A DNA stretch of 64,000 nucleotides. It comes from Escherichia phage HildyBeyeler. The notes beneath the pieces are model-generated. The model saw only the letters and a list, made by a program, of their open reading frames with translations, did no database searches and was not told the origin of the DNA. The translations under genes were made by a program, and so were the position numbers. The stretch lies in sequence record MZ501074; one strand, written 5' to 3'. Below, in pieces: positions 1 through 64,000 of this stretch; position 1 is the first letter of the stretch, and every line of letters starts with the position of its first letter.

Positions 1-420
1 AGAAATATCAATATCAAACGGAGTTGCCAGGTTCAACTGCTTCATGATAGACTGGATGCCTTTCAGAATAGTAGCCTTGACTTCCATTACTTTCAGTTTG
101 TTATCAGAACGGTCAATAACAAAGGCGATATAGTTTTTCTTCGGTTTCAGCGGAACACGATTACCATCTTTATCCAGCTCTTTCTCGAAGAAGCCCATCT
201 CATGAACCGGATCAGCTTTACCACGAACAAAGCTCTCTTTGTCACGGTTAAAACGGAGACATTCGAAAGGAGCTACGTTACCCTCTTTATTAGTCAGCCA
301 ATAGACATAACGTGGAAGAACACCAGAAACGATACGAACACGAGTGATGCCGTTGTTGAACTTCAGGAATTCGATTTTATCGTTAGAACCGCCAGTAGTT
401 TCGCCCCAAGACTTAGCCAT
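1..420 (-). CDS. hypothetical protein, N-terminal ~140 aa (gene runs past the window start)
   Basis: ATG at 418-420 on the minus strand, preceded by an AGAGGA RBS; frame is open to position 1; N-terminus MAKSWGETTGGSNDKIEF. Confidence 0.6.
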   Translation of the reverse strand, partial: MAKSWGETTGGSNDKIEFLKFNNGITRVRIVSGVLPRYVYWLTNKEGNVAPFECLRFNRDKESFVRGKADPVHEMGFFEKELDKDGNRVPLKPKKNYIAFVIDRSDNKLKVMEVKATILKGIQSIMKQLNLATPFDIDIS

Positions 421-697
421 ATTTTATTTCCTCTTTAAAGATTAATTTCGATTTGTTAATTGCGATTAGTGGGTTAGTGTCGATTACTAAACGTGGTATC
501 CATACTGGAACATATTGTATGTCCAAACTAGGATCGTTTGTAAACTTGTATTCGGCATAATTTCGTAGACTTAAAATTCCTAGATATTCTGCCAGTTGTC
601 TATTAGACAATTTATTTGGATTATCAACTATTGTTGATTCGTTCAAAATGAATGAGGAACCGACCAATAATTGGTGAGCATCAGGCTCTGTAAGCAT
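413..697 (-). CDS. hypothetical protein (94 aa)
   Basis: ORF track; sits downstream of two minus-strand promoters; weak RBS. Confidence 0.35.
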   Translation of the reverse strand: MLTEPDAHQLLVGSSFILNESTIVDNPNKLSNRQLAEYLGILSLRNYAEYKFTNDPSLDIQYVPVWIPRLVIDTNPLIAINKSKLIFKEEIKYG

Positions 698-804
698 TCT
701 TTTGAATAGCTTAATAATTAGGTCGGAATTTCCTCTAGCTAGTAAGTATAGCTTTTCATAATCGAAGAATTTAATTTTTGTTTTCTCCTCGAATTTATGT
801 ATAT

Positions 805-834
805 ATTATACTAGATTTCGAGAGAATTTAGCAA
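805..834 (-). promoter_or_regulatory. sigma70 promoter (TTGCTA, 18 bp, TATAAT)
   Basis: Consensus hexamers with downstream ATAAATTCGAG box. Confidence 0.55.
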
Positions 835-905
835 CTAAAATTTTTATTTTTCTGCTTCGGACTTTCTTATCAATCCGAAACTTTCTCTCTCAAATTTATG
901 TGTAT

Positions 906-934
906 ATTATACATCATTTATAAGCTGTTGCCAA
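906..934 (-). promoter_or_regulatory. sigma70 promoter (TTGGCA, 17 bp, TATAAT) inside the 3' end of the helicase gene
   Basis: Consensus hexamers with the conserved downstream box. Confidence 0.5.
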
Positions 935-2270
935 ATGCAATTTTAGCTAATTGAACTGCTTTCTCCGGAGTCATAGTAATAGTTTTCCACCCGTTGTTAC
1001 GATATACTGCCATACGTCCAGAAGCCTGTCTTAGTCCAGTGCCACCTTTCATAATTAGATCTACAACAATAGGGTCGAGTTTACCATCGACAATACGTTG
1101 AACACGACCTGCAAGCTGTTCAATGAGAGATTCATTATTAATAAGACTCCCAGTTATTAAACAAGACAGCTCGTTAAGTGAAATACCTTCAGAGAAGATG
1201 CTTTGAGCTGCTGCAAGCACACACGGCCCGCCTTTTGCTATATCTTCCTGAATTTTTAATCGGTCATCTAAGTGGGTTGCTCCTATAATTTCATATGTTG
1301 TAACACCACGCTGTGTAAGAGCTTCTAGTACTATTTGGATTAACTCTGTTCTATCACTTACAATGAGTACTTTATGCCCCATATTCACATATAAATGCGC
1401 TAGGTTTATAATAGTCTCTCGATATTCGGGGTGATTATACACATCGTTAGCACGTAATGCCCACGGTACGTTTTGATTTCCTGATAGCTCAACAGGCACG
1501 GAGTACCTATGAATTGTAGGTGCAACAGTATTATTAACAGGCGGGCTAAAGATCTTATATCCAAAGAAATCTTTGAACATAACTTGTAGACCATCTTTAC
1601 GTTTTAATGTTCCAGATAGTCCAATTTTATAGCGCGCACAGGATATTTCTAGGAAATTAGTGAAAGTTGTAGCCACACAATGGTGAACTTCATCAACTAT
1701 AACAGTGCCGAATACTTTAGAAAGATTATTCGCATGTTTATTCACTGTTTGAATATTACTAACTACAATTGGTGGATCAATATTGTATTTCCCAGAACCT
1801 ATGATGCCCGGTTCAAACCCAAACCATTTACGAACTTCTGCCGCCCACATCTCACGAATAGATGTGTTAGTACAAATTACCAGGGTTTTCTGGCCAAATT
1901 TATACGCAAGTGCGAGGGCTAGGATAGTTTTGCCAAATCCAGGCTTACCATTAATAATACAGGTATCATCACACTCTTCATATATTGGGAGCTGGTCTTC
2001 TTCACGCAGCTTGAACTTAGGTTTTGGTATATCTACCGGAGCTAATGTGCGTTTATCGACTAATTCGTATTTTATTCCTTTAGCATCTAATAAGTCCAGA
2101 CGCGTAATAGGAATCCACTTAATCTCTTTGGCAACAACACCACTATTCTTATACATAATAGGGTATTTACTGGTCATTGTCTCTATGTGATAAGTGGTTT
2201 GCTTACTACAATAATCCCAAAGTTCATCATCGGGCTTGAAATAGGCTTTATTAGATATAACAACCTTCAT
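918..2270 (-). CDS. SF2 ATP-dependent DNA helicase (450 aa)
   Basis: Walker A GKPGFGKT, Walker B-like VIVDEVHH, helicase C-terminal motifs. Confidence 0.75.
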   Translation of the reverse strand: MKVVISNKAYFKPDDELWDYCSKQTTYHIETMTSKYPIMYKNSGVVAKEIKWIPITRLDLLDAKGIKYELVDKRTLAPVDIPKPKFKLREEDQLPIYEECDDTCIINGKPGFGKTILALALAYKFGQKTLVICTNTSIREMWAAEVRKWFGFEPGIIGSGKYNIDPPIVVSNIQTVNKHANNLSKVFGTVIVDEVHHCVATTFTNFLEISCARYKIGLSGTLKRKDGLQVMFKDFFGYKIFSPPVNNTVAPTIHRYSVPVELSGNQNVPWALRANDVYNHPEYRETIINLAHLYVNMGHKVLIVSDRTELIQIVLEALTQRGVTTYEIIGATHLDDRLKIQEDIAKGGPCVLAAAQSIFSEGISLNELSCLITGSLINNESLIEQLAGRVQRIVDGKLDPIVVDLIMKGGTGLRQASGRMAVYRNNGWKTITMTPEKAVQLAKIAFGNSL

Positions 2271-2764
2271 AATTTTATTCTAAGTCTAGGAATTTCAGGC
2301 TCCTCTTGATGGACTTGATAAATAACAGGGCTATTATTTACCAGAATATAGCTTATATAAGCTGGAACATAGGATAATACAAATGGATAAGGGACTTTAG
2401 CCACATAGCATTGGTATTTTCCATTATAAATTCTAGCTGAATGCAAAACTTTAGAGGTGACAACATCATAAAACGTAGTTTTCTTCCAATTAATAAGATT
2501 TCCATCAGAATCTATAAACTGGTTACGCTTTGACCCAACTAATTGAGACAACATTGATATTCTACCCCTAATAGGATAGAGCTTGTATGGTAATTCTTTC
2601 CGTTTCTCAAATAGAATAAGCCTACGTTGAGAAAACGTGCCAGGCAACTTCCTGTTATCTAGCACATATTTATTATATCTTGTTGTAATTACGGAATAAT
2701 CACCTTCTTGCTCAATTGATACAAACGCCCGTAACGCATAGACGGGCAATTTGAAATTAAGCAC
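2267..2764 (-). CDS. hypothetical protein (165 aa)
   Basis: ORF coupled by start/stop overlap to the polymerase and helicase genes. Confidence 0.5.
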   Translation of the reverse strand: MLNFKLPVYALRAFVSIEQEGDYSVITTRYNKYVLDNRKLPGTFSQRRLILFEKRKELPYKLYPIRGRISMLSQLVGSKRNQFIDSDGNLINWKKTTFYDVVTSKVLHSARIYNGKYQCYVAKVPYPFVLSYVPAYISYILVNNSPVIYQVHQEEPEIPRLRIKL

Positions 2765-5324
2765 CGAGAATCCTTTTCACGTTATCCAGATCTTTACATA
2801 TAGCAATAAACTTATCGTCCTTGTACTTGCTATGATCTGGATGCTCTTTATCCATTGCAGCTAATTTCTTATACTCGAACTCTGCATCAAGTAATACACC
2901 CTTGACATAGCGAGTATATTCATCATCATCAATACAAGCGATTGATGGGTGCTGTTTCTTCATCTTACCACAAGAATAGTCACGAGAACCTCCAGCTTCA
3001 GAATCTGAATCAATACCAATCGGACAGCCAGGAATACTGATACCACGGTCTTTCTGAATATTACGAATCAGGATTTCATTGTATTGGTCGATTAAGTCTT
3101 CACGAACAATAGCAACTACGGAGTCATGAACCAGCATAACAATCTTCATCTCTTGCTCTAGGCCAAGAGAAATGATCTCATTATCTGCATCTACAGCACC
3201 TAAAAGGAGACTATCAGAAGAAGCAGACTGAATGATTGCGTTAAATCCAGAACGAATTTCTTCCCCCTGAACGCCACGATCTTCAGAATGGATATTATGC
3301 AGACGACGTTTACGACCAAAGTGACTATAGATAAATCCATGATTCTTGATCTGATCGTGGCACTTATCGATCCAACGCTTAAGCTGTGGGAATTGACCAA
3401 AGTAAGTCTCAATGTACTCTTTAGCATCTGCAACAGTACACTCTACAAACGGTTCCCCAGTTTTAGCTGCTTGTTCGAGCAATGCTTCGTTAACAGAATG
3501 TGCTACTTTAGCTGGGCCAGAACCATACAGAATACCAAAGGTGATTGCTTTAGCTGCTTGACGCAGAGCTGGGAATAACTTTTTAACATCACGAGGTTCG
3601 CATTGGAGCTTAAATACCATGTGTGCGATGTTAGAGTGGAAGTCAGGGTATTTATCAGGTTCATTTCTCATGTTGATAAATACTTGTTGCATATTTCTAT
3701 CACCAGATAGAGCAGCAGCATAATAAACTTCCGCAGTTGTTAAGTCCCACGCGATTACACGATACCCAGGAGGAGCTACTACACAACCCTTGATAATAGA
3801 TTCATCACGAGGTAACTGTTGCAGGTTCAGTTTACCAGAAGAACTCAGACGACCAGAAGTGGTCATATGTTCATGGAAACCAGTACGAATGCACCCATCT
3901 GCATCAATACTCAGAAGAATCTTCTCAACATAAGTAGAGATTAGCTTAGTCAGCTTACGAATCTCTAGCAGAGTTTTAGCAATTGGATGCTGCGTAGCCA
4001 GTTCATTCAGAGCTTCTGCATCCGTAGAATCTGCACCAGTATCTGTTAACTTACCAGTTGGAGTCAAACCAACATAATCGAACAGAAGAACACGAAGTTG
4101 TTTAACAGAGTTCGGGTTAAATGCTTCATTCTGATCTTGTTCTAGCTGTTTAACTTCTGGATAAGTGTACAGTTTCTCACGGGCTTTATTCAGGTTATGG
4201 GTTAACTGATACTGAGCTTCTTTCAAACGATCAATAGAGATAGGTACGCCACGATCTTCGACACGTTGTAAGAATACGCAACCAGGCATCAAAACATCGT
4301 AATACAGACTACAAAGTTTTTCATTCTTCTCAATCTTTGGTAAGAAGAAGTTGTGTAAACGTAGGGTAGCATCTGTATCTTTCGCAGCATATGGCCACAT
4401 AATATCAAATGGAATTAAATCATAGGTGAAATCTTCTTTCTTGATTTTATGTGCTTTGCAGTAATCATCTTTGAACTTATCTAGTTCGAAGTCATAGTCA
4501 CCCATATCGGTATACTTCATTGCTAGGGATTTCAAGCCATGAGTACCCCGACGTTCGTCTAGAACATAGTGCTGCAACATGGTATCATGGAGCCTGCGTT
4601 CTTTATGTGCTTTATCAAAAGTAAGCCCCAGATGGTACTTATAAAAGTGCATATCAAACTTTAAGTTGTGAAAAACAATAGTGTGGTTTTCACTATCTAG
4701 AATTTTCTGGAGATAATATACTGCAACCTCTGTGAGACAATCAGAATCGATATATACACCCTGATATTCTTGGTGAGATATAGAAACACCAAGCAGATAA
4801 CCATCTCGACAGTATAGTGCTGAGGTTTCGGAGTCGAATGCGACGGGTCCGATAACCATATTATACACCATCTTGATATATTCTTCCGCCTCGTCAGGGT
4901 CAGTAATAGGACGGTAATCACCAGCTTTTGCAATCTTCTCACGACCATTGATAATATCGTGGATATTCTCTACTGTTGCATCAAAAACTGGTTTCATTTC
5001 AGGCTTAAAGTGTAACTGGGCTGGGCTGATACTCGCAATCCAGTTAGCATATCCATTATATTCTACACGTTTACCAGTATAGTCACCAATGCCTTTCTTA
5101 CCTGCGAAATACAGGAAAGGTTCAGCACCTACTAGTATAACAAAATCATAATCATTCGGATCAAACGGGTTTTCTGGTGTTCCAATAGTAATGTGCTTTT
5201 TAAGCAAACGACCAGATAACTTCTCGTTACACATATGGAATACATCAACTTCCTCGCCGTATAGCTGGAAATGTTTATCGTAACGAGTGTTACTTAGAGC
5301 TTTATCAACTACTGCGATTTTCAA
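2757..5324 (-). CDS. DNA polymerase, family A (855 aa), probable TTG start
   Basis: 3'-5' exonuclease and polymerase motifs (KAITFGILYGSG, LVHDS); 855 aa as in T5 DNA polymerase; GAGGAG RBS. Confidence 0.9.
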   Translation of the reverse strand: MKIAVVDKALSNTRYDKHFQLYGEEVDVFHMCNEKLSGRLLKKHITIGTPENPFDPNDYDFVILVGAEPFLYFAGKKGIGDYTGKRVEYNGYANWIASISPAQLHFKPEMKPVFDATVENIHDIINGREKIAKAGDYRPITDPDEAEEYIKMVYNMVIGPVAFDSETSALYCRDGYLLGVSISHQEYQGVYIDSDCLTEVAVYYLQKILDSENHTIVFHNLKFDMHFYKYHLGLTFDKAHKERRLHDTMLQHYVLDERRGTHGLKSLAMKYTDMGDYDFELDKFKDDYCKAHKIKKEDFTYDLIPFDIMWPYAAKDTDATLRLHNFFLPKIEKNEKLCSLYYDVLMPGCVFLQRVEDRGVPISIDRLKEAQYQLTHNLNKAREKLYTYPEVKQLEQDQNEAFNPNSVKQLRVLLFDYVGLTPTGKLTDTGADSTDAEALNELATQHPIAKTLLEIRKLTKLISTYVEKILLSIDADGCIRTGFHEHMTTSGRLSSSGKLNLQQLPRDESIIKGCVVAPPGYRVIAWDLTTAEVYYAAALSGDRNMQQVFINMRNEPDKYPDFHSNIAHMVFKLQCEPRDVKKLFPALRQAAKAITFGILYGSGPAKVAHSVNEALLEQAAKTGEPFVECTVADAKEYIETYFGQFPQLKRWIDKCHDQIKNHGFIYSHFGRKRRLHNIHSEDRGVQGEEIRSGFNAIIQSASSDSLLLGAVDADNEIISLGLEQEMKIVMLVHDSVVAIVREDLIDQYNEILIRNIQKDRGISIPGCPIGIDSDSEAGGSRDYSCGKMKKQHPSIACIDDDEYTRYVKGVLLDAEFEYKKLAAMDKEHPDHSKYKDDKFIAICKDLDNVKRILGA

Positions 5325-5385
5325 ATTTAATCTCCTCTTGGTAAGTAAGTATAACTTCAGTGTTTCTTCTCTAACTTACCAATAT

Positions 5386-5415
5386 ATTATACCAAATCTT
5401 TAAGCGATTCAGCAA
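5386..5415 (-). promoter_or_regulatory. sigma70 promoter upstream of the DNA polymerase gene (TTGCTG, 18 bp, TATAAT)
   Basis: Hexamers overlap the 3' end of the primase gene. Confidence 0.5.
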
Positions 5416-6277
5416 CTAAAATTTCAATACGTTTTGCTAACATATCAATTTCATCTTTGTTTAAATCACCTGGATCCTTGCCTTCTGGCAGAAGAAAGTT
5501 AGCCACTACAGGTGTTAAACGCGTTTTTGTACGAATTAGCTTGGCCAATGCTTGTGCAGCTTTATTACCAGAAGCATCATTATCTAGTAAGATAACAACA
5601 ACTTTTACACCGGCAATAATATAAGGACTGAACTTATCTGCAATGTTATCCGAAGTAAACTGATGGGTACCAAAGCAGCAAGAAGCATAGTCTATACCAT
5701 TATCCTCTAGGTTCAGCATATCAAAGATGCCTTCAACTAGAATAAGAACTGGAGTATTATATCGTACAGGAAAAATTGGCGGTGAAACTTGTTTTGGTTT
5801 TACTAAGTATTTAGGAGGGGCAGAACTGTTTATAGAACGACCCAAAAATAGGATATTGCGTCCAACAGCATCTGTGATTGGGAATACAATTCTGCCTTCC
5901 CAGCTCTCTTGGTGTTGGAAAGCAAAATATTTCTTCAAGGTCTTAGAACTGATACCTCGGAAATCACCTTCGAAAAGGCAGGCAGACTCAGGTATTGCAA
6001 GATTCATAGATCCATTTCTAATTTCTGAAATCTTTTTTCGTACCTGTGATAGTCTTGGGGACTGTCGGTACTGAGCCTCATTAAAATAATGGTAAATGCT
6101 CGGTATACCTTTACCGAAGCCACAACTCAAGCAGTGCATGACCCCTGACTCGGGGTCAATACGTAGACTTGGATGTTTATCATCATGTTCAGGATTCAGG
6201 CAGCATATAAGAATATCCCCGCCTGTATCCTTGTACTCAATTCCTTTTAGATCAAGTAGTTCTGTTATTCTACTCAT
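5387..6277 (-). CDS. DNA primase, DnaG-like (296 aa)
   Basis: Zinc-binding Cys/His cluster (CLNPEHDDKHP...CLSCGFGKG) and TOPRIM-like EGIFDMLNLED. Confidence 0.75.
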   Translation of the reverse strand: MSRITELLDLKGIEYKDTGGDILICCLNPEHDDKHPSLRIDPESGVMHCLSCGFGKGIPSIYHYFNEAQYRQSPRLSQVRKKISEIRNGSMNLAIPESACLFEGDFRGISSKTLKKYFAFQHQESWEGRIVFPITDAVGRNILFLGRSINSSAPPKYLVKPKQVSPPIFPVRYNTPVLILVEGIFDMLNLEDNGIDYASCCFGTHQFTSDNIADKFSPYIIAGVKVVVILLDNDASGNKAAQALAKLIRTKTRLTPVVANFLLPEGKDPGDLNKDEIDMLAKRIEILVAESLKDLV

Positions 6278-7740
6278 ATATCGCTGGCCTGTTCACCTGT
6301 TGAATTTTCAGTTTTATCTTTCTTAGCACGTTTAGATTGAGCTGGCTTATCCTTTTCAATAGGGATAATGAACTCAGCTTCCATTTGAGATATATCTTCC
6401 ATTGCTAGGTTGGTAGTGTTATCCATCCGCAGAGTTTCCCAGTTCATCTTAGGCATAAACTTCACGCTACCAGAAGAACGGGTCTTAACGAAGTCAAACA
6501 TAATAGCACCTTGACCATTATCAGCTTTTGCAGCATTAAGATTAGCAGCCATGTCTGCGGAATCAAGAATCCCCTTTGACATACGTGTTCTACCATCTTG
6601 ATCGATCTGGTAAGGAGCTACGCCAGCCACGTTATGTTTCTGGCAGATAGATTTGAAAGACGAGCTAACAACCATCTGTTCTTTCCAGTCATACATATCA
6701 ATGGTTTTAGAATCTGGAAGTCGGGTTTGGTTAATATAGTCAAGTAAAGCTACTGTAACCTTATCCCCATATCTAGCAACTAATTTATTTAACTCTACGT
6801 CAACTGTTGTAATAGACAGCTCAGGGTCATAAACAATAATCATAGGAGTATGTAGCTCATATCCTTCTATTAGCTTACTTTCCATATCGTAGAAATCACT
6901 CATCTTAGCCATTGTGTACTGTTTAACGAAGTTATCGAAAAGCTCTTCACCACCATTAAACATTCTAGCTCTAGTTCTGGCTAATCTCAACAGAGCTGCA
7001 CCTTCTAGAGTATTATTACGCATTGCTAATGCTGATACACCAGCTAACATGGCTAGATTACGTCTAAATACTTCATGTTCTTTCATCTCAATTGAGAAGT
7101 ATGGAGCAATATCCCCATTCAAATATTGCTGAACCTGTATGTTTGAACAGATAATGGATTTACCAGTACCACGCCAACCACCAAGCAGTAACGTTTCTGT
7201 GCGAGCTAAACCAATTTGAGCGTCGAACTCATTACAAATACCAAGAGCGATTAAATTCAGTTTGGTATCTTCTTCTCTCTGGAAAATACGCATGTTATCT
7301 GCGTTGAATACTTTCCCAGTATTCGTTACTTTCTCTTCTAATTTTAAGTGAAGGGAGGCAACTCGGTTAAGAATTTCTCCCTGATCCAGCATTGTTAAAT
7401 CTTGAAGCACGTCTGTTTCTAGAAGCTTCAGGAATAAATCCTGTGTATACTCGGCCTCTAGGACTTCAAGTGCCTGTTCCATGCTAACTTCTGGAATTTG
7501 AGTGTTAGCTAAAACGACTAGAGCTTGAGAAAGGCGGGCGTTCCTATTAGCCTCAAGCATCAGTGCGTCAATGGACGGCATTGTGTTATATTTTTTATAA
7601 TAATTCTGGACGGCTTGGTAAATTGAGGAGAAAGCGTCATTAAAATGATCTTTATGCAGTTTTGAGAATGTTTCCAATGCTATTTGCTTCTGTTCGGAAG
7701 CTAGAAGCATCTTCAACACTACAGCTTGCACGTTAAACAT
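6274..7740 (-). CDS. replicative DNA helicase, DnaB-like (488 aa)
   Basis: RecA-like core with P-loop GGWRGTGKS; adjacent and translationally coupled to the primase gene. Confidence 0.65.
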   Translation of the reverse strand: MFNVQAVVLKMLLASEQKQIALETFSKLHKDHFNDAFSSIYQAVQNYYKKYNTMPSIDALMLEANRNARLSQALVVLANTQIPEVSMEQALEVLEAEYTQDLFLKLLETDVLQDLTMLDQGEILNRVASLHLKLEEKVTNTGKVFNADNMRIFQREEDTKLNLIALGICNEFDAQIGLARTETLLLGGWRGTGKSIICSNIQVQQYLNGDIAPYFSIEMKEHEVFRRNLAMLAGVSALAMRNNTLEGAALLRLARTRARMFNGGEELFDNFVKQYTMAKMSDFYDMESKLIEGYELHTPMIIVYDPELSITTVDVELNKLVARYGDKVTVALLDYINQTRLPDSKTIDMYDWKEQMVVSSSFKSICQKHNVAGVAPYQIDQDGRTRMSKGILDSADMAANLNAAKADNGQGAIMFDFVKTRSSGSVKFMPKMNWETLRMDNTTNLAMEDISQMEAEFIIPIEKDKPAQSKRAKKDKTENSTGEQASDI

Positions 7741-8314
7741 TATTTAGCAACTCCTCTGTAAAGTTATCCGCTATATTCTGCGGTTTAACCCTCTCTATAT
7801 CTAGAGCATCTAGGGCTGCGAAATCTCCGTACAAGGCTAAAAGCAGCTTATCTCTATACCACAGAGCTTCTCCTAGAGTTTTTAGGGTTTTTCTAAATAC
7901 TTTGGAGTTTTTAGATATGGTTACTTTAAATGTGTTATTTTTTGTTACTTCTATGTTACGAATGCCTAGCTTGTTACCTATAAAGCTATTAGCGGAATTT
8001 TGAGAGGAAGTAACTTCACGTAAGTTATTCCAAGTATTATCAGTTTTAATTCTATTTTTATGATCAACCTTGTCAGGGATTTCTCCTTCCATATATAGAA
8101 AGGCCCACCTATGCGCTCCCATAGATTTTTGTATACCTGACTCTAAGGTTATCTTTATGTAAATATAGCCTGATGAATGCATATAGCCTGCAGGTTTGTT
8201 AGCGTGCTTAGCATTGAACGCAGGATTATTTTCTCTAGGTAGCCAGTAGAAATTTCCAGTATCAGGCTCATATCTTAATAATGTTTTAAGATACTGCTGG
8301 GTAATCTCCCCCAT
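7733..8314 (-). CDS. HNH homing endonuclease (193 aa)
   Basis: HNH motif VDHKNRIKTDNTWNNLR plus an AP2-like C-terminal segment. Confidence 0.8.
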   Translation of the reverse strand: MGEITQQYLKTLLRYEPDTGNFYWLPRENNPAFNAKHANKPAGYMHSSGYIYIKITLESGIQKSMGAHRWAFLYMEGEIPDKVDHKNRIKTDNTWNNLREVTSSQNSANSFIGNKLGIRNIEVTKNNTFKVTISKNSKVFRKTLKTLGEALWYRDKLLLALYGDFAALDALDIERVKPQNIADNFTEELLNNV

Positions 8315-8373
8315 TATGTAGCCTTCTAATATACAAGAAAGGAGAACCGAAGTTCTCCTTATCTGCCTTCTAA

Positions 8374-9141
8374 TTATTCAGCAGCCGCAGCTTTTGCATC
8401 CAGTTTAGCACGCTTAGCGGCACCATCATAGTCCTTAGCAACCAGACCACGACGAGACAGCATAGATTTAACACCGCGCTCAGACTTACCAGTTTTCTCA
8501 GCGATCTCAGCAACAGTCATGTTAACCAGATCCAGACCTTCTAACAGATCTTCACGAGTTTTAGCACTTGAGGTTTCCTGTACCGGCATAGCAGCGATAC
8601 GACCTTCACGAAGCAGACTCAGAGCTTTACCACGGATCTGTTTGATATTACGACCGAAGTGAGCAGCGATAGCTTCAATAGTAGCCCCAGCAACAACCTG
8701 ATTAACAAAGTCAGTTTCTTCATCCGGAGTGAAGGAACGAACAGCAGCAGTTTTTTCGGTTGGTTTAACAGAAGCGGTCATTTCCAGACTCAGGATCTTA
8801 CCCTGTACCTGTTTAGCACCGAACTGACCACCAGCCACAGCAGCAGCGATTTCAGCATAAGTATACTGACCAGCATGAGCGTTCAGGAAATCAACCAGTT
8901 CAGCTTCCTGCTCAGGAGTCCACGGGGATTTCTGTACTTCGTTAGCTTTCTGTACTTCAAAACCTTCTTTACGCAGTTTAGAGCCAACAGAGCGAGCAGT
9001 AACATCTTTGCCAGTTTCAGCAGCCAGTTCAGCGGCGATAGCAGCTACTTGTTCTTGAGAGATTACATCAACACCCAGAGCAGTGGCTTTTGCTTTCAGA
9101 GACTCGGTTACACCTTCTACGTTCCAGTTCAGTTTAGACAT
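8374..9141 (-). CDS. DNA-binding protein with three tandem HTH-like repeats (255 aa)
   Basis: Three internal repeats of the form TxAEIAxxxGxxxxxxxGKxLSL; Ala-rich. Confidence 0.5.
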   Translation of the reverse strand: MSKLNWNVEGVTESLKAKATALGVDVISQEQVAAIAAELAAETGKDVTARSVGSKLRKEGFEVQKANEVQKSPWTPEQEAELVDFLNAHAGQYTYAEIAAAVAGGQFGAKQVQGKILSLEMTASVKPTEKTAAVRSFTPDEETDFVNQVVAGATIEAIAAHFGRNIKQIRGKALSLLREGRIAAMPVQETSSAKTREDLLEGLDLVNMTVAEIAEKTGKSERGVKSMLSRRGLVAKDYDGAAKRAKLDAKAAAAE

Positions 9142-9916
9142 TATTATTTTTCTCCAATAGTTCTTTAATCGACAGGATTTCTATCCCATTCGTTTCGGCT
9201 TTCTTATAAGATGAGGAAGAACGCTTCGATTCATCCTCACAGATTAGGTATTTGACGTCTTTGGTAACGGATTTCTTAACCGTATATCCTAGACCTTCTA
9301 AATAGTTTGTTGCATCCGTTCTATTTGCAAAATCTTGCAAAGATCCGGTAATACATACCGCGATTCCATTTGGCTGGGCAGCTAATTCATCCGTAGTGAT
9401 AATATTAGCTTTAGTGCCCTTAATACCAGTTGAGAATTTCCACGGTAGTTCGATAACATCCTTGCCTTGTGGGGAATTTAGCCAGGCTTTGTAATTTTCT
9501 CCAGCCTTGCCGTCAGCCTTCACATCATGGAAGCTAGTGCAATTTTGGGATAATTTCTTTGCTGCAACCTCTCCAATTAGAGGGATTCCTAAAGAACCGA
9601 GAACTGAACCAAAGTCAATGTCTCCGCGAACTTTAGTATTTAATTCGCTAGTTAACTTAGCGGCAACCTTGCTACCCACGGCTCTAACCAAATCTTCTTC
9701 GGTTAGGTAAAATAGTTCTGAAATCTTCGTCAGCTCCAGCTTCTCAATAGTTTTTGGGCCAAAGCCCTTTAACTTCATTTTTGAACAGAAGTTCTCAATT
9801 AACTTGCTTGATTGCGCTGGACAGTTGGACTTATTACGACAGAATAATTGTCCGTTGACAAGATCTAGCTTAGAACCACAAGAGGGACATTGTGTTGGAA
9901 TTTCGATTTTCATCAA
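9134..9916 (-). CDS. ligB: NAD-dependent DNA ligase, C-terminal subunit (zinc finger, HhH, BRCT)
   Basis: N-terminal Cys4 zinc finger CPSCGS...CRNKSNC, helix-hairpin-helix region and BRCT-like C-terminus. Confidence 0.8.
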   Translation of the reverse strand: MMKIEIPTQCPSCGSKLDLVNGQLFCRNKSNCPAQSSKLIENFCSKMKLKGFGPKTIEKLELTKISELFYLTEEDLVRAVGSKVAAKLTSELNTKVRGDIDFGSVLGSLGIPLIGEVAAKKLSQNCTSFHDVKADGKAGENYKAWLNSPQGKDVIELPWKFSTGIKGTKANIITTDELAAQPNGIAVCITGSLQDFANRTDATNYLEGLGYTVKKSVTKDVKYLICEDESKRSSSSYKKAETNGIEILSIKELLEKNNNV

Positions 9917-9943
9917 ATTTCTTCCTTATCAATTTATATAAAT

Positions 9944-9972
9944 ATTATAGCAAGTATTTAAGCATTTAGCAA
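9944..9972 (-). promoter_or_regulatory. sigma70 promoter between the two ligase genes (TTGCTA, 17 bp, TATAAT)
   Basis: Consensus hexamers followed by AAGGAAG RBS and the ligB start. Confidence 0.65.
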
Positions 9973-10115
9973 CTACAATTTTAATTAACTTTGCTTACCC
10001 TCGCCATAACTTTCTATCCCTCAACTGAATGATAATAGTATATACCTAAGCGGCGAAAATGTCAATAACCACTTTATAATTCCGATATGGTAGATGGGTA
10101 GCAAAGGGTTATGTA

Positions 10116-11087
10116 TTAATCGTATACTCGCTCTACTATGCACGGGATTACACCACCAGCACGAATCACTCGAATCTGGCAACCGATCTCTAGATCGAGA
10201 GAGTTAATATAATCAACGTTATTAAGAGTTGCTTTAACAATTGTAGCATCATCAATAATTACCGGTTCAAAATAACCAACTGGAGTTACTTTACCCGAAG
10301 CCCCCACCTGCCATTCAACTTTAGTAAGAGTTGTAATCTCGCCTTCTTCATCCTCTTTAATAGCGAATGCTCCACGAGGGAATTTATTAGTCCAGCCTTC
10401 ACGGAAGAATTTGTTGTTATCATTAATACGAACAACTTTACCGTCCGTCGGAATCCATTTAAAGAAGGAACGCACATTAACAACTGTTAAGAAGTTCTCA
10501 TTCTCCAGCCAAAGCATATCTTTTAAGTATGATTCTGTAATACCTACAGATTCAGCAGAACACTGGATACCATATGCAACGAAGATTAAACCACCTTCCC
10601 CAATGCGTTGTACGAAATCATCACTATCTTTGAGGTTAATAGCACCAGAGGCAAAGTTACGTTTATTTTCTACTTCTTTTGTAATTAGAACTTCACCAGT
10701 TATTTGAGTAGGTACTTTTTGGGAAATCTTTTTAGGAATATTCAGCAATCTTACGTTGCTTGTGACATCATTCCCTAGAATACCGTTACCACGAGTTAGT
10801 GCTTGAACAAATTCGCCGTTAATATACAGCAGAGAAATTGCACAACCATCTAACTTATCGGTTTCCACCTGACCTAAAGGATTGAATGGTGGTTTATCAC
10901 CACGGTTATAGTAAACTTTCTGTAAAGAATACATACGATATAGATGTGGAATATCACCCTTAGGCCCGATCTCTTCCTCTAATGGGAAGCGTTTTACCAG
11001 ACGATCATATTCTTCATCAGAGATTAAAGACATTCCCTGGTAATATGCTTCTTGGCAACGTTTAATAAAGTCTTTTACATTAGTCAT
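10116..11087 (-). CDS. ligA: NAD-dependent DNA ligase, N-terminal adenylation/OB subunit
   Basis: Adenylation motif KLDG (TDKLDGCAISLLY), Ia domain and OB fold; lacks the zinc-finger and BRCT parts. Confidence 0.85.
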   Translation of the reverse strand: MTNVKDFIKRCQEAYYQGMSLISDEEYDRLVKRFPLEEEIGPKGDIPHLYRMYSLQKVYYNRGDKPPFNPLGQVETDKLDGCAISLLYINGEFVQALTRGNGILGNDVTSNVRLLNIPKKISQKVPTQITGEVLITKEVENKRNFASGAINLKDSDDFVQRIGEGGLIFVAYGIQCSAESVGITESYLKDMLWLENENFLTVVNVRSFFKWIPTDGKVVRINDNNKFFREGWTNKFPRGAFAIKEDEEGEITTLTKVEWQVGASGKVTPVGYFEPVIIDDATIVKATLNNVDYINSLDLEIGCQIRVIRAGGVIPCIVERVYD

Positions 11088-11360
11088 TTATTCTGCCTCA
11101 TAGTACGTGGGTTGTCTGGTAGATCCGTGCCACGTATAATTTTTGCAAAGATGCAAATATGTAGTTTTTACTAGCCTATCCGATAATGGAGAGTATATTT
11201 CAGCTATTAATACTTCTTTTTCGTAATAAAGTGAAATCAGTTTATACCCAGCTCTAGTTTTAGTATACTTTTCCCCATTAATCTTTTCCTCCCACATGAG
11301 TATGAGAGGCTGTCCGATATATGGAAAAGGTTTAAGTGTACTTATATGTATCTTTTTCAC
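11088..11360 (-). CDS. hypothetical protein (90 aa)
   Basis: ORF directly downstream of minus-strand promoter 11391-11419. Confidence 0.5.
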   Translation of the reverse strand: MKKIHISTLKPFPYIGQPLILMWEEKINGEKYTKTRAGYKLISLYYEKEVLIAEIYSPLSDRLVKTTYLHLCKNYTWHGSTRQPTYYEAE

Positions 11361-11390
11361 TTTGCAACCCTCTCATTAATTTATATAAAT

Positions 11391-11419
11391 ATTATATAAC
11401 AAAACTGAGTTGAAAGCAA
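11391..11419 (-). promoter_or_regulatory. sigma70 promoter (TTGCTT, 17 bp, TATAAT)
   Basis: Consensus hexamers with downstream TAAATTAATGAGAG box. Confidence 0.65.
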
Positions 11420-11446
11420 ATACATTTATAAAGAAAAAGCCAAGAA

Positions 11447-11755
11447 CTAGGCATTCTTGGCTTTGAGTTCTTCAGCTCGTTTCTGTACTTCATGTAAAAC
11501 CTCAGATTCGCTAAGAATCTGTGTAAACGCATAGAAAAGCTGTGATGTTGTTTCTAGGGTGTAAGGAAAAGAGAAGCCAGATTTCGTTGGAAACCATTCA
11601 TCATTAATATCAAGAAGCCAGTAACGAATACCCATGTATAGATTCCCACGAAATTCAGATACTGTTAATCTTACTTGTTCCCCCTCCCTCTCCCAAAGTA
11701 TGATGGACTGGTCATCAACGTGTCCTTCATAGTTTTGATTTACCTGTTCGCTCAT
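11447..11755 (-). CDS. hypothetical protein (102 aa)
   Basis: ORF track; co-oriented early gene. Confidence 0.5.
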   Translation of the reverse strand: MSEQVNQNYEGHVDDQSIILWEREGEQVRLTVSEFRGNLYMGIRYWLLDINDEWFPTKSGFSFPYTLETTSQLFYAFTQILSESEVLHEVQKRAEELKAKNA

Positions 11756-11805
11756 TTACATATCCCAAATACACAAAAAGCCCCATATAGGGGCTAATTG
11801 TTTTC

Positions 11806-12102
11806 TTATCGGCCTACTGGAGAAGCACGATCTAACTCTGATTGGAGGCTAGTCACACGACGAACTTTCTCAACAGGAATAAAACGGAAGCTATCATTAG
11901 TACGAGAGAAGACAAGGATTTCGTCATCTTTTGGTTGACGGATACGTTCGCGTTTAATACGCTCCGCCAGATATTTATCTTGGGCCGGATCAAATTCCAT
12001 TGTACCCTGAAGATATGTGGTTCCTTTCTGACGAAGTTTCTCGTAATGAAGATAAAACTCACCAAATTTTTCACACTGTGCAATAATTTCAGCTTTAGTC
12101 AT
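11806..12102 (-). CDS. hypothetical protein (98 aa)
   Basis: ORF track; co-oriented early gene. Confidence 0.5.
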   Translation of the reverse strand: MTKAEIIAQCEKFGEFYLHYEKLRQKGTTYLQGTMEFDPAQDKYLAERIKRERIRQPKDDEILVFSRTNDSFRFIPVEKVRRVTSLQSELDRASPVGR

Positions 12103-12138
12103 AGCTATAGTTCCTTTTGTTGGTGGATTTATCTAAAA

Positions 12139-12549
12139 TTATTTAGTGATGGCTCGAATTGCTTCTGCCAGATGAGCAGCCGCTTTACCGGTCAGTTTGT
12201 CGATAATTGCATCATCCAGAAAATCTGGTGCTAAGCCAGCGTCAGAGAATGCTGAGCGAAGGTCAGCATGAGCTTGGGCTTTGGAGGTACGAGAACCACC
12301 AGAGGCTTTTTCTGCAGTAGATGCGCTAGATTTAGAAGCAGAGCCAGCAGCTTTCTTGATATACACACCTGCTTTAGTCAGCTTCATACGAAAACCGTTC
12401 GGAGTTACACCATTTTCCTGGGCAATTTCGCTAACAATTTCCATGCTAACATTCGGACGTTCATCCTCTGGGAATTGCTCCATACGAGCAACGTATTCGG
12501 AAGACATTTTTTCGAACAGTTCATCAGTCCACTGAGTTGGAGTAGTCAT
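12139..12549 (-). CDS. hypothetical protein with one HTH-like repeat (136 aa)
   Basis: Segment EIAQENGVTPNGFRMKLTKAG resembles the repeats of the 8374-9141 protein; downstream of promoter 12608-12636. Confidence 0.5.
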   Translation of the reverse strand: MTTPTQWTDELFEKMSSEYVARMEQFPEDERPNVSMEIVSEIAQENGVTPNGFRMKLTKAGVYIKKAAGSASKSSASTAEKASGGSRTSKAQAHADLRSAFSDAGLAPDFLDDAIIDKLTGKAAAHLAEAIRAITK

Positions 12550-12607
12550 ATTTTATATTTCCTTAATTAAGAATTAAACAGAATAGTTCTTTCAAACTAT
12601 GAGAATA

Positions 12608-12636
12608 TTATATCAAGAATTATAGGATTAAGCAAC
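12608..12636 (-). promoter_or_regulatory. sigma70 promoter (TTGCTT, 17 bp, TATAAT)
   Basis: Consensus hexamers upstream of CDS 12139-12549. Confidence 0.65.
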
Positions 12637-12652
12637 TGAAATTTTTAAGTAG

Positions 12653-12928
12653 TTACTCCACCAGGCCAACAGCGAGCATATCATCAATGCTGGCAACCTC
12701 CCAATCGTCCGCAATAGCTTCGCATACTGTTAATGAAACAACCTCGCTATATGGATAGTTACCGGCTACCCAGGTATGCTGAGTAGCTACATCTGAGTCA
12801 GCATCTAAAGTTAATAACACTAAGCCGTTATTATCGTTATCCCAGCTTCTACGATATAGCGTTTTTACTTCCCCATCTTTAAGTAAATCAGTTAGTCTAC
12901 TCACTACGTTTTCCTTTTTCTTTATCAA
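12653..12928 (-). CDS. hypothetical protein (91 aa)
   Basis: ORF track. Confidence 0.45.
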   Translation of the reverse strand: MIKKKENVVSRLTDLLKDGEVKTLYRRSWDNDNNGLVLLTLDADSDVATQHTWVAGNYPYSEVVSLTVCEAIADDWEVASIDDMLAVGLVE

Positions 12929-13601
12929 GTTTCAAGGCAGCCTTAACAGCTTCGTTAATCAGTGTGATAACTTCTTCCCGGGACCATTTATACCCCAGAG
13001 ATTTTACGTCTACCCCCAGCTTTTCCAGATGCTTTACAGAAGCCAATTCATAATTCATATAATGAACGTTCTGTTGTTTGCCTTCTGATAGAAGCCATAC
13101 ACGGTAGCAACCAACAGGATTATCCATTGCTTTTTTGATTTCACCGATACACTGGTATCCAGGAACCCAAACAAGCTCACCTACCTCAAATTCTTCTGCT
13201 ACAGCATCATCAGGAATAATTGGTGGATTCAATGGATCTACAATATCATTCAAACGAAGCAGAGCACCATATCGTTCCAGAACAGATTTAACCATTGCTA
13301 CAGAGCGGTAATTACGATCGGCAATCTCTTCAAAAGAATCGCCAGATAGATACTGTTCAATAACGTTGGCTAACTCAATACCTTCAATGAGTGTACCACG
13401 TTTCTTTTTCTTCATTTCGGCAACTTGAATCTGGCGGTCTTGCCACTCTTCAATCATCCTTTCCATAGTTGGATTGGATGATACACCGAGCATTTCACAT
13501 GCTGCTTTCTTAGTACCACCGTTCTCCAGATGCTCTATAACTTTTTTAAAGACTTCATCCGGGATTTCATGGATGTGTTTCTTTCTGCGAGAACCAGCCA
13601 T
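12897..13601 (-). CDS. hypothetical HTH-containing protein (234 aa), first gene downstream of the PN25-like promoter
   Basis: GAGAGG RBS then ATG at 13601; HTH-like GTKKAACEMLGVSSNPTMERMIEEW. Confidence 0.6.
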   Translation of the reverse strand: MAGSRRKKHIHEIPDEVFKKVIEHLENGGTKKAACEMLGVSSNPTMERMIEEWQDRQIQVAEMKKKKRGTLIEGIELANVIEQYLSGDSFEEIADRNYRSVAMVKSVLERYGALLRLNDIVDPLNPPIIPDDAVAEEFEVGELVWVPGYQCIGEIKKAMDNPVGCYRVWLLSEGKQQNVHYMNYELASVKHLEKLGVDVKSLGYKWSREEVITLINEAVKAALKLDKEKGKRSE

Positions 13602-13632
13602 ATTTAAACTCCTCTCTCAAATTTATGAATCT

Positions 13633-13661
13633 ATTATACAGAAAAATTTTCCTGAAAGCAA
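13633..13661 (-). promoter_or_regulatory. strong sigma70 promoter matching T5 PN25
   Basis: Minus strand reads TTGCTT, 17 bp, TATAAT, then AGATTCATAAATTTGAGAGAGG; the reverse complement of 13611-13680 matches the PN25 sequence from memory. Confidence 0.85.
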
Positions 13662-13670
13662 ATAAATTTT

Positions 13671-13913
13671 TTATGATTCTTTGAGCAAAGAAGAAAGTTC
13701 AGCATATACTTTATCTAACTCAAACCCTATGCGAAGAGATACGTTAGTCCTCCGTTGTTTAAGTAACCACTCGGATATGTTAGGGATGCCAGCTAGTCTA
13801 GCAGGAACCACCCTACATAGCTTCTCCGAAGTATCATAAACAGGGACTTTACGTTCTTTTACTGGAAACTTCCTTGTTTCCCATTTTTTATTCTTCACTG
13901 TCATTTCTAGCAC
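13671..13913 (-). CDS. hypothetical protein (80 aa)
   Basis: ORF track; overlaps the end of the upstream gene. Confidence 0.45.
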   Translation of the reverse strand: MLEMTVKNKKWETRKFPVKERKVPVYDTSEKLCRVVPARLAGIPNISEWLLKQRRTNVSLRIGFELDKVYAELSSLLKES

Positions 13914-16677
13914 CTAGCTCTGACATTGCTTCTTCTGCCATAGCCTTCTCTTCCTCTGTCATGAATTTGAAAGGAATTGGCATACACTCGATTTTACAAT
14001 AGGTTCTGTACCAGTCTACGATATTCTCCGTGTTCATATCTTTACCAATACCCATCATACCAAGATACATTCTAGCATATTTTGGGTTAGCACTCTGGCC
14101 TGTTTTAAGGAAGAAATCCTTTTTCTTACCTTTTAGAGCTTCTATGAATGGTTTAATGGTTACATTTGAACACTTCTTAATGTCTTCCCAGAACATCTCG
14201 TGCATCTTATGAAAGAATGCAGCTCGATCATTTGGTTTATCTTTGATATATTGTTCAACATGCTCAACTGTTACATCTTTAATAGACTCAAGATGATAAT
14301 AGCGAACAATAAGTAGTTTAGCTTCATACGCATCAGCATGACGTGGAGCACAATAATCCGGAGTTGAATGTAGAATAGCTTTGATTCGCTCTTCTGTGTA
14401 CTCTTTACCAGCACCTTCAATAGTTCCCCAGCTTTCACTGAAAATATCAATAGTTGCACCCTGATCAAGCAAGTAATAACGTAAAGTACTAGTATAGTTC
14501 CTAGATTCCAGCTCCCTGCGACGTGCGTATAATTGCTGTGCTAACTCCAGCCAACCCTCATCAATGTTATACTGTTCAGAACCTGCGGAGAATCCACTCG
14601 TAGATTTATCAATAAAATAATAAATGTTCTGAGCGCCACGGTCGCGCCTGATTGCTTGGAAACGCATGTTTGGCGCTTGATTACTGGTTCTAGTAATAAC
14701 AAATACGTTATCAAAATAGTTGAAGTCAACTCCACTCGTTACGGATGGACTACATAATAAGCAATCAATTTGTTGATCAATTAGCTCATTAGTTGTGTAA
14801 TCCAGAATACGTCTAATATCCACATCTGATGTGGAGTTTGAGTGGATTTCCTTAACTAACGCACCAGTATTACGACGTAGTGCCATGCCCTTCTCATTCA
14901 GCTCATCAGGGCCACAATCAGATACTAGAATAGATTTCTCACCCATCTCTAGAGAAGTCTGAAGTGCAACCCAAATACTGGATTCATCGGGGAACTCATA
15001 AGCGTGAGCTTTTGACAGCATTTTACGGTGATGATTATAAAATGCTACTGGTTTATCGAACTCAATCAAAGAACCATATGCTTCAATTGTTTCAGCACTA
15101 ATATCACCATCGGATAGTATAATGATTTTTGCAGTTGCAAGAATATCACGAAGAACCTGAATACACTCGCGACGTTGCTTAACAACTGGGGCGAATAATA
15201 GGTCATTCATTACTGCATCACATTCATCGATAAAGATTGCATCAATTTGACCAATAAAACTCTTAAACTTATGTAAAGAGTGGATAGTTGTGGACATACG
15301 GTCAATAGCACCACGCTTAAAATTAAGCATATCTACAGACTTATCATATTGTCCTGCACTAAATTTCTTGGCATTTGAAGACACCAGTGCCCTAGTATTG
15401 GTAATTGCTAAGAAATTACCTTTAATAACTCCTGAATCTAACCAACGCACAACTGCCGTGGTTTTACCTGTACCTAGACTTGCTTTTACAAAAGTCATAT
15501 AACCTTCTGGTGGTACAGTGTTTAATTTCAAGAAGTTATCAGTTTCTAGAGAATTAGTTTCTAATTTTTTAAGTGGAACACCTTTTAATACTTCTGGGAT
15601 CTCACGCTTAGAGTTATTAACAAAGGCTTTTAATGCCTGTTTTCGACCGTTATTAAAATAATCTTGAATATTACGACTATTATCTTTAGTTGCAATATAC
15701 TCAGATAAAGCTGGGCGGATCTCCTTCTCTAGCCAACCAAAATCTACACCATCCTCTAACGCTCGGTGATATAGCTTTGGAATAATACGTAGATATACAC
15801 CATCCTCAGCCTCTTCTAACTCGCTAATGGTTTCTTCTACTTTATCAGAAGCAATCTTTTTGCCTTTAATTTGATCGAGTAAAGAGTAGAATTCCTCTTT
15901 AAACTCCCCTCTAGTTGTTTCATAGTCAACCAGATTATTAGGTAAATTTACTTTAGAACCCTTAACAAATACCAGACGTGAAGCACCCTCCGCTTTAAAC
16001 GGATCAACTATACCATCAGTAAATAAAGGATCTGCAAAGTAATGGAGCTGTACGGAAGAGTAATAAGCTAAGTCGGCAATATCAAAGCCATACTTTTGTC
16101 TACTACTTTCATTGATAGATGTAAATAAGAACTTGATCTGACCCTGTGTAACTTTAACATTAGATTCTAGTATTAAGTGCATTCGGATACCTGGTTTTAG
16201 TCCAGCCGAAGACGATGCATGAGCAATAAACCCTGCATCAAGAGGAAACATATCCTCACTAATACTATTCAACATTCTAATAATATGACGCGCCATGCCA
16301 ACAAGATCAAACTTGTTACAACCTCCTGTATCTACAATACCATCCACGTCCATTGCAATTATATGACTTGGGTTAGATACATTAAAGTTGTCCTTCTTAC
16401 GCCGCACATTATTTTTAGGTGCAAGACATCGACCTCGTACCGCAACGATATGGGGGTCAGACGTTAAACGTCTCATAAGAGGGAGCATTTCTACTAGGGT
16501 TTGAGGATCAACTTCATCAATTACATCAAACTTGAAGGGCATTGAAGCTGGTTTACCTTCAGGATGCTTTGAGGAAAATCTTTTAGCAAAAAGATAATCT
16601 TCTGCTTTAACTTCTCGCCAATTGCCCGTGGCTAAATCGCGATGAAATCCTGCATGACCTTGTAGGATTGAGAACAC
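13888..16677 (-). CDS. putative replication origin-binding protein / SF2 helicase (~929 aa), GTG start
   Basis: P-loop FVKASLGTGKTTAV and DEAD-like IFIDECDAV; the track ORF extends to 16875, but an AGGAG RBS supports the GTG at 16677. Confidence 0.65.
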   Translation of the reverse strand: MFSILQGHAGFHRDLATGNWREVKAEDYLFAKRFSSKHPEGKPASMPFKFDVIDEVDPQTLVEMLPLMRRLTSDPHIVAVRGRCLAPKNNVRRKKDNFNVSNPSHIIAMDVDGIVDTGGCNKFDLVGMARHIIRMLNSISEDMFPLDAGFIAHASSSAGLKPGIRMHLILESNVKVTQGQIKFLFTSINESSRQKYGFDIADLAYYSSVQLHYFADPLFTDGIVDPFKAEGASRLVFVKGSKVNLPNNLVDYETTRGEFKEEFYSLLDQIKGKKIASDKVEETISELEEAEDGVYLRIIPKLYHRALEDGVDFGWLEKEIRPALSEYIATKDNSRNIQDYFNNGRKQALKAFVNNSKREIPEVLKGVPLKKLETNSLETDNFLKLNTVPPEGYMTFVKASLGTGKTTAVVRWLDSGVIKGNFLAITNTRALVSSNAKKFSAGQYDKSVDMLNFKRGAIDRMSTTIHSLHKFKSFIGQIDAIFIDECDAVMNDLLFAPVVKQRRECIQVLRDILATAKIIILSDGDISAETIEAYGSLIEFDKPVAFYNHHRKMLSKAHAYEFPDESSIWVALQTSLEMGEKSILVSDCGPDELNEKGMALRRNTGALVKEIHSNSTSDVDIRRILDYTTNELIDQQIDCLLCSPSVTSGVDFNYFDNVFVITRTSNQAPNMRFQAIRRDRGAQNIYYFIDKSTSGFSAGSEQYNIDEGWLELAQQLYARRRELESRNYTSTLRYYLLDQGATIDIFSESWGTIEGAGKEYTEERIKAILHSTPDYCAPRHADAYEAKLLIVRYYHLESIKDVTVEHVEQYIKDKPNDRAAFFHKMHEMFWEDIKKCSNVTIKPFIEALKGKKKDFFLKTGQSANPKYARMYLGMMGIGKDMNTENIVDWYRTYCKIECMPIPFKFMTEEEKAMAEEAMSELGARNDSEE

Positions 16678-17273
16678 AACAATACTCCTGTGTTGGAAAT
16701 GAAATAAGTTTTCTTTAGGACTATTCAGAAAGAATAGAACAACTGTTACTGTCAATTTCTCAACAATTAATCGCAAATACTGAAGTGGGGTGGCAACTTC
16801 CACTTTCACGCTGCGCTGCTGCCTCATTATACCGCACAAATCCTTGAGGATGGCCGCTAAGCCGGATTTGCTCACCTAATGCTTCATATACTAGCTCATA
16901 CTAGATGCAATATAACTTACAGAATCACGTCTCGGTAGTTTTTCACTCCTCCCATCTCACTTCACAACCACCTCATACTAGGTTGCTTCGAGGCCTTACC
17001 AGGGTTCCTATGGGACGCAGATCGCTAAGTATTCTATTAACTATTTGTTTAAAAACTAACACGTAACAGTTAAAACAACCCTTAATGGGGCAGCCTAACT
17101 GTTCCGTATCGCGGATTGTAAACAAGAAAAAACTTTTTCGTAAAGCTCTAGCAACGTACCTTATGCAGCTATTTACGGGTCATCGATTCCTCTCGCCGTA
17201 AATCCATTGTCAGCTTCACTAAGAAAAATTAGCAAAATCAATTTTTACTAATGTCTCTCAATTCAATATAAAT

Positions 17274-17302
17274 ATTATAGCAAGATTTTGAGCATCATGC
17301 AA
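17274..17302 (-). promoter_or_regulatory. sigma70 promoter (TTGCAT, 17 bp, TATAAT)
   Basis: Consensus hexamers with the conserved downstream box TTGAATTGAGAGAC. Confidence 0.6.
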
Positions 17303-17378
17303 GTAAATTTTTAAGGAGAATGCTATCAGTGTCTTTGAGCACAGTGAAAACCGAGCCAAAATGACTCGGTTATGTGGA

Positions 17379-17573
17379 TTAGACACTTAAAATACTTCTA
17401 ATCTCTTCTATATACTTATCTACTTTTTTAGCATCTATTTTACTTAGTTTTCCTATATCAAAATCAGGATCAGTCAAATATCTTGCCATAAATTTTACTT
17501 GTTTAGCTGAAAGTTGACCCTTATTCCACTTTTTAATTTTACCATAACATACCCAATATTCTTTATTCATCAT
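17379..17573 (-). CDS. hypothetical protein (64 aa)
   Basis: ORF track. Confidence 0.4.
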   Translation of the reverse strand: MMNKEYWVCYGKIKKWNKGQLSAKQVKFMARYLTDPDFDIGKLSKIDAKKVDKYIEEIRSILSV

Positions 17574-17955
17574 TTAGTCCCGAAACATAAATCCCAACAC
17601 GGTTTAATTGTTCTTTGGCTTCTTTGAGAATATCTGGAGTGTACTCCCAAATATCATCTTCCACCTGTAAAAGATGGGGCGAACAACCGTCATCGGGCAC
17701 ACGACATATGGCCAAACCACGTGGATGGAACAAAGAGAAATTTAGTGCAACAATTAAACCCATAGCAGACAACTCATTCCAATCCAATTCCCATTCCCTA
17801 GCGTAGCCTGATAGGAAAACACCAATACAGGGATCGTCTATTTGCTGCTCCGGAAAAGTAAAGGAGGCTTGTCTTACCCCCAACCAACGTTGTAGCAGCT
17901 TCTCCGCACGCTTCACCAAACTAGGATCAATCTGACGCCAATATACTTGTTCCAT
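17563..17955 (-). CDS. hypothetical protein (130 aa), paralog of 17965-18393
   Basis: Shares CIG...W.EL...MGL..ALN..LF.P with the neighbouring gene. Confidence 0.55.
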   Translation of the reverse strand: MEQVYWRQIDPSLVKRAEKLLQRWLGVRQASFTFPEQQIDDPCIGVFLSGYAREWELDWNELSAMGLIVALNFSLFHPRGLAICRVPDDGCSPHLLQVEDDIWEYTPDILKEAKEQLNRVGIYVSGLNDE

Positions 17956-17964
17956 TGTGCCACC

Positions 17965-18393
17965 TTAGGCAGTTAAACCAGGAATTTGATAACCAAAACG
18001 ACGAAGTTTCTGGATACCATCATTTACTTCTTCCGGTGAGTAAGACCAACCGTAATGTTCATCAACTTGAAAGCCAGGAGATTCACTGGTTTTATAGTTA
18101 ACAACAATACGGTGTTTATTGGGCATAAATAGCTTATAGTTTAATGCAAAAACCAACCCCATTTCATCCAGCTCTTTCCAGCCGACAATCTCTTCCAGAC
18201 CATCCTCTACCTGCACAACTAGACCAATACACGGGGCCTCATCAATATCATCTTTAAAAGCAAAGGAGATTTCATTATTTTCACACCATATTTTCAAGGA
18301 GTTAATAGTCTCATTATACAGGCTAGCTGGGAGAGTACGCCAGAAGTTAACCAAAATTGGATTAGCTTCTTTAGAGAATACATTATTGAACAT
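17965..18393 (-). CDS. hypothetical protein (142 aa), paralog of 17563-17955
   Basis: Shares a conserved central block with the adjacent gene. Confidence 0.55.
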   Translation of the reverse strand: MFNNVFSKEANPILVNFWRTLPASLYNETINSLKIWCENNEISFAFKDDIDEAPCIGLVVQVEDGLEEIVGWKELDEMGLVFALNYKLFMPNKHRIVVNYKTSESPGFQVDEHYGWSYSPEEVNDGIQKLRRFGYQIPGLTA

Positions 18394-18395
18394 AT

Positions 18396-18902
18396 TTACA
18401 CCTTAAGTTGTTGTAGGGCTTTACACATTTCAAGATCTGGACTAAATTCTAGCATATAGCTAACAGCCATTAAATCTTGAAGGTTTATTCCAGTTCTACC
18501 GTTGACTATAACCGTTGGATACTGGTACATCATAGCACCAGCGTCATCCAGCACACACCAATGTTTGAGCTTATGCTTTTCAACGAAGCGAAGAACAGAA
18601 TTACCCCTAGATAGCCCACCACCAGTAAAATCCGTTGTACCAAGAAAACGATCAATAAGATCTAATCTGGTCATAATCTGAACGTTCTCCATCTCATTCC
18701 TGACAGAGAACCATGAAGATACCCCAACAATCATTATTGGAGAAGGACGAATAAAGTCCTGAAAAGCCTTGAGAAGCGGCTTAAAAACCCAGTCACTTCC
18801 AAAGAAAATCTTTTCATCATCAGGTGCATGATGGTGGGAGATGCTCGAATTAAGCACCCCATCGATGTCTAGAAAAATAATTGGAGTATTACTTATTTCC
18901 AT
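18396..18902 (-). CDS. HAD-superfamily phosphatase-like protein (168 aa)
   Basis: N-terminal HAD motif I IIFLDIDGVL and a downstream VLDD motif. Confidence 0.6.
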   Translation of the reverse strand: MEISNTPIIFLDIDGVLNSSISHHHAPDDEKIFFGSDWVFKPLLKAFQDFIRPSPIMIVGVSSWFSVRNEMENVQIMTRLDLIDRFLGTTDFTGGGLSRGNSVLRFVEKHKLKHWCVLDDAGAMMYQYPTVIVNGRTGINLQDLMAVSYMLEFSPDLEMCKALQQLKV

Positions 18903-19071
18903 TTCTGTTCCTTTCTAAGAACGTATCATACTCAACCGTATCAACATATATGACACCATAGTCATCGGATTTATAGTCCATTTCCCATAGCTCACATCGA
19001 TAGCACCAACTACCATCCGCCCATACAAATATATCATCGGGATGTGTATACACAGATTTAACTATGGACAT
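18889..19071 (-). CDS. hypothetical protein (60 aa)
   Basis: ORF track. Confidence 0.35.
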   Translation of the reverse strand: MSIVKSVYTHPDDIFVWADGSWCYRCELWEMDYKSDDYGVIYVDTVEYDTFLERNRNGNK

Positions 19072-19886
19072 ATTTGTTTTCCCGGCATATAAGGTCTACC
19101 CTCTAGATGAGCTTCTACACGAGCAATAAAACCAGGATCACTGAAAGCATCTACTGCACCTTTACTCCAGTAAGGAATACCACGATCTTCCAGTTGGTAC
19201 ATATCACTACGAGTCATACCTTGATAGCCTGGTTTCGACGCTAGGGCACTATCATAGTAGTTAACTACCATAAGTTTCGCAGCAGTCCGATTAAGAACAG
19301 GGAATAGTTCCCAGTAGAAGTTAATTACTTGGTTAGAGCAACCAACTACAACGATCATATCTTGACTGGTAATACCATCAAAAATATTGTACATTTCTGC
19401 GTACGCTGGAGCATGCTCACCAAAAAAGATTACATTAGGTTTAACCCATTTATAATCATCTGGGTCAATAGAGTTATACCCAACATCAATAACCCGTTTA
19501 TTACTACTATTGTAGCTATCAGCTACAACAACCTCTTTTAAATATCCGTGAATGTGCAGAATATCACTATGTGGAACGCCAGCACGCTCAATAAGGTCAT
19601 CAACGTTGGTAGTCAAGTTTACTACTTGACCCGGATATTTCTTATACCATTCACCAATACGCAAGTGTGCAAGATTAGGTTCAACAGTTTCTAACTCTTC
19701 ACGCCGCTTGTTGTAAAACATATGGGTTTTATGATAAAAGTTACCACGAAAGGCGTGAATATTACATACTTCTTCTAGATCATAATCATCCCACAGTGCT
19801 TTACCACTAGCAGTATCGGTACGAAAAGCTCGTACACCACTTTCAACGCTCAAACCTGCACCGCTAATAATAATTAATCTACGCAC
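19062..19886 (-). CDS. Sir2-family (sirtuin-like) NAD-binding protein (274 aa)
   Basis: GAGLSVESGVRAFR (compare Sir2 GAGIS..SGIP.FR), NVDDLIERAG and catalytic-His context ILHIHGY. Confidence 0.65.
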   Translation of the reverse strand: MRRLIIISGAGLSVESGVRAFRTDTASGKALWDDYDLEEVCNIHAFRGNFYHKTHMFYNKRREELETVEPNLAHLRIGEWYKKYPGQVVNLTTNVDDLIERAGVPHSDILHIHGYLKEVVVADSYNSSNKRVIDVGYNSIDPDDYKWVKPNVIFFGEHAPAYAEMYNIFDGITSQDMIVVVGCSNQVINFYWELFPVLNRTAAKLMVVNYYDSALASKPGYQGMTRSDMYQLEDRGIPYWSKGAVDAFSDPGFIARVEAHLEGRPYMPGKQICP

Positions 19887-20080
19887 TATACGATTCCTCG
19901 CTTAAATCCTTCGATAATATTTCGGAGTAAAATTGCTTCCTCCGGGCGTACCTTCTCTTGCTTAATAAGCATATCCAATCCAGCAATACAACTAGTTACA
20001 CCAGCATTATAACCAGAGTTCCATTGCTCAATGAGCATGTTTTCTAGATTACTTTTTAGATTCTGATTCAAGAAGTCCAT
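19886..20080 (-). CDS. hypothetical protein (64 aa)
   Basis: ORF track. Confidence 0.4.
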   Translation of the reverse strand: MDFLNQNLKSNLENMLIEQWNSGYNAGVTSCIAGLDMLIKQEKVRPEEAILLRNIIEGFKRGIV

Positions 20081-20255
20081 AAAGTTTCTCCTCTAGTCCC
20101 ATAATACGATTTTCATAAGAAGCACGCAACTTTTCAATTGCCAGCGCACGCACTGTAACCTCATTAGAATTAATAGCTAACTGGGCCAGATCTTCTGTTT
20201 CCATACGTCCGTTGTAAATTAAGCGATATTTAAGGTGTTTCACATTCTTGGTCAT
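20049..20255 (-). CDS. hypothetical protein (~68 aa)
   Basis: ORF track, start moved to the internal ATG at 20255, which has a GGAG RBS. Confidence 0.4.
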   Translation of the reverse strand: MTKNVKHLKYRLIYNGRMETEDLAQLAINSNEVTVRALAIEKLRASYENRIMGLEEKLYGLLESESKK

Positions 20256-20628
20256 TATTAAACTCCACTGCAACTGTTTCTAGGTCTTCGTCAAAAAAAC
20301 TAGAGTATGTATCTTTAAGATACTGTTTAATACTCCAAGTAATATCTTCGTATCCATCTGGACTACGTTGGTATACTTTTAACACTCTATTATACACAAA
20401 TTCAAGATTACATTTTACTTCATCTCTGTCTTCATCAAACAAGCAATATGGGTTATATGGCGATACATCTAGATTTGTTTCCACCCAATCACCAATAACG
20501 GTGGGGTATCCAGCACCATCTATATGAGAGTAATCACCTGTGGCAGCAAAGACAGCCTCAGCAATATCATCCACGCCCAGATGGAAATCACCACATGTAG
20601 ATTCAACTATATAGGGCTTTAATTCCAT
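20230..20628 (-). CDS. hypothetical acidic protein (132 aa)
   Basis: ORF downstream of promoter 20657-20685; no radical-SAM CxxxCxxC motif, so not NrdG. Confidence 0.5.
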   Translation of the reverse strand: MELKPYIVESTCGDFHLGVDDIAEAVFAATGDYSHIDGAGYPTVIGDWVETNLDVSPYNPYCLFDEDRDEVKCNLEFVYNRVLKVYQRSPDGYEDITWSIKQYLKDTYSSFFDEDLETVAVEFNNDQECETP

Positions 20629-20656
20629 ATCTTTCTCCTCTCAAATTTATAAATCT

Positions 20657-20685
20657 ATTATACATAAATTTTTAGCTGAAAGCAA
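20657..20685 (-). promoter_or_regulatory. strong sigma70 promoter, PN25-family
   Basis: TTGCTT, 17 bp, TATAAT on the minus strand with ATAAATTTGAGAGGAG downstream box. Confidence 0.75.
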
Positions 20686-20727
20686 ATAAAATAAAAGCCA
20701 GGTCGACTAGCAACCCGGCTGATTAGC

Positions 20728-22554
20728 TTACTTAAGATTTAAGTGTTTTACTCTACCAAGAACTTCTTTTTGTTTCCCAGAATTGAAAGGCCTACTGCTA
20801 GGGGATCCCAAGTACCCGCAAACCCTACGTGTAACCTCTATTTCTTCAGACCCACAACTCGGACATACAAACCCACGTTCAGAGGCAACAGATTCACCCA
20901 TATACCCACAGTTGAAGCACTCATCAATTGGTATATTAACACCAATATAATGGCTACATTCTAGCCCCTTATCCACCACATACTCAAGAGCTTTGTGGAA
21001 CTTTTTCATTTGAGGTAGTTCCACAAATGATATATTACCACCATTAGCTATTTTGGTAAAATGAGCCTCGTACTCAAATTTAGTATCTGGGGCTACCTTC
21101 TCTCTTACGTCCAAATGGTGACTATTAGTGAGATAGCCTTTATCTGTTAGCCAAGAATACTCTGGGAATCTACGTTCTAGTAATTTATTAAAACGATTAC
21201 ATAGAGACTCACTAGGAGTAGCGTATAAGCTAAATCCAAGATTAGTCTCATTAGCTTTAACTTCGCAACGATTTTTTAGGTGAGTAAGAACTTCTTCTGT
21301 AAATTCAATACAATCCCTATGGGTTTGTGGTAGACCAAACATTATTTGGCACATCTCATAGACCCCAATGTATCCAAGAGATACAGAAGATCTACCCTCA
21401 AAAATAGGCCATACATACTCTTCCCCATCTAAACGCACACCAAAACCACCGTGCATATAAAGAATAGGGGCTTGTTTAGCCTTAACTTTCTTCAGTCTGT
21501 TTAAGAAGAAGTCATGCGCTTCAAAAGCCTCATCCACATATTTGTCTAGAATATCCCAGAAATCTTCAAAAACCCCATCTGCCTCAGCAGCAACCATAGG
21601 TAGATTAATAGACACTACACCTAAATTATTGCGCCCTGCAATTTCTCCGGAGGGGATAGCAGATAAAAAGCTACGACAACCCATAGGTGCTTTAAAATCA
21701 CCAGTAACAGCTACAACTTTCTCATAGCTTAAATAGTCCGGGTACATACGGGTAGCAGAACACTCAAGTGCTAGCTGTTTTATATCGTAGTTAGGATCGC
21801 CTGGATTTTTATTTAACCCTTCTTTAACTGAGAATACTAGTTTAGGGAAGATAGGGGTTGACTCAGCAGCACCTAAACCTTTAATACGGTTTTGGAGGAT
21901 GGCTTTCTGAATCATCCTTTCCTCCCACTCCTGTCCTAGCCCAAAGCCAAGCGTAACAAAAGGAGTCTGTCCATTAGAGTTAAATAATGAATTAGTTTCA
22001 TACTCTAGGGCTTGGAATGCGTCATAACACTCTTTTTCAGTGAGTTCAGTAGCATATACAGCAGCTTTCCTTTCATCCTTGAGCCAACGTAGACCACGAC
22101 CCAGGTGCTTATCATAAGACTTTCTGACATAAGGGGCTAAAACCTCATCGATACGATCAATAGAAGTGCCACCATACTGAGCACCAGATACTTGGGCAAT
22201 AATCTGAGCAGTGATTGCACATGCAGTAGTTATGGATTTAGGAGTTTCAATATTTGCATTACCAATTTTAGTACCATTCTTCAGCATGCCACCAAGGTCT
22301 ACTAAACAACAGTTAGTGTATCCCTGTGCCCTGTAATCCATATCATGGATGTGTATTTTACCTAGATTATGGGAGTCTAATAGATGTTTAGGTAATTCTT
22401 GTGCTACTAAATACTTGTTGATTTCTCCAGCTAATAAGTCTCTTTGGGTATGGAACATCTCACTAGGCTTATTAGCATTATTATGTTGTAAGTCCTTATC
22501 AGCAGTTAGAGTGAGCAGGCCTTTGCAATTCTCAATTAATTCATTCTCTGTCAT
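20728..22554 (-). CDS. nrdD: anaerobic ribonucleoside-triphosphate reductase (class III RNR), 608 aa
   Basis: C-terminal zinc ribbon CFNCG...CPSCG and glycyl-radical motif RVCGYLG. Confidence 0.9.
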   Translation of the reverse strand: MTENELIENCKGLLTLTADKDLQHNNANKPSEMFHTQRDLLAGEINKYLVAQELPKHLLDSHNLGKIHIHDMDYRAQGYTNCCLVDLGGMLKNGTKIGNANIETPKSITTACAITAQIIAQVSGAQYGGTSIDRIDEVLAPYVRKSYDKHLGRGLRWLKDERKAAVYATELTEKECYDAFQALEYETNSLFNSNGQTPFVTLGFGLGQEWEERMIQKAILQNRIKGLGAAESTPIFPKLVFSVKEGLNKNPGDPNYDIKQLALECSATRMYPDYLSYEKVVAVTGDFKAPMGCRSFLSAIPSGEIAGRNNLGVVSINLPMVAAEADGVFEDFWDILDKYVDEAFEAHDFFLNRLKKVKAKQAPILYMHGGFGVRLDGEEYVWPIFEGRSSVSLGYIGVYEMCQIMFGLPQTHRDCIEFTEEVLTHLKNRCEVKANETNLGFSLYATPSESLCNRFNKLLERRFPEYSWLTDKGYLTNSHHLDVREKVAPDTKFEYEAHFTKIANGGNISFVELPQMKKFHKALEYVVDKGLECSHYIGVNIPIDECFNCGYMGESVASERGFVCPSCGSEEIEVTRRVCGYLGSPSSRPFNSGKQKEVLGRVKHLNLK

Positions 22555-22744
22555 TGATTATTTCCTCAATAAACTTTATAGCTACTTTTGGTTCAATATT
22601 GAAGAATTCCGTAGCGCCGTCAAAATCTTTGTACTGGCAATTCTGCTCTTTAAAGTAGTTATGGGCTAATTTTTCTATTCGAACTGCACTACTATATTCT
22701 CCAATTTCAAATACTTTAATTTTTTCGGCATTACTCTTCTCCAC
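22541..22744 (-). CDS. hypothetical protein (67 aa)
   Basis: ORF directly downstream of minus-strand promoter 22760-22788. Confidence 0.4.
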   Translation of the reverse strand: MEKSNAEKIKVFEIGEYSSAVRIEKLAHNYFKEQNCQYKDFDGATEFFNIEPKVAIKFIEEIINDRE

Positions 22745-22759
22745 AGAATTTTCACACCT

Positions 22760-22788
22760 ATTATACTAAACATTATCCACTATGTCAA
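22760..22788 (-). promoter_or_regulatory. sigma70 promoter (TTGACA, 17 bp, TATAAT), divergent from the phoH promoter
   Basis: Consensus hexamers on the minus strand upstream of 22541-22744 and nrdD. Confidence 0.6.
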
Positions 22789-22925
22789 TTAAAATTTTCT
22801 TTCGCCACCTAATACTGTAATATTCCGCGTATAAATAAATGATTATCTAATACCATACATTTCCCGTTAAAAGCAAGCAAATTTTTTATTTAAATGCAAT
22901 ATCATAGGCTTATTTAAAATTGTAG

Positions 22926-22954
22926 TTGCTTTTTACTGCATATACTGGTATAAT
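22926..22954 (+). promoter_or_regulatory. sigma70 promoter (TTGCTT, 17 bp, TATAAT) for phoH and nrd genes
   Basis: Consensus hexamers with A/T-rich upstream region. Confidence 0.65.
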
Positions 22955-23030
22955 ATATTTGTAAGTTGATAAACAAGATCTCTTTGTTGATCCTCTGTTA
23001 GAAGCGAAGTACACTATAGGAGTGTTATGT

Positions 23031-23783
23031 ATGGGAAAAGCACGTCAAAAAAGAGAGAACCGCAATGGTTCAAGAAAGCGTGGCAACAAATATGAGAATA
23101 ACGTAATTCAGGCTGATTTTTCTAATGATTACGCTAACCCAGTTGCTAAATCCCTAGTAGGTAAAAACCGAGAGCAAAAATCATATATCAATATGATCAA
23201 GAACAACACAGTGACTGTGGGTATCGGTGAGCCAGGTACAGGTAAAACCTTTATCCCGTCTGTTCTTGCAGCTCAGGAACTCGTAGACATTCACTCAGAT
23301 ATTGAGCAAGTGATCCTCGTACGTCCTAATGAACCTCTAGGTAAGTCTCTTGGTATGCTTCCTGGTGATCTAGCAGAAAAGCTAGAGCCTTGGTTGGAGC
23401 CAATAGCTGATGGTATGAAATGGGCCATCGGTGATCATGCCTATAGGGGATACGTCGAACGTCAGAAAATTAAATTTTTGGCTATCGAACATGCTCGTGG
23501 CAGAACTTTCAACAACTCCTATGTAATTGTCGATGAAGCTCAGAATATTTCCGTTGAGGCAATGATTTGTCTCCTAACTCGTGTAGGACAAGACTGCCGT
23601 TTAATTATCTGCGGAGATATAGCTCAGAAAGACATTAAAGGTGACTCAGGTCTAGCACTCCTTATGGAAGTCTATGAGAAATACGAAAATGCCCCCTTCT
23701 CAATGATCGAATTGATTGATAACGTTCGTTCTGCTGAGTCTAAAGCATTCTACGATATTTTTAAAGACATGGGGAAGGTGTAA
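23031..23783 (+). CDS. phoH: PhoH-like ATPase (250 aa)
   Basis: Walker A GIGEPGTGKTF, Walker B VIVDEAQN; AGGAG RBS before the ATG at 23031. Confidence 0.8.
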   Translation: MGKARQKRENRNGSRKRGNKYENNVIQADFSNDYANPVAKSLVGKNREQKSYINMIKNNTVTVGIGEPGTGKTFIPSVLAAQELVDIHSDIEQVILVRPNEPLGKSLGMLPGDLAEKLEPWLEPIADGMKWAIGDHAYRGYVERQKIKFLAIEHARGRTFNNSYVIVDEAQNISVEAMICLLTRVGQDCRLIICGDIAQKDIKGDSGLALLMEVYEKYENAPFSMIELIDNVRSAESKAFYDIFKDMGKV

Positions 23784-23784
23784 T

Positions 23785-23982
23785 ATGGGAGACGTTGTAC
23801 ATCTACACCGAAAAACTAAAATACATCGTACTTCACTGAGTGCTGCTAATATGATTACACGTAAGGAAGGGGAAGAAAGTCCTAAGACTACCCTAGCGTG
23901 GAAAATTGTAACCTCAAATCCAAATCGGCCCTTCAATTATAACGAACTAAGTACCTCAATAGATATTCTGCTGAGAACTTAA
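23785..23982 (+). CDS. hypothetical protein (65 aa)
   Basis: ATG overlaps the phoH stop (TAATATGG); GAAGG RBS. Confidence 0.45.
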   Translation: MGDVVHLHRKTKIHRTSLSAANMITRKEGEESPKTTLAWKIVTSNPNRPFNYNELSTSIDILLRT

Positions 23983-24126
23983 GTGGCCAAAAACTAGACT
24001 GACAACACAGAAGGCCTGGGTATGAAAGTACTCGGGCCTTTTCTATCAGAAAATTTTATTTGCCAAATGACTGAGAATAAAGTAAACTATTTCCTAAATC
24101 CTGATAACTATAAAAAGGAAAGCCAA

Positions 24127-26460
24127 ATGAGCCATCGCATTGAAAAGGTAATTAAACGTGACGGTACTGTAGAAGACTTTGCTCCTGAAAAACTCAATGG
24201 TTGGGCAGAGTATGGTTGCAAAACAGTTGATGTAAGTTGGTCTGCCATTACTATGGCTGCTCAAAAAACTCTGCCTAAAGGGGTTGTAGATTCCGACACT
24301 CTGATGGATGCGTTAATTAAAGCTGCTGAAAGTCTTATCAAAGATAATCCAGCATACGACGTGCCAGCAAAGGAATTACGTCTTGCGCAGATGCGTAAAC
24401 GCCTTTATGATTCCTTTGAACCACCTTCTCTACGCTTCTTCCACGATCATATGGTTAGTGTAGGTGCATGGGAAGACATGAGTGCATGGATTACCGATGA
24501 GCAATTTGAAGCTCTGAATCAGGTTATCGACCATGATCGTGACCGTCTTTTCACTAGTGGAGGACTGAAACAATTCTTTGATAAGTATTCCCGTCGTAAC
24601 ATAGCCACCGGTGAAATTTATGAAACCCCGCAGTTTGCCTACATGGGTATGGCAATGGCGATGCTATCTCAACCTAACTGGACAATTCTCGATGCAATCG
24701 ACCTATACAACGCAATGTCACTCCACAAAATCAACGTTCCTACGCCGCCACTGGTTGGTCTGCGCTCTAGTGATCGTGGATTTGCTAGTTGTTGCCTCGT
24801 TGATTCCACTGACACATTGGATTCAATCGACACAGCCGAGCACATCGTTTTTAAAATGGTCGCAGCCAGAGCGGGAATCGGGTATCATCTTGAAAGCAGA
24901 TCAATTGCTGATCCGGTGCGAAATGGGGCATTCCCGCATTCCGGAAAACTGCCATATTATCGACACATTGACCGCTCAGTAAAGGCCAACACTCAGCAAA
25001 CTCGTGGTGGTTCTGCTACAGTGTCTTATCCATACTTTGATCCTGAAATCATTCAGTTGATGCAGGTTAAGCAACAACGTGCTACAGACGAGAATAAAAT
25101 CGATAAGATGGATTATTCTCTGAGCTTCAACAATCTTTTGTTAAAACGTTATCTTAAAAATGAAGATATTACGCTAATGTCATACTTCTATGCTCCGGAA
25201 GTTCATGAAGCGTTTTATAGTGATGACGAGGCTAAATTTGAAGAAATCTATGTGGCAGCGGAGAAACGTGTGGCATCTCTTACAAAGATCGACCACGAAG
25301 GAAAAACAGTTCCAGCAGCTCCTAAAGTCTCTGCAAAAGAAATCCTAGATACTTGGCTGCGTATCCGAATGGAAACAGGACGTATGTATGCCCACCACAT
25401 TGGGGAATCTAATCGTCACGGTAACTTCCTTGATCCGATCCGTATGACAAACCTTTGTGTTGAAATTACTCAGCCTACACGCCCGTTCCATCATATCACG
25501 GAACTGTATAAAACGAAAGAGCAGCTTGACCAAATGAAGCCGGAGGATATTGGGGAAGTATCTCTATGTAACTTAGGTGGTGTTGTACTAGGACGCATGG
25601 AATCTCTAGCTGAGTGGGAAAAAACTTGCTACATCCTCCTGAAATTCGTTGATACAATTATTGAAATTCAGGATTATCCGTTCCCAACTATGGAATATAC
25701 GGCTAAGAAACGTCGTAATGTTGGTATTGGCCTGATGAACGCAGCAGGTGCAATGGCAGCAGAAGGTCTGGCTTATGAAGGTATTGAAGCCCGTAACTGG
25801 ATTCACCGTGAGGCTGAAAAACTGTCTTACTTCCTGCATAAAGCCTCTGTACGCCTAGCTAAAGAACAGGGTGCATGTGAGTGGTTTGATCGTACTAAAC
25901 CATCTAAAGGAATTCTGGTAATCGACACATACAAGAAAACTGTTGATGAGCTGGTATCCGTAGGTCTAGAAATGGATTGGGAATCTCTGCGTGCAGATAT
26001 TCTGAAATACGGTATGCGTAACTCTGTTCTGACTGCGCAGATGCCTGGAGAAAGTTCCTCTGTACTATTGGGTGTTACCAACTCAATTGAGCCACCTCGT
26101 AGGATTGTATCTATCAAGGGTAGTGCAGTGAATAAAGTAATTGCAATTGCTCCGGGTGCAACTGATTGGGATACTCTCATGAGCTATAAACTGGCCTATG
26201 ATATTGATCGCACTGAGTGGATCAAATGGAACGCCGTTTACCAAAAATTCTTGAGCCAGTCATCAAGTTTCCAGATGTATTATGATTACTCTAAATTCGA
26301 GAATGAAATCATTCCTGGCCCAGTAGTAGTTCGTGACTTTATGACTGCGGTTAAGTATGGTATAAAGACCTGGTATTATGCTAACTTTAACACTGCGAAT
26401 GGTGGAGGAGCTGGTGAAGAGGCGGCAACAGGTTGTGCATCAGGCGGTTGTCAGTTATAA
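24127..26460 (+). CDS. nrdA: ribonucleotide reductase large subunit (class Ia), ~777 aa
   Basis: ATP-cone N-terminus (MSHRIEKVIKRDGTVEDF), catalytic core, C-terminal Cys pair; AAGGAAAG RBS before 24127. Confidence 0.9.
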   Translation: MSHRIEKVIKRDGTVEDFAPEKLNGWAEYGCKTVDVSWSAITMAAQKTLPKGVVDSDTLMDALIKAAESLIKDNPAYDVPAKELRLAQMRKRLYDSFEPPSLRFFHDHMVSVGAWEDMSAWITDEQFEALNQVIDHDRDRLFTSGGLKQFFDKYSRRNIATGEIYETPQFAYMGMAMAMLSQPNWTILDAIDLYNAMSLHKINVPTPPLVGLRSSDRGFASCCLVDSTDTLDSIDTAEHIVFKMVAARAGIGYHLESRSIADPVRNGAFPHSGKLPYYRHIDRSVKANTQQTRGGSATVSYPYFDPEIIQLMQVKQQRATDENKIDKMDYSLSFNNLLLKRYLKNEDITLMSYFYAPEVHEAFYSDDEAKFEEIYVAAEKRVASLTKIDHEGKTVPAAPKVSAKEILDTWLRIRMETGRMYAHHIGESNRHGNFLDPIRMTNLCVEITQPTRPFHHITELYKTKEQLDQMKPEDIGEVSLCNLGGVVLGRMESLAEWEKTCYILLKFVDTIIEIQDYPFPTMEYTAKKRRNVGIGLMNAAGAMAAEGLAYEGIEARNWIHREAEKLSYFLHKASVRLAKEQGACEWFDRTKPSKGILVIDTYKKTVDELVSVGLEMDWESLRADILKYGMRNSVLTAQMPGESSSVLLGVTNSIEPPRRIVSIKGSAVNKVIAIAPGATDWDTLMSYKLAYDIDRTEWIKWNAVYQKFLSQSSSFQMYYDYSKFENEIIPGPVVVRDFMTAVKYGIKTWYYANFNTANGGGAGEEAATGCASGGCQL

Positions 26461-26469
26461 TAAAAACAA

Positions 26470-26496
26470 GGAGATCTTCGGGTCTCCTTTTTCTTT
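26470..26496 (+). terminator. intrinsic terminator after nrdA
   Basis: GGAGATC-TTCG-GGTCTCC hairpin followed by TTTTTCTTT. Confidence 0.7.
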
Positions 26497-26506
26497 GAAA
26501 TTTTAC

Positions 26507-26535
26507 TTGCTAATCGCTACCAGATTTGCTATAAT
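26507..26535 (+). promoter_or_regulatory. sigma70 promoter (TTGCTA, 17 bp, TATAAT)
   Basis: Directly follows terminator 26470-26496; precedes the HNH gene. Confidence 0.6.
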
Positions 26536-26561
26536 ATCTCCATTAGTTAAGGAGATTAGTT

Positions 26562-27077
26562 TTGATAACACAAGATGAATTAAAAAGGATTCTGGAGTAT
26601 AATCCAGATGAAGGAACATTTACTTGGTTAAATAACCAGGAAGTACACAATAAAGTAAGGGGACTACCTGCTGGCTGTTTAAAACCCCACTCAGTAGATC
26701 CTAACCGAAAAGACTTAGTAATACAAATCAAGGGTAAGAAGTATCCCGCACAAAATATTGCTTTCCTGTACATGACAGGAAACTTACCTAAAGTTATGGT
26801 TGACCATATAGATGGAGATTCACTAAACTATAAGTGGGCTAATCTAAGAGAAGCAGACTGGCAGTTAAATAGTCAAAATAGAAAAACTAGTAAAAACAAT
26901 ATATTGGGTACTAAGAATATTCGGAAGAAAGGGTCTGGATTTCAAGTTAGAAAATCCATTAACGGAAAAGAATATGTGAAAACTCTCCCAACTCTAGAAG
27001 AGGCGATAGAGTATCGAGATTCTTTAATCCTCTCTATAACCAAAGATCCAACACTACTTAGAAACACAGATAAATAG
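26562..27077 (+). CDS. HNH homing endonuclease (171 aa), TTG start
   Basis: HNH motif VDHIDGDSLNYKWANLR with AP2-like C-terminus; inserted between nrdA and nrdB with its own promoter. Confidence 0.75.
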   Translation: MITQDELKRILEYNPDEGTFTWLNNQEVHNKVRGLPAGCLKPHSVDPNRKDLVIQIKGKKYPAQNIAFLYMTGNLPKVMVDHIDGDSLNYKWANLREADWQLNSQNRKTSKNNILGTKNIRKKGSGFQVRKSINGKEYVKTLPTLEEAIEYRDSLILSITKDPTLLRNTDK

Positions 27078-27085
27078 GAGAACTA

Positions 27086-28231
27086 ATGACAACTTTACTT
27101 AACTTAAACTGGGATCATACCAATAAAGATCTATTTCTCGGTGATTCTCTTGGTATTGCAGATTATGTACGAGTAGCCCATCCAGAGCTGGAAAGGCTGG
27201 CGTTATTAGCTCGCTCTCAATTCTGGACTGAAACTGAAATCAGTCTGGAAGCAGATAAGAAACAATGGCCTAATCTCCCACGAGAAATTCAGGAAATTAC
27301 CCTCCTGAATTTAGCATGGCAGACTCAAACTGATTCCTTTATCAGTCGAGCGCCTGAAGCAGCTATTATGCCACTTGTAAGTCGTCCAGAATTGGAAGGT
27401 ATGCTAAAGCAGTGGAGCTACTTCGAAGACCTGCATAGTCGCGCCTATAGCAATATTATTCGTAATGTGCTGACTGATCCAGCAGAATTTATTGATTCTG
27501 TAACCAAAAACCAGGAAGCATTCGCACGCATCGCTGATTCTGTTGAACTGTTCGATGAACTGTATCAGTTAGGTCAGTATTTCCTCGCAGTACGCGATCA
27601 TCGTGGTGACAATACATATCCAGAAACTGAGTTCCCTGAAGTTAAACGTGAAACTCAGGCTAAACTATTAGACGCTTACTTTGCGATCTATGGTCTGGAA
27701 GCAATGCAGTTTTACGCATCCTTTGCATGTACTTTTGCTCTAGCAGAGAACGATATTCTGCAAGGTATTGCTAAGAACCTGCAATTAATCGCTAAAGATG
27801 AGGCTCTGCACACCCAGATGTCTAAAGCAATCATCCAGATTATGTTCCAGCAGTTTGACAAAGATCTGGTAGATGAAGCAGTGGCTAAAGCACCAGCACA
27901 GCTCCTGAAAACTCTGAAAACTGAAATTGAATGGGGTCATTTCATTTTCAAAGGTCGTAGTCTGATTGGCTTGAATGCAGAACTTCTAGAAGAATATCTG
28001 TACTTTGTGGGGCGTAATGCATTTATGCACATCGGTGTAGAATGGCCTAGTCATTTACCAGTAATCACTAAGAACCCCATTCCGTGGATCATGAACTGGC
28101 TGGATACCACTTCTTTACAGCCTGCTCCACAAGAAATCCAGATTGGTGCAGCCTACCGTGTAGGTCAGGTAACTGAGACCTCTACTGATACTCTGAAAGA
28201 TCTGGGTAATGAATTTGGAGATTTCTTATGA
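27086..28231 (+). CDS. nrdB: ribonucleotide reductase small subunit (381 aa)
   Basis: Di-iron ligand and ferritin-like motifs; follows nrdA. Confidence 0.85.
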   Translation: MTTLLNLNWDHTNKDLFLGDSLGIADYVRVAHPELERLALLARSQFWTETEISLEADKKQWPNLPREIQEITLLNLAWQTQTDSFISRAPEAAIMPLVSRPELEGMLKQWSYFEDLHSRAYSNIIRNVLTDPAEFIDSVTKNQEAFARIADSVELFDELYQLGQYFLAVRDHRGDNTYPETEFPEVKRETQAKLLDAYFAIYGLEAMQFYASFACTFALAENDILQGIAKNLQLIAKDEALHTQMSKAIIQIMFQQFDKDLVDEAVAKAPAQLLKTLKTEIEWGHFIFKGRSLIGLNAELLEEYLYFVGRNAFMHIGVEWPSHLPVITKNPIPWIMNWLDTTSLQPAPQEIQIGAAYRVGQVTETSTDTLKDLGNEFGDFL

Positions 28232-28758
28232 TTACAGCAATGTATGCAGTTGGGCCGAATGGAGAGTTCGGCCTCCGAGGTAAACTTCCCTGGGGTTCCT
28301 TCAAAGAAGAGTTAGATGCTTTCTATTCTCAACTGGACGTGTTGAATCCAGATAACATCATCATTGGTGCGGGTACTTATTTAGCACTTCCAGAAGTTGT
28401 TAGGCAACGTATGATTGGAGAATCCGACCTCTTTATTCGTGCTGACCGACCTCTGGCTGATAGCATCAAAGAAACTTACACTGCCATATCAAGGATAGGT
28501 GATACACTACCTACTTTCCTAAAAGATCAGCAAACAGTAGTTCTAGGCGGAGCTAATCTTCTCCTAGAAATGTATCAGCATGGGCATATAGAAAGTGCTT
28601 TTGTATCTACAATCTTTAGTGAGCAGAAGCTAGAGGCAGATACATACCTAGATAGTATGATACTGGATTATAACTATGAATCCACTCGATTAGTCTATGC
28701 AGTTGGCGCAAACAGTGATAACAGCCTGCGATTTGTACAGGAATTGGTTACTTATTAA
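28228..28758 (+). CDS. frd: dihydrofolate reductase (176 aa)
   Basis: DHFR-like N-terminus with GKLPW; translationally coupled between nrdB and thyA. Confidence 0.65.
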   Translation: MITAMYAVGPNGEFGLRGKLPWGSFKEELDAFYSQLDVLNPDNIIIGAGTYLALPEVVRQRMIGESDLFIRADRPLADSIKETYTAISRIGDTLPTFLKDQQTVVLGGANLLLEMYQHGHIESAFVSTIFSEQKLEADTYLDSMILDYNYESTRLVYAVGANSDNSLRFVQELVTY

Positions 28759-29597
28759 TGCAACAATACTTAAAAATTTTGACAGATGTAATTTTACTAG
28801 GTGAACCCCGTAATGACCGTACAGGAACAGGCACAGTTTCAATTTTTGATTCCTATGCTAAGTTCGATCTACGTGAGGGATTCCCTGCCGTAACCACTAA
28901 ACGTCTAGCCTGGAAATCAGTAGTAGGAGAACTTTTATGGTTCTTGTCTGGTTCCACAAATCTTCATGATCTACGTGTATTCACATTTGGGCGTGACGAA
29001 GGACAGTGGACCATCTGGACTCCAAATTATGAAGACCAAGCTATAAGTATGGGGTATGATAAGGGTAATCTAGGACCGGTATATGGTAAACAGTGGCGTA
29101 ACTTTGGTGGGCGAGATCAGATTCTAGAACTTATTGAAGGACTCAAGAATAATCCTCATGGCCGCAGACATCTAGTTTCTGCATGGAACGTAGCTGAACT
29201 TGATAAAATGGCATTACCGCCCTGCCACTACGGCTTCCAGTGCTATGTAAGTAACGATGGATACCTAGATCTTAAATGGACACAACGTTCTGTAGATTGT
29301 TTCCTCGGTTTACCCTTCAATATTGCTAGTTATGCTTTATTAACGCATATATTAGCAAAACTGACAGGATTAAAACCTCGTTATCTCATCTTTAGTGGTG
29401 GAGATACTCATATCTATAATGACCACATGGAACAGGTAGAAGAACAGGTAAAACGCAAGCCACGCCCTCTACCAACTCTAGTAATGCCAGAGTTTGTAGA
29501 TCTTTACGATTTATTAGAAAATAATACGGCAGCTTGGTCCTTCCAGCTTGAAGGATATGATCCGCATCCGGCTCTTAAAGCTAAAATGTCTTCCTAA
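28758..29597 (+). CDS. thyA: thymidylate synthase (279 aa)
   Basis: Active-site motif ALPPCHYGFQCYV and TS fold signatures. Confidence 0.9.
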   Translation: MQQYLKILTDVILLGEPRNDRTGTGTVSIFDSYAKFDLREGFPAVTTKRLAWKSVVGELLWFLSGSTNLHDLRVFTFGRDEGQWTIWTPNYEDQAISMGYDKGNLGPVYGKQWRNFGGRDQILELIEGLKNNPHGRRHLVSAWNVAELDKMALPPCHYGFQCYVSNDGYLDLKWTQRSVDCFLGLPFNIASYALLTHILAKLTGLKPRYLIFSGGDTHIYNDHMEQVEEQVKRKPRPLPTLVMPEFVDLYDLLENNTAAWSFQLEGYDPHPALKAKMSS

Positions 29598-29603
29598 CTC
29601 AAA

Positions 29604-29630
29604 TAGCCCTTCGGGGCTATTATATTTAAA
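29604..29630 (+). terminator. intrinsic terminator after thyA
   Basis: TAGCCC-TTCG-GGGCTA hairpin followed by a T-rich tract. Confidence 0.65.
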
Positions 29631-29636
29631 TTTCAT

Positions 29637-29665
29637 TTGCTTATTTAGTGAAATTTAAATATAAT
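29637..29665 (+). promoter_or_regulatory. sigma70 promoter (TTGCTT, 17 bp, TATAAT)
   Basis: Follows the thyA terminator. Confidence 0.65.
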
Positions 29666-29690
29666 ATATTTTATAAATTGGAGGTATATA

Positions 29691-29972
29691 ATGATTTCAG
29701 CCAAAGAAGCTCAAGAACTTGCAGGATTAACAGAAGTACCCGCATTCCTAAAGTTTATAGAAGAAAAGATTGTAGAAGCTGCTAAGTCTGGAAATACAGA
29801 AGTAATTATTCGAGATAATCCTTACGCTAGGTGGCTATATAATCCTAGAGAAATGCCAGGAGCAGCTAAATCGGTACTAAAAACCTTATCGGATAAGGGG
29901 TATCACCTCTCACAATACTACCGAGAAGCCGCCTTTGTAGACATGGGTCTTAAAATTAGTTGGGAGGTATAA
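29691..29972 (+). CDS. hypothetical protein (93 aa)
   Basis: GGAGG RBS; follows terminator and promoter. Confidence 0.55.
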   Translation: MISAKEAQELAGLTEVPAFLKFIEEKIVEAAKSGNTEVIIRDNPYARWLYNPREMPGAAKSVLKTLSDKGYHLSQYYREAAFVDMGLKISWEV

Positions 29973-30448
29973 TGTCGGTTTTCCACATTTACACAGATGG
30001 TGCTTGTAAGTCTAACCCAGGTCCAGGTGCTTGGGGTTTTATTGTCTATAATGATAACGACGATCGTTTAGGTTCTAAATCTGGTTATAATCCTAAAACT
30101 ACAAATAATGAGATGGAACTCACAGCTATTGTAGAAGCTCTACGTTGGTCTGTTAAAAAAGATAATAGACCAATTGCTATCTATACTGATTCTGCTTATT
30201 GCAAAAATGGCATGGAAAGTTGGATGTTTTCTTGGCAAAGGAAAGGCTGGAAGAAAGCAGATGGTGAAGTTCCCCTTAATCTAGAACTTTGGCAGGAAGC
30301 ATTTAAATTAACACAGCAGTATATCAACTTTCATAATATTAACCCTACTTTTATTAAGGTTAAAGGACATTCTGGTATTAGTGGTAATGAAGCTGTAGAC
30401 GCCTTATGTAACACAGTTATTACTGAGCAAGAACTTGCCGAGATGTGA
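29972..30448 (+). CDS. rnh: ribonuclease H (~158 aa)
   Basis: RNase H1 signature HIYTDGACKSNPGPGAWG and downstream DSAY/GHSG motifs; GGGAGG RBS. Confidence 0.8.
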   Translation: MSVFHIYTDGACKSNPGPGAWGFIVYNDNDDRLGSKSGYNPKTTNNEMELTAIVEALRWSVKKDNRPIAIYTDSAYCKNGMESWMFSWQRKGWKKADGEVPLNLELWQEAFKLTQQYINFHNINPTFIKVKGHSGISGNEAVDALCNTVITEQELAEM

Positions 30449-30469
30449 TAAGTAAATTAAAAATTCAAT

Positions 30470-30498
30470 TGCTTAAAGCCCTCTAATTTAGTATAATA
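30470..30498 (+). promoter_or_regulatory. sigma70 promoter (TTGCTT, 17 bp, TATAAT)
   Basis: Consensus hexamers with A-tract upstream. Confidence 0.65.
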
Positions 30499-30524
30499 TT
30501 CGTATTGAAAGTGAGGAGGGCTTT

Positions 30525-30809
30525 ATGAGAATTTATAACTCAAATTCATTAGGATTTAAACCATTGAGAAAACGTGCACAATCACCTCGTCAAATAAGAA
30601 AGGCTAATATTGGTGAACCAGAAACACGTCTTCCACCTCCTCCAGAACAACGTTTAGTTTATCTGGACGAAGAATTAGCGGAACGCGAAAGAAAAGCTCA
30701 AGAAGAGATTAAGCATAAGAAAATGTGTACTGCTCCAGCCTACTCCAAAGGGGCTTATCAATATATCTATACAGCCGAGGAGGCTAAAGATGCGGGGCGT
30801 AAAAAATGA
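30525..30809 (+). CDS. hypothetical protein (94 aa)
   Basis: GAGGAGG RBS; own promoter. Confidence 0.5.
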   Translation: MRIYNSNSLGFKPLRKRAQSPRQIRKANIGEPETRLPPPPEQRLVYLDEELAERERKAQEEIKHKKMCTAPAYSKGAYQYIYTAEEAKDAGRKK

Positions 30810-31255
30810 AGATTACTGAATTTAAAGGTACTTATAGTTTTTTATCTAACTTTTATTTATCACCAATTACTTTCGAATATCTAAATGAGATATGGCATGC
30901 TGATACTGTAGAACATGCTTTTCAGGCTATGAAATCCGACCAAAAAGATGATGTAGCTCATGTGCTGCGCTCCCTAAATGCAGGAGTTGCCAAACGTAGA
31001 GGACGTAAATTAACTCTGCGCTCTGACTGGGATAAGGTAAAAGATGATGTAATGTTAGAGCTTTTACGGTTAAAGTTTGCAATCCCTGATTTGAGGGACA
31101 AACTGTTAGCAACAAAAAATGCAACTTTGATCGAAGGAAATACCTGGGGAGATACATACTGGGGTGTTTGCCGAGGCATCGGGGATAATACTTTAGGAGT
31201 TCTTTTGATGCAGGTAAGGTCTGAAATTAAAAGAAGTTTACAGTTAATAAATTAA
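30806..31255 (+). CDS. NADAR-domain (YbiA-like) protein (149 aa)
   Basis: FLSNFY...EHAFQAMK signature of the NADAR/DUF1768 family. Confidence 0.65.
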   Translation: MKITEFKGTYSFLSNFYLSPITFEYLNEIWHADTVEHAFQAMKSDQKDDVAHVLRSLNAGVAKRRGRKLTLRSDWDKVKDDVMLELLRLKFAIPDLRDKLLATKNATLIEGNTWGDTYWGVCRGIGDNTLGVLLMQVRSEIKRSLQLIN

Positions 31256-31263
31256 AAATTCAT

Positions 31264-31292
31264 TTGCTAAACGCTTCAAATTCTAGTATAAT
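31264..31292 (+). promoter_or_regulatory. sigma70 promoter (TTGCTA, 17 bp, TATAAT)
   Basis: Consensus hexamers plus ACTTCATAAATTGA downstream box. Confidence 0.7.
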
Positions 31293-31330
31293 ATACTTCA
31301 TAAATTGATAAACAAAAAGGAAAATAAATA

Positions 31331-31846
31331 ATGGCTAAGCAGAAAAACGCAAAAACTCAAGCAGCAACTACAGTTAAAACTTTCCCTCAGACTGAGGCTA
31401 ACCGCAAAGCTCGTCTGGAACGCCACCTGCGCAAGCATCCTACTGATGCTCAAGCTGCACAGGCACTGAATCGTCCGGCTCCGATTCGTCAAAAGCCGAA
31501 GGCTAAGAATGCTACTCGTTCTGTAACCCGCCTTGTGACCTATGTACAGGGTTATGGCCACAAATCTGTTCCAGTAACACTGAGTTTCAATGCTGGAGCT
31601 GAATTGTTCCCTCGTAATGGCATGGCCATGAAAGATTACGAGAAAGCAGTTAACCAGAAACGCAAGCCAACGGCAGATGTGCTTCGTGACACTCATGGAC
31701 AGTTTGGCTCTGTTAAGCCAAATATCTTTGGCGTAGAGTATAGTAAAGATAGTGTTCGTGCTCTGTGTTACGGTGTAGGCATTAAGTTCACTGGTGATTC
31801 TGCTCGTAAATCTGCTAAACCAGCTCGTAAACGTAAAGCGAAGTAA
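31331..31846 (+). CDS. hypothetical basic protein (171 aa)
   Basis: Lys/Arg-rich; own promoter; terminator follows. Confidence 0.5.
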   Translation: MAKQKNAKTQAATTVKTFPQTEANRKARLERHLRKHPTDAQAAQALNRPAPIRQKPKAKNATRSVTRLVTYVQGYGHKSVPVTLSFNAGAELFPRNGMAMKDYEKAVNQKRKPTADVLRDTHGQFGSVKPNIFGVEYSKDSVRALCYGVGIKFTGDSARKSAKPARKRKAK

Positions 31847-31857
31847 TAGATAGGAGG

Positions 31858-31884
31858 GGCGAAAGCCCCTCATATTTTGGAGAA
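31858..31884 (+). terminator. probable intrinsic terminator
   Basis: AGGGGC-GAAA-GCCCCT hairpin followed by CATATTTT. Confidence 0.5.
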
Positions 31885-31887
31885 ACT

Positions 31888-32124
31888 ATGCGTAATTTTG
31901 TAGTAAAGAATGATTTTAACCGTGCTAGCACCCATAAGTCCGCTAGAGATTATACACGACTTTCTAGTCATGAGGTAATGGATACCTGTTATGAAGAGCT
32001 GGAAGATAACTGGAATGAATGGCCAGACTTTTCTATGGAAGAAAACTGGGATGTTAGTGAAGATATGCTTCCTGGTTTTAAAGACCCCAAGAAGTGGGAG
32101 TCTATTAAAGAGACAGCTCTTTAA
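31888..32124 (+). CDS. hypothetical acidic protein (78 aa)
   Basis: ORF with RBS. Confidence 0.45.
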   Translation: MRNFVVKNDFNRASTHKSARDYTRLSSHEVMDTCYEELEDNWNEWPDFSMEENWDVSEDMLPGFKDPKKWESIKETAL

Positions 32125-32152
32125 TAGTTTTCTACACAATAAAGGATAAGTT

Positions 32153-32854
32153 ATGAAAGTAAAACCATTTGGTATGCTAGATATTGAATCTCTAGGAACT
32201 CCGGGGGATTGTGGTACTACTCATATCGCAATGCCTTCTTTCGCTTTTGTGGCTATGCATGGGATTGATAAAGACCCTGACTTAGTATTTGCTACTTTGG
32301 ATGTGCAGGATCAGCTTAATTCTGGTGCCAAAGTTACAGCATCTACTCTAGCATTCTGGATGGATCAAGCTAAAAATAGCCCGTCTGCTATTCACATTAT
32401 GGAAGCTATGAAGGAACGTAATCCAAAACTGATTGCCTTCCAAAATGGTAAACATCATTGCACTACTAAATTAGGCTCAAACTATGCTGCCTTCTCTATG
32501 GCTCAAAATATTATGGAGTTGGCTCTAGGCGAAAATGCTTTGTATTATGGCAATGGCCCAGAGTTTGATATGACTATCTACTCTGCAAACACGTTCCATG
32601 CTGGAACCAATGAAGAGGTAGTTCCGTGGAAATTCTGGAATTTAGGCAATGTTCGATCTCTTCGTAATCTCTGGATGCAAGCGGGTTATAGTTACAAAGA
32701 TCTAGAGGCTGAAGGTATTAGCTGGGCAAAAGCTAAAATGGAGAAGATGGACACCATTCGTTATGGGATCTATCCGGTTAAGCACGACCCAGCATTCGAT
32801 GCCCTAGTTGAGGGCTATTGTGTTGCAGCTATGATCGAAAAAATGAAAATTTGA
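32153..32854 (+). CDS. hypothetical protein (233 aa)
   Basis: AAAGGA RBS. Confidence 0.55.
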   Translation: MKVKPFGMLDIESLGTPGDCGTTHIAMPSFAFVAMHGIDKDPDLVFATLDVQDQLNSGAKVTASTLAFWMDQAKNSPSAIHIMEAMKERNPKLIAFQNGKHHCTTKLGSNYAAFSMAQNIMELALGENALYYGNGPEFDMTIYSANTFHAGTNEEVVPWKFWNLGNVRSLRNLWMQAGYSYKDLEAEGISWAKAKMEKMDTIRYGIYPVKHDPAFDALVEGYCVAAMIEKMKI

Positions 32855-32855
32855 T

Positions 32856-32884
32856 TTGCTTCCGGCTCCAAAATTCTGTATAAT
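32856..32884 (+). promoter_or_regulatory. sigma70 promoter (TTGCTT, 17 bp, TATAAT)
   Basis: Consensus hexamers plus ATTTATAAATTTGAGA box. Confidence 0.7.
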
Positions 32885-32925
32885 ATATTTATAAATTTGA
32901 GAAAACAATAAAAGGAAAAACAAAT

Positions 32926-33108
32926 ATGCCAGTATCTAAAAATGTTCGTAAAAATGGTAAGAAAGCTACTCGTAATCTGGGTATCCGTCGTATGGCCGAA
33001 CGTCAATCAGGTGTCCAGAAAATCTTTGATCTGTTAAATCGTGCTAATCCTAAAATTGATAACAGTAATGATACTGTTCTGCGCACTCTGCTGGCAATTG
33101 GTCTGTAA
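32926..33108 (+). CDS. hypothetical basic protein (60 aa)
   Basis: Own promoter and RBS. Confidence 0.45.
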   Translation: MPVSKNVRKNGKKATRNLGIRRMAERQSGVQKIFDLLNRANPKIDNSNDTVLRTLLAIGL

Positions 33109-33161
33109 TAGATCAAATTTAAACAAATTCAAATCTCAAACTTCATATAAGGAAGCAAATA

Positions 33162-33800
33162 ATGACTACTCGTATTTCTAAAACTCGCGCTCTGGCAACT
33201 ATCAAATCTCTGGAAGCTAAAATCCGTAAAGCTGCTGAACAGCAGGTTCTGATCGCTGTTGGTGAAGGTAAGGATAAAAATAAGGTTGTAGTTGGCGCTG
33301 CAATCGAAGTAGACGATCTGTCCGCCCGTATTAAGGCAGATTTCCAATCTCTCCTGGATATGATGTCCCAGCGTGATCGTATCAAAGCTGCTCTGATTAA
33401 GAGCAATGCGGAAACAATCGTTGAGATTGGCTCTCGTAAGATGACTGTTGCGGAAGCAATTGAAGCTAAGCGTTCTATGGAACTTAAAGCCCAACTGCTG
33501 GCTAACATGCGTAAGCAGTTCCAAGCCGCTACGGCTAAGTTTAATACGCAGAAAGCACAGTTTGATGCTAAATATGAGCGTTTGCAGGATAGCATGGCTA
33601 CCCGCGATAAGAAAACTTCCGAAGATGAAGTTAAAATGCAGCTCAACCTGCTGGAACTCAAGAATACTCCATTCTTGATTGATCCGCTGGAACTGGAGAA
33701 GCTGATTAAGCAGCATGACGAGGAATACCAGGACTTTGCAACAAATGTTGACTTTGTTCTGTCCGAGTCTAACGCCTCTACCTTCATTGAAGTAGAGTAA
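33162..33800 (+). CDS. hypothetical coiled-coil protein (212 aa)
   Basis: AAGGAAG RBS; preferred over the antisense ORFs covering the same span. Confidence 0.55.
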   Translation: MTTRISKTRALATIKSLEAKIRKAAEQQVLIAVGEGKDKNKVVVGAAIEVDDLSARIKADFQSLLDMMSQRDRIKAALIKSNAETIVEIGSRKMTVAEAIEAKRSMELKAQLLANMRKQFQAATAKFNTQKAQFDAKYERLQDSMATRDKKTSEDEVKMQLNLLELKNTPFLIDPLELEKLIKQHDEEYQDFATNVDFVLSESNASTFIEVE

Positions 33801-34183
33801 TAATTTAAAAGCTAGTAAATCGGTAGACGAAAGCCCAAGCATCTTACCTCGCAGCAGCGGTTGAAATACGAGGTTAAATAAGACCGCTGACCATACTATA
33901 AAGTATAATCTATTGGAGATTATGTTTATTACATCAGACATTTAATCTGACACGTAAAAACAAAGCGTCGTTGATATTACCGACACAACTTCAAAGATCA
34001 ACATTTAAGTATGAAAGCTGAAAAGTTTAAAGAACTCAAACTTCTAAACTTCTAAAGCTAAAAGATGCAAAGTATTCGTTGATGATTCAAACCCTAGATC
34101 AAAGGTACATGGCTCATAAGATATGGCCTGTGGCGCCTCTAGGCTGTTTATCGGTTTACTAGTTTCACAATTTAAAAATGTAT

Positions 34184-34212
34184 TTGCTAATTTATTAAGT
34201 TATCTGTATAAT
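34184..34212 (+). promoter_or_regulatory. sigma70 promoter (TTGCTA, 17 bp, TATAAT)
   Basis: Precedes HNH gene 34243-35064. Confidence 0.65.
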
Positions 34213-34242
34213 ATATTTTTAAATTGATGAAACGAGGCTATT

Positions 34243-35064
34243 ATGGGTAAATTACAAAAACAAATACTACCATATATAGATTATATCCGAGAAATTATAG
34301 AGTATAATCCCTATACTGGTAAATTATTCTATAAGCCTAATAAATATAAGAATAAAACTTGGCATACTTTATATGCTGGGAGAGAAATATGTAGTAAGAA
34401 CTCTGATGGGTACATCAGAGTTAGTTTGCTCTTAGATAATAAACCCACAATTATTTATGGACACCGAATAGCGTGGCTCCTTCACTATGGGGAGGAACCA
34501 CCTGCTATGATTGATCATATAAATACTATACCGTGGGATAATAGAATTATTAACCTAAGAGAGACAAATTTTAAGTTAAACAGACTTAATACTAACAAAA
34601 CGGTAGGTGTAGAGCTGCTGCCAGAAGGATTTGTGTACAGCATTACATTAGGTGAAAAGTTTTTTGTATCCCCCGGCTTCCCCACTTTCGAACAAGCTAA
34701 AGTGGAAAGAGAAAAACTAGTAAATGGTTTATGTAATGCAGAAATTGGGAAGCAGACCAATATTCTAATAGACGATGTTAGAGATTTACCTGAAATGTCC
34801 ATTATTTGTCGTACAGTTATAGGTGCGCTGGAACTATCAGATGTGTTTAGTTTCACAGGATCCTATTTATTTATGGACTCAGATTTAGGAGATTCAGAGG
34901 TACAAGGAAAAGATTTATTAGATCATATACTATTATTAGGTCAAAGACCCCTAAAAGTGATTCTAGTAACATCTAATCCTGTTGACGCAGAGTACATGAG
35001 AGGTACTCTTACGTCTTATGGATACCGAGAAAATCCCAATAGATTAGAATATGATCTATTTTAA
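34243..35064 (+). CDS. HNH homing endonuclease (273 aa)
   Basis: HNH motif IDHINTIPWDNRIINLRETN; own promoter. Confidence 0.8.
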   Translation: MGKLQKQILPYIDYIREIIEYNPYTGKLFYKPNKYKNKTWHTLYAGREICSKNSDGYIRVSLLLDNKPTIIYGHRIAWLLHYGEEPPAMIDHINTIPWDNRIINLRETNFKLNRLNTNKTVGVELLPEGFVYSITLGEKFFVSPGFPTFEQAKVEREKLVNGLCNAEIGKQTNILIDDVRDLPEMSIICRTVIGALELSDVFSFTGSYLFMDSDLGDSEVQGKDLLDHILLLGQRPLKVILVTSNPVDAEYMRGTLTSYGYRENPNRLEYDLF

Positions 35065-35076
35065 GGAGTAAAAAGA

Positions 35077-35526
35077 ATGAAGGCAGCTTTGCTTTTAGTA
35101 GCTGCCCTTACCTTCAGCTTCAATAGTCATGCGACCTACGACTCAAAGCAGATTGATTGCATTGCAAAAAATATCTACTTCGAAGCACGAGGTGAGGGCA
35201 TAAAGGGAATGACGGCGATTGCACACGTTACTAAAAACCGTGTTAACTCTGGTACTTTTCCTGATTCTTACTGTAAAGTAGTATATCAGTCTAACCAGTT
35301 CTCTTGGGTATCTAAGAGACCAAAAGTTGATAAAACTGATGAGGCTTGGAAAACCGCCAAGAATTTAGCTAGAGTGATATACTACGTTGATTCACCACAA
35401 GATCCTACACATGGAGCGTTATACTTCCATAGTGGTAAAGATAAACCGCGCTGGACAAAGAAGTTTAAGAAAACAACTAAGATTGAGGGACATACATTTT
35501 ATAAGCCTGTTGTCACTAAAACTTAA
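35077..35526 (+). CDS. secreted cell-wall hydrolase, SleB/CwlJ-like (149 aa)
   Basis: Signal peptide MKAALLLVAALTFSFNSHA; NIYFEARGE...KNR block. Confidence 0.55.
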   Translation: MKAALLLVAALTFSFNSHATYDSKQIDCIAKNIYFEARGEGIKGMTAIAHVTKNRVNSGTFPDSYCKVVYQSNQFSWVSKRPKVDKTDEAWKTAKNLARVIYYVDSPQDPTHGALYFHSGKDKPRWTKKFKKTTKIEGHTFYKPVVTKT

Positions 35527-35534
35527 AAATTTAT

Positions 35535-35563
35535 TTGCTTAAATACTTAAACTTCTGTATAAT
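35535..35563 (+). promoter_or_regulatory. sigma70 promoter (TTGCTT, 17 bp, TATAAT)
   Basis: Consensus hexamers plus CTTTCATAAATTAATGAGAGG box. Confidence 0.7.
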
Positions 35564-35594
35564 ACTTTCATAAATTAATGAGAGGAAGCGAAAT

Positions 35595-35765
35595 ATGAAA
35601 AACTTGATCGTCATTGGTGTTAACACTCGCGGTATTCGTACTACGAAAACTGTTAAAACTTCTAACGTTGCTGAGATCACTACGAACCCTAAAAAGTTTG
35701 ATTTCGCCAAAGTCTCAGCAGTTATGACAGAACAATCTTTTAACCAAGCGTTAGGAATGAAATAA
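35595..35765 (+). CDS. hypothetical small protein (56 aa)
   Basis: Promoter and GAGAGGAAG RBS; ATG overlaps next gene (TAATG); below the ORF-track cutoff. Confidence 0.5.
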   Translation: MKNLIVIGVNTRGIRTTKTVKTSNVAEITTNPKKFDFAKVSAVMTEQSFNQALGMK

Positions 35766-36208
35766 TGGGAGAGAATATTTTAGATGTTTTGCGTAGAGCT
35801 TTGCAGGATTCTAAGTTTAATGGTTCTGATAAAGAAGTCGCTAAAAGCTATCAGACCATAATCGGGGATCTTCAGCGTATTGATAAAGATTTCATCACTT
35901 CTGAACAATTTGTGTCTTATCTCAAAGCTCAACTAAAAAGCATTAACCAGATGAAAGCTAAACTTCATGGTCAAGATCTTGATAGTTATAGCTTGCAGTC
36001 CGCTCAGTATGAATACATTCTAAATAAGTGGTTGCAGGAGTATCTGCCTCCTCAGTTATCTGATACTGAGATTCGTAAATACTTTGCAGAATTAGTTAAG
36101 CTAAACCCTGGAATTACAAAAGGTATGCTGATGAAAGCGATTAAGGAAGAATTTCCTGGGCGTTATGATGGTGGTACTGCTGCTCAGATTGCTGGCGAAT
36201 TTAATTAA
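35765..36208 (+). CDS. GatB/YqeY-domain-like protein (147 aa)
   Basis: C-terminal KGMLMKAIKEEFPGRYDGGTAAQIAGEF resembles the YqeY domain. Confidence 0.45.
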   Translation: MGENILDVLRRALQDSKFNGSDKEVAKSYQTIIGDLQRIDKDFITSEQFVSYLKAQLKSINQMKAKLHGQDLDSYSLQSAQYEYILNKWLQEYLPPQLSDTEIRKYFAELVKLNPGITKGMLMKAIKEEFPGRYDGGTAAQIAGEFN

Positions 36209-36216
36209 AAATTTAT

Positions 36217-36245
36217 TTGCTAAATGCCTATAAATTCTGTATAAT
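36217..36245 (+). promoter_or_regulatory. sigma70 promoter (TTGCTA, 17 bp, TATAAT) at the head of the tRNA cluster
   Basis: Consensus hexamers plus ATTAATAAATTAGAGAA box; no ORF follows for about 900 nt. Confidence 0.7.
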
Positions 36246-36468
36246 ATATTAATAAATTAGAGAACAGCGGGCCGATTACGCTGAGTGCAGAATCCAAACC
36301 GGAGTGCATTGAATAGAGTCGGTGGGTTAGTTGTAAAACTAGTACACAGTGGGCGGCAATCCCGGTTAGTGGCTAGAACGTGTAAAATGGGGCGTCTGAA
36401 ACCTCTCCCCTAAACTCTTCTCTAGTTTATAAATAGTGGGGTGTGGAAATCACTTATGTAGTAACACT

Positions 36469-36540
36469 GCCGATCTAGTATAAACGGTATTATCAAGCCG
36501 TAACTGGTGGAAGATGTAGGTTCGAATCCTACGATCGGTA
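36469..36540 (+). other. tRNA-like minihelix element (7-bp acceptor-like stem plus T-arm; no anticodon arm found)
   Basis: GCCGATC at 36469-75 pairs with GATCGGT at 36533-39; GTAGG-TTCGAAT-CCTAC T-arm at 36516-32; interior does not fold into D and anticodon arms. Confidence 0.3.
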
Positions 36541-37041
36541 AGAACTGGATAACTGGTGCTTTTAACGTAAAAGCTTCCGAGGTTAGTTGCGCACTGCCTA
36601 AACCACGCGGTAGTTGGTTCCAGACTAACCAACCAGTCTGCTGAATAGTTTTATTACGATTTAACTATGTCCAGGCTAAAGAAGAACTTTAGAAGGTATT
36701 CTAGGTGGTGAAGTTTTTCCTCCATATCGGAGTAGTTTTTCAAGCTACCAACAAAGTGGGAAATGCTGACATGAGAGATGTCACTAATGGTGCACAATAG
36801 CACAGGTAATTCGCGATAACTCCTGTTGAGTAGCAGCAAAAGGCGGGAAGTCATGACCCCAAGCCTAACCGAGTCCTCAATATACCGCAGGACATAACCA
36901 CTAAGTCACCCTGACTTAAACTGGAAAATAATAGACGTTACTGTATTTTGTCTTGAAATACTTAATGAGTGAGACTTATGACTCTCCCGGTATCGTCTGT
37001 ATTTTTAAGAGTTTTTACGAGAGTTCTTAAAAATACTTAAA

Positions 37042-37116
37042 CGGGGTGTAGTCTAAGGGAGAGGCAGGAGTCTTCTAAATTCCTTTATGCAGGTTCGAAT
37101 CCTGTCACCTCGGCCA
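37042..37116 (+). tRNA. tRNA-Arg (anticodon UCU), CCA encoded
   Basis: Hand fold: acceptor CGGGGTG/CACCTCG, D-arm, anticodon loop CU-UCU-AA, T-arm GCAGG-TTCGAAT-CCTGT, G73, CCA. Confidence 0.75.
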
Positions 37117-37150
37117 ATTTTATTAACTGTAACTAAAACAAAGGAAATAT

Positions 37151-38098
37151 ATGTTTAATACTAAAAATATGAAAGAACTGACTTCTGAGCAAAAAGTAAT
37201 TCGCACTATTAAACGTTGGGGTATTGGTTCTGTAGTTGGTTTAGCAGGTTTAATCCTAGCTTTTAATTCATATACTATTGTTTCTGATGGTACAGTTAAA
37301 ACCCAAACATTTCTGGGTAAAGTAGATCCTAACCCAGTATTACCTGGTTTCCATCTTGTAAACCCATTTGCATCTTTCGATACTTTTAGTACAAAAGATA
37401 TTGCTGTAAAATTAGATAAACTTCAGGTTCCTAGCCAGGATAAGTTTAAATCCACTGTTGACCTGACTGTTATGTTGCAGTTTGATGGTTCTAAGGCACC
37501 GATCAACCGTATTAATGCAGGTACTCAGGATCAGGCGTTAGACAAATATGTTACTGAAAAATTACTGTCTACCATCCGTGAGTTTGGTAAGTCTGTACCT
37601 AAAGCACAAGATTTGTTTGATGCTAAAATTCAAGCACAATTACAAACTGCAATTCAACAGGAAGTTGAAGAGTATGCACGCCCTTATGGTTACACAGTTA
37701 AGCAAGTGTTCCTTCAGGATATTACATTGCCACCGGTAATTATGGAACAGGTACAGAATACCAAAGTTCGTGAAGAACAAGTTAATGCTGCGAAAGCTGA
37801 ATTGGCTCGTGTTGAACAAGAAGCACAGCAGAAGGTTAAACAAGCAGAAGCAGATCGTGAAGCTCGTAACAACCAAGCTATTGCAAACGAACGTGATGCA
37901 GATGCTAAACTGTATGCAGCTAAGAAAGAAGCCGAAGCTAACGCCGCTCTGCAACGTACTATTACTCCTGAGATGATTCGCTGGAAACAACTAGAAGTTG
38001 AAATGACTCGTGCTCAGAAGTATCAAGGTGGTGTGCCTCAGACTGTAGTAGGTACTGGTTACGATGGTCAAATGATCATGGATATGCGTAACAAGTAA
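37151..38098 (+). CDS. SPFH/band-7 (stomatin/prohibitin-like) membrane protein (315 aa)
   Basis: N-terminal TM helix, SPFH core, long Ala/Glu-rich coiled coil; terminator follows. Confidence 0.65.
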   Translation: MFNTKNMKELTSEQKVIRTIKRWGIGSVVGLAGLILAFNSYTIVSDGTVKTQTFLGKVDPNPVLPGFHLVNPFASFDTFSTKDIAVKLDKLQVPSQDKFKSTVDLTVMLQFDGSKAPINRINAGTQDQALDKYVTEKLLSTIREFGKSVPKAQDLFDAKIQAQLQTAIQQEVEEYARPYGYTVKQVFLQDITLPPVIMEQVQNTKVREEQVNAAKAELARVEQEAQQKVKQAEADREARNNQAIANERDADAKLYAAKKEAEANAALQRTITPEMIRWKQLEVEMTRAQKYQGGVPQTVVGTGYDGQMIMDMRNK

Positions 38099-38121
38099 TA
38101 GTTACACGTAATCTTCGAAGT

Positions 38122-38161
38122 AAGCCCTGTGTTCCCTGGAGAGCGCAGGGCTTTTCTGTTT
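38122..38161 (+). terminator. intrinsic terminator after the SPFH gene
   Basis: AGCCCTG...CAGGGCT stem followed by TTTCTGTTTT. Confidence 0.6.
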
Positions 38162-38324
38162 TAAGGTAGAGGATAAGTGTGTCTCTTTGGTCACTCAGCT
38201 ATGACAAATACTTTACACTATATCACATTGAAAATCAAGTGGGGATAACAATTTTGGGGTCTATCCACTTACCTGCTACCCTTAAGCATCCTGTTATTTT
38301 CCTCTAAAAAGTTAAAAAATTCAA

Positions 38325-38353
38325 TTGCTTGAATGCTAAATTCTCTGTATAAT
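38325..38353 (+). promoter_or_regulatory. sigma70 promoter (TTGCTT, 17 bp, TATAAT)
   Basis: Consensus hexamers plus ACTTATAAATTTGAGAGAGAGG box. Confidence 0.7.
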
Positions 38354-38385
38354 ATACTTATAAATTTGAGAGAGAGGAATCTAGT

Positions 38386-38904
38386 ATGACTGTTGATGAA
38401 CTAACAGAACATCTCTTATCTAGAGGGTTTGATACAGATAAGTATCATTGCTGGTTAAGTCCGGAAGGATGGCTAACAGTCCCGTTGTATGACTTCTCTG
38501 GGATGTTGAGAGGCTATCAGACTTATAATCCTTCTGCTCCAAAAGGTCATGGTAAGTGCCCCTTTGAAGCTAAATATTTTACTTATTCAACTACACAGTG
38601 TGTATGGGGATTAGAAACTCTCAATGGAGATGAAAAAGTAGTATTGATTGCTGAATCTGTATTTAAGGCAGTTGCGTTACATAACGCTGGTTATCCAGCC
38701 CTGGCAATGTTGGGTTCTTCCCCCGGAAAAGCATTGTTAAAGCAATTGAAATTATTACCTTTTAAATTGGTAGCTGTCGGAGATAATGATCCTGCGGGTG
38801 AAAAATTTGCTAGAAAATTAAACGGCTTTGTTTCTCCTGTAGATGTAGATGAGATGTCTACCGAAAACTTGAAAAATTTTCTTGCTATGAAGCTAAATTT
38901 CTAA
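38386..38904 (+). CDS. hypothetical protein, possible Toprim-like domain (172 aa)
   Basis: VVLIAESVFKAVAL...LVAVGDNDPAGEKFARKL; 3' end overlaps promoter 38882-38910. Confidence 0.4.
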   Translation: MTVDELTEHLLSRGFDTDKYHCWLSPEGWLTVPLYDFSGMLRGYQTYNPSAPKGHGKCPFEAKYFTYSTTQCVWGLETLNGDEKVVLIAESVFKAVALHNAGYPALAMLGSSPGKALLKQLKLLPFKLVAVGDNDPAGEKFARKLNGFVSPVDVDEMSTENLKNFLAMKLNF

Positions 38905-38910
38905 TATAAT
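38882..38910 (+). promoter_or_regulatory. sigma70 promoter (TTGCTA, 17 bp, TATAAT) overlapping the 3' end of CDS 38386-38904
   Basis: Consensus hexamers directly upstream of tRNA-Ser. Confidence 0.6.
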
Positions 38911-38924
38911 ATATTTATAAATTC

Positions 38925-39013
38925 GGAAGAATAGCATAACGGTATTGCAGCAGATTGCTAATCTGTCGGTTTGAAATATAGCCTTGTGGGTTCGATTCCC
39001 ACTTCTTCCGCCA
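38925..39013 (+). tRNA. tRNA-Ser (anticodon GCU), long variable arm, CCA encoded
   Basis: Acceptor GGAAGAA/TTCTTCC, anticodon loop UU-GCU-AA, long extra arm, T-arm GTGGG-TTCGATT-CCCAC. Confidence 0.75.
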
Positions 39014-39019
39014 AATTCT

Positions 39020-39097
39020 GGTTCTCAAGCTCATATGGTATGAGCACCCAGCTCATAACTGGAAGGTACGTAGGTTCGAATCCTCGGGGAGCCACCA
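39020..39097 (+). tRNA. tRNA-Met or Ile2 (anticodon CAU), CCA encoded
   Basis: Acceptor GGTTCTC/GGGAGCC with G-U pairs, D-stem GCTC/GAGC, anticodon loop CU-CAU-AA, TTCGAAT T-loop; T-stem imperfect. Confidence 0.6.
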
Positions 39098-39116
39098 AAT
39101 TAAATAAGGACAACTA

Positions 39117-39305
39117 ATGGAATTATTCATAGTTTCTGTTAAATTTGCACAAGATAGAGAACGTTCGGATGAGTTTAAACAAGGGTACAGACTAGTAAAG
39201 GCTACATCTGAACTCCATGCTATGGACAAAGTAGTAGACTATATGTATAATGTAGAAGATGTTTACTACGTCAATGCTTTAGAAGCCTCAAAAGTAATTG
39301 ACTAA
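39117..39305 (+). CDS. hypothetical protein (62 aa)
   Basis: AAGGA RBS. Confidence 0.45.
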   Translation: MELFIVSVKFAQDRERSDEFKQGYRLVKATSELHAMDKVVDYMYNVEDVYYVNALEASKVID

Positions 39306-39314
39306 GGAGACTAT

Positions 39315-39500
39315 ATGTCTAAGTTTCAAGAACTCAAGCAAGAGCTAGAAGAATGTGCCTGCCCTGAGTGTAGAGGAATTGGTGAAAGTTCTGATGCAGA
39401 AGCAGTGGATACTTTTTGCAATATCTGGGTTTGCCCAAATTGCAAGGGTACAGGTATTAATCCTAACTGTGGTATTTCTCTAGATATTGAAAGAGGATAA
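39315..39500 (+). CDS. small zinc-ribbon protein (61 aa)
   Basis: Two CxxC pairs (CACPEC, CPNCKG); AAGGAG RBS. Confidence 0.5.
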   Translation: MSKFQELKQELEECACPECRGIGESSDAEAVDTFCNIWVCPNCKGTGINPNCGISLDIERG

Positions 39501-39505
39501 TACCT

Positions 39506-39595
39506 GTGAAACTAAAAGATTATTATATTGGTTGGTTTGTGGGACTAGTAGTAGGATTTTCACTAGGCTATAATATGTATCAACTAATAAACTGA
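39506..39595 (+). CDS. small hydrophobic peptide (29 aa), GTG start
   Basis: AGAGGA RBS 7 nt before the GTG; predicted single TM helix; ends 7 nt before a tRNA. Confidence 0.35.
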   Translation: MKLKDYYIGWFVGLVVGFSLGYNMYQLIN

Positions 39596-39601
39596 TTACA
39601 T

Positions 39602-39678
39602 GGGGGTGTAATCGAATTGGCATAGGTACTGTACTTAAAATTCAGGTTTTGTGGGTTCGAATCCCACCACCCCTACCA
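39602..39678 (+). tRNA. tRNA with anticodon UAA (Leu-type) but short variable arm, CCA encoded
   Basis: Acceptor GGGGGTG/CACCCCT, anticodon arm CTGTA-CUUAAAA-TTCAG, T-arm GTGGG-TTCGAAT-CCCAC, A73. Confidence 0.55.
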
Positions 39679-39693
39679 AATTAAGGAAATAAG

Positions 39694-39861
39694 ATGTATA
39701 GACATCCACCTCCGCCAACACGTCGTTCTAGAGAAGTTATTCTCATGGAATTGACGAAAAACTTCAAGGCAACCCTTGAGGATAGAGACTTAGGTACAGA
39801 TGAAGACGTTGATTTTATCTGTAAACTATTAAAAATGAAACTGGAGAAGCAACATGGCTAA
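39694..39861 (+). CDS. hypothetical small protein (55 aa)
   Basis: AAGGAAATAAG RBS; stop overlaps the next start; below the ORF-track cutoff. Confidence 0.45.
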   Translation: MYRHPPPPTRRSREVILMELTKNFKATLEDRDLGTDEDVDFICKLLKMKLEKQHG

Positions 39862-40060
39862 TCCTGAAATTACCATGCAACGACTCATGACTAAAGGTAT
39901 GATATCCGAGGCAGGCATTGAACAAGAAGTAAAAAGTTATTACGAACAGATTAAGGGTATTATAGACTCTGCTAAAAACACAGGAGAAAAAGAACACGGT
40001 GCAGCAATTATGGCTATAACTCTTATTAGTCTAGACTTGGCAGAAGAATCTGGAGTTTAG
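39854..40060 (+). CDS. hypothetical protein (68 aa)
   Basis: ORF track. Confidence 0.45.
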   Translation: MANPEITMQRLMTKGMISEAGIEQEVKSYYEQIKGIIDSAKNTGEKEHGAAIMAITLISLDLAEESGV

Positions 40061-40090
40061 CTCCTCCAAACAGAATTTTTAAAAATGTAC

Positions 40091-40120
40091 TTGCCTTTTG
40101 CTTTAAATTTCTGGTATAAT
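40091..40120 (+). promoter_or_regulatory. sigma70 promoter (TTGCCT, 18 bp, TATAAT)
   Basis: Hexamers plus AGTTATATAAATTGATGAAGGAG box. Confidence 0.6.
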
Positions 40121-40150
40121 AGTTATATAAATTGATGAAGGAGTTAACGA

Positions 40151-40426
40151 ATGCAAAATCGTGTTATAGCAACTGGTATTGAAAGTGCAATCTGTAAATC
40201 CTGGGAAGGCTGGGAAGGTGAGATTGAATGGCTTTATTTCTACGATGTAGAACTTCTGCCGGAAATTAAAGCTAAATGTGTTGAAGCTGGCATGGCTCCA
40301 GATGCAAAAGCTGATATTGATATTTCAATGTCTGAACTTAAAGGTCGTGTAGTTACCGTTAGTAATGAGGGCGAAGAAGTTTTTGAACTTCCGTTCTCCT
40401 TAGCTGTCACTCCTAAGTTCGACTAA
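40151..40426 (+). CDS. hypothetical protein (91 aa)
   Basis: Promoter 40091-40120 and GAAGGAG RBS. Confidence 0.5.
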   Translation: MQNRVIATGIESAICKSWEGWEGEIEWLYFYDVELLPEIKAKCVEAGMAPDAKADIDISMSELKGRVVTVSNEGEEVFELPFSLAVTPKFD

Positions 40427-40434
40427 CTAATACA

Positions 40435-40473
40435 GCACTGAGCAAGTCCTTTAAAATTTGACTTGCTCAGTGC
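40435..40473 (+). repeat. perfect 14-bp inverted repeat (GCACTGAGCAAGTC / GACTTGCTCAGTGC) with an 11-nt spacer
   Basis: Arms at 40435-48 and 40460-73 are exact reverse complements; the 3' arm contains the -35 of promoter 40463-91. Confidence 0.8.
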
Positions 40474-40491
40474 CTTAAAACTTGGTATAAT
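40463..40491 (+). promoter_or_regulatory. sigma70 promoter (TTGCTC, 17 bp, TATAAT); -35 lies in the 3' arm of a 14-bp palindrome
   Basis: Hexamers at 40463-68 and 40486-91. Confidence 0.6.
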
Positions 40492-40625
40492 AGTTATCTA
40501 ATTTGGAAAGTTCTTTTTAAGGTAGTTCTTACTTTAGCAGAGTAAACTTTCGGCAGATGGTGGCAGCCACTTTACCGATATTCCATAGTCAGTGCCGCAA
40601 ACACTGGCTACCTTAAAGAGAATTT

Positions 40626-40713
40626 GGGCGTTTATTCCGTAAGTGGTAGCGGAGGGGATTGTAAATCCCTGGTCATTGCGACTCGAGTGGTTCGACTCCA
40701 TTAACGCCCACCA
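40626..40713 (+). tRNA. tRNA-Tyr (anticodon GUA), long variable arm, CCA encoded
   Basis: Acceptor GGGCGTT/AACGCCC, anticodon arm GGGGA-UUGUAAA-TCCCT, extra arm, TTCGACT T-loop. Confidence 0.65.
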
Positions 40714-40721
40714 AATTTAAT

Positions 40722-40796
40722 GCACCTATCGTCTAATGGCTAGGACATCAGGATTTCAATCTGAGAATCGGAGTTCAATTCTCCGTGGGTGTACCA
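40722..40796 (+). tRNA. tRNA-Glu (anticodon UUC), CCA encoded
   Basis: Acceptor GCACCTA/TGGGTGT, anticodon arm TCAGG-AUUUCAA-TCTGA, T-arm CGGAG-TTCAATT-CTCCG. Confidence 0.7.
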
Positions 40797-40804
40797 ATTT
40801 CTGC

Positions 40805-40881
40805 ATTCCTAGAGTGTTACTGGACAGCATGTCGGTCTCCAAAACCGTACGGTCTAGGTTCGAGTCCTAGTAGGTTTGCCA
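40805..40881 (+). tRNA. probable tRNA-Trp (anticodon CCA), CCA encoded; 5' boundary uncertain
   Basis: Anticodon arm TCGGT-CUCCAAA-ACCGT, T-arm CTAGG-TTCGAGT-CCTAG, 3' G-CCA; acceptor has U-U mismatches. Confidence 0.5.
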
Positions 40882-40887
40882 AAATTT

Positions 40888-40962
40888 GCACCTTTAGCTG
40901 AGATGGATTAGCGCTTGCCTGAAGAGCTTGAGAGGTTGGATCGTTACCAACGGGGTGCACCA
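40888..40962 (+). tRNA. possible tRNA-Phe (anticodon GAA), CCA encoded; non-canonical T-loop
   Basis: Acceptor GCACCTT/GGGGTGC and D-stem GCTG/TAGC are clean; anticodon stem has two U-U mismatches; T-loop AUCGUUA. Confidence 0.4.
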
Positions 40963-40978
40963 AATTGAAGGAGCTGCT

Positions 40979-41252
40979 GATGCATCCTGAAAACTTCTTT
41001 ATTTACTGCGCGGATAAGTCGCTGAAACGTAGAATTAACAAAGTCTATCATTATCGTGCTAGTCAACAGCCTTATGTATACGCTTTTGACGGTGATCACA
41101 TTCCACTAGAACAATTATCTTGTGATTACATGATATTGAAGAACTTTGACGAGACGAAGATCTCAAGCGTTTATAATCGACAGAATCCATTAACGTGGAA
41201 ATATAAGAAGAAAAAGAAAGGCATCAAATTCTTAAAAAATATAGTTGCTTAG
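40979..41252 (+). CDS. hypothetical protein (~90 aa)
   Basis: GAAGGAG RBS 5 nt before the ATG at 40979; the track ORF starts at an upstream TTG. Confidence 0.45.
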
Positions 41253-41273
41253 TTTCCAAAAGTTCTGTATAAT
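41245..41273 (+). promoter_or_regulatory. sigma70 promoter (TTGCTT, 17 bp, TATAAT)
   Basis: Hexamers plus AATTACATAAATTGAACTGGAG box; precedes tRNA-Cys. Confidence 0.65.
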
Positions 41274-41321
41274 AATTACATAAATTGAACTGGAGAAGCA
41301 ACATGATAGAACAAGATAAAT

Positions 41322-41397
41322 CGACCGTTGGCTGAATGGCTTAGGCGAAGGATTGCAAATCCTTTTTATGTGAGTTCAAATCTCATGCGGTCGTCCA
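41322..41397 (+). tRNA. tRNA-Cys (anticodon GCA), CCA encoded
   Basis: Acceptor CGACCGT/GCGGTCG, anticodon arm AAGGA-UUGCAAA-TCCTT, T-loop TTCAAAT. Confidence 0.75.
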
Positions 41398-41399
41398 AT

Positions 41400-41540
41400 T
41401 TGCTGAAAGAATTGTTAAATCAATTCAGGCACGCGTAGGAACACTGTCTCCGTAATTGAAAGATGAGGCACGGTTTGGAGAGGTATGCCGCTACACGCTA
41501 CGGTGCTAACTCCGTCTAGGTGAAAATCCTAGTCAGCAAT
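41400..41540 (+). ncRNA. candidate structured RNA (141 nt) with tRNA-like termini
   Basis: TTGCTGA at 41400-06 pairs perfectly with TCAGCAA at 41533-39; CTAGG-TGAAAAT-CCTAG hairpin sits just before the 3' strand; D-arm-like GAAT/ATTC near the 5' end; no ORF. Confidence 0.35.
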
Positions 41541-41549
41541 GTAAATTTA

Positions 41550-41635
41550 GGGTCGTTGGCTGAACGGTTTAAGCGCCGGACTGTTAATCCGTATCCGCAA
41601 GGATAAAGTAGGTTCAACTCCTACACGGCCCGCCA
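41550..41635 (+). tRNA. tRNA with anticodon GUU (Asn-type) but a long variable arm, CCA encoded
   Basis: Acceptor GGGTCGT/ACGGCCC, 3-bp D-stem, anticodon loop CU-GUU-AA, 15-nt extra arm with GCAA loop, T-arm GTAGG-TTCAACT-CCTAC, G73. Confidence 0.55.
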
Positions 41636-41737
41636 AATTCTGTGTAGAGTTAAGTAAACCGGTAGCCAACCAGCTATCATTGCTGACATCGAATTCAGCC
41701 ACAGATACCATTTTCATTAATAACTAAGGAAACAAGC

Positions 41738-41923
41738 ATGTCCAAGAATGTGATTGCGCAGCTAGAAGTTCATCGTGATAGCACTATCAACAATATTAAG
41801 TGCCGACAAAAAGATATTGAAGCTCAAAAGGCTGATCTTTTAATGAGTATTCGAGAGCTTAATGTACGAAAAGAGTTTCTTAAAGAACTTAATGCAGCTA
41901 TTGAAAAACTCAAAGCTGAGTAA
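41738..41923 (+). CDS. hypothetical coiled-coil protein (61 aa)
   Basis: AAGGAAACAAG RBS. Confidence 0.45.
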   Translation: MSKNVIAQLEVHRDSTINNIKCRQKDIEAQKADLLMSIRELNVRKEFLKELNAAIEKLKAE

Positions 41924-41932
41924 ATGAATTAT

Positions 41933-42009
41933 GCGACCGGGGCTGGCTTGGTAATGGTACTCCCCTGTCACGGGAGGGAATGTGGGTTCAAATCCCATCG
42001 GTCGCGCCA
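41933..42009 (+). tRNA. tRNA-Asp (anticodon GUC), CCA encoded
   Basis: Acceptor GCGACCG/CGGTCGC, anticodon arm CTCCC-CUGUCAC-GGGAG, T-loop TTCAAAT. Confidence 0.7.
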
Positions 42010-42026
42010 GATAAGGTAGGTTAGCT

Positions 42027-42185
42027 ATGGAACGTAGGGAGTTTACTCCAGAAGAGATAGAGCAGATAAAAGAATCTGCTATGAAAAATGCTAGAATATC
42101 TCTGTCACTGGAAGGTATCATTATTAGTGATGTAAACTTTGAAAAAATCAAAGCCATAGCTGATGAACTGGAAAAAGTAATTTAA
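42027..42185 (+). CDS. hypothetical small protein (52 aa) between tRNA-Asp and tRNA-Lys
   Basis: AAGGTAGG RBS; sequence MERREFTPEEIEQIKESAMKNARISLSLEG...; below the ORF-track cutoff. Confidence 0.4.
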   Translation: MERREFTPEEIEQIKESAMKNARISLSLEGIIISDVNFEKIKAIADELEKVI

Positions 42186-42186
42186 T

Positions 42187-42262
42187 ACATCCATAGCTCA
42201 ATGGTTAGAGCTACCGCCTCTTAAGCGGAGGGTTCTAGGTTCAAGTCCTAGTGGGTGTACCA
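42187..42262 (+). tRNA. tRNA-Lys (anticodon CUU), CCA encoded
   Basis: Acceptor ACATCCA/TGGGTGT, D-stem GCTC/GAGC, anticodon loop CU-CUU-AA, T-arm CTAGG-TTCAAGT-CCTAG. Confidence 0.7.
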
Positions 42263-42292
42263 AACAAACTAAACTAGCACGAGAAATATGCT

Positions 42293-42640
42293 ATGATTAA
42301 TGCTAAAGAAGAATTGTTACTTGCCCTAAAGAATACTAATTCTGAAGTTAAGTGTATTAAGATAGAATTCGGTTATTATGGGGACAAAGAAGTTTTGGTA
42401 TTACCCATAGGTTACACAGAAAAAGATATTGAAGATTTTCTAAATAATCTAGACTTTAAATATGATTCTGGTTTCGGTGGACAATTGCTTTATGGTAACG
42501 TATGGTTTACTGATGGAACTTGGTTAGAACGTGGTGAATATGATGGTTCTGAATGGTGGGAATATAAGACTACACCAGCAATTCCAGAGGAATGCCGAAC
42601 AATTAATGGTGAAGTAGATCGTACTTTACTATTAAATTAA
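42293..42640 (+). CDS. hypothetical protein (115 aa)
   Basis: ORF track. Confidence 0.5.
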   Translation: MINAKEELLLALKNTNSEVKCIKIEFGYYGDKEVLVLPIGYTEKDIEDFLNNLDFKYDSGFGGQLLYGNVWFTDGTWLERGEYDGSEWWEYKTTPAIPEECRTINGEVDRTLLLN

Positions 42641-42762
42641 CAAAATCTCAGTGCAGAACACGGAGCTAGCAATTCGGAAATGCTGACTCATGATAAGCTG
42701 CCTATGTACTTGCGAAGCGGTCGTGTCCAAGACTCGGACTCTTGCACTGAAAACAATCAAAC

Positions 42763-42883
42763 ATTCTAGCGTGGTTGATGGGGAAACCAGCTTGGCTAGG
42801 GCAGAAGCTCGTTCGATTCGAGTGAAAGAATGGTTCTCGTAAGTCCGCACAAGTGATAACAGGTTCGAGTCCTGTCTAGAATG
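42763..42883 (+). ncRNA. candidate structured RNA (121 nt) with tRNA-like termini
   Basis: ATTCTAG at 42763-69 pairs perfectly with CTAGAAT at 42876-82; T-arm-like ACAGG-TTCGAGT-CCTGT before the 3' strand; internal GCTCG-TTCGATT-CGAGT hairpin. Confidence 0.35.
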
Positions 42884-42897
42884 ACACTATAAAGTTT

Positions 42898-43012
42898 ACT
42901 TATTATGTAGGTTCCGATAGACCGGCGGGTCTATTCTGGCATTTAAGAGAGGTCTCGCAAACTTCTTTGTCAGCCGTGGGGTTGATAGCCCCCAGGTGGC
43001 CTACACAATAAG
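42898..43012 (+). repeat. 14-bp inverted repeat (13 of 14 pairs) enclosing about 87 nt of hairpin-rich sequence
   Basis: ACTTATTATGTAGG at 42898-911 pairs with CCTACACAATAAGT at 42999-43012; internal hairpins ATAGACC/GGTCTAT and GGGG/CCCC. Confidence 0.65.
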
Positions 43013-43032
43013 TAAATTTATGAAAAATGTAG

Positions 43033-43061
43033 TTGCTATTTAGCTTAATTCTCTGTATAAT
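43033..43061 (+). promoter_or_regulatory. sigma70 promoter (TTGCTA, 17 bp, TATAAT)
   Basis: Precedes HNH gene 43094-43669. Confidence 0.65.
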
Positions 43062-43093
43062 ATATTCTATAAAGTGAAGAGAAGGAAAGCAAA

Positions 43094-43669
43094 ATGGAAG
43101 GATTTAAACCAATACCCGAGTATCCAGAATACTTAGTATCTGAGAAGGGAGAAATATACTCCACTATCAGTAATAAATATTTAAAACCTACCATAAACGG
43201 GAGCGGCTATTACCACTTTGCAGTACGTGAAGATACTAATGAGTATAGATGGCTTCTGCTGCACAGAGTTATATGCAGGGTTTATGGTAATCTCCCCTCT
43301 TTAGATAGTGAAATGGAAGTAGATCATAATGATTGTAATAGGCTTAATATACTCCCTAGTAATTTAGTTGCCAGAGAGAAGAAAGATCATTACGATAAAA
43401 CTACACTGGAGAGAGGAAAAACTATAGGGGGCACTAGATGTATAGTCTGTAATAAGAGGATACACTCTGGTCGAGAATACTGCATAAATTGCAGTCCAGT
43501 TAAACAGACTAAATCCCCAGAGATTACCGCAGAACAGATAGAATATTGGGTATCAAAGTATTCCTGGACTAGAGCTGCAAAAGAGTTAAATTTATCTGAT
43601 AATGGTCTACGAAAACGGTATACTAAATTAACAGGTAAATCCCCAAAAGAAATTAAAAAATCAGGGTAA
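43094..43669 (+). CDS. HNH homing endonuclease (191 aa)
   Basis: HNH motif EVDHNDCNRLNILPSNL and zinc-ribbon CIVCNKRIHSGREYCINC; last 8 nt overlap the 5' end of tRNA-Pro. Confidence 0.75.
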   Translation: MEGFKPIPEYPEYLVSEKGEIYSTISNKYLKPTINGSGYYHFAVREDTNEYRWLLLHRVICRVYGNLPSLDSEMEVDHNDCNRLNILPSNLVAREKKDHYDKTTLERGKTIGGTRCIVCNKRIHSGREYCINCSPVKQTKSPEITAEQIEYWVSKYSWTRAAKELNLSDNGLRKRYTKLTGKSPKEIKKSG

Positions 43670-43739
43670 GGGCGATAAGGTACGCCACCTCGTTTGGGGC
43701 GAGGAAATCTTTAGAGTTCGAATCTCTATACCCTGACCA
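43662..43739 (+). tRNA. tRNA-Pro (anticodon UGG), CCA encoded
   Basis: Acceptor CAGGGTA/TACCCTG, D-stem GGCG/CGCC, anticodon arm CCTCG-UUUGGGG-CGAGG, T-loop TTCGAAT. Confidence 0.75.
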
Positions 43740-43745
43740 AACAAT

Positions 43746-43821
43746 TGCGGGTGGGAGGCATAGAGTTCTTCTTAGTCTCATAAGCTAAGTAAGTCCAGGG
43801 CAGTACTGGAACCCGCTACCA
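43746..43821 (+). tRNA. tRNA with anticodon CAU (Met/fMet/Ile2-type), non-canonical T-loop, CCA encoded
   Basis: Anticodon arm TTAGT-CUCAUAA-GCTAA, T-arm TCCAG-GGCAGTA-CTGGA, acceptor 6 bp with a U1-U72 mismatch. Confidence 0.45.
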
Positions 43822-43839
43822 ATTTCAAGAAAAACGCAG

Positions 43840-43868
43840 TTGCTTAATGCTTAATTTCTTGTTATAAT
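43840..43868 (+). promoter_or_regulatory. sigma70 promoter (TTGCTT, 17 bp, TATAAT)
   Basis: Hexamers plus ATTTATATAAATTGATG box; followed by about 330 nt with no ORF. Confidence 0.65.
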
Positions 43869-44204
43869 ATTTATATAAATTGATGCGAAAATAGCTGCCT
43901 AGATACCAGGTGTATGACGTCTACACTAGCAGAGCTACCGAAAAAGAGATCCCCAGGATAAACGTCGTAGCAAAATTAGTCTGGTATCCATCAATTTAGT
44001 TCACTAAGGTATTAGCTCGACCTAGGACTGGCTGCCAAAAAGCACGATCCCTACGATTCGGGAGAAGTTCTAGATTAGTCCACTAGATTCAGCGGCAACT
44101 GAATAGTGTATTGGGTTTGCGAGATGACGCAGTTCCTTCCGCTCGAAGCGAAGGTGCTGTAGTTACGCCGAGCTAATAGCCTTAGTAAACTAGAAGGAAT
44201 ATCT

Positions 44205-44468
44205 ATGTTTGATCTGAAAGATATGGCTAAAAAGTTAATGTCGCAACGCTATCAACAAAGAACACTCCATAAACGAGTTTCCGATATGAAAAAACGTTGC
44301 AATAATGCTAAATATTATAATAGTCTTAATAAACTATCTGATGCAGATCTTGTTAAAACTGAAGCAATATATAATCACTTAGCAGTAGAGTATGATATAG
44401 TGAATAAAGATATTGCTAGGCTAGAAGCTCAGATTGTAGCAACTGTACTTGACATGTACAGGGAATAA
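44205..44468 (+). CDS. hypothetical protein (87 aa)
   Basis: GAAGGA RBS. Confidence 0.5.
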   Translation: MFDLKDMAKKLMSQRYQQRTLHKRVSDMKKRCNNAKYYNSLNKLSDADLVKTEAIYNHLAVEYDIVNKDIARLEAQIVATVLDMYRE

Positions 44469-44479
44469 ATAAAGAATTT

Positions 44480-44558
44480 GGGGGATGGGTCTGCTGGGAG
44501 TGGACACCTCGCTTGCACCGAGGACATCAGAACGATTCGAATTCGTTATCCTCCACCA
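44480..44558 (+). tRNA. tRNA-Ala (anticodon UGC), CCA encoded
   Basis: Acceptor GGGGGAT/ATCCTCC with G3-U70, anticodon arm CCTCG-CUUGCAC-CGAGG, T-loop TTCGAAT. Confidence 0.7.
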
Positions 44559-44563
44559 AATAC

Positions 44564-44640
44564 GCGTGATTGATGGAATTGGCATACATACCGTCCTTAG
44601 AAGTCGGGTTTTGAGGGTTCGAATCCCTTGTCACGCACCA
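44564..44640 (+). tRNA. tRNA with anticodon UAG (Leu-type) but short variable arm, CCA encoded
   Basis: Acceptor GCGTGAT/GTCACGC, anticodon loop CU-UAG-AA, T-arm GAGGG-TTCGAAT-CCCTT, A73. Confidence 0.55.
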
Positions 44641-44764
44641 AATTTGATGGTCAGAGTAAATTAAACCTACTATCTCGGTTGAGCTGTTTTAATGGGTTCG
44701 AATCCCAGCGAGGCGTAACTGCCTGGTGTGATAGAGGCATCATTCCACTAATATTGGAAAACTA

Positions 44765-44995
44765 ATGAAACGAAAATTAAAAAAATCTTATATAATTAAG
44801 ATAAATAAGCTAAGAAGTAGGGCAAAAGGATGGCCACTTCGGATATTAATTGCGGATAACCATATTAGATACCATGCGGAACAACGTCATTATAAACAGT
44901 GGGAGTCATACTGCCGCTCAAAAGCAGGTCGTTTAGATGGATCTTATGAGTTTCTATTTGGTAAGAAGCCTACTAGAGTAGCTTTAGGTAATTAA
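44765..44995 (+). CDS. hypothetical basic protein (76 aa)
   Basis: ORF track. Confidence 0.4.
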   Translation: MKRKLKKSYIIKINKLRSRAKGWPLRILIADNHIRYHAEQRHYKQWESYCRSKAGRLDGSYEFLFGKKPTRVALGN

Positions 44996-45000
44996 TACTT

Positions 45001-45091
45001 GGAAGAGCAAATCGAATTGGCGACGAAAACCGCTTGGAAAGTGGCTGACCGGTAAAACGGCTTGAGAGTTCAAATCTCTCCTCTTCCGCCA
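45001..45091 (+). tRNA. tRNA-Ser (anticodon GGA), long variable arm, CCA encoded
   Basis: Acceptor GGAAGAG/CTCTTCC, anticodon loop UU-GGA-AA, 18-nt extra arm, T-arm GAGAG-TTCAAAT-CTCTC, G73. Confidence 0.65.
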
Positions 45092-45103
45092 AACAATTTA
45101 TAT

Positions 45104-45198
45104 GGTAGGTCAATCCAACGGCTGGCGCTGGACTCCGACTTGAAATCGGTTGATCGTAGTGATACGGTGTAAGGGTTCGATCCCCTTACCTACCTCCA
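45104..45198 (+). tRNA. tRNA-Ser (anticodon UGA), long variable arm, CCA encoded
   Basis: Acceptor GGTAGGT/ACCTACC, anticodon arm CCGA-CUUGAAA-TCGG, long extra arm, T-arm AAGGG-TTCGATC-CCCTT. Confidence 0.6.
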
Positions 45199-45450
45199 AA
45201 TCTTGAAGTATGCCGGAATCGGTAGACGGGGCTGCCTAAAAGGTTTATAGGGAACATCCACTCCCTGCAACATACCTCATAAAGCGGCTGAGATAAATGG
45301 TCTATCTCGTGAAGGTTCAAGTCCTTCTGCTTCTTGATACATCTATGGCTCAAAGTGTAACGGTGCTATTTGATGCTCTTGGTAAGACTTCCCCGACATG
45401 CGTTCGGGAGTAAGCTGCTAAGACTAGAGTAGAAGAGTTTCTGAGAGCCG

Positions 45451-45568
45451 CCACAATTGAAAATTCGTACTCGTCTTGAGCTGCGTGCAATAGGAGATAA
45501 CTTGATTAGTATTCTAGAACATGCTAATTGAGGATGGTTTCGCTAACCCTGCGAGTTTTCAATTGTGG
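45451..45568 (+). repeat. 13-bp perfect inverted repeat (CCACAATTGAAAA / TTTTCAATTGTGG) enclosing about 92 nt
   Basis: Arms at 45451-63 and 45556-68; the 3' arm runs into the acceptor stem of tRNA-His. Confidence 0.75.
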
Positions 45569-45641
45569 CTATATCATAATTGGTTAATGATCCTGATTGT
45601 GAATCAGGCCTATGTGGATTCGAATTCCACTAGCCACCCCA
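45565..45641 (+). tRNA. tRNA-His (anticodon GUG), CCA encoded
   Basis: Acceptor GTGGCTA/TAGCCAC, D-stem TCAT/ATGA, anticodon arm CCTGA-UUGUGAA-TCAGG, T-loop TTCGAAT. Confidence 0.75.
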
Positions 45642-45666
45642 AATTAACTTAAATAGGAAATAAAAT

Positions 45667-45864
45667 ATGGCTGATTTCTGCAAACAATGCTCCATTGATA
45701 TGTGGGGCAGAGATACTGGTGATCTTTCTGGTTTGATTACAGAAGCCGAAGTCAAAGAAGGTTATGGTGCAGTTGTGGTTTGCGAAGGATGCGGAGTTAT
45801 TCGAGTAGATCATGAAGGCAAACGTTTAGAAGAACCGGAAAATTTAGGAGAAACAAATGAGTAA
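45667..45864 (+). CDS. hypothetical Cys-containing protein (65 aa)
   Basis: ATAGGAAATAAA RBS. Confidence 0.45.
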   Translation: MADFCKQCSIDMWGRDTGDLSGLITEAEVKEGYGAVVVCEGCGVIRVDHEGKRLEEPENLGETNE

Positions 45865-46093
45865 TGCTTTAATTAGTGAAATTATGTTAACACGTCTTGC
45901 AGAACTGCAAACTCTTCGAGATGAATCTCAGAATAACTTATCCTACCATAAACAGATGGTAGATACTCTTACTACTCGTATTGAAACTTACGAGCGTGAT
46001 ATTGCAGCATTACAAGCTCTTTTCTCCGTATCAGCACCAGATACGTTAGAACAGCCTGCTGTATCTCAGCCAGTAGAGACAGCATCTAGTTAA
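45857..46093 (+). CDS. hypothetical protein (78 aa)
   Basis: GGAG RBS; coupled to the upstream ORF. Confidence 0.45.
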   Translation: MSNALISEIMLTRLAELQTLRDESQNNLSYHKQMVDTLTTRIETYERDIAALQALFSVSAPDTLEQPAVSQPVETASS

Positions 46094-46102
46094 TAGCATT
46101 TT

Positions 46103-46178
46103 TGGAGTGTAGATCAATTGGCAGATCGTCGGCCTCTGACTCCGAAGGTTCCTGGTTCGATCCCAGGCACTCCAGCCA
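46103..46178 (+). tRNA. tRNA-Gln (anticodon CUG), CCA encoded
   Basis: Acceptor TGGAGTG/CACTCCA, D-stem GATC/GATC, anticodon loop CU-CUG-AC, T-arm CCTGG-TTCGATC-CCAGG. Confidence 0.7.
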
Positions 46179-46184
46179 AATAAT

Positions 46185-46260
46185 TGGAGAGTAGTGTAAC
46201 GGTTAGCACAACGGCCTTTGACTCCGTTAATGGTAGGTTCGATTCCTCCTTCTCCAGCCA
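46185..46260 (+). tRNA. tRNA-Gln (anticodon UUG), CCA encoded
   Basis: Acceptor TGGAGAG/TTCTCCA, D-stem GTGT/GCAC, anticodon loop CU-UUG-AC, T-loop TTCGATT. Confidence 0.7.
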
Positions 46261-46267
46261 AAATAAT

Positions 46268-46342
46268 GCGTGATTAGTTCAGTGGCTAGAACAACTGGCT
46301 TCCAACCAGTAGACACGAGTTCGACTCTCGTATCCCGCACCA
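46268..46342 (+). tRNA. tRNA-Gly (anticodon UCC), CCA encoded
   Basis: Acceptor GCGTGAT/ATCCCGC (one mismatch), D-stem GTTC/GAAC, anticodon arm ACTGG-CUUCCAA-CCAGT, T-arm ACGAG-TTCGACT-CTCGT. Confidence 0.7.
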
Positions 46343-46356
46343 AATAAGGAATCTCT

Positions 46357-46608
46357 ATGCACGTTTTTGAGTTTCGTAATAAAAGTACCAATAAACGAGT
46401 TATTGTTATTGGGGAAACATATCGAGCATATGAACAAACTGACGGCTCTGTTATCTTGAATGATGAGAAAGGGGGTTTTAGCTTTTATCCAGAAGAACCT
46501 TATGAAGAGTTTCGAAAACAATTTAACCTAGACTGGAGAAAGCATTTAAACACTGTTGCTTCATCTGTAGTACTGCCAACTACCAGTACTGTACTATCTA
46601 ATGGCTGA
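46357..46608 (+). CDS. hypothetical protein (83 aa)
   Basis: AAGGAAT RBS. Confidence 0.5.
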   Translation: MHVFEFRNKSTNKRVIVIGETYRAYEQTDGSVILNDEKGGFSFYPEEPYEEFRKQFNLDWRKHLNTVASSVVLPTTSTVLSNG

Positions 46609-46765
46609 TAACCTAAAAGTCAAGATCGACAAACAAAAGAAACGTGTAGAAGTAGAGATTGGTGAAGAACGTGTAGCCTTCACCTTTGAATTTCTACAAC
46701 AAATGGCAATGACAGTTATGACTGATAAGTCTCCTGTTATTGAAAAAGAAATCCCGTTGAAATAA
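46601..46765 (+). CDS. hypothetical small protein (54 aa)
   Basis: ATG overlaps the upstream stop (ATGGCTGA); hairpin follows; below the ORF-track cutoff. Confidence 0.4.
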   Translation: MADNLKVKIDKQKKRVEVEIGEERVAFTFEFLQQMAMTVMTDKSPVIEKEIPLK

Positions 46766-46773
46766 CGGGTTCT

Positions 46774-46860
46774 GCTGGGTTGGCAGAATGGTTGAATGCA
46801 CCTGATTTGTAATCAGGAGGAGTAATCCCGTTGCAGGTTCGAATCCTGTGCCCAGCACCA
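46774..46860 (+). tRNA. tRNA with anticodon UGU (Thr-type) but a long variable arm, CCA encoded
   Basis: Acceptor GCTGGGT/GCCCAGC, 3-bp D-stem, anticodon arm CCTGA-UUUGUAA-TCAGG, 15-nt extra arm with GTAA loop, T-arm GCAGG-TTCGAAT-CCTGT, A73. Confidence 0.55.
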
Positions 46861-46874
46861 ATTTAAGGACTATT

Positions 46875-47042
46875 ATGTTTAAACTGTTAGTAGTTATCTG
46901 GTATAGTCAATCAAATAGAGCGAATACCTCCCACGTTATAGACTTTACTACTAAAAATGAAGCTGAAAAAGCATATGCTAATTTAATAGAACGCAATAAA
47001 GAATCTCGTAGTATAGTTTATGAAGTGACTAAACTTTATTAA
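46875..47042 (+). CDS. hypothetical small membrane protein (~55 aa)
   Basis: AAGGA RBS before the ATG at 46875; the track ORF began inside the preceding tRNA. Confidence 0.45.
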   Translation: MFKLLVVIWYSQSNRANTSHVIDFTTKNEAEKAYANLIERNKESRSIVYEVTKLY

Positions 47043-47050
47043 AAATTCAT

Positions 47051-47079
47051 TTGCTTTCCCTCTTATTTATTGTTATAAT
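47051..47079 (+). promoter_or_regulatory. sigma70 promoter (TTGCTT, 17 bp, TATAAT)
   Basis: Hexamers plus ATTTATATAAATTAATGAGAGGG box. Confidence 0.7.
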
Positions 47080-47109
47080 ATTTATATAAATTAATGAGAG
47101 GGAAACCAA

Positions 47110-47400
47110 ATGAAACGTTATCTTTCTGTTATGTTCCAAACCGGCGGCCAAAGATACACCTATGAATTTCCACCTTCCTGGAAAATCAGGGAAGGTGATC
47201 AAATAGTTGTGTTGACACCGCGTGAAGAATATAAAGTAGTGACGGTTAAACAAGTATTTCCAAAAGATCATGAACCAGCTATAGGCATCCGATATAAGAT
47301 GATTCATGGCGTGGTTCGTCAAGTACCACGAACTGAGGTAGAAGTAGATAATACTGGAGAAACTAAATTCCATTATACTTCTTACTTAGACAGTGTGTGA
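47110..47400 (+). CDS. hypothetical protein (96 aa)
   Basis: Promoter 47051-47079 and GAGAGGG RBS. Confidence 0.55.
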   Translation: MKRYLSVMFQTGGQRYTYEFPPSWKIREGDQIVVLTPREEYKVVTVKQVFPKDHEPAIGIRYKMIHGVVRQVPRTEVEVDNTGETKFHYTSYLDSV

Positions 47401-47415
47401 TGTAAATATTTTAAT

Positions 47416-47491
47416 GCTTCGGTAGCTTAGCGATCTAAAGCACTCGGCTGATAACCGAGAGATCAGGGGTTTAAATCCCTCCCGGAGTACC
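47416..47491 (+). tRNA. tRNA-Ile (anticodon GAU), CCA encoded
   Basis: Acceptor GCTTCGG/CCGGAGT, D-stem GCTT/AAGC, anticodon arm CTCGG-CUGAUAA-CCGAG, T-loop TTTAAAT. Confidence 0.7.
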
Positions 47492-47510
47492 AAATCTAGG
47501 AATTAAGACT

Positions 47511-47594
47511 ATGCGTCCAGGAAAGTTTAAAAAAGCTAGTTGGTCTAAAGAGTACAAAGAATACTTACTTAGCCTAGTAAAACGTAATAGTTAG
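47511..47594 (+). CDS. hypothetical small peptide (27 aa) between tRNA-Ile and tRNA-Met
   Basis: AGGA RBS; 3' end overlaps the tRNA-Met 5' end by 2 nt. Confidence 0.25.
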
Positions 47595-47664
47595 TTGGCA
47601 GAGTGGTTATGCGCCTCCTTCATACGGAGCGACTACAGTGGTTCAAATCCACTACTAACTACCA
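47593..47664 (+). tRNA. tRNA-Met or Ile2 (anticodon CAU), CCA encoded
   Basis: Acceptor AGTTGGC/ACTAACT (one mismatch), anticodon loop UU-CAU-AC, T-arm AGTGG-TTCAAAT-CCACT; short D-arm. Confidence 0.55.
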
Positions 47665-47677
47665 AACAGGAGATCTA

Positions 47678-48046
47678 ATGAAAGCGTATCAAAATCTTAA
47701 ATCTGGCGTAATTAATATTGTTCATAATAATCAGATTATTCAACTGTACTCTAAAGATGGTGAACTTAAACAAAAGGTTCTAGTTGAAGATCTAGATGGT
47801 ATCACACCTCATTTTGACCCAGAATCCTTTCGTGAAGTCAAAGTGGAAGTCGCCCCTCAAATTGAAGGTGGTCAACACCTAAATGTCAATGTGTTAAGTC
47901 GTGATCAGCTTTTGGATGCGCAGAAACATCCTGAAAAATACCCTCAATTAACTATCCGTGTTTCAGGGTACGCTGTGCGTTTTAACGCACTGACGCGTGA
48001 ACAGCAGAACGACGTTATTAGTCGTACATTTACTCAGGCGATGTAA
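47678..48046 (+). CDS. grcA: autonomous glycyl-radical cofactor (GrcA/YfiD-like), ~122 aa
   Basis: C-terminal glycyl-radical motif [31 protein letters not shown]; AGGAG RBS before 47678. Confidence 0.75.
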
Positions 48047-48127
48047 TGGGGCTTGGATACGGTTTCTACGAACTACGTAAGGTAGTCGAGCAAACTCCAT
48101 TTATCTCCCAAGTTTTAGGAGAAATGT

Positions 48128-48442
48128 GTGGATCGAGCATTAAGACGTCATCACCGGCAACGTGTAAAGAACAACCGCAAGAAGTATTGGACAGTCTTCC
48201 CACATGAAGAAAGCCCTAAACGGTTAGGTATTATCACTACTACTCCTTGTATCTGTTCTTGTTGGATGTGCGGGAACCCTCGCAAACACTTTAAGAATAG
48301 TAAAGCAGGGATGAAAACCTCGGAGATTAGGAAAATGGAAGCAATGATTACGGATATTTCAAATGATGAATTTGATGGCTTCGTAGGATTCGGGGAAGAT
48401 ATTAGCTCGGACTGTTTCGAAGATGAGCTCCCAGGTCTATGA
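48128..48442 (+). CDS. hypothetical Cys-rich protein (104 aa), GTG start
   Basis: AGGAG RBS 7 nt before the GTG; terminator follows. Confidence 0.45.
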   Translation: MDRALRRHHRQRVKNNRKKYWTVFPHEESPKRLGIITTTPCICSCWMCGNPRKHFKNSKAGMKTSEIRKMEAMITDISNDEFDGFVGFGEDISSDCFEDELPGL

Positions 48443-48450
48443 TTAATAAC

Positions 48451-48488
48451 AAACCCCAGCTATTGAATAAGTAGTCTGGGGTTTTTCT
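48451..48488 (+). terminator. intrinsic terminator
   Basis: AACCCCAG...CTGGGGTT stem followed by TTTCTG. Confidence 0.6.
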
Positions 48489-48563
48489 GTATACAGGTAG
48501 ATAATTTATGTATAATAAAATTCATCCACATTAGGTTAATTCAAAAGACTTAATGGAGGTAAT

Positions 48564-48911
48564 ATGAGCCGTACTTATCGTAGACAAACTGGTGATCAGT
48601 GGTGGAAGTCTAAAGCTAATTACACCCAGGGATATACTTTCCTCAAAGCAAGTGACTACTACATTCGTGTTACTTATGCTAAATCCTGGGATGAGGTAGA
48701 ACAGGAAATGGAAGAAGCAACCATTCGTAATGAGAAAAAGGATGGTTATAGCTGGAATTCTGTTAGTAAGAATGTTAAGTGGCATTCTAATAAAATGGTT
48801 CGTCAAGGAAATCGTCAAGAACTCCACCGCGTGATGAAAGACCCAGAAAATTACGACTATAATCGCGATCATGACATGCGTAAGCGTGGGTTACGGTGGT
48901 GCTATGACTAA
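48564..48911 (+). CDS. hypothetical protein (115 aa)
   Basis: GGAGG RBS. Confidence 0.5.
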   Translation: MSRTYRRQTGDQWWKSKANYTQGYTFLKASDYYIRVTYAKSWDEVEQEMEEATIRNEKKDGYSWNSVSKNVKWHSNKMVRQGNRQELHRVMKDPENYDYNRDHDMRKRGLRWCYD

Positions 48912-48928
48912 ATTCTGAAATAATTCAT

Positions 48929-48957
48929 TTGCTAAACCTCTCTTTTCTTGCTATAAT
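48929..48957 (+). promoter_or_regulatory. sigma70 promoter (TTGCTA, 17 bp, TATAAT)
   Basis: Hexamers plus ATTTATAAATTGATGAGAGAGG box. Confidence 0.7.
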
Positions 48958-48987
48958 ATATTTATAAATTGATGAGAGAGGTTTGAA

Positions 48988-49269
48988 ATGAAAACTCGTC
49001 TAGACTGTGCTGTTCATGTTCTTGAACATGATGTTGTGGGAACCTGTATGTCTTATCACGAAGCAGGTCGTTTAATTAAAGAACGTGTGGCAGATGTATG
49101 TGGGTTGAAGATTACTGCTGAGGAAGCTGATGATCTTCTAGACCAGGCACTGGGGAAAACAGAAATATTCCTCTGCGATTCCTGCTCCTGGTGGTGTGAA
49201 GCTCACGAACATTCCTTCAACGATTATGATGTATGCCGTGACTGTAATGAGGGGGACCATGATGAATAA
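48988..49269 (+). CDS. hypothetical Cys-rich protein (93 aa)
   Basis: Promoter 48929-48957 and GAGAGAGG RBS. Confidence 0.5.
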   Translation: MKTRLDCAVHVLEHDVVGTCMSYHEAGRLIKERVADVCGLKITAEEADDLLDQALGKTEIFLCDSCSWWCEAHEHSFNDYDVCRDCNEGDHDE

Positions 49270-49561
49270 GTTTATTGTTGCACTGATGGTTTCAGCAGTT
49301 AGTTTCGGTTCTCTAGCATCTACCAAAGTTTTTATGAAAAACGGTAATGTTAGGGTACAACAGAATGGTATTATTACCGAGTATGGTAAAGTGCGTGATA
49401 TTAAAGAACGTAATGGCAAAGTAGAAATATATACTAATAAAAACTTCTCTACTCCAGCCGTTACTGTTAGCAAACGCGGTGAAATAACCACTCAACGTAC
49501 TAATAGCTCTAGTTCTTTTACTTGTCGTTATGATTGCGACTTTGAAGGTGAAGATGAATAA
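49258..49561 (+). CDS. hypothetical secreted protein (~100 aa)
   Basis: Signal-peptide-like MMNKFIVALMVSAVSFGSLAS; start overlaps the upstream stop. Confidence 0.45.
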
Positions 49562-49904
49562 TTTAGATCCTAGAATTAAATTTGCAATTACAGAAATCCA
49601 AGATCAAATTGATGAAGACTTCACTGTTTGGTCAAGGTCCGGTAACGGGGAATACTGCCAGCTTTATAGCATGAAAATGGGTATCTCAATTGAGCTTAAT
49701 ATCAACTCTGAAGGTAGAGTAGAAGCCCAACCCATGTTCAGTGTTCCAGGCTTCTCTGGATTTGTTGCAGGTATGAAATTGTGTCTACCAAATAACCATC
49801 TTCATCGAGTTATTTGTCAACTAGAGACTATTAAACACTTCTTGCCAGAAGGTAATATTAATGACTACTACCATGAAGTTGTAGCAGCTCATATGATGAA
49901 ATAA
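49554..49904 (+). CDS. hypothetical protein (~116 aa)
   Basis: GAAGG RBS; ATG overlaps the upstream stop (ATGAATAA). Confidence 0.45.
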   Translation: MNNLDPRIKFAITEIQDQIDEDFTVWSRSGNGEYCQLYSMKMGISIELNINSEGRVEAQPMFSVPGFSGFVAGMKLCLPNNHLHRVICQLETIKHFLPEGNINDYYHEVVAAHMMK

Positions 49905-49926
49905 TGCAAACGTCGGAGAGAAGAAC

Positions 49927-50223
49927 GTGAAAAGACTAAACATCAACAGCACAGTGCAGATTCCAGCAACTAAGGATATTTTAACCTTCCTACGGAGTGA
50001 AAACGCTCAGTTTTGGCATGATCATGTTGTAAAGAACGGTAGTACTCCAGATGTAGTTGCCTTTGCTAAAAAACGTATCGAGGAGTACAAAGATCCAGAG
50101 ATTAAAGATGGTATGATTACTATGCAGTTGTGGGTAGCTATGCAAACCTTTGGCCCCACCATGTGTTTAGGAAATACTCCATTATTTACAAATATTTTAA
50201 TTAATGAAAAGGATTTGAAATGA
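49927..50223 (+). CDS. hypothetical protein (98 aa)
   Basis: ORF track. Confidence 0.45.
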   Translation: MKRLNINSTVQIPATKDILTFLRSENAQFWHDHVVKNGSTPDVVAFAKKRIEEYKDPEIKDGMITMQLWVAMQTFGPTMCLGNTPLFTNILINEKDLK

Positions 50224-50504
50224 TTGTTTCTCCATTTGCTCTTTGGTTCGTCATTGGGTCTATAGTTGCTATTTATAGTCTAATAGATGATTTATTCATC
50301 TCCAAGAATAAAGATGTGTTCTTATATGTTGCACACAAAACACGCCCATCAGACCTAGCACCTCTTGATGATAAAACGCTACTAAGATGTGCTAGAGCTG
50401 CAATATTTATTATGGATATTCTGCTAGGACCAGCATCTGTATTTTTCTATTACCGAAAAACTCGTAATATGAAAAAATTTAAAGCAGAAATGCAGAATAA
50501 CTAA
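50220..50504 (+). CDS. hypothetical membrane protein (94 aa)
   Basis: Hydrophobic N-terminus; ATGA start/stop overlap. Confidence 0.45.
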   Translation: MIVSPFALWFVIGSIVAIYSLIDDLFISKNKDVFLYVAHKTRPSDLAPLDDKTLLRCARAAIFIMDILLGPASVFFYYRKTRNMKKFKAEMQNN

Positions 50505-50614
50505 AGAACTCGCGTAGGACCGAGTTGCGTCACCTGCAACTGTTACGGATAAGGGAGTCGTGCCCCTTAGTGCGGTAAGTGGTGAGTTGGTCGCTGACCC
50601 TAACTGGAGATGAT

Positions 50615-50959
50615 ATGACTATATTACTAATTCTTGTTACTACCTGGTTTTTAATCGGTGCTGGATATGCAATAGCTATTATTAGACATTTGGATGAACA
50701 TTCTGCTGAATGGTTTGTTAAATATCTACGTATAGACAACAAGGATCACGAGTTTAAAGATGAAAAGCAGAAAAAAGCAGTTGAAGAAATGACAGGCGAA
50801 GAATGTTTATTCTATATGCGTGCAATAGGATTCTTAGGATTATTTAGTGCTGGCCCACTAGGTTTTACCATAGCTCCTTATAAAGAAACAGTAGACGATA
50901 TTAAGTTATGGAGAAATGCAGGGGTACTACGCAAAGCTAGAGAAACTAATATTACATAA
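50615..50959 (+). CDS. hypothetical membrane protein (~114 aa)
   Basis: GGAGA RBS before the ATG at 50615; two predicted TM helices. Confidence 0.45.
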   Translation: MTILLILVTTWFLIGAGYAIAIIRHLDEHSAEWFVKYLRIDNKDHEFKDEKQKKAVEEMTGEECLFYMRAIGFLGLFSAGPLGFTIAPYKETVDDIKLWRNAGVLRKARETNIT

Positions 50960-51003
50960 GATTGACACTAAGTCAGCTTACTAGCAAAAGCAAATAATGA
51001 CAA

Positions 51004-51038
51004 AGCCCAGCCTGCACTTTTGCAACTGGGCTATTTTT
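51004..51038 (+). terminator. intrinsic terminator
   Basis: AGCCCAG...CTGGGCT stem followed by ATTTTTAT. Confidence 0.6.
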
Positions 51039-51053
51039 ATAATAAAATTTTAG

Positions 51054-51082
51054 TTGCTTAGATGCCCAAACTTTTGTATAAT
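51054..51082 (+). promoter_or_regulatory. sigma70 promoter (TTGCTT, 17 bp, TATAAT)
   Basis: Follows terminator 51004-51038; downstream GTTTATAGATTGAGG box. Confidence 0.7.
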
Positions 51083-51113
51083 ATGTTTATAGATTGAGGC
51101 AAGAGGATTAAAT

Positions 51114-51794
51114 ATGAGGATTATTTCTAAGTTCGCCGATGTGTATGATCTGCAGAACAGTTTGTTTGACCCAGATCGTGTGTGGGAACGTAAAACTGAA
51201 GAGCTAACAATAAAAGCCCCAGATGATGACAACTATACGATCATGCAAGAACGTAGGATTGCTCGTATTGAGGGAAAGATTGGTTACTTTAAAATTTTGC
51301 CTTTCTTCCTAGCTGGGGAGATTTACTGGTTATACCACATTGATGTACTGGATACCCAAGTAAAAACCTTCAGTTTGGACGAGGCGTTAGAAATTTTGGA
51401 GGAGAAGGGATGGTCAACAGGGTTTTCTTTGCTAGACATAAATAGGGGGAAGCCAAAAGAGTCTATCTTAGCATGGCAAGAAGAAGTTACCCCCAAAGCT
51501 AAAGAAGCCTTAACTGAGTTAAGAGTACCCTTAGCAATTCTAGACTCAGTAGTTCCAAATGATAAAGATAACAATAAATACTTCAAGGTTATAACTAATC
51601 CACGCCTACACCTATCAGGAATACCGTGGCAGAGTGTGGAACCTAACTTATATCGACTGCACCAAAGAATCGAGCAGTATATTTGGGGTGTACTAGGAAC
51701 TGGTGAGCCTGATATGATTACTGTGTCAGATAAAGACCGCCTAGCAGCACATGGATTTGATACGGTTACGTCATTCAGGAATATGAAAAGATGA
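51114..51794 (+). CDS. hypothetical protein (226 aa)
   Basis: Promoter 51054-51082 and GAGGA RBS. Confidence 0.55.
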   Translation: MRIISKFADVYDLQNSLFDPDRVWERKTEELTIKAPDDDNYTIMQERRIARIEGKIGYFKILPFFLAGEIYWLYHIDVLDTQVKTFSLDEALEILEEKGWSTGFSLLDINRGKPKESILAWQEEVTPKAKEALTELRVPLAILDSVVPNDKDNNKYFKVITNPRLHLSGIPWQSVEPNLYRLHQRIEQYIWGVLGTGEPDMITVSDKDRLAAHGFDTVTSFRNMKR

Positions 51795-52234
51795 TAAAAA
51801 ACTTTATTAGTTCTCTATGGCAAGGTAAATGGTATATCCTGGGAGCAGGTCTAGCGATAGGCATCGGATTCGGTGCTTATCACTTAGTAGATAAAGTGGA
51901 GACTTTAGCAGGAGATCTTGCGGTAGCTACTAAAAAGATTTCTTCCCTAGAAACTTCCCTCAATAAGGTGAAAGCTGAAAGCGAACTTCGTGAGACTAGA
52001 ATGAATCAGTATTTCACAATGAATAATATTTCGCAAGCAGATCTAGACAAAAAGATTAAGCAGTTAGATAAAGCTCTTAGTCGCCAAGATATTATAGCTG
52101 CAAAGCCTGGATTGGTAACATTAATTGCTAAAAAGCAGAGTAAAGAATTTGAGGAGAGATTAGCATGTCTTTCTGGAAGTGTGGAATACTGCTCGCAGCC
52201 GCAATCACAATCACAGGCTGTGCACAAGAAATAA
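51791..52234 (+). CDS. membrane-anchored coiled-coil protein, candidate i-spanin (147 aa)
   Basis: N-terminal TM helix followed by a coiled coil; 3' end overlapped out of frame by a lipoprotein gene. Confidence 0.4.
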   Translation: MIKNFISSLWQGKWYILGAGLAIGIGFGAYHLVDKVETLAGDLAVATKKISSLETSLNKVKAESELRETRMNQYFTMNNISQADLDKKIKQLDKALSRQDIIAAKPGLVTLIAKKQSKEFEERLACLSGSVEYCSQPQSQSQAVHKK

Positions 52235-52518
52235 AGCCAGAGCCCTCTCATGAGCTACCAACAGCTCACGTAGATTGGCCTAAAGGACTTCAACCTTGTA
52301 GCTTTGACTTTAAGTTTGAAAAGAAAGTAGCTACAAATGGAGAAGAGGGCGTAGTAGTTGTTGTACCATATAAAGATTGGAATATGTTGGCAAAATGCCG
52401 TGAGGCAGAATATTCCTTTATTTCACGACTGACTAGTATGGTTTGCTTCTATCGCCAAGATTTACAAGAAAAACGTTGCTTAATTTACTATCCACCCATT
52501 AACAGTAGGAAAGATTAA
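52165..52518 (+). CDS. lipoprotein, candidate o-spanin (117 aa)
   Basis: Signal peptide with lipobox (AAAITITGC); GAGGAGAG RBS; starts inside the upstream gene in another frame. Confidence 0.4.
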   Translation: MSFWKCGILLAAAITITGCAQEIKPEPSHELPTAHVDWPKGLQPCSFDFKFEKKVATNGEEGVVVVVPYKDWNMLAKCREAEYSFISRLTSMVCFYRQDLQEKRCLIYYPPINSRKD

Positions 52519-53270
52519 TGTCAGTATTAGTAGGTTTACATGGCGAGGCAGGTGCAGGAAAAGATACCGTTGCAAAATTAATTATCGATTGGTGTAATGA
52601 CACGTATCCAACGTGTTTACCACGTCGTTACAGTTTTGCTAAACCAGTTTATGAGCTTGCATCCGTAATCCTCGGGGTAACTCCAGAGTTTCTAGGAGAG
52701 CGCAGGGGAAAAGAAATTGACCAATGGTTTACGGTCACACAATCTCAATTGGAGCGAGCTAGAGACGTATGGTTTAAATATGGTATCGATAAGTTTGAAG
52801 ACTTCTCGTACGTTTGGCCGATTTTTGAGGAAAAATATCTTAATCCTCAACAACTTATCTCAGAGAATAAAGAAGACGGACTTTATAGTTTATTTATTTC
52901 TCCGAGAAAAATGTTACAGCTCGTAGGAACAGAGCTAGGAAGGCAGCTGGTACATGAACGCATTTGGCTCATAATTCTGGAGCAATCCATCGCTAAAGAC
53001 GACCCAGATGTCGCCGTAATAACAGATGTGAGATTCCCCAATGAAGGAGAGTTACTCAGAGAAACGAACCATTTAGATATGGATTCTTTACTAATAAATG
53101 TAGTGCCCGCTGAGCAGAAGTTCACTATTAAATCAGATCATCCATCTGAAAGTGGTATTCCTACAAAATATATCACTCACGAATTAGTTAATAAATTCGA
53201 TGGTATCAATAACCTTAAACTAGAAGTGTATAACTTCTGTGACTTAGAGCTAGAACCACTAGTTGGATAA
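52518..53270 (+). CDS. dnk: deoxynucleoside monophosphate kinase (250 aa)
   Basis: P-loop GLHGEAGAGKDT; size matches my recollection of T5 dNMP kinase. Confidence 0.65.
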   Translation: MSVLVGLHGEAGAGKDTVAKLIIDWCNDTYPTCLPRRYSFAKPVYELASVILGVTPEFLGERRGKEIDQWFTVTQSQLERARDVWFKYGIDKFEDFSYVWPIFEEKYLNPQQLISENKEDGLYSLFISPRKMLQLVGTELGRQLVHERIWLIILEQSIAKDDPDVAVITDVRFPNEGELLRETNHLDMDSLLINVVPAEQKFTIKSDHPSESGIPTKYITHELVNKFDGINNLKLEVYNFCDLELEPLVG

Positions 53271-53282
53271 TCAAGGATTGCT

Positions 53283-53876
53283 ATGGCTAATAAAAAAGAA
53301 GAAAAGACTAACCTGTTTCACTCCATTCGCCAATCTAACGAGTATACCTTTTTCTTTGATGAAGAACTTGGTCCGCCTGATGAATACCGTGATTTATCAA
53401 TGGTACTTATGCAGGCAAATGAGGACGACGAAATTAATCTGATGATTAATGGCCCTGGTGGCTATGTTGATACCGCTGCACAGTTATCTAACTTAATTGC
53501 CAATTGCCGTGGAACAGTTATAGGACATCTGATTGGTCCTAGTGCTTCTGCTTATTGCACAATTTTCCTATCCTGTCATAGATGGGTAGTACATCCACAT
53601 GCTACGCTAATGGGACACACGTTCTCTGGCGGATTCTGTGAGAAAGGTCAAGAAATCAAGAAAGCCTATGAATCTTACAACAAGTTTGTAGAAGATATGA
53701 TGCTAGATGTCTACTATCCGTTCTTCTCAATAGATGAAATCGACGAGATGGTAAAAGACAACAAAAATATCTATCTAGATAGCAAGGAAATTCATAAGCG
53801 TATTGAAATCTTGGCAAAATATCGATCTGAGCAATATAATAAAGCCCAGTTACCTCAATCCTGGGGGCACAACTAA
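53283..53876 (+). CDS. ClpP-like serine peptidase (197 aa)
   Basis: INGPGGYV...GHLIGPSASAYCTIF resembles the ClpP/S14 core; terminator follows. Confidence 0.5.
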   Translation: MANKKEEKTNLFHSIRQSNEYTFFFDEELGPPDEYRDLSMVLMQANEDDEINLMINGPGGYVDTAAQLSNLIANCRGTVIGHLIGPSASAYCTIFLSCHRWVVHPHATLMGHTFSGGFCEKGQEIKKAYESYNKFVEDMMLDVYYPFFSIDEIDEMVKDNKNIYLDSKEIHKRIEILAKYRSEQYNKAQLPQSWGHN

Positions 53877-53892
53877 GAGTAAGTAGTTTTAA

Positions 53893-53925
53893 GCCAGGGT
53901 TTAACGACCCTGGCCTTTCTTTTAT
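53893..53925 (+). terminator. intrinsic terminator after the ClpP-like gene
   Basis: GCCAGGGT-TTAACG-ACCCTGGC hairpin followed by CTTTCTTTT. Confidence 0.7.
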
Positions 53926-53986
53926 CTAAAATTCTTCTTGACAACGACATAATTTTGTGCTCCAAGTGTAACGTTTAAAAACCAAT

Positions 53987-54015
53987 TGAAATTTTCCTCC
54001 AAAATTAGTATAATG
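53987..54015 (+). promoter_or_regulatory. sigma70 promoter (TTGAAA, 17 bp, TATAAT) for the lysis genes
   Basis: Follows terminator 53893-53925; precedes the holin start. Confidence 0.55.
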
Positions 54016-54039
54016 GTACTGGTTAGAGGAGGTTACAAA

Positions 54040-54696
54040 TTGGAAAAGTTCTTACAATTATTAACAGTACTGCTCCAAGAAGCGAAAGACCCAGCATCGC
54101 TTCTTAAACGTCTGCTAACTATCTTAGTTGCTGTCATTATTTTCTTATTTGTTAGTAATACTAGTGAGGTGATGTCATTCTTAAAGACTTTCTCCACGTC
54201 TGCGGTTCTACAGGATGTTCAAACTCAAAGGATAAGTAATTTTCCTAACGTAGCTAGAGAAAAGAGCATGGTGCTTTTTTCCCAAACGGGTGCGGATGCT
54301 GTTTTTGTAGTCAAGTATAAACCCGATGCCATTAATGATTATTCTAACATTATTGCATGGGAAAGCAATGCGCAATTAGATAGGGCTGACTTGGCTGATA
54401 AAGCGGTAAATAAGACGTCTGAGCTATATAGACGTCACTTAGACGGCTTTAACTACGCATCGGATTTAAGTGTAAAAGTAAATAAATACATGGGGTTAAA
54501 TATACCTGCGTTTAAGAACGTTACTTTTAATTACATATACACTTGTCCGTATTTCAATCTAAACAATATCTATGCTGGATATATTGGTATTGCTTGGAAA
54601 GATAATCCTGTAGATACAGCTGATTCTGAACAGTTCAAGGAATATTTAGCAAAGCTCTGTTCCCCACAACAGAGATCTTTAGGTAGGTCAATATGA
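54040..54696 (+). CDS. hol: putative holin (~218 aa), TTG start
   Basis: AGGAGG RBS 7 nt before the TTG; N-terminal TM segment; immediately upstream of and coupled to the endolysin gene. Confidence 0.5.
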   Translation: MEKFLQLLTVLLQEAKDPASLLKRLLTILVAVIIFLFVSNTSEVMSFLKTFSTSAVLQDVQTQRISNFPNVAREKSMVLFSQTGADAVFVVKYKPDAINDYSNIIAWESNAQLDRADLADKAVNKTSELYRRHLDGFNYASDLSVKVNKYMGLNIPAFKNVTFNYIYTCPYFNLNNIYAGYIGIAWKDNPVDTADSEQFKEYLAKLCSPQQRSLGRSI

Positions 54697-55106
54697 GTTT
54701 TAAATTTAGTAAAAGAAGTTTAGATAGATTAAAGGGTGTTCATCCAGATTTAGTAAAAGTAACTCATAGAGCTTTAGAATTAAGCCCATATGATTTTACT
54801 ATTACAGAAGGATTACGTTCCTTAGAACAAAGCGCCCAAAATATTAAGAATGGAACCTCGTTTTTAAAAGACCCGAGCAAGTCAAAACACGTACAAGGGC
54901 TGGCTGTTGACTTTGCTCCTCTTAAAAATGGGGAGATTGATTGGAATGATTTAGAATCATTCAAATTAGTGGCAGATGCCTTCTTTAAGGCAGCAGAAGA
55001 GCTAGGAGTAAAGATTAGATGGGGTGGTGATTGGAACCAGAACGGAAGTTATAAGGATGAAATCCAACGTGGTACTTTTGATGGCCCACATATAGAATTG
55101 ATTTAA
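54693..55106 (+). CDS. lys: endolysin, L-alanyl-D-glutamate peptidase (137 aa)
   Basis: M15-family zinc-peptidase signature (HVQGLAVDF, WGGDW); 137 aa as in T5 endolysin. Confidence 0.75.
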   Translation: MSFKFSKRSLDRLKGVHPDLVKVTHRALELSPYDFTITEGLRSLEQSAQNIKNGTSFLKDPSKSKHVQGLAVDFAPLKNGEIDWNDLESFKLVADAFFKAAEELGVKIRWGGDWNQNGSYKDEIQRGTFDGPHIELI

Positions 55107-55181
55107 GTAAAATACGGCGGGAATACTCCCGCCTTTTTAGGCAAAGGGGGCTTTAATAACTTTTGAAGATAGGAGAAAGCC

Positions 55182-55598
55182 ATGTTTGCAGAACTATTCA
55201 CTACGATGCTGCTAGGTATCTGGAAAATAAGTCTAGTAGTATTCGTTTTAATAATAGTCTTTACTATCCTTGCACTAACTACCAGAAATATCTTATTAAT
55301 AAAGATTACTCATGGACTAGAGTATATAATTATGGGTTCATTCGGCGTTTGTAAATGCAATTGCCATAGAGATACGAAATATTGTTGGTTATGGATGGAA
55401 CTAGAGAATCCTATATCCATAGCTTTGGCTGTTTCATTCGGTATGATTCTTATGGCCCTTACTCTAGCATTAATACCTTTGATGTTAGCTGGGGGAGTTA
55501 CAGCGTATTTCACCCTTTTATCCCCGATACTTATGTACTCAATTTACCCAATAACTATGTATCTAGTTAGGAAAAGATTTATACATGCAGTAGATTAA
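55182..55598 (+). CDS. hypothetical multi-pass membrane protein (138 aa)
   Basis: AGGAGAAAG RBS; several hydrophobic helices. Confidence 0.5.
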   Translation: MFAELFTTMLLGIWKISLVVFVLIIVFTILALTTRNILLIKITHGLEYIIMGSFGVCKCNCHRDTKYCWLWMELENPISIALAVSFGMILMALTLALIPLMLAGGVTAYFTLLSPILMYSIYPITMYLVRKRFIHAVD

Positions 55599-55611
55599 GA
55601 TAAAAAAGTAG

Positions 55612-55640
55612 TTGACTTTTAGCCCTAGTTATTATATAAT
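55612..55640 (+). promoter_or_regulatory. sigma70 promoter (TTGACT, 17 bp, TATAAT)
   Basis: Hexamers plus ATATACATAAATTAGTTAAGAGAGG box. Confidence 0.65.
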
Positions 55641-55673
55641 ATATACATAAATTAGTTAAGAGAGGTATATATT

Positions 55674-56081
55674 ATGTCTGATCGTTTCTATACTCAAATG
55701 GCGGAACATTATAACATGGCTCCATATGAGTTGAACATCGCATTACGTGACCTCGATTCACCAGAGCGTAAAAAACTTGAGAAGAAGGCAGGAACTACTA
55801 TGTCTAAAGGCAAAAAGTTAACTCGTCTTGATCTTAATAAAATTTTAACTGAACTTTTGGGTACTGATATTGAAGGTGCTAAATTACCGCTTCTTGTACT
55901 AGAGACTATGATTAAAAAGGTCAAAAATAAAGAATATAAGAAGGTAGAAGTCCCAGAAGGCAGATTAAAGGCTCCTTATCAGGAAGCATTAACCGAGTGT
56001 TTGGGTGTAAATCTTGATCTGAGCACCGCAACCGTAAAAACTATGAAAAACTTCTTAGAGGCCATTAATAACTATGAGTAA
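55674..56081 (+). CDS. hypothetical protein (135 aa)
   Basis: Promoter 55612-55640 and GAGAGG RBS. Confidence 0.55.
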   Translation: MSDRFYTQMAEHYNMAPYELNIALRDLDSPERKKLEKKAGTTMSKGKKLTRLDLNKILTELLGTDIEGAKLPLLVLETMIKKVKNKEYKKVEVPEGRLKAPYQEALTECLGVNLDLSTATVKTMKNFLEAINNYE

Positions 56082-56364
56082 ATTAGTATATCTATTAAAA
56101 GGTTCCACGTGTCGTCCTTGTGCTCTTTTCGAGCCAGTATTTGATAAAGTAGTCAATGAGTATAATTTGGAAGTCCATAAAGAGACTGATAATACAGAAT
56201 TAATGCAGAAATTTGGCGTACGCCAAGTTCCTGTAGTAGTTCTGGCGGATCGCTTACCTAATGGTCGAGTAGAAGCTAATCATATTTTGATTGGACGTCA
56301 GCTTCGTAAAGAAACTATGCACGAAGCTATTAAAAATTTCCTGGATGATAATCCAGAAGGTTAA
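56074..56364 (+). CDS. thioredoxin-fold protein (96 aa)
   Basis: CxxC redox motif STCRPCALF; terminator follows. Confidence 0.5.
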   Translation: MSKLVYLLKGSTCRPCALFEPVFDKVVNEYNLEVHKETDNTELMQKFGVRQVPVVVLADRLPNGRVEANHILIGRQLRKETMHEAIKNFLDDNPEG

Positions 56365-56370
56365 TAAACC

Positions 56371-56403
56371 AAGCCTGATCTTAGCGGATCAGGCTTTTAT
56401 TTT
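56371..56403 (+). terminator. intrinsic terminator after the thioredoxin-fold gene
   Basis: AGCCTGATC-TTAGCG-GATCAGGCT hairpin followed by TTTATTTT. Confidence 0.7.
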
Positions 56404-56405
56404 AC

Positions 56406-56434
56406 TTGCTTTTTGCTAAAAATTTTGGTATAAT
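56406..56434 (+). promoter_or_regulatory. sigma70 promoter (TTGCTT, 17 bp, TATAAT)
   Basis: Follows terminator 56371-56403; downstream ACTTATATAAATTGATAAGAAGG box. Confidence 0.65.
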
Positions 56435-56491
56435 ACTTATATAAATTGATAAGAAGGCTATCTACGCACTACAAAAAATAGGAGTATTCCA

Positions 56492-56869
56492 ATGAACTAT
56501 GCATATCTAATTATTAATAATAACGTAGTTTGTGGTACTCGCGCTGTTGAGATGGGTATTACAGAAGAAGAGTATAAGTCACTTCCAGAAAAGGAACAAC
56601 AATATTATGTTGAAGAAGCTGCTTGGGAGTATGCTGAGGTTTATCCCGAACAACGTGAAGATCGCGTTACTATTGTTGTTTCTTTGGGGCTGGTTGGCTG
56701 TGATACCGAAGTTGATACAGACCTAGAGACTTTAGAGGAGTGGGAAGAGTTAGATATTTCAGCTAAAAACTCCTTAATCCGTGAAGCCTTTTGGGAAGCT
56801 GTAGATTGCCACGTAGTATTTGAGCCTAATGATGAAGAGGCTGAAAAACATACTAACCATTGGAGATAA
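56492..56869 (+). CDS. hypothetical acidic protein (125 aa)
   Basis: Promoter and AGGAG RBS. Confidence 0.5.
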   Translation: MNYAYLIINNNVVCGTRAVEMGITEEEYKSLPEKEQQYYVEEAAWEYAEVYPEQREDRVTIVVSLGLVGCDTEVDTDLETLEEWEELDISAKNSLIREAFWEAVDCHVVFEPNDEEAEKHTNHWR

Positions 56870-56873
56870 TTAA

Positions 56874-57119
56874 ATGTTAGCAGAGCGAGCAAAACGTTTA
56901 GCTAGGGTTAATAGAGCTGCTCTTCTCAAGAGCAGGAAGAAATCATATAAGTATGTTAAAAGACGGATTATAGCTTCTGTAGAGGCTGGAGGTTCTTATG
57001 TGCAGTTTAACCGTGACGAAATTAGTTATGAAGCTATAAAAGCCCTCAATAAAGATGGTTATACTCTCAAACTATCTAATGAGTATGGCACAACTATTTT
57101 AACTGTTATTTGGGAATAA
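56874..57119 (+). CDS. hypothetical protein (81 aa)
   Basis: ORF track. Confidence 0.45.
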   Translation: MLAERAKRLARVNRAALLKSRKKSYKYVKRRIIASVEAGGSYVQFNRDEISYEAIKALNKDGYTLKLSNEYGTTILTVIWE

Positions 57120-57121
57120 TT

Positions 57122-57973
57122 ATGAAAAAAGAATTTAATGTACATAAAACTCTAGTAGTGCCAGATGATGCCAACTTGTTTTTCGTTGGTGATATTCATG
57201 GGTGCAACGATTTGCTAGAAGATGCACTACAATTAGCTGGCTATAACGGCAAGAAAGATTGCGTTGTATGCGTAGGGGATTTAATTGACCGAGGCACGCA
57301 GAACCTACAAGTTTTAGCCAAATTCCTGTATAATCCACGCTTTATCAGTGTCCGTGGTAATCATGACCAATTTATGATTGTGGGAGATTGGGCTAACTGG
57401 ATGTATAACGGTGGTATGTGGGCTATGAATGAACTAGATGCAGATACCATTAAAAATATTGCCGAAGACATGGCTGAAAAAATGCCAGTATTCCTAACTG
57501 TTAAACATCGTGGCAAGAAGTATGGTGTTGTTCACGGTGCGGTTCCCTACAGGCATAAAGGGGATAATAACATATCTAAAATCCCAAATTGGGACACTCT
57601 TATTCTGGAGGCAGAGCAGGCCAAAGGGCTTGATTTAGCAGATATTATAGACGATGCTCTATGGGATAGGGATGTGATCCAAGATGTATTTTCCCATATG
57701 TCTGAGGATGCTGACCACCCGTATTTTCAAAGATATGCTGGACTTCCAGAAAACTTAATTAATCACATTCCTAAGGTAGAAGGAGTAGAATTCGTATTTC
57801 ACGGGCATACTGGAGTTCCTTACCCAATATTATATAAGAACCGTGTCTATCTTGATACTGGCGGTGTTTTCAACGGGCAGTTGACGGTTGCGCAGGTTAA
57901 TGATGAAACTGGCAAAATCACCACATTTACCACAGACAAAAATGATAGCTGCGGTGTACAGAGGGTTCTTTAA
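57122..57973 (+). CDS. Ser/Thr protein phosphatase, calcineurin-like (~283 aa)
   Basis: Metallophosphoesterase motifs GDIHG, GDLIDRG, GNHD. Confidence 0.75.
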   Translation: MKKEFNVHKTLVVPDDANLFFVGDIHGCNDLLEDALQLAGYNGKKDCVVCVGDLIDRGTQNLQVLAKFLYNPRFISVRGNHDQFMIVGDWANWMYNGGMWAMNELDADTIKNIAEDMAEKMPVFLTVKHRGKKYGVVHGAVPYRHKGDNNISKIPNWDTLILEAEQAKGLDLADIIDDALWDRDVIQDVFSHMSEDADHPYFQRYAGLPENLINHIPKVEGVEFVFHGHTGVPYPILYKNRVYLDTGGVFNGQLTVAQVNDETGKITTFTTDKNDSCGVQRVL

Positions 57974-58260
57974 TGAATGATAGAATGAAAGAAGTACAAG
58001 AAGAGTTACGAGCAATGCGTATTGATGCCCTTCGTTGGAGGGCATTAGTTAATGCTTTCGTAAAAGGAGATACCGGAGTAATATATTCTGGAATAGCAGT
58101 CAATTTTTGTTTTAATTCTCCTGCTGAAATAGAGATAGAAACAAGGCTTACTACCTTCCTTAATGAGGTAGACCTTAAGGAAGGAGAGACTCCCGAGGAG
58201 TTTAAAACTAGAGTATTAACTACCTGGGTTGATAATTTAATACAAAAAAGGAGTAAGTGA
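57973..58260 (+). CDS. hypothetical protein (95 aa)
   Basis: ORF track; coupled to flanking genes. Confidence 0.45.
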   Translation: MNDRMKEVQEELRAMRIDALRWRALVNAFVKGDTGVIYSGIAVNFCFNSPAEIEIETRLTTFLNEVDLKEGETPEEFKTRVLTTWVDNLIQKRSK

Positions 58261-58850
58261 TGAGGGTTAAATTCTGGTCAGACTTGCACTTAGACCACCC
58301 TGGAGCACTACGTTTCCGTCCGTGGTTTAAGAACATGAAAGAGCACGATGAGTATATTCTAGATACTTTGTCCAAGCATATTGGTAAACGAACAAAACTT
58401 ATTTTGCTAGGAGATATTGCAGTAGGTCGTGAAGGTCTGGCCAAATTAAAGTCGGTTATCCACAATGTCCCTAATCAACTCATTATGGGTAATCATGATG
58501 CGGAGCGTCAAGGACTGAGTATTAGGGACTTAGCGGAAGTTTATGACGATATTCAAGCTCTAGGCAAACAGACTGGAGGTGGCAAAAAGTTTTGGCTATC
58601 TCATTGCCCTTTGCACCCCAATGAGCTTCGGGGCAAATTAAATATTCACGGACACGTACATGCTACTTCTATACGTGACCCTCGTTACATCAATGTCTCA
58701 TTTGAAATGAGCAAAACTCCTATTCCTCTAGAAGATATTGTATCAGGTAAGTTTACTAGCTATGATAGAGTAGTTAATTGTACTACTGGCGAAGTATTAC
58801 AAATAGGGGAAGATGTAGCTGCTGTATTACGTGGCGATATAAATGTCTAA
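58260..58850 (+). CDS. calcineurin-like metallophosphoesterase (~196 aa)
   Basis: DLHLDHPG, LGDIAVG, GNHD motifs; AGGAG RBS before the ATG at 58260. Confidence 0.6.
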   Translation: MRVKFWSDLHLDHPGALRFRPWFKNMKEHDEYILDTLSKHIGKRTKLILLGDIAVGREGLAKLKSVIHNVPNQLIMGNHDAERQGLSIRDLAEVYDDIQALGKQTGGGKKFWLSHCPLHPNELRGKLNIHGHVHATSIRDPRYINVSFEMSKTPIPLEDIVSGKFTSYDRVVNCTTGEVLQIGEDVAAVLRGDINV

Positions 58851-58965
58851 GTATATAGCTGGGGCTATAATTAAACGAGTCATACAAGCAGTAGCAATAC
58901 TTATAATCATTTGTATTGCTATTGGTACAGGACTAGGCATTTTAATTAAAAGTTTTATTTGCTAA
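58843..58965 (+). CDS. small hydrophobic peptide (40 aa)
   Basis: ATG overlaps the upstream stop; predicted single TM helix; 3' end overlaps the -35 of promoter 58959-58987. Confidence 0.3.
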   Translation: MSKYIAGAIIKRVIQAVAILIIICIAIGTGLGILIKSFIC

Positions 58966-58987
58966 AATGCCTAAGTTTCTGTATAAT
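58959..58987 (+). promoter_or_regulatory. sigma70 promoter (TTGCTA, 17 bp, TATAAT)
   Basis: Hexamers plus TACTTTATAAATTGATGAGAGGG box. Confidence 0.7.
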
Positions 58988-59017
58988 TACTTTATAAATT
59001 GATGAGAGGGAAACAAA

Positions 59018-59449
59018 ATGAACAAAGTAGATAAAGCTCTAGTTTTTGCAGCAGCAGATAAGTTTGAACAAGTTAAAGCTACTTTCCGAACCCTGTTCCA
59101 GTCTTACGTTCAGGATAAGTCTAATCCTATTTCTGAACGCTTGATGGTTTGGGAGTGTCATGCTTGCAATGCCTTGCTAATTGCTGATTACCGTAGTGAT
59201 ATAGATAAAGATCTTTGTGAAATCCTTATCCCCGAGGAAGCAGAACGTTATCAGTTAATCTCTTTTCAAGATTTAGCAGAACAGATCATCCCTGATGATC
59301 TTTGGGACAAGTATTATGGTGATCCTGAAGACGAAGGAATGACTCCAGAAGCATGTATTGAACTGATCTGCAAAGATCATCCTGAAATTGCAGAAAAATT
59401 TGAGAAAGTTTTTGTTTCTGAGTTCTCCGGTGTTGTTAACGATTGGTAA
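59018..59449 (+). CDS. hypothetical acidic protein (143 aa)
   Basis: Promoter 58959-58987 and GAGAGGGA RBS. Confidence 0.55.
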   Translation: MNKVDKALVFAAADKFEQVKATFRTLFQSYVQDKSNPISERLMVWECHACNALLIADYRSDIDKDLCEILIPEEAERYQLISFQDLAEQIIPDDLWDKYYGDPEDEGMTPEACIELICKDHPEIAEKFEKVFVSEFSGVVNDW

Positions 59450-59466
59450 GTAATTAAAAAATTCAG

Positions 59467-59495
59467 TTGCTTCAAGCCTTAAAATTCTGTATAAT
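59467..59495 (+). promoter_or_regulatory. sigma70 promoter (TTGCTT, 17 bp, TATAAT)
   Basis: Hexamers plus AGTTCATAAATTAATGAGAGAGG box. Confidence 0.7.
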
Positions 59496-59527
59496 AAGTT
59501 CATAAATTAATGAGAGAGGAAATTCTA

Positions 59528-59806
59528 ATGGAAAACATGACTAAAGACTTCGACGCCTCTAACCTTACCAAGACTGAAATGGCCAATGTATTAGCAATTC
59601 TCCTCGACATGCAAGGATTTGAGGGGCAACTGATGAAAATGTCTATTCCGGCGATGAAGAAGATGTATGATTCTCTTAACAAGAACGCCATGGCCTTTAA
59701 CTTAGCAAAACAAGAGGCACGCTTTGCTAAGGAGCACCAAGCAGTGGCAGAACGCCGAGCAGCTAGCTTTGAGCGTGAAGTTAAGCAATTAAAGAAAAAA
59801 TGCTAA
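59528..59806 (+). CDS. hypothetical protein (~92 aa)
   Basis: GAGAGAGGA RBS before the ATG at 59528; the track start at 59510 lies inside the conserved promoter box. Confidence 0.5.
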   Translation: MENMTKDFDASNLTKTEMANVLAILLDMQGFEGQLMKMSIPAMKKMYDSLNKNAMAFNLAKQEARFAKEHQAVAERRAASFEREVKQLKKKC

Positions 59807-60336
59807 CACAAGAAAGATTAAAAGAGCTATTTGAATACCGCCCGGAAACGGGCGAGTTTATTAGATTAGTAAGTATAGGTAATCAAAAAGCTGGTAGTAC
59901 TGCTGGCTGTCTAAGAAAGACTGGGTATATAGAAATAAGAGTAGATAAAGTAGGCTACAAAGCACATCGACTAGCCTTCCTCTATATGGAAGGTTATATT
60001 CCCGAAGTAATAGACCACGTAAATCGTATACGGAGTGATAATAGGTGGGCTAACCTTAGAGAATCTAATAACCAAGAAAATTCTAGAAATAGAACAGCAA
60101 GGAGCAAATCATGGTATTTGGGAATCTTTTGGCATAAACAAAAGCAAAAATGGGAAGTAAGGGTTGTAGATTCGTACAAAAAGTTAGTGCATGGTGGGTA
60201 TTTTGATTTTCTAGATCTAGAATTAGCGGTTCAAAGAGCTAATGAACTACGTTTAGAACTACATGGGCCTAACGCTGTTATAGAAACTTTTGATCATACA
60301 AAACCCTTACCTACTTTAGAGGAATTAAATAAATGA
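59800..60336 (+). CDS. HNH homing endonuclease (178 aa)
   Basis: HNH motif IDHVNRIRSDNRWANLR and AP2-like GIFWHKQKQKWEVRV. Confidence 0.8.
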   Translation: MLTQERLKELFEYRPETGEFIRLVSIGNQKAGSTAGCLRKTGYIEIRVDKVGYKAHRLAFLYMEGYIPEVIDHVNRIRSDNRWANLRESNNQENSRNRTARSKSWYLGIFWHKQKQKWEVRVVDSYKKLVHGGYFDFLDLELAVQRANELRLELHGPNAVIETFDHTKPLPTLEELNK

Positions 60337-60614
60337 TTACAGAAATTCTTATTGGGTTACTAGTTCTTACTACACTAGTAGCGATTGGCGGAGTTATTGG
60401 GATTGTGAATGCACGAAAAAACATGGAAAATATGCTCATTACTAATGATGGGCTACACCACCGCTTGCTAGAGCAAGAGCAGGATATTGAACTAGCACAG
60501 AGACGCTCAGATATTCTTAAAGAAAAATTAAATAATATAGAAGCAATAGTTGGGAATAATAAATTACCTGCTAAAGTAATGCGTACACAGATAATTACGG
60601 AGATTAAAAAATGA
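60333..60614 (+). CDS. hypothetical membrane protein (93 aa)
   Basis: N-terminal TM helix; ATGA overlap with the upstream gene. Confidence 0.45.
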   Translation: MITEILIGLLVLTTLVAIGGVIGIVNARKNMENMLITNDGLHHRLLEQEQDIELAQRRSDILKEKLNNIEAIVGNNKLPAKVMRTQIITEIKK

Positions 60615-60853
60615 TGTTTATTCTAGCGTTTTATTTGATTGTGGTAGGAGTTCTGGTTACTAAGTACCATACATGGGCACCAAAGAATGTAGCTAAGGTA
60701 GCACTATTTGTTATCCCAGTTCCACTTATTATACTTTCTATGTTACTGGTGATGTTAATCGGTAAAGTGACGAAGACCGATATTAAGCGCATTGCTGACG
60801 AATTGCAACAGTCCTGTGATATGATTGAGGATATTATTAAAGATGAAACTTAA
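60611..60853 (+). CDS. hypothetical membrane protein (80 aa)
   Basis: Two hydrophobic helices; coupled start. Confidence 0.45.
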   Translation: MMFILAFYLIVVGVLVTKYHTWAPKNVAKVALFVIPVPLIILSMLLVMLIGKVTKTDIKRIADELQQSCDMIEDIIKDET

Positions 60854-61169
60854 TTTCAATGAGTTAAATACCTTGCATGAGCTGTTACAGTTTGTAAATA
60901 ATAATATTAGTATTCCAGCTGACACACTAGAAGTTCTCACGGTAATCGAGAAAAAGGTAGGAATTGAAATTGAGGACTCTTGGAAACCACTTTCTGTATT
61001 AACGCCACTCAATATGAAAGTGATTGTTAAAAATATCAATACCGGAGAAGAACGTGAGATGGTTCGTACAGAACTGGCTGATAGTTACTCTCCAACGTCT
61101 GTAGTGATGCAACATGATGGTGTTTCTGAAGTTCTACAGACAGCTAATTACGTATGGCGTCTCCCATGA
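60843..61169 (+). CDS. hypothetical protein (~108 aa)
   Basis: ATG at 60843 overlaps the upstream stop; the track ORF began at 60825. Confidence 0.45.
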   Translation: MKLNFNELNTLHELLQFVNNNISIPADTLEVLTVIEKKVGIEIEDSWKPLSVLTPLNMKVIVKNINTGEEREMVRTELADSYSPTSVVMQHDGVSEVLQTANYVWRLP

Positions 61170-61268
61170 TTGATCTAGTACCAATTACTGCGGGACTAAT
61201 AGCACTATTAGTGCTCGCAGTTTTCATTATTGTGGAGCAGGCCAAAGTAATAAGGAGACTTAAAAACA

Positions 61269-61469
61269 ATGATAAAACGTCTTGTTTATCAGACACCAAA
61301 GATTGTAACTGAGTATTTTGTATTACTGCCTCAAATTGTATTTCTAACAGCATTATTTAATATACTTTTTCGACATCTAGGAATAACAGAAAATATATTC
61401 TATACTTCTGGGTTACTTCCTTTTATGTACGAAGGCATCATTATGGCGATTAACGGGGTTCGTAAATGA
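61269..61469 (+). CDS. hypothetical membrane protein (66 aa)
   Basis: GGAGA RBS. Confidence 0.4.
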   Translation: MIKRLVYQTPKIVTEYFVLLPQIVFLTALFNILFRHLGITENIFYTSGLLPFMYEGIIMAINGVRK

Positions 61470-61933
61470 CAGCGCTACAACAACTACAGAATTACTGGTT
61501 TGATAACCAATTTAACGATCTTTTCATCCAGTTGTTTGTCGAAACGAACGGACGCTTCAACTACCGATTCTTTAATAAGTTTCATGAAACAAAATTCTCA
61601 CATACAGAAATTAATGCAGCGATCCAAGACCTAACTGGTTCTAAAGTAATTCAATATCGCGAAGTAGACTTTACACCAGATTGTTTTGGGTTTGAATTGT
61701 TTAAGAAAGCATATAAGTTTGGTAAGTTTGAAGATGCTCGTCAATGGGTTCACGATTTTTGGTATAACACCGATATTGTTCCTAGTCGCGTGCTGATTCT
61801 TAACTGGATTGCTAAGCAACATCCACCTAAAATGCAATCATCCTTCTTACCGACTGCCACAGGAAACCTCTACCATGACAGAAAAGAAGAATCCATTATT
61901 GGAGCAGATGAAGGAGTGGGAGAGCAATATTGA
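61466..61933 (+). CDS. hypothetical protein (155 aa)
   Basis: ATGA coupling with the upstream gene. Confidence 0.5.
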   Translation: MTALQQLQNYWFDNQFNDLFIQLFVETNGRFNYRFFNKFHETKFSHTEINAAIQDLTGSKVIQYREVDFTPDCFGFELFKKAYKFGKFEDARQWVHDFWYNTDIVPSRVLILNWIAKQHPPKMQSSFLPTATGNLYHDRKEESIIGADEGVGEQY

Positions 61934-62246
61934 ATCTGGTCTAATAGACGGTGAAGATATTGTTAATTCCATGTTAGAAGTAACAGTAGATAATATTAAT
62001 CCTATTTTGGAGGGAGAAACCTCAGATCTTATAGGACTCTCTAGCACATTTGATTCTTTGGCTAAATTAGCTTTAGACGATGAAGAGATAACCAAAGAAG
62101 ATCTCGCTACAGCTATGAATATGGCTATTAATGCTTACATCGGTAAACGTACTGATGAACTTGGTAAACAGATCAAAAAGCGTGATGCTACGCTAGGTCT
62201 TATGGAAACGGCCACTATGTTACGAAGTGGTAAACAACTTCATTAA
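61875..62246 (+). CDS. hypothetical acidic protein (~123 aa; start uncertain, 61875 or 61908)
   Basis: Track ORF trimmed to the first in-frame ATG; terminator at 62256-62290. Confidence 0.4.
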   Translation: MTEKKNPLLEQMKEWESNIESGLIDGEDIVNSMLEVTVDNINPILEGETSDLIGLSSTFDSLAKLALDDEEITKEDLATAMNMAINAYIGKRTDELGKQIKKRDATLGLMETATMLRSGKQLH

Positions 62247-62255
62247 TTTTAGGGG

Positions 62256-62290
62256 GCCAGGGCTTAACTGTTCTGGCCTTTTATGTTTTC
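62256..62290 (+). terminator. intrinsic terminator
   Basis: GGCCAG...CTGGCC stem followed by TTTTATGTTTT. Confidence 0.65.
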
Positions 62291-62302
62291 AAGGAAATTC
62301 AA

Positions 62303-62506
62303 ATGCAAGTATATGTCCTTACTAGAGATATAAATGAGTATAATCAGGATGGTGAGTATTTTGTAAAAGTATTCGCTGAAAAGCCAAGTAAACAACAATT
62401 ATTAGATGTTGGAGTACCGGAAGACCAGGCTAAGTGTTTATTACAGGATAAAGAGTTTACTGGAGATGCTTACGAATGTTTCCACCTTAGCTGTGAGACT
62501 ATTTAG
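62303..62506 (+). CDS. hypothetical protein (67 aa)
   Basis: AAGGAAAT RBS. Confidence 0.45.
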   Translation: MQVYVLTRDINEYNQDGEYFVKVFAEKPSKQQLLDVGVPEDQAKCLLQDKEFTGDAYECFHLSCETI

Positions 62507-62507
62507 T

Positions 62508-62954
62508 ATGAGAGAAAAAGTAAATGAATTATTAATCGAGGAAGCTAACAACTTTCCAATAAATAGGTTCGTCAAATCAGATGGGTCTATTAATAGAACT
62601 AAGATTAAGCAGCTACACCCCGACTTCCAGCAAGAAGCGCTAAACCTTATCTTTATCAAGAAAGCCATTGCAGCTCACGGGGCTTTCTTTGGGTATGAGC
62701 GTGTAAATTATAAAACAATGCAGCAGCAAGTCGAGATCTATTGTCCAGACCATGATGGTTATTACTGGCAAACTGCTAGATCTCATTTAGAAGGGCATGG
62801 ATGTCGACTGTGCGCACACAAGGTTGTGCAGCGTGTCACGGATTATGGAACTTATACCGTACCAGCATGTTACCATAAATTTGTAATTGACGATAATCAC
62901 ATAGTTTGGTATAATAAGTTTTCAAAGTTAAGAATGGAGATAAGTAGTGAGTAG
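62508..62954 (+). CDS. hypothetical Cys/His-containing protein (~148 aa)
   Basis: Track ORF trimmed to the ATG at 62508, just after the upstream stop. Confidence 0.45.
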   Translation: MREKVNELLIEEANNFPINRFVKSDGSINRTKIKQLHPDFQQEALNLIFIKKAIAAHGAFFGYERVNYKTMQQQVEIYCPDHDGYYWQTARSHLEGHGCRLCAHKVVQRVTDYGTYTVPACYHKFVIDDNHIVWYNKFSKLRMEISSE

Positions 62955-63237
62955 CTATATTGTATGGTCAAACCCACTAGCAGCACTTAGTAACAAACTA
63001 TTTAAAACAACGTGGGGGTATAATGAAATAGACTTAGGTAGTCACCCAATACCAAACAAACATCCCTTAGTTCCAGAGCTGTATAGGGTAGTGATAAATG
63101 GCGCGGAGTATTTGGTTGATAAATTTGACAGAAAACGTTTACTAGAGGGTATCTACGATAATTCTACATCAATAAATGAATTAGTAGAACATGCCCAAAT
63201 ATATGATAAAAGCTGGATGTTAATATGGAGATCATAG
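62947..63237 (+). CDS. hypothetical protein (96 aa), GTG start
   Basis: GGAGA RBS before the GTG. Confidence 0.4.
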   Translation: MSSYIVWSNPLAALSNKLFKTTWGYNEIDLGSHPIPNKHPLVPELYRVVINGAEYLVDKFDRKRLLEGIYDNSTSINELVEHAQIYDKSWMLIWRS

Positions 63238-63449
63238 TAATTATTTTAGCAGTTATGTTGTTTATTGTAACATTTGTATCATTTGCTATTATGCGCAGAG
63301 CTAGAGAACTAGCGGAAGATATAACAAAATTACGTGGTGAGTTGGCTGCCCTTAAACTACAGCGCGAGGCTTTAAAGTTATTTGTGGTTCAAGTAGCGTG
63401 GAGCATACAACAGAAGACTTCATCACGTATCTCAAACATTACATGGTAA
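63225..63449 (+). CDS. hypothetical membrane protein (74 aa)
   Basis: N-terminal TM helix; coupled start. Confidence 0.45.
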   Translation: MEIIVIILAVMLFIVTFVSFAIMRRARELAEDITKLRGELAALKLQREALKLFVVQVAWSIQQKTSSRISNITW

Positions 63450-63456
63450 TTAAATA

Positions 63457-63642
63457 ATGGAAACTCTTTTTCTTTTAATGCTTGTAGGTTCCCTGCTAGT
63501 CATATTAGCACTTCTACTAATCTGCAATATTCTTAATAATAAGAATTTAGAGTTAAAGTGTGAGAACCAAATCCTTAATCGTGAACTTAAACAATATAAT
63601 CTAGCAGCTCATAAACTGCTAGACAAACTGGAGAATAAATAA
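63457..63642 (+). CDS. hypothetical membrane protein (61 aa)
   Basis: N-terminal TM helix. Confidence 0.45.
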   Translation: METLFLLMLVGSLLVILALLLICNILNNKNLELKCENQILNRELKQYNLAAHKLLDKLENK

Positions 63643-64000
63643 TGTTTACACAACAACCTATTCAAGTAGTACCAGATCATGAACTGAATACATGGGATTA
63701 TAGCTTTAAAGATTTAACTGCTACTGTACAATTCAAATCTATGAAGCTAACCTTTGCACACACTAATATTAAAGCATGTAAAGATTTTGAAGGTAGGCTC
63801 AACAACGCTCGTAAGATTTTTGGTACGGCTCGGATTCCAGCTGATAACCTTATTAACGCATTAATAGATGCGGGCTATAAACTCGTGAAGGCTGAGGTGA
63901 ACCGCCCTAGTACTCCAGTAACTGTTAGTGATCCGTGGCAGTCAGGGCCAATTATAAGGTGGAACAGTCCTAAAATAACGTCGGATTTGCACAATGTTCC
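63642..64000 (+). CDS. hypothetical protein, N-terminal part (gene runs past the window end)
   Basis: ATG at 63642 overlaps the upstream stop; frame is open to the window edge. Confidence 0.5.
   Translation, partial: MFTQQPIQVVPDHELNTWDYSFKDLTATVQFKSMKLTFAHTNIKACKDFEGRLNNARKIFGTARIPADNLINALIDAGYKLVKAEVNRPSTPVTVSDPWQSGPIIRWNSPKITSDLHNV

Follow-up and report, generated by a model that had tools for sequence, protein, structure and literature searches.

Five probable free-standing HNH homing endonuclease genes in a T5-like phage, one of which overlaps a variant tRNA-Pro gene

The stretch of DNA analysed here (hereafter the window; 64,000 nucleotides of Escherichia phage HildyBeyeler, sequence record MZ501074) comes from a Tequintavirus, i.e. 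a T5-like phage, that shares approximately 98% identity with Salmonella phage Tennessee. Five genes in the window are, very probably, free-standing homing endonuclease genes of the HNH_3/I-HmuI group, the “F-Tfl” enzymes of T5-like phages. One of them overlaps the 5’ end of a tRNA-Pro gene. The HNH genes, the tRNA overlap and the suggested link to tRNA processing are all already present in public records and papers. Five HNH ORFs had been proposed in an initial annotation, and all five were found in the ORF list with the same coordinates. The features referred to below are:

7733-8314, minus strand: HNH gene 1, 193 aa, HNH_3 type with an AP2-like tail (predicted).
26562-27077, plus strand: HNH gene 2, 171 aa, TTG start, F-TflVIII-like; insert 26538-27060.
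34243-35064, plus strand: HNH gene 3, 273 aa; substituted DNA 34246-35014.
43033-43061, plus strand: promoter-like sequence TTGCTA-17-TATAAT, lying 33 nt ahead of gene 4 and agreeing with the consensus at 10 of 12 positions in a scan.
43094-43669, plus strand: HNH gene 4, hegB/F-TflIII type, 191 aa; substituted DNA 43107-43732.
43662-43739, plus strand: tRNA-Pro(UGG), variant allele linked to gene 4 (ARAGORN; Rfam tRNA).
59800-60336, plus strand: HNH gene 5, 178 aa, HNH_3 type with an AP2-like tail (predicted); insert 59789-60331.

Domain searches support an HNH fold for all five proteins. Each matches Pfam HNH_3 (PF13392) above the curated cutoff of 24.8 bits (28.1-54.4 bits, E = 1.6e-6 to 9.6e-15) and each matches PHROG HNH families; for gene 1 the values are E = 5.5e-14 for HNH_3 and E = 1e-47 for phrog_99, for gene 2 the HNH_3 match has E = 1e-7, for gene 3 E = 5.4e-11, and for gene 4 HNH_3 (E = 1.6e-6) is accompanied by NUMOD4 (E = 6.4e-7). 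When the five proteins are aligned, D84, H85, N97 and L98-R99-E100 are invariant and the catalytic D-H ... N ... N of the beta-beta-alpha-metal motif is retained in all of them. All five ORFs are full length, with neither frameshifts nor internal stops. The core that three of the ORFs had been said to share is indeed seen in ORFs 1, 2 and 5 (AFLYM.G..P...DH......(D)N.W.NLRE), and ORF 3 has a diverged version of it (AWLLHYG..P..IDH). Genes 1, 2, 3 and 5 are built from an N-terminal DNA-binding part, an HNH core (D-H ... N-L-R-E ... N) and a C-terminal tail, while the architecture of ORF 4 differs, with NUMOD4 and HNH_3 followed by a Cys-rich region and an HTH-like tail. In a medium-confidence model (tail pLDDT 55-75), the tail of genes 1, 2, 3 and 5 is predicted to be AP2-like. 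Fold comparison was the sole source of support for this assignment: gene 5 alone gave an AP2 (PF00847) Pfam match, which was sub-threshold, and a sequence profile of nine tails matched none of the AP2 structures in the PDB. The HNH_3 group is known to carry NUMOD, HTH and AP2 modules (PMC5714182). The fold is I-HmuI-like, gene 4 matching the I-HmuI structure 1U3E with E = 4e-4. I-HmuI of Bacillus phage SPO1 is an intron-encoded HNH nicking endonuclease located inside a group I intron, whereas the window’s five genes are free-standing, and its C-terminal DNA-binding part is of its own type whereas that of four window genes is predicted to be AP2-like. An HMM made from the five proteins and run against the 535 six-frame ORFs of the window recovered only those five, with no sixth HNH ORF. 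The other window-specific or larger unexplained ORFs were considered as further nuclease genes and rejected, since they hold NADAR, Band_7, Toprim, metallophosphatase, glycyl-radical and RNase H domains.

Comparison with relatives that lack each insert mapped the junctions to the base, revealing sharp inserts between conserved flanks, and each gene is found at its locus in only 2-17% of approximately 340-440 related phage records. None of the inserts lies in an intron or intein: those of genes 1 and 2 fall between genes, those of genes 4 and 5 stand in place of small ORFs, and gene 3 is fused in frame to a resident gene. Gene 1 is contained in a 633-nt insert (7740-8372) between the helicase gene (6274-7740) and the D5 gene (8374-9141); it occupies this locus in 10 of 441 related records, Tennessee among them, and phage Lindwurm has an 88-nt intergenic stretch instead. 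For gene 5, the locus is occupied in 56 of 336 records. Tennessee is without genes 2-5; conversely, it carries four other HNH genes, for which the corresponding sites in the window are empty. As far as sequence comparison goes, the patchy same-locus distribution and the sharp boundaries are what is expected of free-standing homing endonuclease genes.

Gene 2 lies between nrdA (24022-26460) and nrdB (27086-28231), as had been noted initially. The description of this gap as a classic homing site also holds: it is known as a hotspot at which such genes insert (PMC3326045), and other T5-like phages also have HNH genes there, some of them unrelated to gene 2. Compared with Tennessee and Lindwurm, the gene 2 insert puts 523 nt in place of 4 nt, immediately downstream of the TATAAT box that precedes nrdB, and the TTG start of gene 2 is preceded by AAGGAG 7 nt upstream. 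Gene 2 is present in 73 of 442 records. The same gap houses F-TflVIII/P-TflVIII of T5-like phages, and the gene annotated “HNH nicking homing endonuclease F-TflVIII” in DT57C is 93% identical to gene 2 at the nucleotide level. MobE of T-even phages also sits between nrdA and nrdB, but differs from gene 2 in HNH subgroup and in phage family.

Gene 3 is an in-frame fusion of an HNH nuclease (residues ~1-168) and a cREC_REC receiver-like domain (residues ~170-273; Pfam E = 1.3e-12). At this locus, Tennessee has only a free-standing 105-aa cREC gene, which uses the same ATG and is 51% identical to the cREC domain of gene 3. That the nuclease is fused to a diverged version of the resident cREC_REC had been overlooked in the initial annotation. 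The cREC allele of gene 3 is bimodally distributed, with at least 90% identity in 27 records and ~50% in 417, and gene 3 is present at its locus in 25 of 440 records. Phage JLBYU43 (90% nucleotide identity) has an intact fusion ORF too, and with dN/dS values of 0.07 for the HNH part and 0.23 for the cREC part the ORF is under purifying selection. A missed stop or sequencing error was considered as the source of the long ORF and rejected in view of the intact 273-codon ORF in JLBYU43, the dN/dS values and the presence of the cassette in 25 records.

Gene 4 and the tRNA-Pro that follows it correspond to an annotated cassette, hegB/F-TflIII of Salmonella phage 5 (AJ604531.1), with 96.6% nucleotide identity to the window over the ORF and tRNA (652 nt). 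The two share an identical tRNA-Pro, the 8-nt overlap (annotated in phage 5) and the positions of the ribosome-binding site and of promoter P13a; P13a is annotated at the place corresponding to the promoter-like sequence both in AJ604531.1 and in T5 (AY543070.1). They differ downstream of tRNA-Pro, where phage 5 has a normal initiator tRNA-fMet and the window and Tennessee have degenerate sequence; the tRNA-fMet expected there was not detected in the window by the tRNA tools. Gene 4 is found at the same locus in 11 of 444 records.

The tRNA-Pro itself scores 43.4 bits against the Rfam tRNA model (RF00005; gathering score 29, E = 1.2e-8) in a targeted scan of positions 43645-43755. Two wide scans with the same model missed it owing to speed filters. 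It was considered as a pseudo-tRNA, an idea that was dropped given the score in this 111-nt scan and the attribution of the wide-scan misses to filter losses. Its minimum-energy fold is the cloverleaf (-28.3 kcal/mol); unusually, position 8 is an A and the variable loop has 7 nt. The sequence is identical in phage 5 and GEC_vB_N7, but matches the tRNA-Pro of Tennessee or T5 at only 42 of ~78 positions, and there is no second or standard tRNA-Pro elsewhere in the window. More generally, when phages that carry such a nuclease gene are compared with phages that lack it, the adjoining tRNAs are only 54-70% identical, as against 99-100% for tRNA-fMet and tRNA-Asp. Judging from these comparisons, tRNA-Pro is a diverged allele travelling with gene 4. 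In phage NR01, the variant tRNA-Pro is kept and the nuclease gene is lost, which would represent the decay stage of the homing cycle. A GenBank note states that changing the anticodon of the phage 5 tRNA-Pro does not make it an amber suppressor, unlike that of T5, and the activity of the variant is therefore uncertain. That tRNA-Pro is a separate allele, that ORF 4 and the tRNA form the annotated hegB/F-TflIII cassette and that ORF 2 is F-TflVIII-like had escaped the first reading of this DNA.

The overlap between gene 4 and tRNA-Pro had been described as involving the last 8 nt of the ORF and the 5’ acceptor strand of the tRNA, and this is what ARAGORN reports (tRNA at 43662-43739). The ORF ends in TCA GGG TAA, with the TAA at 43667-43669, so that the 7-nt acceptor strand CAGGGTA and position 8 are inside the ORF. 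It had also been suggested that the overlap couples endonuclease expression to tRNA processing. By analogy this may be so: the idea is a reasonable one and has already been published for other phage genes, and the coupling would be expected to be negative. For T4 segB and T5 F-TflI/II/IV, tRNA processing has been proposed to lower expression (PMC2330249). Gene 4 and tRNA-Pro would be carried on a shared transcript from the P13a-like promoter. As the stop codon of gene 4 is inside the acceptor stem, an RNase P cut at the 5’ end of the tRNA would detach the stop codon and the two sense codons before it from the nuclease mRNA, which would be left stop-less. Maturation of the tRNA and synthesis of the full-length nuclease would thus be mutually exclusive, and the level of nuclease should stay low.

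Similar arrangements are found in other phages. F-TflI (hegC) and F-TflII (hegD) of T5 (Akulenko et al. 2004, as cited in PMC2330249 and PMC3326045) overlap tRNA-Ser2 by 14 nt and tRNA-Gln2 by 23 nt, respectively. Aligned over its full length, gene 4 shares 40% identity with F-TflI, which has the same NUMOD4-HNH-Cys-HTH layout. Both T5 genes are located in the T5 tRNA cluster at loci other than that of gene 4 (Ser2 and Gln2 versus Pro), and both are absent from the window. T5.069, a T5orf172-type ORF of T5, overlaps tRNA-Asn by 24 nt. T4 SegB is likewise encoded within a phage tRNA cluster; segB is co-transcribed with tRNAs, the cut made in tRNA-Arg processing separates its stop codon from its last sense codon, and SegB leads to preferential inheritance of the tRNA region (PMC2330249). 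SegB, however, is of the unrelated GIY-YIG catalytic family and comes from a different phage family.

There is a real possibility, although we would not call it probable, that the overlap has no regulatory role and is a by-product of the tight packing of the T5 tRNA region and of the cassette boundary, the ORF simply reading to the first stop, which happens to be in the tRNA. Consistent with this, ordinary small ORFs of the T5 tRNA region end 0-15 nt before the next tRNA, T5.057 even overlapping tRNA-Met by 6 nt; in F-TflI/III, conservation ends with ...LTGKSPK and does not extend to the residues encoded after it; and the overlap lengths vary (8, 14 and 23 nt). Against it, all 4 nuclease-type ORFs in the tRNA regions of T5 and phage 5 run into the tRNA that follows, compared with 1 of ~8 other ORFs preceding a tRNA, the nuclease genes being paralogues and not independent, and segB, an unrelated GIY-YIG nuclease gene, has the same arrangement with tRNA-Arg (PMC2330249).

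Homing of the five genes would proceed in a mixed infection, in which each enzyme would nick or cut the DNA of a related phage at the allele without the nuclease gene, close to the point of insertion; repair templated by the genome that carries the gene would then copy it together with adjacent DNA. These steps are modelled on I-HmuI, the characterised F-Tfl enzymes and T4 SegB/MobE; the putative target sites are taken only from the insertion boundaries. Genes 2, 3 and 4 appear to lie directly behind resident promoters, and genes 3 and 4 to reuse the resident ribosome-binding site and start codon; these genes would therefore be expressed with their neighbours. Genes 3 and 4 would each have brought along a version of the adjacent gene that is strongly diverged, a fused cREC_REC in one case and a different tRNA-Pro in the other. 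By analogy, such copies could most simply be seen as cleavage-immune target alleles. Genes 3, 4 and 5, however, replace resident sequence and are not clean insertions, so that ordinary recombination of divergent cassettes could also give this pattern.

Some of the five genes might have reached a late stage of the homing cycle and now be inactive remnants that have ceased to move. The TTG start of gene 2 and the fusion of gene 3 to another domain would fit such a state; NR01 illustrates that gene 4 can be deleted with the tRNA staying; and gene 4 copies, 93-97% identical, occur in few phages. We nevertheless consider this improbable, as all five ORFs have kept their full length, uninterrupted reading frames and D-H/N catalytic residues, and the HNH part of gene 3 has the low dN/dS of 0.07. 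Still more improbable, to the point of being hardly credible, is that the HNH genes are not selfish but domesticated phage functions (a packaging helper, for example, or the enzyme that nicks T5 DNA at specific sites): nickase activity is indeed known for HNH_3 enzymes like I-HmuI and annotated for F-Tfl enzymes, T5-like genomes do carry specific nicks (PMC10644984) and gene 3 is under codon-level purifying selection, but each gene is missing at its locus in 83-98% of closely related, viable phages and Tennessee, though 98% identical, carries a largely different HNH set, a dispensability that makes a conserved function unlikely.

Free-standing homing endonuclease genes remain the preferred interpretation. 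Homing endonucleases are the main source of differences among T5-like genomes (PMC10644984), and T5 itself has nine of them (PMC3326045). Beyond correct annotation, the importance of the present findings is small: F-TflIII with its overlapping tRNA-Pro and F-TflVIII in the nrdA/nrdB gap are already named in GenBank, and the link between tRNA processing and nuclease expression is on record as a published hypothesis. Paired with Tennessee (98% identical, with a nearly complementary set of nuclease genes) and with its junctions mapped, this phage would make a convenient natural system for studying homing and the cost of tRNA-allele replacement. As a broader and rather doubtful proposal, HNH cassettes of T5-like phages may bring along a diverged, presumably cleavage-immune copy of the neighbouring gene that overwrites the resident one, gene 4 swapping in a possibly less active tRNA-Pro and gene 3 having taken over the start codon of cREC_REC to yield one polypeptide. 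If true, homing would be a force that replaces the alleles of tRNA and accessory genes, and in the HNH-cREC fusion a nuclease and a host gene would form a stable chimera.

The initial annotation placed five HNH homing-endonuclease genes in the window, and open reading frames (ORFs) are present at all five positions. Each ORF, together with about 600 nt of flanking sequence per side, was surveyed against 50,697 phage records, and the junctions of each insert were mapped to the single base.

The five HNH genes, their occurrence at the same locus, and their inserts
Gene 1, 7733-8314, minus strand: at its locus in 10 of 441 records; 633 nt in place of 88 nt of D5/helicase intergenic DNA
Gene 2, 26562-27077, plus strand: 73 of 442 records; 523 nt in place of 4 nt immediately following the TATAAT box that precedes nrdB
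Gene 3, 34243-35064, plus strand: 25 of 440 records; 769 nt in place of 263 nt, from right after the shared ATG
Gene 4, 43094-43669, plus strand: 11 of 444 records; 626 nt in place of 261 nt that start about 12 nt past the shared ATG and reach the CTGACCA end of the tRNA
Gene 5, 59800-60336, plus strand: 56 of 336 records; 543 nt in place of a 53-codon ORF (177 nt)

The proposed HNH folds, which a failed domain search would have refuted, are borne out by Pfam HNH_3 matches above the curated cutoff in all five proteins, with additional NUMOD4 and cREC_REC domains in ORFs 4 and 3, respectively. All five also fall in PHROG families of HNH endonucleases (phrog_99 for ORFs 1, 2, 3 and 5; phrog_59 for ORF 4). 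When the five proteins are aligned, D-H, N-L-R-E and further N residues are invariant, and the core said to be common to three ORFs is recovered as AFLYM.G..P...DH...NLRE in ORFs 1, 2 and 5; ORF 3 is more distantly related, and ORF 4 differs in architecture and matches I-HmuI (PDB 1U3E) at the sequence level (E = 4e-4). An AP2-like tail is only weakly suggested by sequence: Pfam AP2 is matched by ORF 5 only and below cutoff (E = 1.3e-3), Foldseek returned only weak AP2 matches, and a profile search of the PDB returned nothing. Nucleases that combine HNH_3 with NUMOD, HTH or AP2 modules have been described as a group (PMC5714182). When the 535 six-frame ORFs of the window were searched with a profile of the five proteins, no further member was detected. 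Gene 2 occupies the nrdA-nrdB gap, described for T5-like and T-even phages alike as a hotspot (PMC3326045), and the record of phage DT57C names its counterpart (93% DNA identity) “HNH nicking homing endonuclease F-TflVIII”.

Patchy presence at the same locus and the mapped junctions are the pattern by which free-standing homing endonuclease genes are usually recognised, and identification of the five genes as such is well supported. In published comparisons, genes of this kind are named as the chief cause of T5-like genome differences (PMC10644984; PMC12639943), and nine have been ascribed to T5 (PMC3326045). Salmonella phage Tennessee (OZ075147.1) heads the 658 phage records matched by a 24-kb stretch of the window, at 98.3% identity; next come many T5-like Tequintavirus phages of Escherichia and Salmonella. 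The window is collinear with Tennessee throughout (polymerase, helicases, ligase, nrdD, PhoH, nrdA, nrdB, DHFR, thymidylate synthase, RNase H, tRNA cluster and lysis genes). Tennessee possesses gene 1, lacks genes 2-5 and carries four further HNH genes whose corresponding sites in the window are empty; the two nuclease gene sets are nearly complementary.

HNH genes found only in Tennessee, and the empty sites
Tennessee DNA stretch L003, 3042-3572: HNH gene between helicase and primase
Tennessee DNA stretch L001, 25715-26197, 40148-40645 and 46109-46636: HNH genes
Window 6274-6277, 36256-36432, 50589-50624 and 56067-56077: empty sites for the four genes

Other differences were also observed. 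The nrdD region (20734-22837; ORF 20728-22554), encoding the anaerobic ribonucleotide reductase, has no megablast-level similarity to Tennessee nrdD while the DNA on either side is 98% identical, and is a mosaic replacement. A NADAR-domain ORF (30806-31255, 149 aa; region 30764-31254) is present where Tennessee has 46 nt. In both phages, many intergenic regions contain a copy of a promoter-like element about 50-80 nt long (in the window, at 34159-34238, 35518-35594, 43009-43096 and 43830-43888 among others), and genes 3 and 4 each begin shortly downstream of a copy.

ARAGORN places tRNA-Pro(UGG) at 43662-43739. ORF 4 ends ...TCA GGG TAA, with the TAA at 43667-43669, so that the ORF includes the 5’ acceptor strand CAGGGTA and tRNA position 8. 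Two wide Rfam scans did not report this tRNA; a scan limited to 43645-43755 did, at 43.4 bits (E = 1.2e-8; gathering score 29) and with all stem pairs standard, the Tennessee tRNA-Pro scoring 62.7 bits. Its minimum-energy fold is a cloverleaf. Together, the ARAGORN call, targeted Rfam score and fold confirm that the 8-nt overlap initially described is with a real tRNA gene. Elsewhere, Rfam reports tRNAs at 39020-39094 and 40888-40959 that ARAGORN does not list, and ARAGORN calls tRNA-Tyr (40626-40713) and tRNA-Ala (44480-44558), which the wide Rfam scan does not report; they may have been lost to its filter, as tRNA-Pro was.

ORF 4 and its tRNA are 96.6% identical over 652 nt to the “Bacteriophage 5 tRNA gene region” (AJ604531.1), where the CDS is hegB, “H-N-H endonuclease F-TflIII”, and the annotated overlap with tRNA-Pro is likewise 8 nt. 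Promoter P13a and a ribosome-binding site are annotated just upstream of hegB; TTGCTA-17-TATAAT at window 43033-43061 matches P13a. ORF 4 is also 40% identical to F-TflI over its full length. Comparable overlaps exist in T5, where hegC/F-TflI extends 14 nt into tRNA-Ser2, hegD/F-TflII 23 nt into tRNA-Gln2 (flagged as a pseudogene), and T5.069 (a T5orf172/MUG113 nuclease-type ORF) 24 nt into tRNA-Asn; ordinary small ORFs of that region leave 0-15 nt to the next tRNA, except for one that overlaps it by 6 nt. The coupling of endonuclease expression to tRNA processing suggested in the initial annotation is a reasonable hypothesis, and not a new one; the SegB paper proposed that tRNA-Arg maturation cleaves segB mRNA between the last sense codon and the stop codon, lowering expression. 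RNase P cleavage before C43662 would deprive the gene 4 mRNA of its S-G codons and stop codon. Since the product would be a non-stop message, tRNA processing would likely lower, rather than enable, nuclease synthesis.

The tRNA-Pro adjoining gene 4, the only one found in the window, is an unusual allele, identical in phage 5 and GEC_vB_N7. It has only 42 of ~78 positions in common with either the Tennessee/Lindwurm tRNA-Pro or the T5 tRNA-Pro, which also differ from each other. GenBank notes describe the T5 tRNA-Pro as convertible to an amber suppressor and that of phage 5 as not. Between T5 and phage 5, tRNAs adjoining nuclease genes are 54-70% identical, and tRNA-fMet and tRNA-Asp 99-100%. 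Salmonella phage NR01 (L010, 1501-1592) retains the variant tRNA-Pro and has a deletion of about 1 kb (window 42652-43653) that takes away the promoter and almost the whole F-TflIII gene; the nuclease gene seems to have been lost once the linked allele was fixed.

Further variation was seen in the cluster. The initiator tRNA-fMet directly follows tRNA-Pro in T5, phage 5, Lindwurm and GEC_vB_N7; at 43746-43830 the window, like Tennessee, has diverged sequence that keeps the TGCGGGT...ACCCGC ends and a CAU-containing arm, and neither ARAGORN nor Rfam calls a tRNA at this window position. tRNA-Thr(UGU) at 46774-46860 (84-87 nt, Rfam 58.9 bits) has an extended variable region. Window 46769-47039, comprising this tRNA and ~180 nt downstream with a small ORF, stands in place of Tennessee's 72-nt tRNA-Thr, a further tRNA allele swap, here with no adjoining nuclease gene.

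ORF 3 is an in-frame fusion of an HNH nuclease with a cREC_REC domain (cyclic-phosphate processing receiver) behind it (C-terminal part, 34750-35064). In about 415 of 440 relatives, cREC_REC is a free-standing 105-aa protein starting from the same ATG. Fused and free-standing versions are only 51% identical, against 95-99% for the flanks, and identity to the fused allele is bimodal across phages: at least 90% in 27 records, about 50% in 417, and intermediate (60-80%) in only 1 of 445. The fusion ORF is intact in phage JLBYU43 (90% DNA identity), with dN/dS at 0.07 across the HNH portion and 0.23 across the cREC portion.

Annotation records or publications already contain what is central to these observations, the tRNA overlap and the meaning proposed for it among them. 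Modest additions, on which the initial annotation did not remark, are the diverged alleles linked to the nuclease genes and the fusion of HNH to cREC; they are worth a note: gene 4 with tRNA-Pro, and gene 3 with cREC, fit nuclease cassettes that carry a diverged, presumably cleavage-immune copy of the adjacent gene.

What the first reader, a model, noticed from the sequence alone, without database searches (positions are those of the whole stretch)
9134..11087. NAD-dependent DNA ligase split into two genes by a 200-bp spacer with its own promoter
The adenylation/OB portion (10116-11087, KxDG motif) and the zinc-finger/HhH/BRCT portion (9134-9916) are separate ORFs. The 200-bp spacer (9917-10115) carries a consensus promoter (9944-9972) and RBS for the downstream half. 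This organisation suggests a past insertion, such as a lost homing-endonuclease gene or intron, or deliberately independent expression of the two halves.
Basis: partly seen in the sequence, partly recalled or inferred. Interest (0 to 1): 0.4.

Follow-up and report, generated by a model that had tools for sequence, protein, structure and literature searches.

The report
Known two-gene T5 DNA ligase
This is the already-described two-subunit NAD-dependent DNA ligase (ligA/ligB) of a T5-like phage; the split is real, ancient and conserved, and the spacer carries conserved promoters for the second half and the gene after it, so the finding is correct but not new.

Summary
The window is a T5-like phage, 99.7% identical to Salmonella phage Tennessee. 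ligA (10116-11087, minus strand) encodes the Ia, adenylation and OB domains. ligB (9134-9913, minus strand) encodes the Zn-finger, HhH and BRCT domains. About 200 bp with stop codons in every frame separates them.

The split is not an error, intron, intein or bypass. It is the ligA/ligB pair annotated in hundreds of T5-like genomes and reported for T5 in 2005. Both chains of the Providencia phage PR1 homologue sit together in PDB entries 9HU3 and 9I5I.

Comparison of about 80 loci adds detail:
- The break in the OB|Zn linker is shared by one monophyletic clade (Demerecviridae plus marine relatives).
- Both halves are under purifying selection (dN/dS 0.05-0.13).
- The spacer holds two sigma-70 promoters, not one, and they are its conserved islands.
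- A promoter at a fixed distance upstream of ligB occurs in 30 of 34 distinct split loci, and a D5 homologue directly follows ligB in every complete split-clade locus examined.
- Relatives carry variable cargo between ligA and that promoter, including homing-type endonucleases.

The window spacer itself holds no endonuclease remnant. Verdict: already known, low interest.

The parts
11436..11464 (-). Intrinsic-terminator-like hairpin (12-bp stem plus T run) that closes the upstream transcription unit
11391..11419 (-). Promoter-like site TTGCTT-17-TATAAT upstream of orf90-ligA. Its -10 and downstream block (TATAATATTTATATAAATT) are identical to those of P2.
   Evidence: Read from the sequence. 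The motif recurs 21 times in the window against 0.21 expected. The -35 hexamer matches only 3 of 6, so the consensus scan did not list it.
11088..11360 (-). orf90, a 90-aa protein of unknown function. Its stop codon abuts the ligA ATG.
   Evidence: no Pfam match
10116..11087 (-). ligA: N-terminal ligase subunit (domain Ia, adenylation domain with K78-LDG, OB fold). It ends 5-8 residues after the GGVIPxIV motif.
9914..10115 (-). Non-coding ligA-ligB spacer (199 bp counted to the TTG, 202 bp to the ATG). It has stops in all frames. The 5' third is variable and is where relatives carry inserted genes. The rest is two promoters plus an RBS.
10037..10065 (-). P1: sigma-70 promoter-like site TTGACA-17-TATACT (11 of 12). 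Conserved in the Klebsiella, L035 and PR1-type spacers.
9981..10007 (-). 8-codon mini-ORF (MARVSKVN) downstream of P1, preceded by GAGGGA. The peptide is not conserved in Klebsiella phages and is probably not a gene.
9944..9972 (-). P2: sigma-70 promoter-like site TTGCTA-17-TGcTATAAT (10 of 12 plus extended -10). The -10 ends 27 nt before the TTG at 9916 (30 nt before the preferred ATG at 9913); a promoter at about this distance is found across the split clade.
9921..9926 (-). AGGAAG ribosome-binding site, 7 nt upstream of the ligB ATG
   Evidence: read from the sequence
9134..9913 (-). ligB: C-terminal ligase subunit (C4 Zn finger, HhH, BRCT). The start is taken as the ATG at 9913.
8374..9141 (-). 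D5-type DNA-binding protein gene. It overlaps the ligB stop by 8 nt. A homologue follows ligB directly in every complete split-clade locus checked, so it is a likely second beneficiary of P1 and P2.
8339..8360 (-). Terminator-like hairpin after D5. It is the first such site downstream of ligA; the only other minus-strand hit lies inside ligA, at 10814-10831.

Best explanation
This is the two-subunit NAD+-dependent DNA ligase of a T5-like phage (family Demerecviridae).

**Proposed enzyme mechanism (inferred from LigA biochemistry)**
- LigA (domain Ia, nucleotidyltransferase, OB fold) adenylates itself from NAD+ on K78.
- LigB (Zn finger, HhH, BRCT) supplies the DNA-binding half.
- The two associate non-covalently to do what single-chain LigA does, which is to encircle and seal a nick.

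**Gene organisation**
- The genes were separated once, in the flexible OB|Zn linker, in an ancestor of Demerecviridae and their marine relatives. They have co-evolved as a pair since then.
- The spacer is a regulatory module, not debris. It carries two tandem sigma-70 promoters (P1, P2) and an RBS that start extra transcripts for the conserved ligB-D5 gene pair.
- ligA is transcribed with orf90 from an upstream promoter of the same type. No terminator-like site lies between ligA and ligB, so ligB-D5 is probably read from three promoters and ligA from one.
- The short stretch between the ligA stop and P1 is an insertion hotspot. Relatives carry free-standing endonuclease genes or accessory genes (NADAR, DprA-like) there. 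The window has the empty form.

**Shown here:** the ORFs, domains, break point, promoter matches and their conservation, purifying selection, monophyly of the split, and the cargo in relatives.

**Inferred:** promoter activity in vivo, read-through from ligA, the stoichiometry consequence, and heterodimer function in this particular phage.
For: - **Identity:** 99.7% DNA identity to Salmonella phage Tennessee. [quoted passage not shown]
- **Literature:** T5 ligA AAU05253 and ligB AAU05254 are named in PMC3632103. [quoted passage not shown] 2005 in PMC1684257.
- **Solved homologue:** PDB 9HU3 and 9I5I each hold a 339-aa chain A and a 248-aa chain B. These match the two window proteins at E = 6e-104 and 6e-81. 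The chain A sequence is that of Providencia phage vB_PreS_PR1.
- **Domains and break point:**
- **Function of each half:** a LigN protein truncated to Ia+NTase+OB adenylates itself but cannot ligate (PMC1684257).
- **Selection:** dN/dS is 0.05-0.13 for both halves. Spacer identity is 0.95-0.96 against 0.65-0.90 at 4-fold sites, and 0.69 against 0.41 for Klebsiella phages.
- **Promoters:** the two best minus-strand matches in 8000-12600 both fall in the spacer. They are the conserved islands of the spacer alignment. The P2 -10/downstream motif occurs 21 times in the window against 0.21 expected, always co-directional with the local genes.
- **Promoter conservation:** a promoter-like site lies within 110 nt of ligB in 30 of 34 distinct split loci, against 23 of 680 coding windows. 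In most loci the -10 ends 25-29 nt before the start codon.
- **Gene neighbourhood:** a D5 homologue directly follows ligB in every complete split-clade locus examined.
- **History:** neighbour-joining trees of the A and B halves both recover one split clade and agree on its major groups.
- **Cargo in the gap:**
Against: - Nothing here measures transcription, so P1 and P2 are consensus matches backed by conservation only.
- The scan for terminators is a simple pattern search, so a non-canonical terminator after ligA cannot be excluded.
- Heterodimer formation is inferred from a homologue with about 58-61% identity whose paper I could not find.
- The trees are quick neighbour-joining trees without support values.
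- The fused sister clade (L072-L075) lacks the Zn-finger cysteines, so it is an imperfect stand-in for the unsplit ancestor.
Confidence: 0.9

Rival explanations
1. The split was created by insertion of a free-standing homing endonuclease gene into an intact ligase gene ('genes in pieces'). The endonuclease was later lost in the T5 lineage, leaving the spacer and its promoter(s) as a scar. This concerns the origin of the split and is compatible with the best explanation of present function.
For: - Klebsiella phage vB_Kpn24-P3 has a 232-aa Zn-finger+T5orf172 endonuclease ORF (phrog_681, 3e-45) that overlaps the ligA stop. Relative to the empty allele, it replaces 45 nt just upstream of P1.
- Marine relatives L065 and L066 carry T5orf172-domain ORFs in the gap.
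- L080, a distantly related ligase, is split separately at the same linker. A 263-aa TnsA-like endonuclease ORF there overlaps both the ligA stop and the ligB ATG.
- The window phage itself carries a sporadic HNH_3 endonuclease gene about 0.8 kb downstream of ligB, found in only 10 of 435 related records.
- The precedent is Aeh1 nrdA-a/mobE/nrdA-b (Friedrich et al. 2007, PMC1851037, cited).
Against: - No remnant of any gap-encoded protein is detectable in the window spacer.
- The vB_Kpn24-P3 endonuclease occurs at this site in 1 of 50,697 phage records, so it is a recent arrival in a split that was already old.
- Most of the split clade has either no ORF or non-nuclease cargo in the gap.
- The event predates all sampled lineages and cannot be reconstructed from them.
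Confidence: 0.45
2. The two ORFs are an artefact or a recent pseudogenisation: a sequencing error, frameshift or nonsense mutation in a normally single-chain ligase gene.
For: None found. It is only the default suspicion for any split gene.
Against: - The gap is 199 bp with 5-7 stops in every frame, not a 1-2 nt shift.
- The same arrangement appears in independently sequenced genomes, with a 199-bp gap in 33 surveyed loci.
- Both halves are under strong purifying selection.
- ligB has its own RBS and a conserved N-terminus.
- The two chains of a homologue were solved together.
Confidence: 0.01
3. The spacer is removed or skipped to make one polypeptide, by a self-splicing intron, a split intein with protein trans-splicing, or translational bypassing as in T4 gene 60.
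For: Phage genes are known to be interrupted in all three ways (general knowledge).
Against: - No Rfam family, group I or II introns included, matches at E <= 1. None reaches gathering score in relatives with larger gaps.
- The spacer fold is no better than shuffled sequence (z = -1.1).
- LigA ends at the end of the OB fold and LigB starts at the Zn finger, with no extra intein-sized sequence on either side.
- The GAT after the last ligA sense codon has no in-frame landing site at ligB (read).
- The gap ranges from 34 bp to 3.8 kb among relatives, and it contains promoters and whole genes.
- PDB chain B begins at MKIQIPT, a free N-terminus.
Confidence: 0.01
4. The promoters in the spacer exist mainly for D5, an abundant early DNA-binding regulator. 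ligB is simply the first cistron of that operon, so 'independent expression of the ligase halves' is a by-product rather than the selected function.
For: - A D5 homologue directly follows ligB in every complete split-clade locus examined, and at about 50% identity it is better conserved than ligB at about 40% in marine relatives.
- ligB and D5 overlap by 8 nt in the window.
- The fused relative L072 also has a D5-like gene about 170 nt after its ligase, which leaves room for its own promoter.
Against: - It does not explain why the ligase has to be split rather than having the promoter placed after it.
- No expression data are available.
- It refines the best explanation rather than replacing it.
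Confidence: 0.35

Closest known systems
Bacteriophage T5 ligA/ligB (AAU05253/AAU05254; Wang et al. 2005, Virology 332:45) and their orthologues in Tequintavirus and Epseptimavirus genomes
   Same: Same genes, order, break point, 199-bp spacer and promoters. DNA identity to T5_ev212 is about 96% and LigA protein identity is 98-99%.
   Different: Nothing of substance. The window spacer has one private substitution (TTAATTAA where the others have TTAGTTAA).
Providencia phage vB_PreS_PR1 two-chain ligase, PDB 9HU3 / 9I5I
   Same: Both subunits are homologous (E = 6e-104 and 6e-81, about 58-61% identity). The break point is the same. The gap is 174 bp with promoter blocks in the same places.
   Different: It belongs to a different genus and host, and the spacer sequence is diverged outside the promoter blocks. 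I found no paper describing the structure.
Single-chain bacterial LigA (E. coli, PDB 2OWO; Thermus filiformis, 1V9P/1DGS)
   Same: Same domain set in the same order (Ia, NTase with KxDG, OB, C4 Zn finger, HhH, BRCT), so presumably the same three-step chemistry.
   Different: It is one polypeptide. The roughly 10-16-residue OB-Zn linker seen in single-chain phage ligases is replaced here by a stop codon, 199 bp of DNA and a new start codon. The phage protein is also shorter, at 323 + 259 aa against 671 aa.
'Genes in pieces' made by free-standing homing endonucleases, e.g. Aeromonas phage Aeh1 nrdA-a / mobE / nrdA-b (Friedrich et al. 2007, PMC1851037)
   Same: An essential DNA-metabolism enzyme is split at a domain boundary into two retained ORFs whose products are expected to reassemble. 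Relatives (vB_Kpn24-P3, L080) do carry an endonuclease ORF between the halves.
   Different: The window has no endonuclease ORF and no remnant of one. The split is fixed across a whole virus family rather than sporadic. The gap carries conserved promoters.

Membership tests
NAD+-dependent DNA ligase (LigA family) | Nucleotidyltransferase (adenylation) domain with the KxDG lysine motif | tested here: met
   PF01653 at 84.4 bits against a cutoff of 27. K78-L-D-G is invariant in five diverse orthologues.
NAD+-dependent DNA ligase (LigA family) | N-terminal domain Ia that confers NAD+ specificity | tested here: inconclusive
   Residues 4-42 align with T. filiformis LigA residues 13-52, including the ISDxEYDrL signature, but at only 2.5 bits. 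Y15, Y16, Y27 and D28 are invariant among orthologues. The motif is present but statistical support is weak.
NAD+-dependent DNA ligase (LigA family) | OB-fold domain following the adenylation domain | tested here: met
   PF03120 at 78.4 bits against a cutoff of 32.9, covering residues 252-321.
NAD+-dependent DNA ligase (LigA family) | C4 zinc finger, HhH and BRCT domains | tested here: met
   Four invariant Cys (C10, C13, C26, C32 in TTG-start numbering) fall in the stretch that aligns to E. coli LigA from residue 402. BRCT PF00533 scores 32.8 bits against 21.3. HhH PF12826 scores 24.7 bits, just under its cutoff of 27.
NAD+-dependent DNA ligase (LigA family) | All domains on one polypeptide | tested here: not met
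   Two ORFs are separated by 199 bp with stops in all frames. This is what sets the T5-type enzyme apart.
T5-type two-subunit ligase (LigA + LigB) | Break in the OB|Zn linker, with LigA ending just after GGVIPxIV and LigB starting MKIxIPTxCPxCG | tested here: met
T5-type two-subunit ligase (LigA + LigB) | Orthology of both halves to annotated or solved LigA/LigB pairs | tested here: met
   98-99% protein identity to the T5_ev212 ligA and 95% to its ligB. E = 6e-104 and 6e-81 to PDB 9HU3 chains A and B. The neighbour-joining trees of the A and B halves agree on the major groups.
T5-type two-subunit ligase (LigA + LigB) | The two proteins form a complex that seals nicks | not testable with these tools
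   This is only indirect: both chains of the PR1 homologue occur in the same two PDB entries, and a truncated LigN (Ia-NTase-OB) adenylates but cannot ligate.
Genes-in-pieces created by a homing endonuclease | Endonuclease ORF, or a recognisable remnant, between the two halves | tested here: not met
   The spacer contains no ORF apart from an unconserved 8-codon one, and it shows no similarity to any gap-encoded protein of relatives (best E = 0.09 in a 240-nt target). The feature is met in relatives L003 and L080 only.
Genes-in-pieces created by a homing endonuclease | Both halves retained under purifying selection | tested here: met
   dN/dS is 0.05-0.13 for ligA and 0.10-0.11 for ligB.
Group I/II intron, intein or translational bypass | Structured self-splicing RNA, in-frame intein sequence, or matched take-off and landing codons | tested here: not met
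   No Rfam match. Fold z-score is -1.1. There are no extra residues at either junction. ligB is in a different frame from ligA.

The most novel reading that the evidence does not exclude
The ligA|ligB junction may be an ancient, selectively maintained module rather than a frozen accident.

- A promoter at a fixed distance from ligB has been kept since before Demerecviridae and their marine relatives diverged. It drives a conserved ligB-D5 pair and so uncouples the dose of the DNA-binding half from that of the catalytic half.
- The few dozen bases between the ligA stop and that promoter act as a recurrent landing pad for homing endonucleases (T5orf172 type, and TnsA-like in a separate lineage) and for NAD- and DNA-related cargo (NADAR, DprA-like).
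- The same OB|Zn linker appears to have been split at least three separate times in phage ligases.

I found no paper that states this comparative picture, but the library search was limited.
Probability: 0.4. Interest if true: 0.35.

Novelty: already known. Interest (0 to 1): 0.15.

Why it matters
The finding itself changes little. It re-identifies a feature of T5 that has been annotated since 2005 and now has a solved structure. Its value is as a clean, natural example of an essential enzyme that works as two non-covalent pieces split at a domain linker. That is useful for understanding LigA domain movements and for designing split ligases. It is also an example of how phage gene boundaries become regulatory sites and insertion hotspots. 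If the conserved internal promoter really makes LigB and D5 more abundant than LigA, it would suggest that the DNA-binding half has a role beyond ligation. That idea can be tested in T5.

Tried and rejected
- **Sequencing error or frameshift:** rejected.
- **Intron:** an Rfam search of 9500-10600 at E <= 1 found nothing. A gathering-threshold search of five relatives with larger gaps found nothing. The RNA fold of the spacer is no better than shuffles.
- **Split intein or bypass:** rejected from junction anatomy.
- **Endonuclease remnant in the spacer:** a tblastn search with every gap-encoded protein from 15 relatives against the spacer gave only noise.
- **8-codon mini-ORF after P1 (9981-10007):** not conserved as a peptide in Klebsiella phages, so it is not treated as a gene.
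- **Insertion in phage HZ_ZJUN2 (H7):** the 193-bp insertion lies upstream of ligA, not in the spacer.
- **Literature:** searches for the 9HU3 paper, for PR1 ligase work and for 'split/heterodimeric DNA ligase' found nothing beyond the 2006 LigN paper. A search for T5 transcription-start maps found Klimuk et al. 2020 (PMC7472727). Its promoter alignment is a figure that is not held as text, so I could not check whether P1 or P2 are among the mapped T5 promoters.
- **Not done:** I did not use the large protein-database searches or structure prediction. The identity of the genes was already settled, and the structure tool folds single chains only.
Full report
**What the window is.** The region 9000-11400 is 99.7% identical to Salmonella phage Tennessee and 95-97% identical to many Escherichia and Salmonella T5-like phages. 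490 phage records match, and 427 of them cover at least 80% of the query. [quoted passage not shown]

**Checking the observation.**
- ORF 10116-11087 (323 aa) matches the NAD-ligase adenylation domain (84 bits) and the OB domain (78 bits). It carries K78-LDG.
- ORF 9134-9916 (260 aa) matches BRCT and, weakly, HhH. It aligns with E. coli LigA from residue 402, the start of the Zn finger. Four cysteines are invariant among orthologues.
- The listed start is a TTG. The conserved N-terminus MKIxIPT and an AGGAAG 7 nt upstream make the ATG at 9913 the likely start.
- The spacer has 5-7 stops in each frame, and ligB is not in the ligA frame.
- These two are the best minus-strand matches in 8000-12600. 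No terminator-like site lies in the spacer.

**It is already known.** PMC3632103 names T5 ligA (AAU05253) and ligB (AAU05254). [quoted passage not shown] 2005. PDB entries 9HU3 and 9I5I each contain a 339-aa 'DNA ligase (NAD(+))' chain and a 248-aa 'DNA ligase subunit B' chain. These match the two window proteins at E = 6e-104 and 6e-81. The chain A sequence is 100% that of Providencia phage vB_PreS_PR1. I could not find a paper on that structure.

**Alternatives to a true two-gene enzyme.**
- No Rfam family matches the spacer or the larger gaps of relatives.
- The spacer RNA folds no better than shuffled sequence (z = -1.1).
- LigA stops 5-8 residues after the GGVIPxIV motif that ends the OB fold. 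LigB begins 6-8 residues before the CPxCG of the Zn finger. No extra sequence is present that could be an intein half.
- Gaps in relatives range from 34 bp to 3.8 kb.
- Error, intron, intein and bypass are therefore all rejected.

**Comparative survey.** I fetched 78 loci from IMG/VR with a LigA alignment and six annotated phage loci. I located both halves in each by tblastn.
- Thirty-three T5-like, Klebsiella-phage and related loci have a gap of 170-199 bp, nearly all exactly 199 bp.
- Proteus, Providencia and Vibrio Demerecviridae have gaps of 174-1374 bp.
- A marine metagenomic group at about 45% identity mostly has 52-71 bp. Three members have 1.1-3.8 kb.
- Ligases at 35-37% identity, and most at under 30%, are single ORFs.
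- Neighbour-joining trees of the two halves both recover one split clade and agree on its major groups. L080 and L082 are separate splits among otherwise fused, jumbo-phage-type ligases.
- All three split lineages break in the same OB|Zn linker.
- Both halves are under purifying selection, with dN/dS of 0.05-0.13.

**What the spacer is.**
- Among T5-like phages the spacer is nearly invariant.
- Against Klebsiella, L035 and PR1-type phages, the conserved islands are the P1 hexamers with the 20 nt after them, and the P2 hexamers with the AT-rich block and RBS after them.
- Spacer identity exceeds identity at 4-fold degenerate sites of the flanking genes: 0.95-0.96 against 0.65-0.90, and 0.69 against 0.41 for Klebsiella phages.
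- The P2 -10/downstream block TATAATATTTATATAAATT occurs 21 times in the window against 0.21 expected. All copies below 21 kb are on the minus strand and all above 32 kb are on the plus strand. This marks it as the phage's standard promoter type.
- An identical copy precedes orf90-ligA at 11378-11396.
- Across the split clade, 30 of 34 distinct regions upstream of ligB hold a sigma-70-like site, against 23 of 680 control windows in coding sequence. In most loci the -10 ends 25-29 nt before the start codon. This includes the marine loci whose whole gap is 52 nt.
- A D5 homologue directly follows ligB in every complete split-clade locus examined. In the window the two genes overlap by 8 nt.
- The first terminator-like site after ligA is at 8339-8360, beyond D5.
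- The likely layout is therefore: terminator, promoter, orf90-ligA, P1, P2, ligB-D5, terminator.

**Cargo in the gap.**
- In Klebsiella phage vB_Kpn24-P3 a 232-aa ORF overlaps the ligA stop. It has treble-clef Zn-finger and T5orf172 domains (Pfam) and matches phrog_681 'endonuclease' at 3e-45.
- Aligned with the empty Klebsiella allele, the insert replaces 45 nt at the ligA 3' end. P1 and P2 stay intact downstream of it.
- This endonuclease is found at this site in one record only. Paralogues at 36-40% identity sit elsewhere in T5-like genomes. That pattern suggests a mobile gene.
- Other gap cargo is a NADAR protein (Proteus phage L036, 110 bits), DprA-like proteins (Vibrio phages, phrog_768), small ORFs of unknown function, and T5orf172 ORFs in marine loci.
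- In L080 a TnsA-like endonuclease ORF (PF08722, 1e-11) overlaps the ligA stop and the ligB ATG. This is the genes-in-pieces arrangement described for Aeh1 nrdA (reference).
- The window spacer shows no similarity to any of these proteins.

**How it most likely works.**
- From established LigA biochemistry, the Ia-NTase-OB half adenylates itself from NAD+. The Zn-HhH(-BRCT) half is needed for the DNA steps.
- A LigN truncation made to mimic T5 LigA behaved that way: it adenylated but did not ligate.
- The PR1 chains occur together in two PDB entries, which argues for a stable complex.
- I therefore take LigA and LigB to be a non-covalent heterodimer.
- P1 and P2 add transcripts for ligB-D5 on top of read-through from the orf90-ligA promoter.
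- The biochemistry and the promoter activity are inferred, not shown here.

**Verdict.** Independent expression is supported by conservation. An endonuclease origin is plausible from relatives but leaves no trace in this window. An intron is excluded. The feature is already known, so interest is low. The modest additions are the second promoter, the clade-wide conservation of the ligB promoter and the ligB-D5 pairing, the insertion hotspot with endonuclease occupants, and the apparent recurrence of splits at the same linker.

Noticed in passing
window 7733-8314 (-): A 193-aa HNH_3 homing-endonuclease ORF (PF13392, 52 bits) lies between D5 and the DnaB-like helicase gene. Only 10 of 435 related phage records cover this stretch. 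The rest match only the flanks, so it is a sporadic mobile insertion about 0.8 kb downstream of ligB.
   Followed up: partly
window, 21 sites (e.g. 792, 9931, 11378, 43863, 47074): The block TATAATATTTATATAAATT (-10 hexamer plus downstream AT-rich element) recurs 21 times against 0.21 expected. All copies are on the minus strand below about 20.7 kb and on the plus strand above about 32.9 kb. This marks a phage-wide promoter class and a switch of transcription direction somewhere between 20.7 and 32.9 kb.
   Followed up: partly
L001 3581-3781 (Escherichia phage vB_EcoS_HZ_ZJUN2): An extra 66-aa ORF (phrog_8267, unknown function) sits between orf90 and ligA. It accounts for a 193-bp insertion relative to the window, so the other end of ligA is also an indel site.
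   Followed up: partly
L036 4953-5609 (Proteus-type phage, IMG/VR): A NADAR-domain protein gene (PF08719, 110 bits) occupies the ligA-ligB gap, whereas the close relative L037 has only a 60-aa ORF there. This places an NAD/ADP-ribose-related enzyme inside an NAD-dependent ligase locus.
   Followed up: no
L006 4127-4687, L039, L040, L069 (Vibrio phages); L004 1869-2501: DprA-like recombination-mediator genes (phrog_768, 2e-48) lie in the ligA-ligB gap of Vibrio Demerecviridae. In Proteus phage M4H10_20 a 'DprA' gene lies immediately upstream of ligA instead.
   Followed up: no
L072-L076 (IMG/VR, fused ligases, 571-580 aa): The fused sister clade of the split ligases lacks the CxxC...C...C Zn-finger cysteines in the region between the OB and HhH domains. 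L072 still has a D5-like gene downstream.
   Followed up: no
L065 and L067, about 4927-8748: A 3.8-kb gap between ligA and ligB in two marine contigs holds at least five substantial ORFs of 123-454 aa plus several short ones. The first is a T5orf172-domain protein (Pfam). The others were not scanned against any family library.
   Followed up: no
window 9981-10007 (-): An 8-codon ORF (MARVSKVN) with a GAGGGA Shine-Dalgarno-like sequence lies just downstream of P1. The window has TTAATTAA where all other T5-like spacers have TTAGTTAA. The peptide is not conserved in Klebsiella phages.
   Followed up: partly
window 11447-11755 (-): A 102-aa protein with a PC4-like ssDNA-binding domain (PF02229, 31.7 bits) is encoded just upstream of the orf90-ligA unit. 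The gene at the same position in T5_ev212 is annotated 'putative ssDNA-binding transcriptional regulator'.
   Followed up: no
phage collection: Five of the 490 matching phage records have two separate matching places for the ligA-ligB region. These could be duplications or large insertions and were not examined.
   Followed up: no

What the first reader, a model, noticed from the sequence alone, without database searches (positions are those of the whole stretch)
16678..17273. A 600-nt leader precedes the origin-binding/helicase-like gene
The nearest upstream minus-strand promoter is at 17274-17302. The best-supported start of the large gene is the GTG at 16677, which has an AGGAG RBS; the track's longer frame to 16875 lacks any RBS. 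That leaves about 600 nt of transcribed sequence with only very short ORFs, including a stable hairpin (ATTTACGG...CCGTAAAT, revcomp of 17173-17205) and an internal TATAAT. It could be a regulatory leader, a replication origin region, or a small RNA.
Basis: partly seen in the sequence, partly recalled or inferred. Interest (0 to 1): 0.5.

Follow-up and report, generated by a model that had tools for sequence, protein, structure and literature searches.

The report
Large structured RNA leader in T5-like phages
The 600 untranslated bases ahead of this T5-like phage's big replication gene are not spacer: they specify a large RNA whose folds are conserved across T5 relatives, matches no catalogued RNA family, and has no known function.

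Summary
A T5-type early promoter (17302-17274) lies 590 nt upstream of the GTG at 16677, which is the true start of the 929-aa 'origin-binding protein' (obp) gene. Nothing in between is coding. The interval is a conserved, highly structured RNA of about 490-500 nt; it is 590 nt here because of an optional 97-nt domain.

It has a 5'-terminal hairpin, a 28-40-bp stem that closes a core of about 200 nt, and an invariant loop GCUUAGCGGC. The same architecture occurs in six lineages: window/EH1 type, T5 type, Klebsiella, Providencia, Pectobacterium phages and one metagenomic lineage. Their sequences have diverged to near-random, yet 46 of 56 hand-aligned base pairs show compensatory double changes. 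Wobbles number 27 G-U and no A-C, which points to the transcribed strand.

Rfam 15 has no match, and the papers I could search do not describe it. The internal TATAAT is a helix arm, not a promoter.

Function is inferred only. The best guess is a leader RNA processed at the long stem that controls obp expression or partners with obp. An RNA II-like origin primer and an excised trans-acting RNA remain open.

The parts
17349..17371 (-). Intrinsic-terminator hairpin (AACCGAGUCA/UGGCUCGGUU followed by U-run) that ends the upstream operon, so the leader starts a new transcription unit
   Evidence: (inverted repeat I15). Annotated as a terminator in HASG4 and T5.
17274..17302 (-). T5-type sigma-70 early promoter: -35 TTGCAT 17302-17297, 17-nt spacer, -10 TATAAT 17279-17274, upstream A-tract. 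Predicted start near A17267.
   Evidence: Equals T5P32 in AY587007. Conserved in all lineages. Activity is inferred, not shown.
17220..17260 (-). H1: 5'-terminal hairpin, with a lower stem UGAGAGA/UUUCUUA and an upper stem AUUAGUAAAA/UUUUGCUAAU
   Evidence: Present in the minimum-energy fold of every lineage. 12 of 13 curated pairs show double-sided changes.
17132..17228 (-). Optional 97-nt accessory domain flanked by the 8-nt direct repeat TTTTTCTT (17228-17221 and 17131-17124).
   Evidence: Absent from most relatives. Present once, at this locus only, in 49 phage records. Single copy in the window. Folds as a self-contained domain.
17089..17105 (-). H2: small hairpin GG-AA-CAG[UUAGG]CUG-CC inside the most conserved segment of the 5' module
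   Evidence: Predicted by RNAalifold on a sequence-only alignment. Compensatory variants are CAG/CUG to CGG/CCG in L094 and GG/CC to AG/CU in Klebsiella phages.
17027..17073 (-). H3, 5' arm of the long closing stem
   Evidence: Pairs with 16782-16739. The duplex has 28-40 bp in 8 sequences of 6 lineages, z from -2.2 to -8.3, with 0 of 1000 shuffles as good in 6 of 8. Also seen.
16808..17025 (-). Core domain of about 218 nt, closed by H5 (GCG-AU-CUGCG 17025-17016 with CGCAGCGU 16815-16808). Helices inside: Ha 17015-17010/16955-16950; Hd 16986-16981/16969-16964; Hz 16915-16908/16834-16827; Hy 16907-16900/16880-16873; He 16871-16864/16843-16836.
   Evidence: The core is 202-226 nt in all lineages. 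H5 covaries: CUGCG/CGCAG, CUACA/UGUAG, CUGUG/CACAG, CUAGA/UCUAG. For the 3' half, the tool count gives 81.7% paired against 67.6% shuffled, 20 of 30 pairs with double changes, and 0 of 500 shuffles as high. Covariance model R1 recovers lineages A, B, C, E and F and weakly D.
16853..16862 (-). Invariant loop sequence GCUUAGCGGC, presented by helix He
   Evidence: Invariant in all 14 sequences of 6 lineages, while the closing helix takes 4-5 different pair types per position. UUAGCGG also sits in hairpin loops upstream of obp in Aeromonas phages.
16783..16805 (-). Hf hairpin (AAGUGG/CCACUU) with loop AAGUUGCCACC
   Evidence: Compensatory variants are AGUGG/CCACU, AGGGG/CCCCU, AUAUG/CAUAU and AGGAG/UUCCU.
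16739..16782 (-). H3, 3' arm of the long closing stem
   Evidence: Inverted repeat I12 is its base.
16721..16737 (-). Hg hairpin (CUAUUC/GAAUAG) directly after the closing stem. No U-run follows, so it is not a terminator.
   Evidence: Other lineages read UACUAU/AUAGUA, CUUUCC/GGAAAG and CUAUC/GAUAG.
16675..16689 (-). Shine-Dalgarno AGGAG (16689-16685), 7-nt spacer, GTG start (16677-16675)
13888..16677 (-). obp gene, 929 aa, annotated 'replication origin binding protein'. The UL9-like SF2 helicase region lies around residues 390-690. The N-terminal 380 aa has no recognised family.
   Evidence: PHROG 3712, full length. Pfam Herpes_ori_bp. PDB sequence matches to UL9-type origin-binding proteins. 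No family found for the N-terminus.

Best explanation
The interval is the DNA for a large, conserved, structured RNA made as the 5' leader of the obp early transcript.

Shown. A conserved T5-type promoter lies just upstream. The region has no coding capacity. The fold comprises a hairpin near the predicted 5' end (H1), a small conserved hairpin (H2), a 28-40-bp stem (H3) that clamps a multi-helix core of about 200 nt closed by H5, an invariant GCUUAGCGGC loop, a second conserved loop (GUUGCCACC), and a hairpin (Hg) directly after the clamp. All of this is maintained by compensatory substitutions in six phage lineages.

Inferred. The long H3 duplex works like the processing stalks of rRNA precursors and the RNase III sites of T7 early RNAs. 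Cleavage there would leave H1 protecting the primary transcript. It would release a compact core RNA. It would also leave obp mRNA with Hg near its new 5' end. The core, through its invariant loops, would bind a protein partner. The most economical candidate is the co-inherited N-terminal half of obp. Binding would set the amount or timing of obp synthesis, or assemble an RNA-protein complex used at replication initiation.

I hold the 'conserved structured RNA' part at about 0.9 and this specific mechanism at about 0.3-0.35.
For: Promoter and start codon.

Non-coding status.

Structure.
- Minimum-energy folds give the same architecture in lineages A, B, E and F, with variations in C and D.
- H3 duplexes of 28-40 bp have z from -2.2 to -8.3, although the arms are only 47-79% identical between lineages.
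- RNAalifold on a sequence-only alignment predicts 31 pairs, 19 of them with double-sided changes.
- The named structure on MAFFT alignment A3 gives 81.7% paired against 67.6% shuffled and covariation 0.443 against at most 0.256 for slid partners; no shuffle of 500 reached the observed value for either measure. The result is similar on 23 distinct sequences.
- Hand-curated helices have 56 pair columns, 98.6% canonical, 46 with compensatory double changes. Shuffles give 70.4% and 19.9.
- Those helices contain 301 Watson-Crick, 27 G-U and 0 A-C pairs, which points to the transcribed strand.

Invariant loop.

Linkage with the obp N-terminal half: between the window and T5 the RNA core is 56-64% identical and obp residues 1-450 are 88-90% identical. 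obp residues 550-900 are essentially identical (98-100% per 50-residue block) and the leader's 5' module is 96% identical.

Synteny: every Demerecviridae relative sampled has an ORF-poor gap upstream of obp, about 490-620 nt in the enterobacterial lineages and about 0.7-1.6 kb in Vibrio, Aeromonas and metagenomic relatives.
Against: There are no transcript data: the start site, the processing and even transcription of this region are inferred.

The thermodynamic signal of a single sequence is modest: z = -2.3 for the window and -1.4 for T5.

The curated helix registers were chosen by eye, which inflates the paired fraction and biases the G-U versus A-C count. The unbiased tool counts are weaker (78-82% paired).

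Model R1 did not improve the register for lineage B. It detects Providencia only at E = 0.07 and detects nothing in Vibrio or Aeromonas phages.

RNase III cleavage and obp binding are analogies, not tests. The nature of the obp N-terminus could not be resolved.
Confidence: 0.45

Rival explanations
1. Replication origin with an RNA II-like or T4 oriF-like primer transcript. The strong promoter makes a folded RNA of about 500 nt. Its 3' part would stay hybridised to the template near the start of obp and prime leading-strand synthesis, or load obp. The variable core would then be a replicon-specificity determinant.
For: Its length and layout resemble ColE1 RNA II: a promoter about 500-550 nt upstream and a folded RNA (established knowledge). 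It lies immediately upstream of the gene annotated as origin-binding protein in all relatives. T5 origins map near the genome centre (10.1101/866236), and the T5 homologue is at 48.6-49.0%. The core is cassette-like and co-inherited with the obp N-terminal half.
Against: There are no iterons or repeated boxes. DnaA boxes are at chance level, with none inside the leader. There is no skew inflection here. No AT-rich unwinding element stands out beyond the promoter. No antisense promoter exists for an RNA I-like regulator. The transcript must also continue as obp mRNA. The old origin mapping is far too coarse to place an origin here.
Confidence: 0.2
2. Independent trans-acting non-coding RNA. The core, clamped by H3, would be excised and accumulate as a stable RNA that acts on a host or phage factor, for example in host takeover or anti-defence. 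It would merely share a promoter with obp.
For: The end-to-end clamp (H3) is the geometry of excised stable RNAs. In Aeromonas phage TS3 and Vibrio phage D233 a terminator-like hairpin separates the upstream region from obp. The core diverges much faster than the flanking genes and carries an optional extra domain.
Against: The strict synteny with obp across a whole phage family argues for a replication-linked or cis role. In the enterobacterial lineages there is no terminator before obp. No complementarity or partner was identified.
Confidence: 0.2
3. Single-stranded-DNA hairpins rather than RNA. The same-sense strand, displaced during transcription or replication, would fold, and a hairpin loop (GCTTAGCGGC) would be a priming or loading signal. 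This resembles the ssi sites of RSF1010 recognised by the RepB' primase.
For: Conserved hairpins with an invariant loop lie next to a gene some annotators call a primase. The obp N-terminus carries a DxD motif and a serine-rich segment ending in histidine, but this reading is an inference.
Against: About 8% of curated pairs are G-U wobbles. A 300-nt long-range clamp and GNRA-like loops are typical of RNA, not of DNA signals. ssi signals are single hairpins of about 40 nt. The primase nature of obp is unproven.
Confidence: 0.07
4. Ordinary long 5' UTR. The hairpins would only stabilise the mRNA and shield an untranslated stretch from Rho, with no specific function for the core.
For: A 5'-terminal hairpin and a G-over-C bias on the RNA strand fit stabilisation and Rho avoidance.
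Against: Ten helices are maintained by compensatory change. An invariant 10-nt loop persists across lineages that are otherwise near-randomised. The length is conserved (core 202-226 nt). A phage under genome-size pressure would not keep 500-1500 nt for this purpose across a family.
Confidence: 0.06
5. Coding after all: obp would start at 16875 (995 aa), or the interval would encode small proteins, as some GenBank records annotate.
For: The frame is open for 66 codons upstream here. GEC_vB_N5 and other records annotate 3-4 small ORFs.
Against: The open stretch shrinks to 2-30 codons in relatives. No ribosome-binding site precedes 16875. The N-terminus is conserved from MFSILEG. There is no frame-specific conservation and no PHROG hit.
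Confidence: 0.02

Closest known systems
RNase III processing stalks: rRNA precursor stems and the R sites of T7 early RNAs
   Same: The sequences flanking a structured domain pair into a long, nearly perfect duplex of 28-40 bp. This lies in an early phage transcript made by host RNA polymerase.
   Different: Cleavage is untested. The enclosed domain is a 200-nt RNA of unknown function rather than rRNA. T7 R sites are local hairpins, not 300-nt long-range clamps.
ColE1 RNA II (pre-primer) and the T4 oriF/oriG and T7 primary-origin transcripts
   Same: A strong promoter followed by about 500 nt of non-coding, folded transcript, placed next to replication genes.
   Different: There is no antisense RNA I-type promoter, no identified hybrid-forming G/C runs and no unwinding element. 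The transcript here runs on into a translated gene. Origin function is unproven.
Large 'ornate' bacterial and phage RNAs (GOLLD, ROOL, OLE, raiA)
   Same: More than 400 nt, many helices supported by covariation, invariant loops, phage association (GOLLD and ROOL occur in phages) and unknown biochemical function.
   Different: No sequence or structure match to any of them or to any other Rfam 15 model. This RNA is a 5' leader fixed next to one gene and is restricted, as far as seen, to Demerecviridae.
Autoregulatory mRNA operators of phage replication proteins (T4 gene 32, gene 43, RegA targets)
   Same: An RNA element upstream of a replication gene that could bind its own product.
   Different: Those operators are tens of nucleotides long and overlap the ribosome-binding site. 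This element is about 500 nt, and its conserved loops lie 130-180 nt from the start codon.

Membership tests
Any Rfam 15 family (4227 covariance models, including riboswitches, T-boxes, introns, GOLLD, ROOL, OLE, raiA, 6S, tmRNA, RNase P) | A score against the family covariance model at or near the gathering threshold | tested here: not met
   No match at E <= 1 in window 15500-18500. None in the upstream regions of 17 related loci, except a chance 23-bit hit to a Brucella sRNA whose gathering score is 114.
ColE1 RNA II-type replication primer | A promoter about 500-550 nt upstream of the RNA-to-DNA transition, making a folded non-coding transcript | tested here: inconclusive
   The promoter-to-obp distance is 494-626 nt and the RNA is folded. 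No transition point or origin is known.
ColE1 RNA II-type replication primer | An antisense regulator (RNA I) transcribed from the opposite strand within the 5' region of about 110 nt | tested here: not met
   The only promoter-like sites on the opposite (+) strand lie at 16569-16598 and 17387-17416, outside the leader.
ColE1 RNA II-type replication primer | A persistent RNA-DNA hybrid and RNase H cleavage at the origin | not testable with these tools
   Needs R-loop mapping or in vitro replication.
Protein-bound phage or plasmid origin (iteron or box type, e.g. lambda ori, HSV oriS bound by UL9) | Repeated binding boxes flanking an AT-rich unwinding element | tested here: not met
   Only short two-copy direct repeats, no iteron-like array. 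The conserved box GCTTAGCGGC occurs once. GC is 0.33-0.50 across the leader apart from the promoter.
RNase III substrate (processing stalk) | A double-stranded RNA segment of about two helical turns or more | tested here: met
   H3 has 28-40 bp in all lineages, with stacks of 10-11 bp separated by single bulges.
RNase III substrate (processing stalk) | Staggered cleavage that depends on the rnc gene in vivo | not testable with these tools
   Needs end mapping in wild-type and rnc hosts.
Conserved structured RNA (general criterion) | Helices maintained by compensatory substitutions beyond what shuffled and slid controls give | tested here: met
   Caveats: there are few independent lineages, and one alignment was hand-curated.
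Protein-coding sequence (N-terminal extension of obp or small ORFs) | A reading frame and peptide conserved between lineages | tested here: not met
Intrinsic-terminator attenuator leader | A GC-rich hairpin followed by a U-run between the promoter and the gene | tested here: not met
   No terminator-like site on the minus strand between 17267 and 16678. Hg is followed by UCCUAAAG.

The most novel reading that the evidence does not exclude
This would be a new class of large, ornate phage RNA. It would be family-wide in Demerecviridae: about 0.5 kb in T5, Salmonella, Klebsiella and Pectobacterium phages, and possibly 1-1.5 kb in Vibrio and Aeromonas phages. It would be excised from the early transcript and work with the N-terminal domain of the obp helicase as an RNA-protein machine for replication initiation. 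That would be an RNA cofactor or specificity determinant for a double-stranded DNA phage replicon, recognised through UUAGCGG loops.
Probability: 0.15. Interest if true: 0.9.

Novelty: new variant of a known kind. Interest (0 to 1): 0.66.

Why it matters
T5 is a seventy-year-old model phage, and its relatives are among the commonest coliphages and Salmonella phages used in therapy and biocontrol. Its replication origin and the role of its 'origin-binding protein' have never been defined.

A 500-nt RNA with a conserved fold sits directly upstream of that gene in every relative examined and matches nothing in Rfam. It gives a concrete, testable handle on how T5 starts or regulates replication.

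It also adds a candidate to the short list of large structured RNAs of unknown function. This one occurs in an easily manipulated phage, where deletion, compensatory mutation, RNase III dependence and protein binding can all be tested quickly.

It corrects annotation as well. Many GenBank records call small ORFs, or a fragment labelled 'origin-binding protein', inside this RNA.

Tried and rejected
- **Rfam scans** at E-value thresholds of the window region and 17 related loci found nothing.
- **tRNA/tmRNA scan** found none near the locus.
- **Promoter/terminator scan** missed the real promoter because of its -35 rule, and found no terminator in the leader.
- **Origin features.** There are no iterons, DnaA boxes are at chance level, and the GC-skew switch lies at about 22-24 kb, not here.
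- **The 97-nt insertion as a mobile element** is rejected: it is single-copy in the window and in every genome, always at this locus.
- **Small ORFs or an N-terminal extension** are rejected.
- **Full-length RNAalifold** on a MAFFT alignment recovered only 31 pairs, because the variable core misaligns.
- **Covariance model R1** kept a one-column register error for some lineages. It did not reach the Vibrio or Aeromonas regions.
- **Structure-conservation index** on the distant Vibrio, Aeromonas and metagenome groups was uninformative. The same test gave near-zero values on the enterobacterial positive control, so it says nothing either way. One earlier run timed out, as did a first shuffle script.
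- **The obp N-terminal domain** could not be resolved. It has no Pfam or PDB sequence match. The AlphaFold single-sequence model was unusable at pLDDT 35. The large protein index returned only two fragments. The primase idea therefore remains a motif-level guess.
- **A helix sequestering the start region** (GCGAUAC with GUAUUGU), seen in some minimum-energy folds, is not conserved in lineages C, E and F and was dropped.
- **A pseudoknot** between the He loop tail (CCUC) and the downstream GAGG shows no covariation among A-type variants and was dropped.
- **Literature.** Nine searches and several papers yielded no description of this RNA, only the statement that T5 origins lie near the genome centre.

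Full report
**Source and setting.** The window is from a T5-like phage (Demerecviridae). Its closest record is Salmonella phage EH1 (Epseptimavirus), 99% identical across the interval. All genes around the finding lie on the minus strand. A 64-aa gene (17573-17379, PHROG 29527) ends upstream and is followed by a terminator hairpin at 17371-17349. The large downstream gene (13888-16677) is the one annotated 'replication origin binding protein' (obp) in T5.

**Check of the observation.** The consensus scan missed it because its -35 matches only 3 of 6 positions of TTGACA. It corresponds to 'putative early promoter T5P32' in AY587007. It is conserved 494-626 nt upstream of obp in all lineages.

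The start is GTG 16677 with AGGAG 7 nt upstream. Tblastn matches in 32 viral contigs all begin at residue 1. The N-terminus MFSILEG is conserved out to Aeromonas phages, and as MLTFIEG in Vibrio phages. The PHROG profile aligns end to end. The in-frame open stretch upstream is 66 codons here but 30, 26, 13, 4 and 2 codons in relatives.

The interval has no conserved reading frame. Translated similarity appears in all six frames and only as short scraps over the nucleotide-conserved ends. ORFs of 45 aa or more occur only in one lineage, and the two tested have no PHROG hit.

**What the interval is.** Alignment of 33 relatives shows three zones: a conserved 5' module, a central part that exists as sharply different 'alleles', and a conserved 3' module. 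The window also carries a 97-nt insertion (17228-17132) flanked by the direct repeat TTTTTCTT. Most relatives lack it. It occurs in 49 phage records, always once and always at this locus.

**Sampling of relatives.** I collected the region upstream of obp from six lineages:
- A: the window and EH1 type.
- B: the T5 type.
- C: Klebsiella phages.
- D: Providencia phages.
- E: Pectobacterium phage DU_PP_V.
- F: a metagenomic contig.

Without the insertion the leader is 490-504 nt in A, B, C and E, 528 nt in F, and about 620 nt in D.

**Conserved architecture.** Independent minimum-energy folds give the same plan in A, B, E and F, with variations in C and D:
- H1, a hairpin at the predicted 5' end (17260-17220).
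- H2, a small hairpin CAG[UUAGG]CUG (17105-17089).
- H3, a long stem between 17073-17027 and 16782-16739.
- H5, a helix closing the core (17025-17016 with 16815-16808).
- A core of 202-226 nt holding helices Ha, Hd, Hz, Hy and He.
- Hf, a hairpin at 16805-16783.
- Hg, a hairpin at 16737-16721, directly after H3.
- The ribosome-binding site and the start codon.

**Evidence that the folds are selected.**
1. H3 forms 28-40 bp in eight sequences of the six lineages. Duplex energies lie 2.2-8.3 sd below shuffles, and no shuffle of 1000 was as good in six of the eight. The arms are only 47-79% identical between lineages.
2. RNAalifold on a sequence-only alignment predicts parts of H2, H3 and He. Of its 31 pairs, 19 show double-sided changes.
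3. For the 3' half of the core, a named structure counted on a plain MAFFT alignment gives 81.7% paired cells against 67.6% in shuffles. Twenty of 30 pairs have compensatory changes. The covariation score is 0.443 against at most 0.256 with slid partners. No shuffle of 500 reached the observed values. On 23 distinct sequences aligned to covariance model R1 the picture is similar.
4. A hand-curated table of ten helices has 56 pair columns. They are 98.6% canonical, and 46 have compensatory double changes. Shuffles give 70.4 ± 2.0% and 19.9 ± 3.0 columns. Clear examples are H5 (CUGCG/CGCAG, CUACA/UGUAG, CUGUG/CACAG, CUGUA/UACAG, CUAGA/UCUAG) and He (AUCC/GGAU, AAUC/GGUU, GGGU/ACCC, UGGU/ACCA, CAUG/CAUG, ACCU/AGGU).
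5. The curated helices hold 27 G-U and no A-C pairs. This points to the transcribed strand as the folded one, and so to RNA rather than a DNA cruciform.

There are caveats. The lineages are few. The curated registers were chosen by eye. The single-sequence thermodynamic z-scores are modest, at -2.3 and -1.4.

**Conserved sequence.** The loop closed by He reads GCUUAGCGGC (16862-16853) in all 14 aligned sequences of the six lineages.

**Known families.** Rfam 15 gives no match at E <= 1 for the window region or for 17 related loci. Nine literature searches and several papers yielded no description of this RNA. The only relevant statement is that T5 replication origins lie near the centre of the molecule (10.1101/866236). 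The T5 homologue of the leader is at 59.1-59.6 kb of 121.75 kb.

**Wider family.** Every more distant Demerecviridae relative examined also has an ORF-poor, purine-rich gap upstream of obp:
- At least 1040 nt in Vibrio phage JSF12.
- About 1590 nt in Aeromonas phage TS3.
- About 700-900 nt in others.

Some of these have a terminator-like hairpin before obp. In the Aeromonas phages, two or three hairpin loops read UUAGCGG, and the stems differ between relatives. Model R1 does not detect these regions, and my structure-conservation test was uninformative. Homology to the enterobacterial RNA is therefore a lead, not a result.

**Origin features.** There are no iterons. DnaA boxes are not enriched and none lies in the leader. 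No AT-rich block stands out apart from the promoter. The skew switch lies about 5-6 kb away, where the direction of transcription changes.

**Linkage with obp.** Between the window and T5, the leader's 5' module is 96% identical, the core only 56-64%, obp residues 1-450 are 88-90% identical, and residues 550-900 are essentially identical at 98-100% per 50-residue block. The core and the N-terminal half of obp thus travel together as a diverged cassette. The N-terminal domain has no recognised family, and I could not model it. The helicase part resembles herpesvirus UL9.

**Mechanism.**

Shown: a promoter-proximal, non-coding sequence with a conserved fold and invariant loops, fixed upstream of obp.

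Inferred: the H3 duplex is long enough to be an RNase III substrate (established knowledge of rRNA and T7 early RNA processing). Cleavage would release a compact core and leave obp mRNA with Hg near its 5' end. H1 would protect the primary transcript. The invariant loops would be protein-binding sites, with obp's co-inherited N-terminal half the simplest candidate. That would give autoregulation or an initiation RNA-protein complex.

Rivals, with rough weights:
- An RNA II-like origin primer, 0.2.
- An excised trans-acting RNA, 0.2.
- Single-stranded-DNA priming signals, 0.07.
- A merely stabilising UTR, 0.06.
- Coding sequence, 0.02.

**Verdict.** It is a candidate new family of large structured RNA in a classic model phage and its relatives. 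The structural claim is well supported, and the function is open.

Noticed in passing
window 17132-17228: Optional 97-nt structured domain flanked by the 8-nt direct repeat TTTTTCTT, inserted between H1 and H2 of the leader. It is present in 49 of about 528 T5-like records, in different core backgrounds, always as a single copy at this locus.
   Followed up: yes
L009, L017, L025, L030, L091 (about 460-970 in L009): In some relatives a 168-aa ORF that looks like a homing endonuclease sits just upstream. It brings a different promoter, which still lies about 14 nt before hairpin H1. H1 therefore stays at the 5' end of the transcript.
   Followed up: partly
L039 1-1041 (Vibrio phage JSF12); L042 19-1608 (Aeromonas phage TS3); L040, L041, L076-L085, L096-L099: Distant Demerecviridae have purine-rich regions of 0.7-1.6 kb upstream of obp with no credible ORF. 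Some have their own terminator-like hairpin before obp. These may be much larger relatives of the same RNA.
   Followed up: partly
L042 499, 743, 1318; L085 643, 908; L096 649, 915: Hairpin loops reading UUAGCGG recur upstream of obp in Aeromonas phages, with different stems in different phages. This is the same heptamer as in the invariant enterobacterial loop.
   Followed up: partly
window 13888-17060 compared with T5 (L004): A divergence cassette: the RNA core is 56-64% identical and obp residues 1-450 are 88-90% identical. By contrast, obp residues 550-900 are 98-100% identical per 50-residue block, and the leader's 5' module is 96% identical.
   Followed up: partly
window 15538-16677 (obp residues 1-380): The N-terminal domain has no Pfam family and no PDB sequence match. 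It carries an invariant DxD motif (IIAMDVDG) and a serine-rich segment ending in histidine. Public annotations disagree: origin-binding protein, primase, 'primase C', helicase. The 5.8-billion-protein index returned only two fragments.
   Followed up: partly
window about 22000-24000: GC skew changes sign where transcription switches from the minus-strand early genes to the plus-strand block that carries the tRNA genes.
   Followed up: no
window 36468-47664: A cluster of 21 tRNA genes on the plus strand, including one with anticodon ACU called tRNA-Ser.
   Followed up: no
MW006479 (L001 4261-4790) and other records: Several GenBank records annotate small ORFs inside the leader RNA. One is a 38-aa 'putative replication origin-binding protein'. 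These are probably annotation artefacts.
   Followed up: yes
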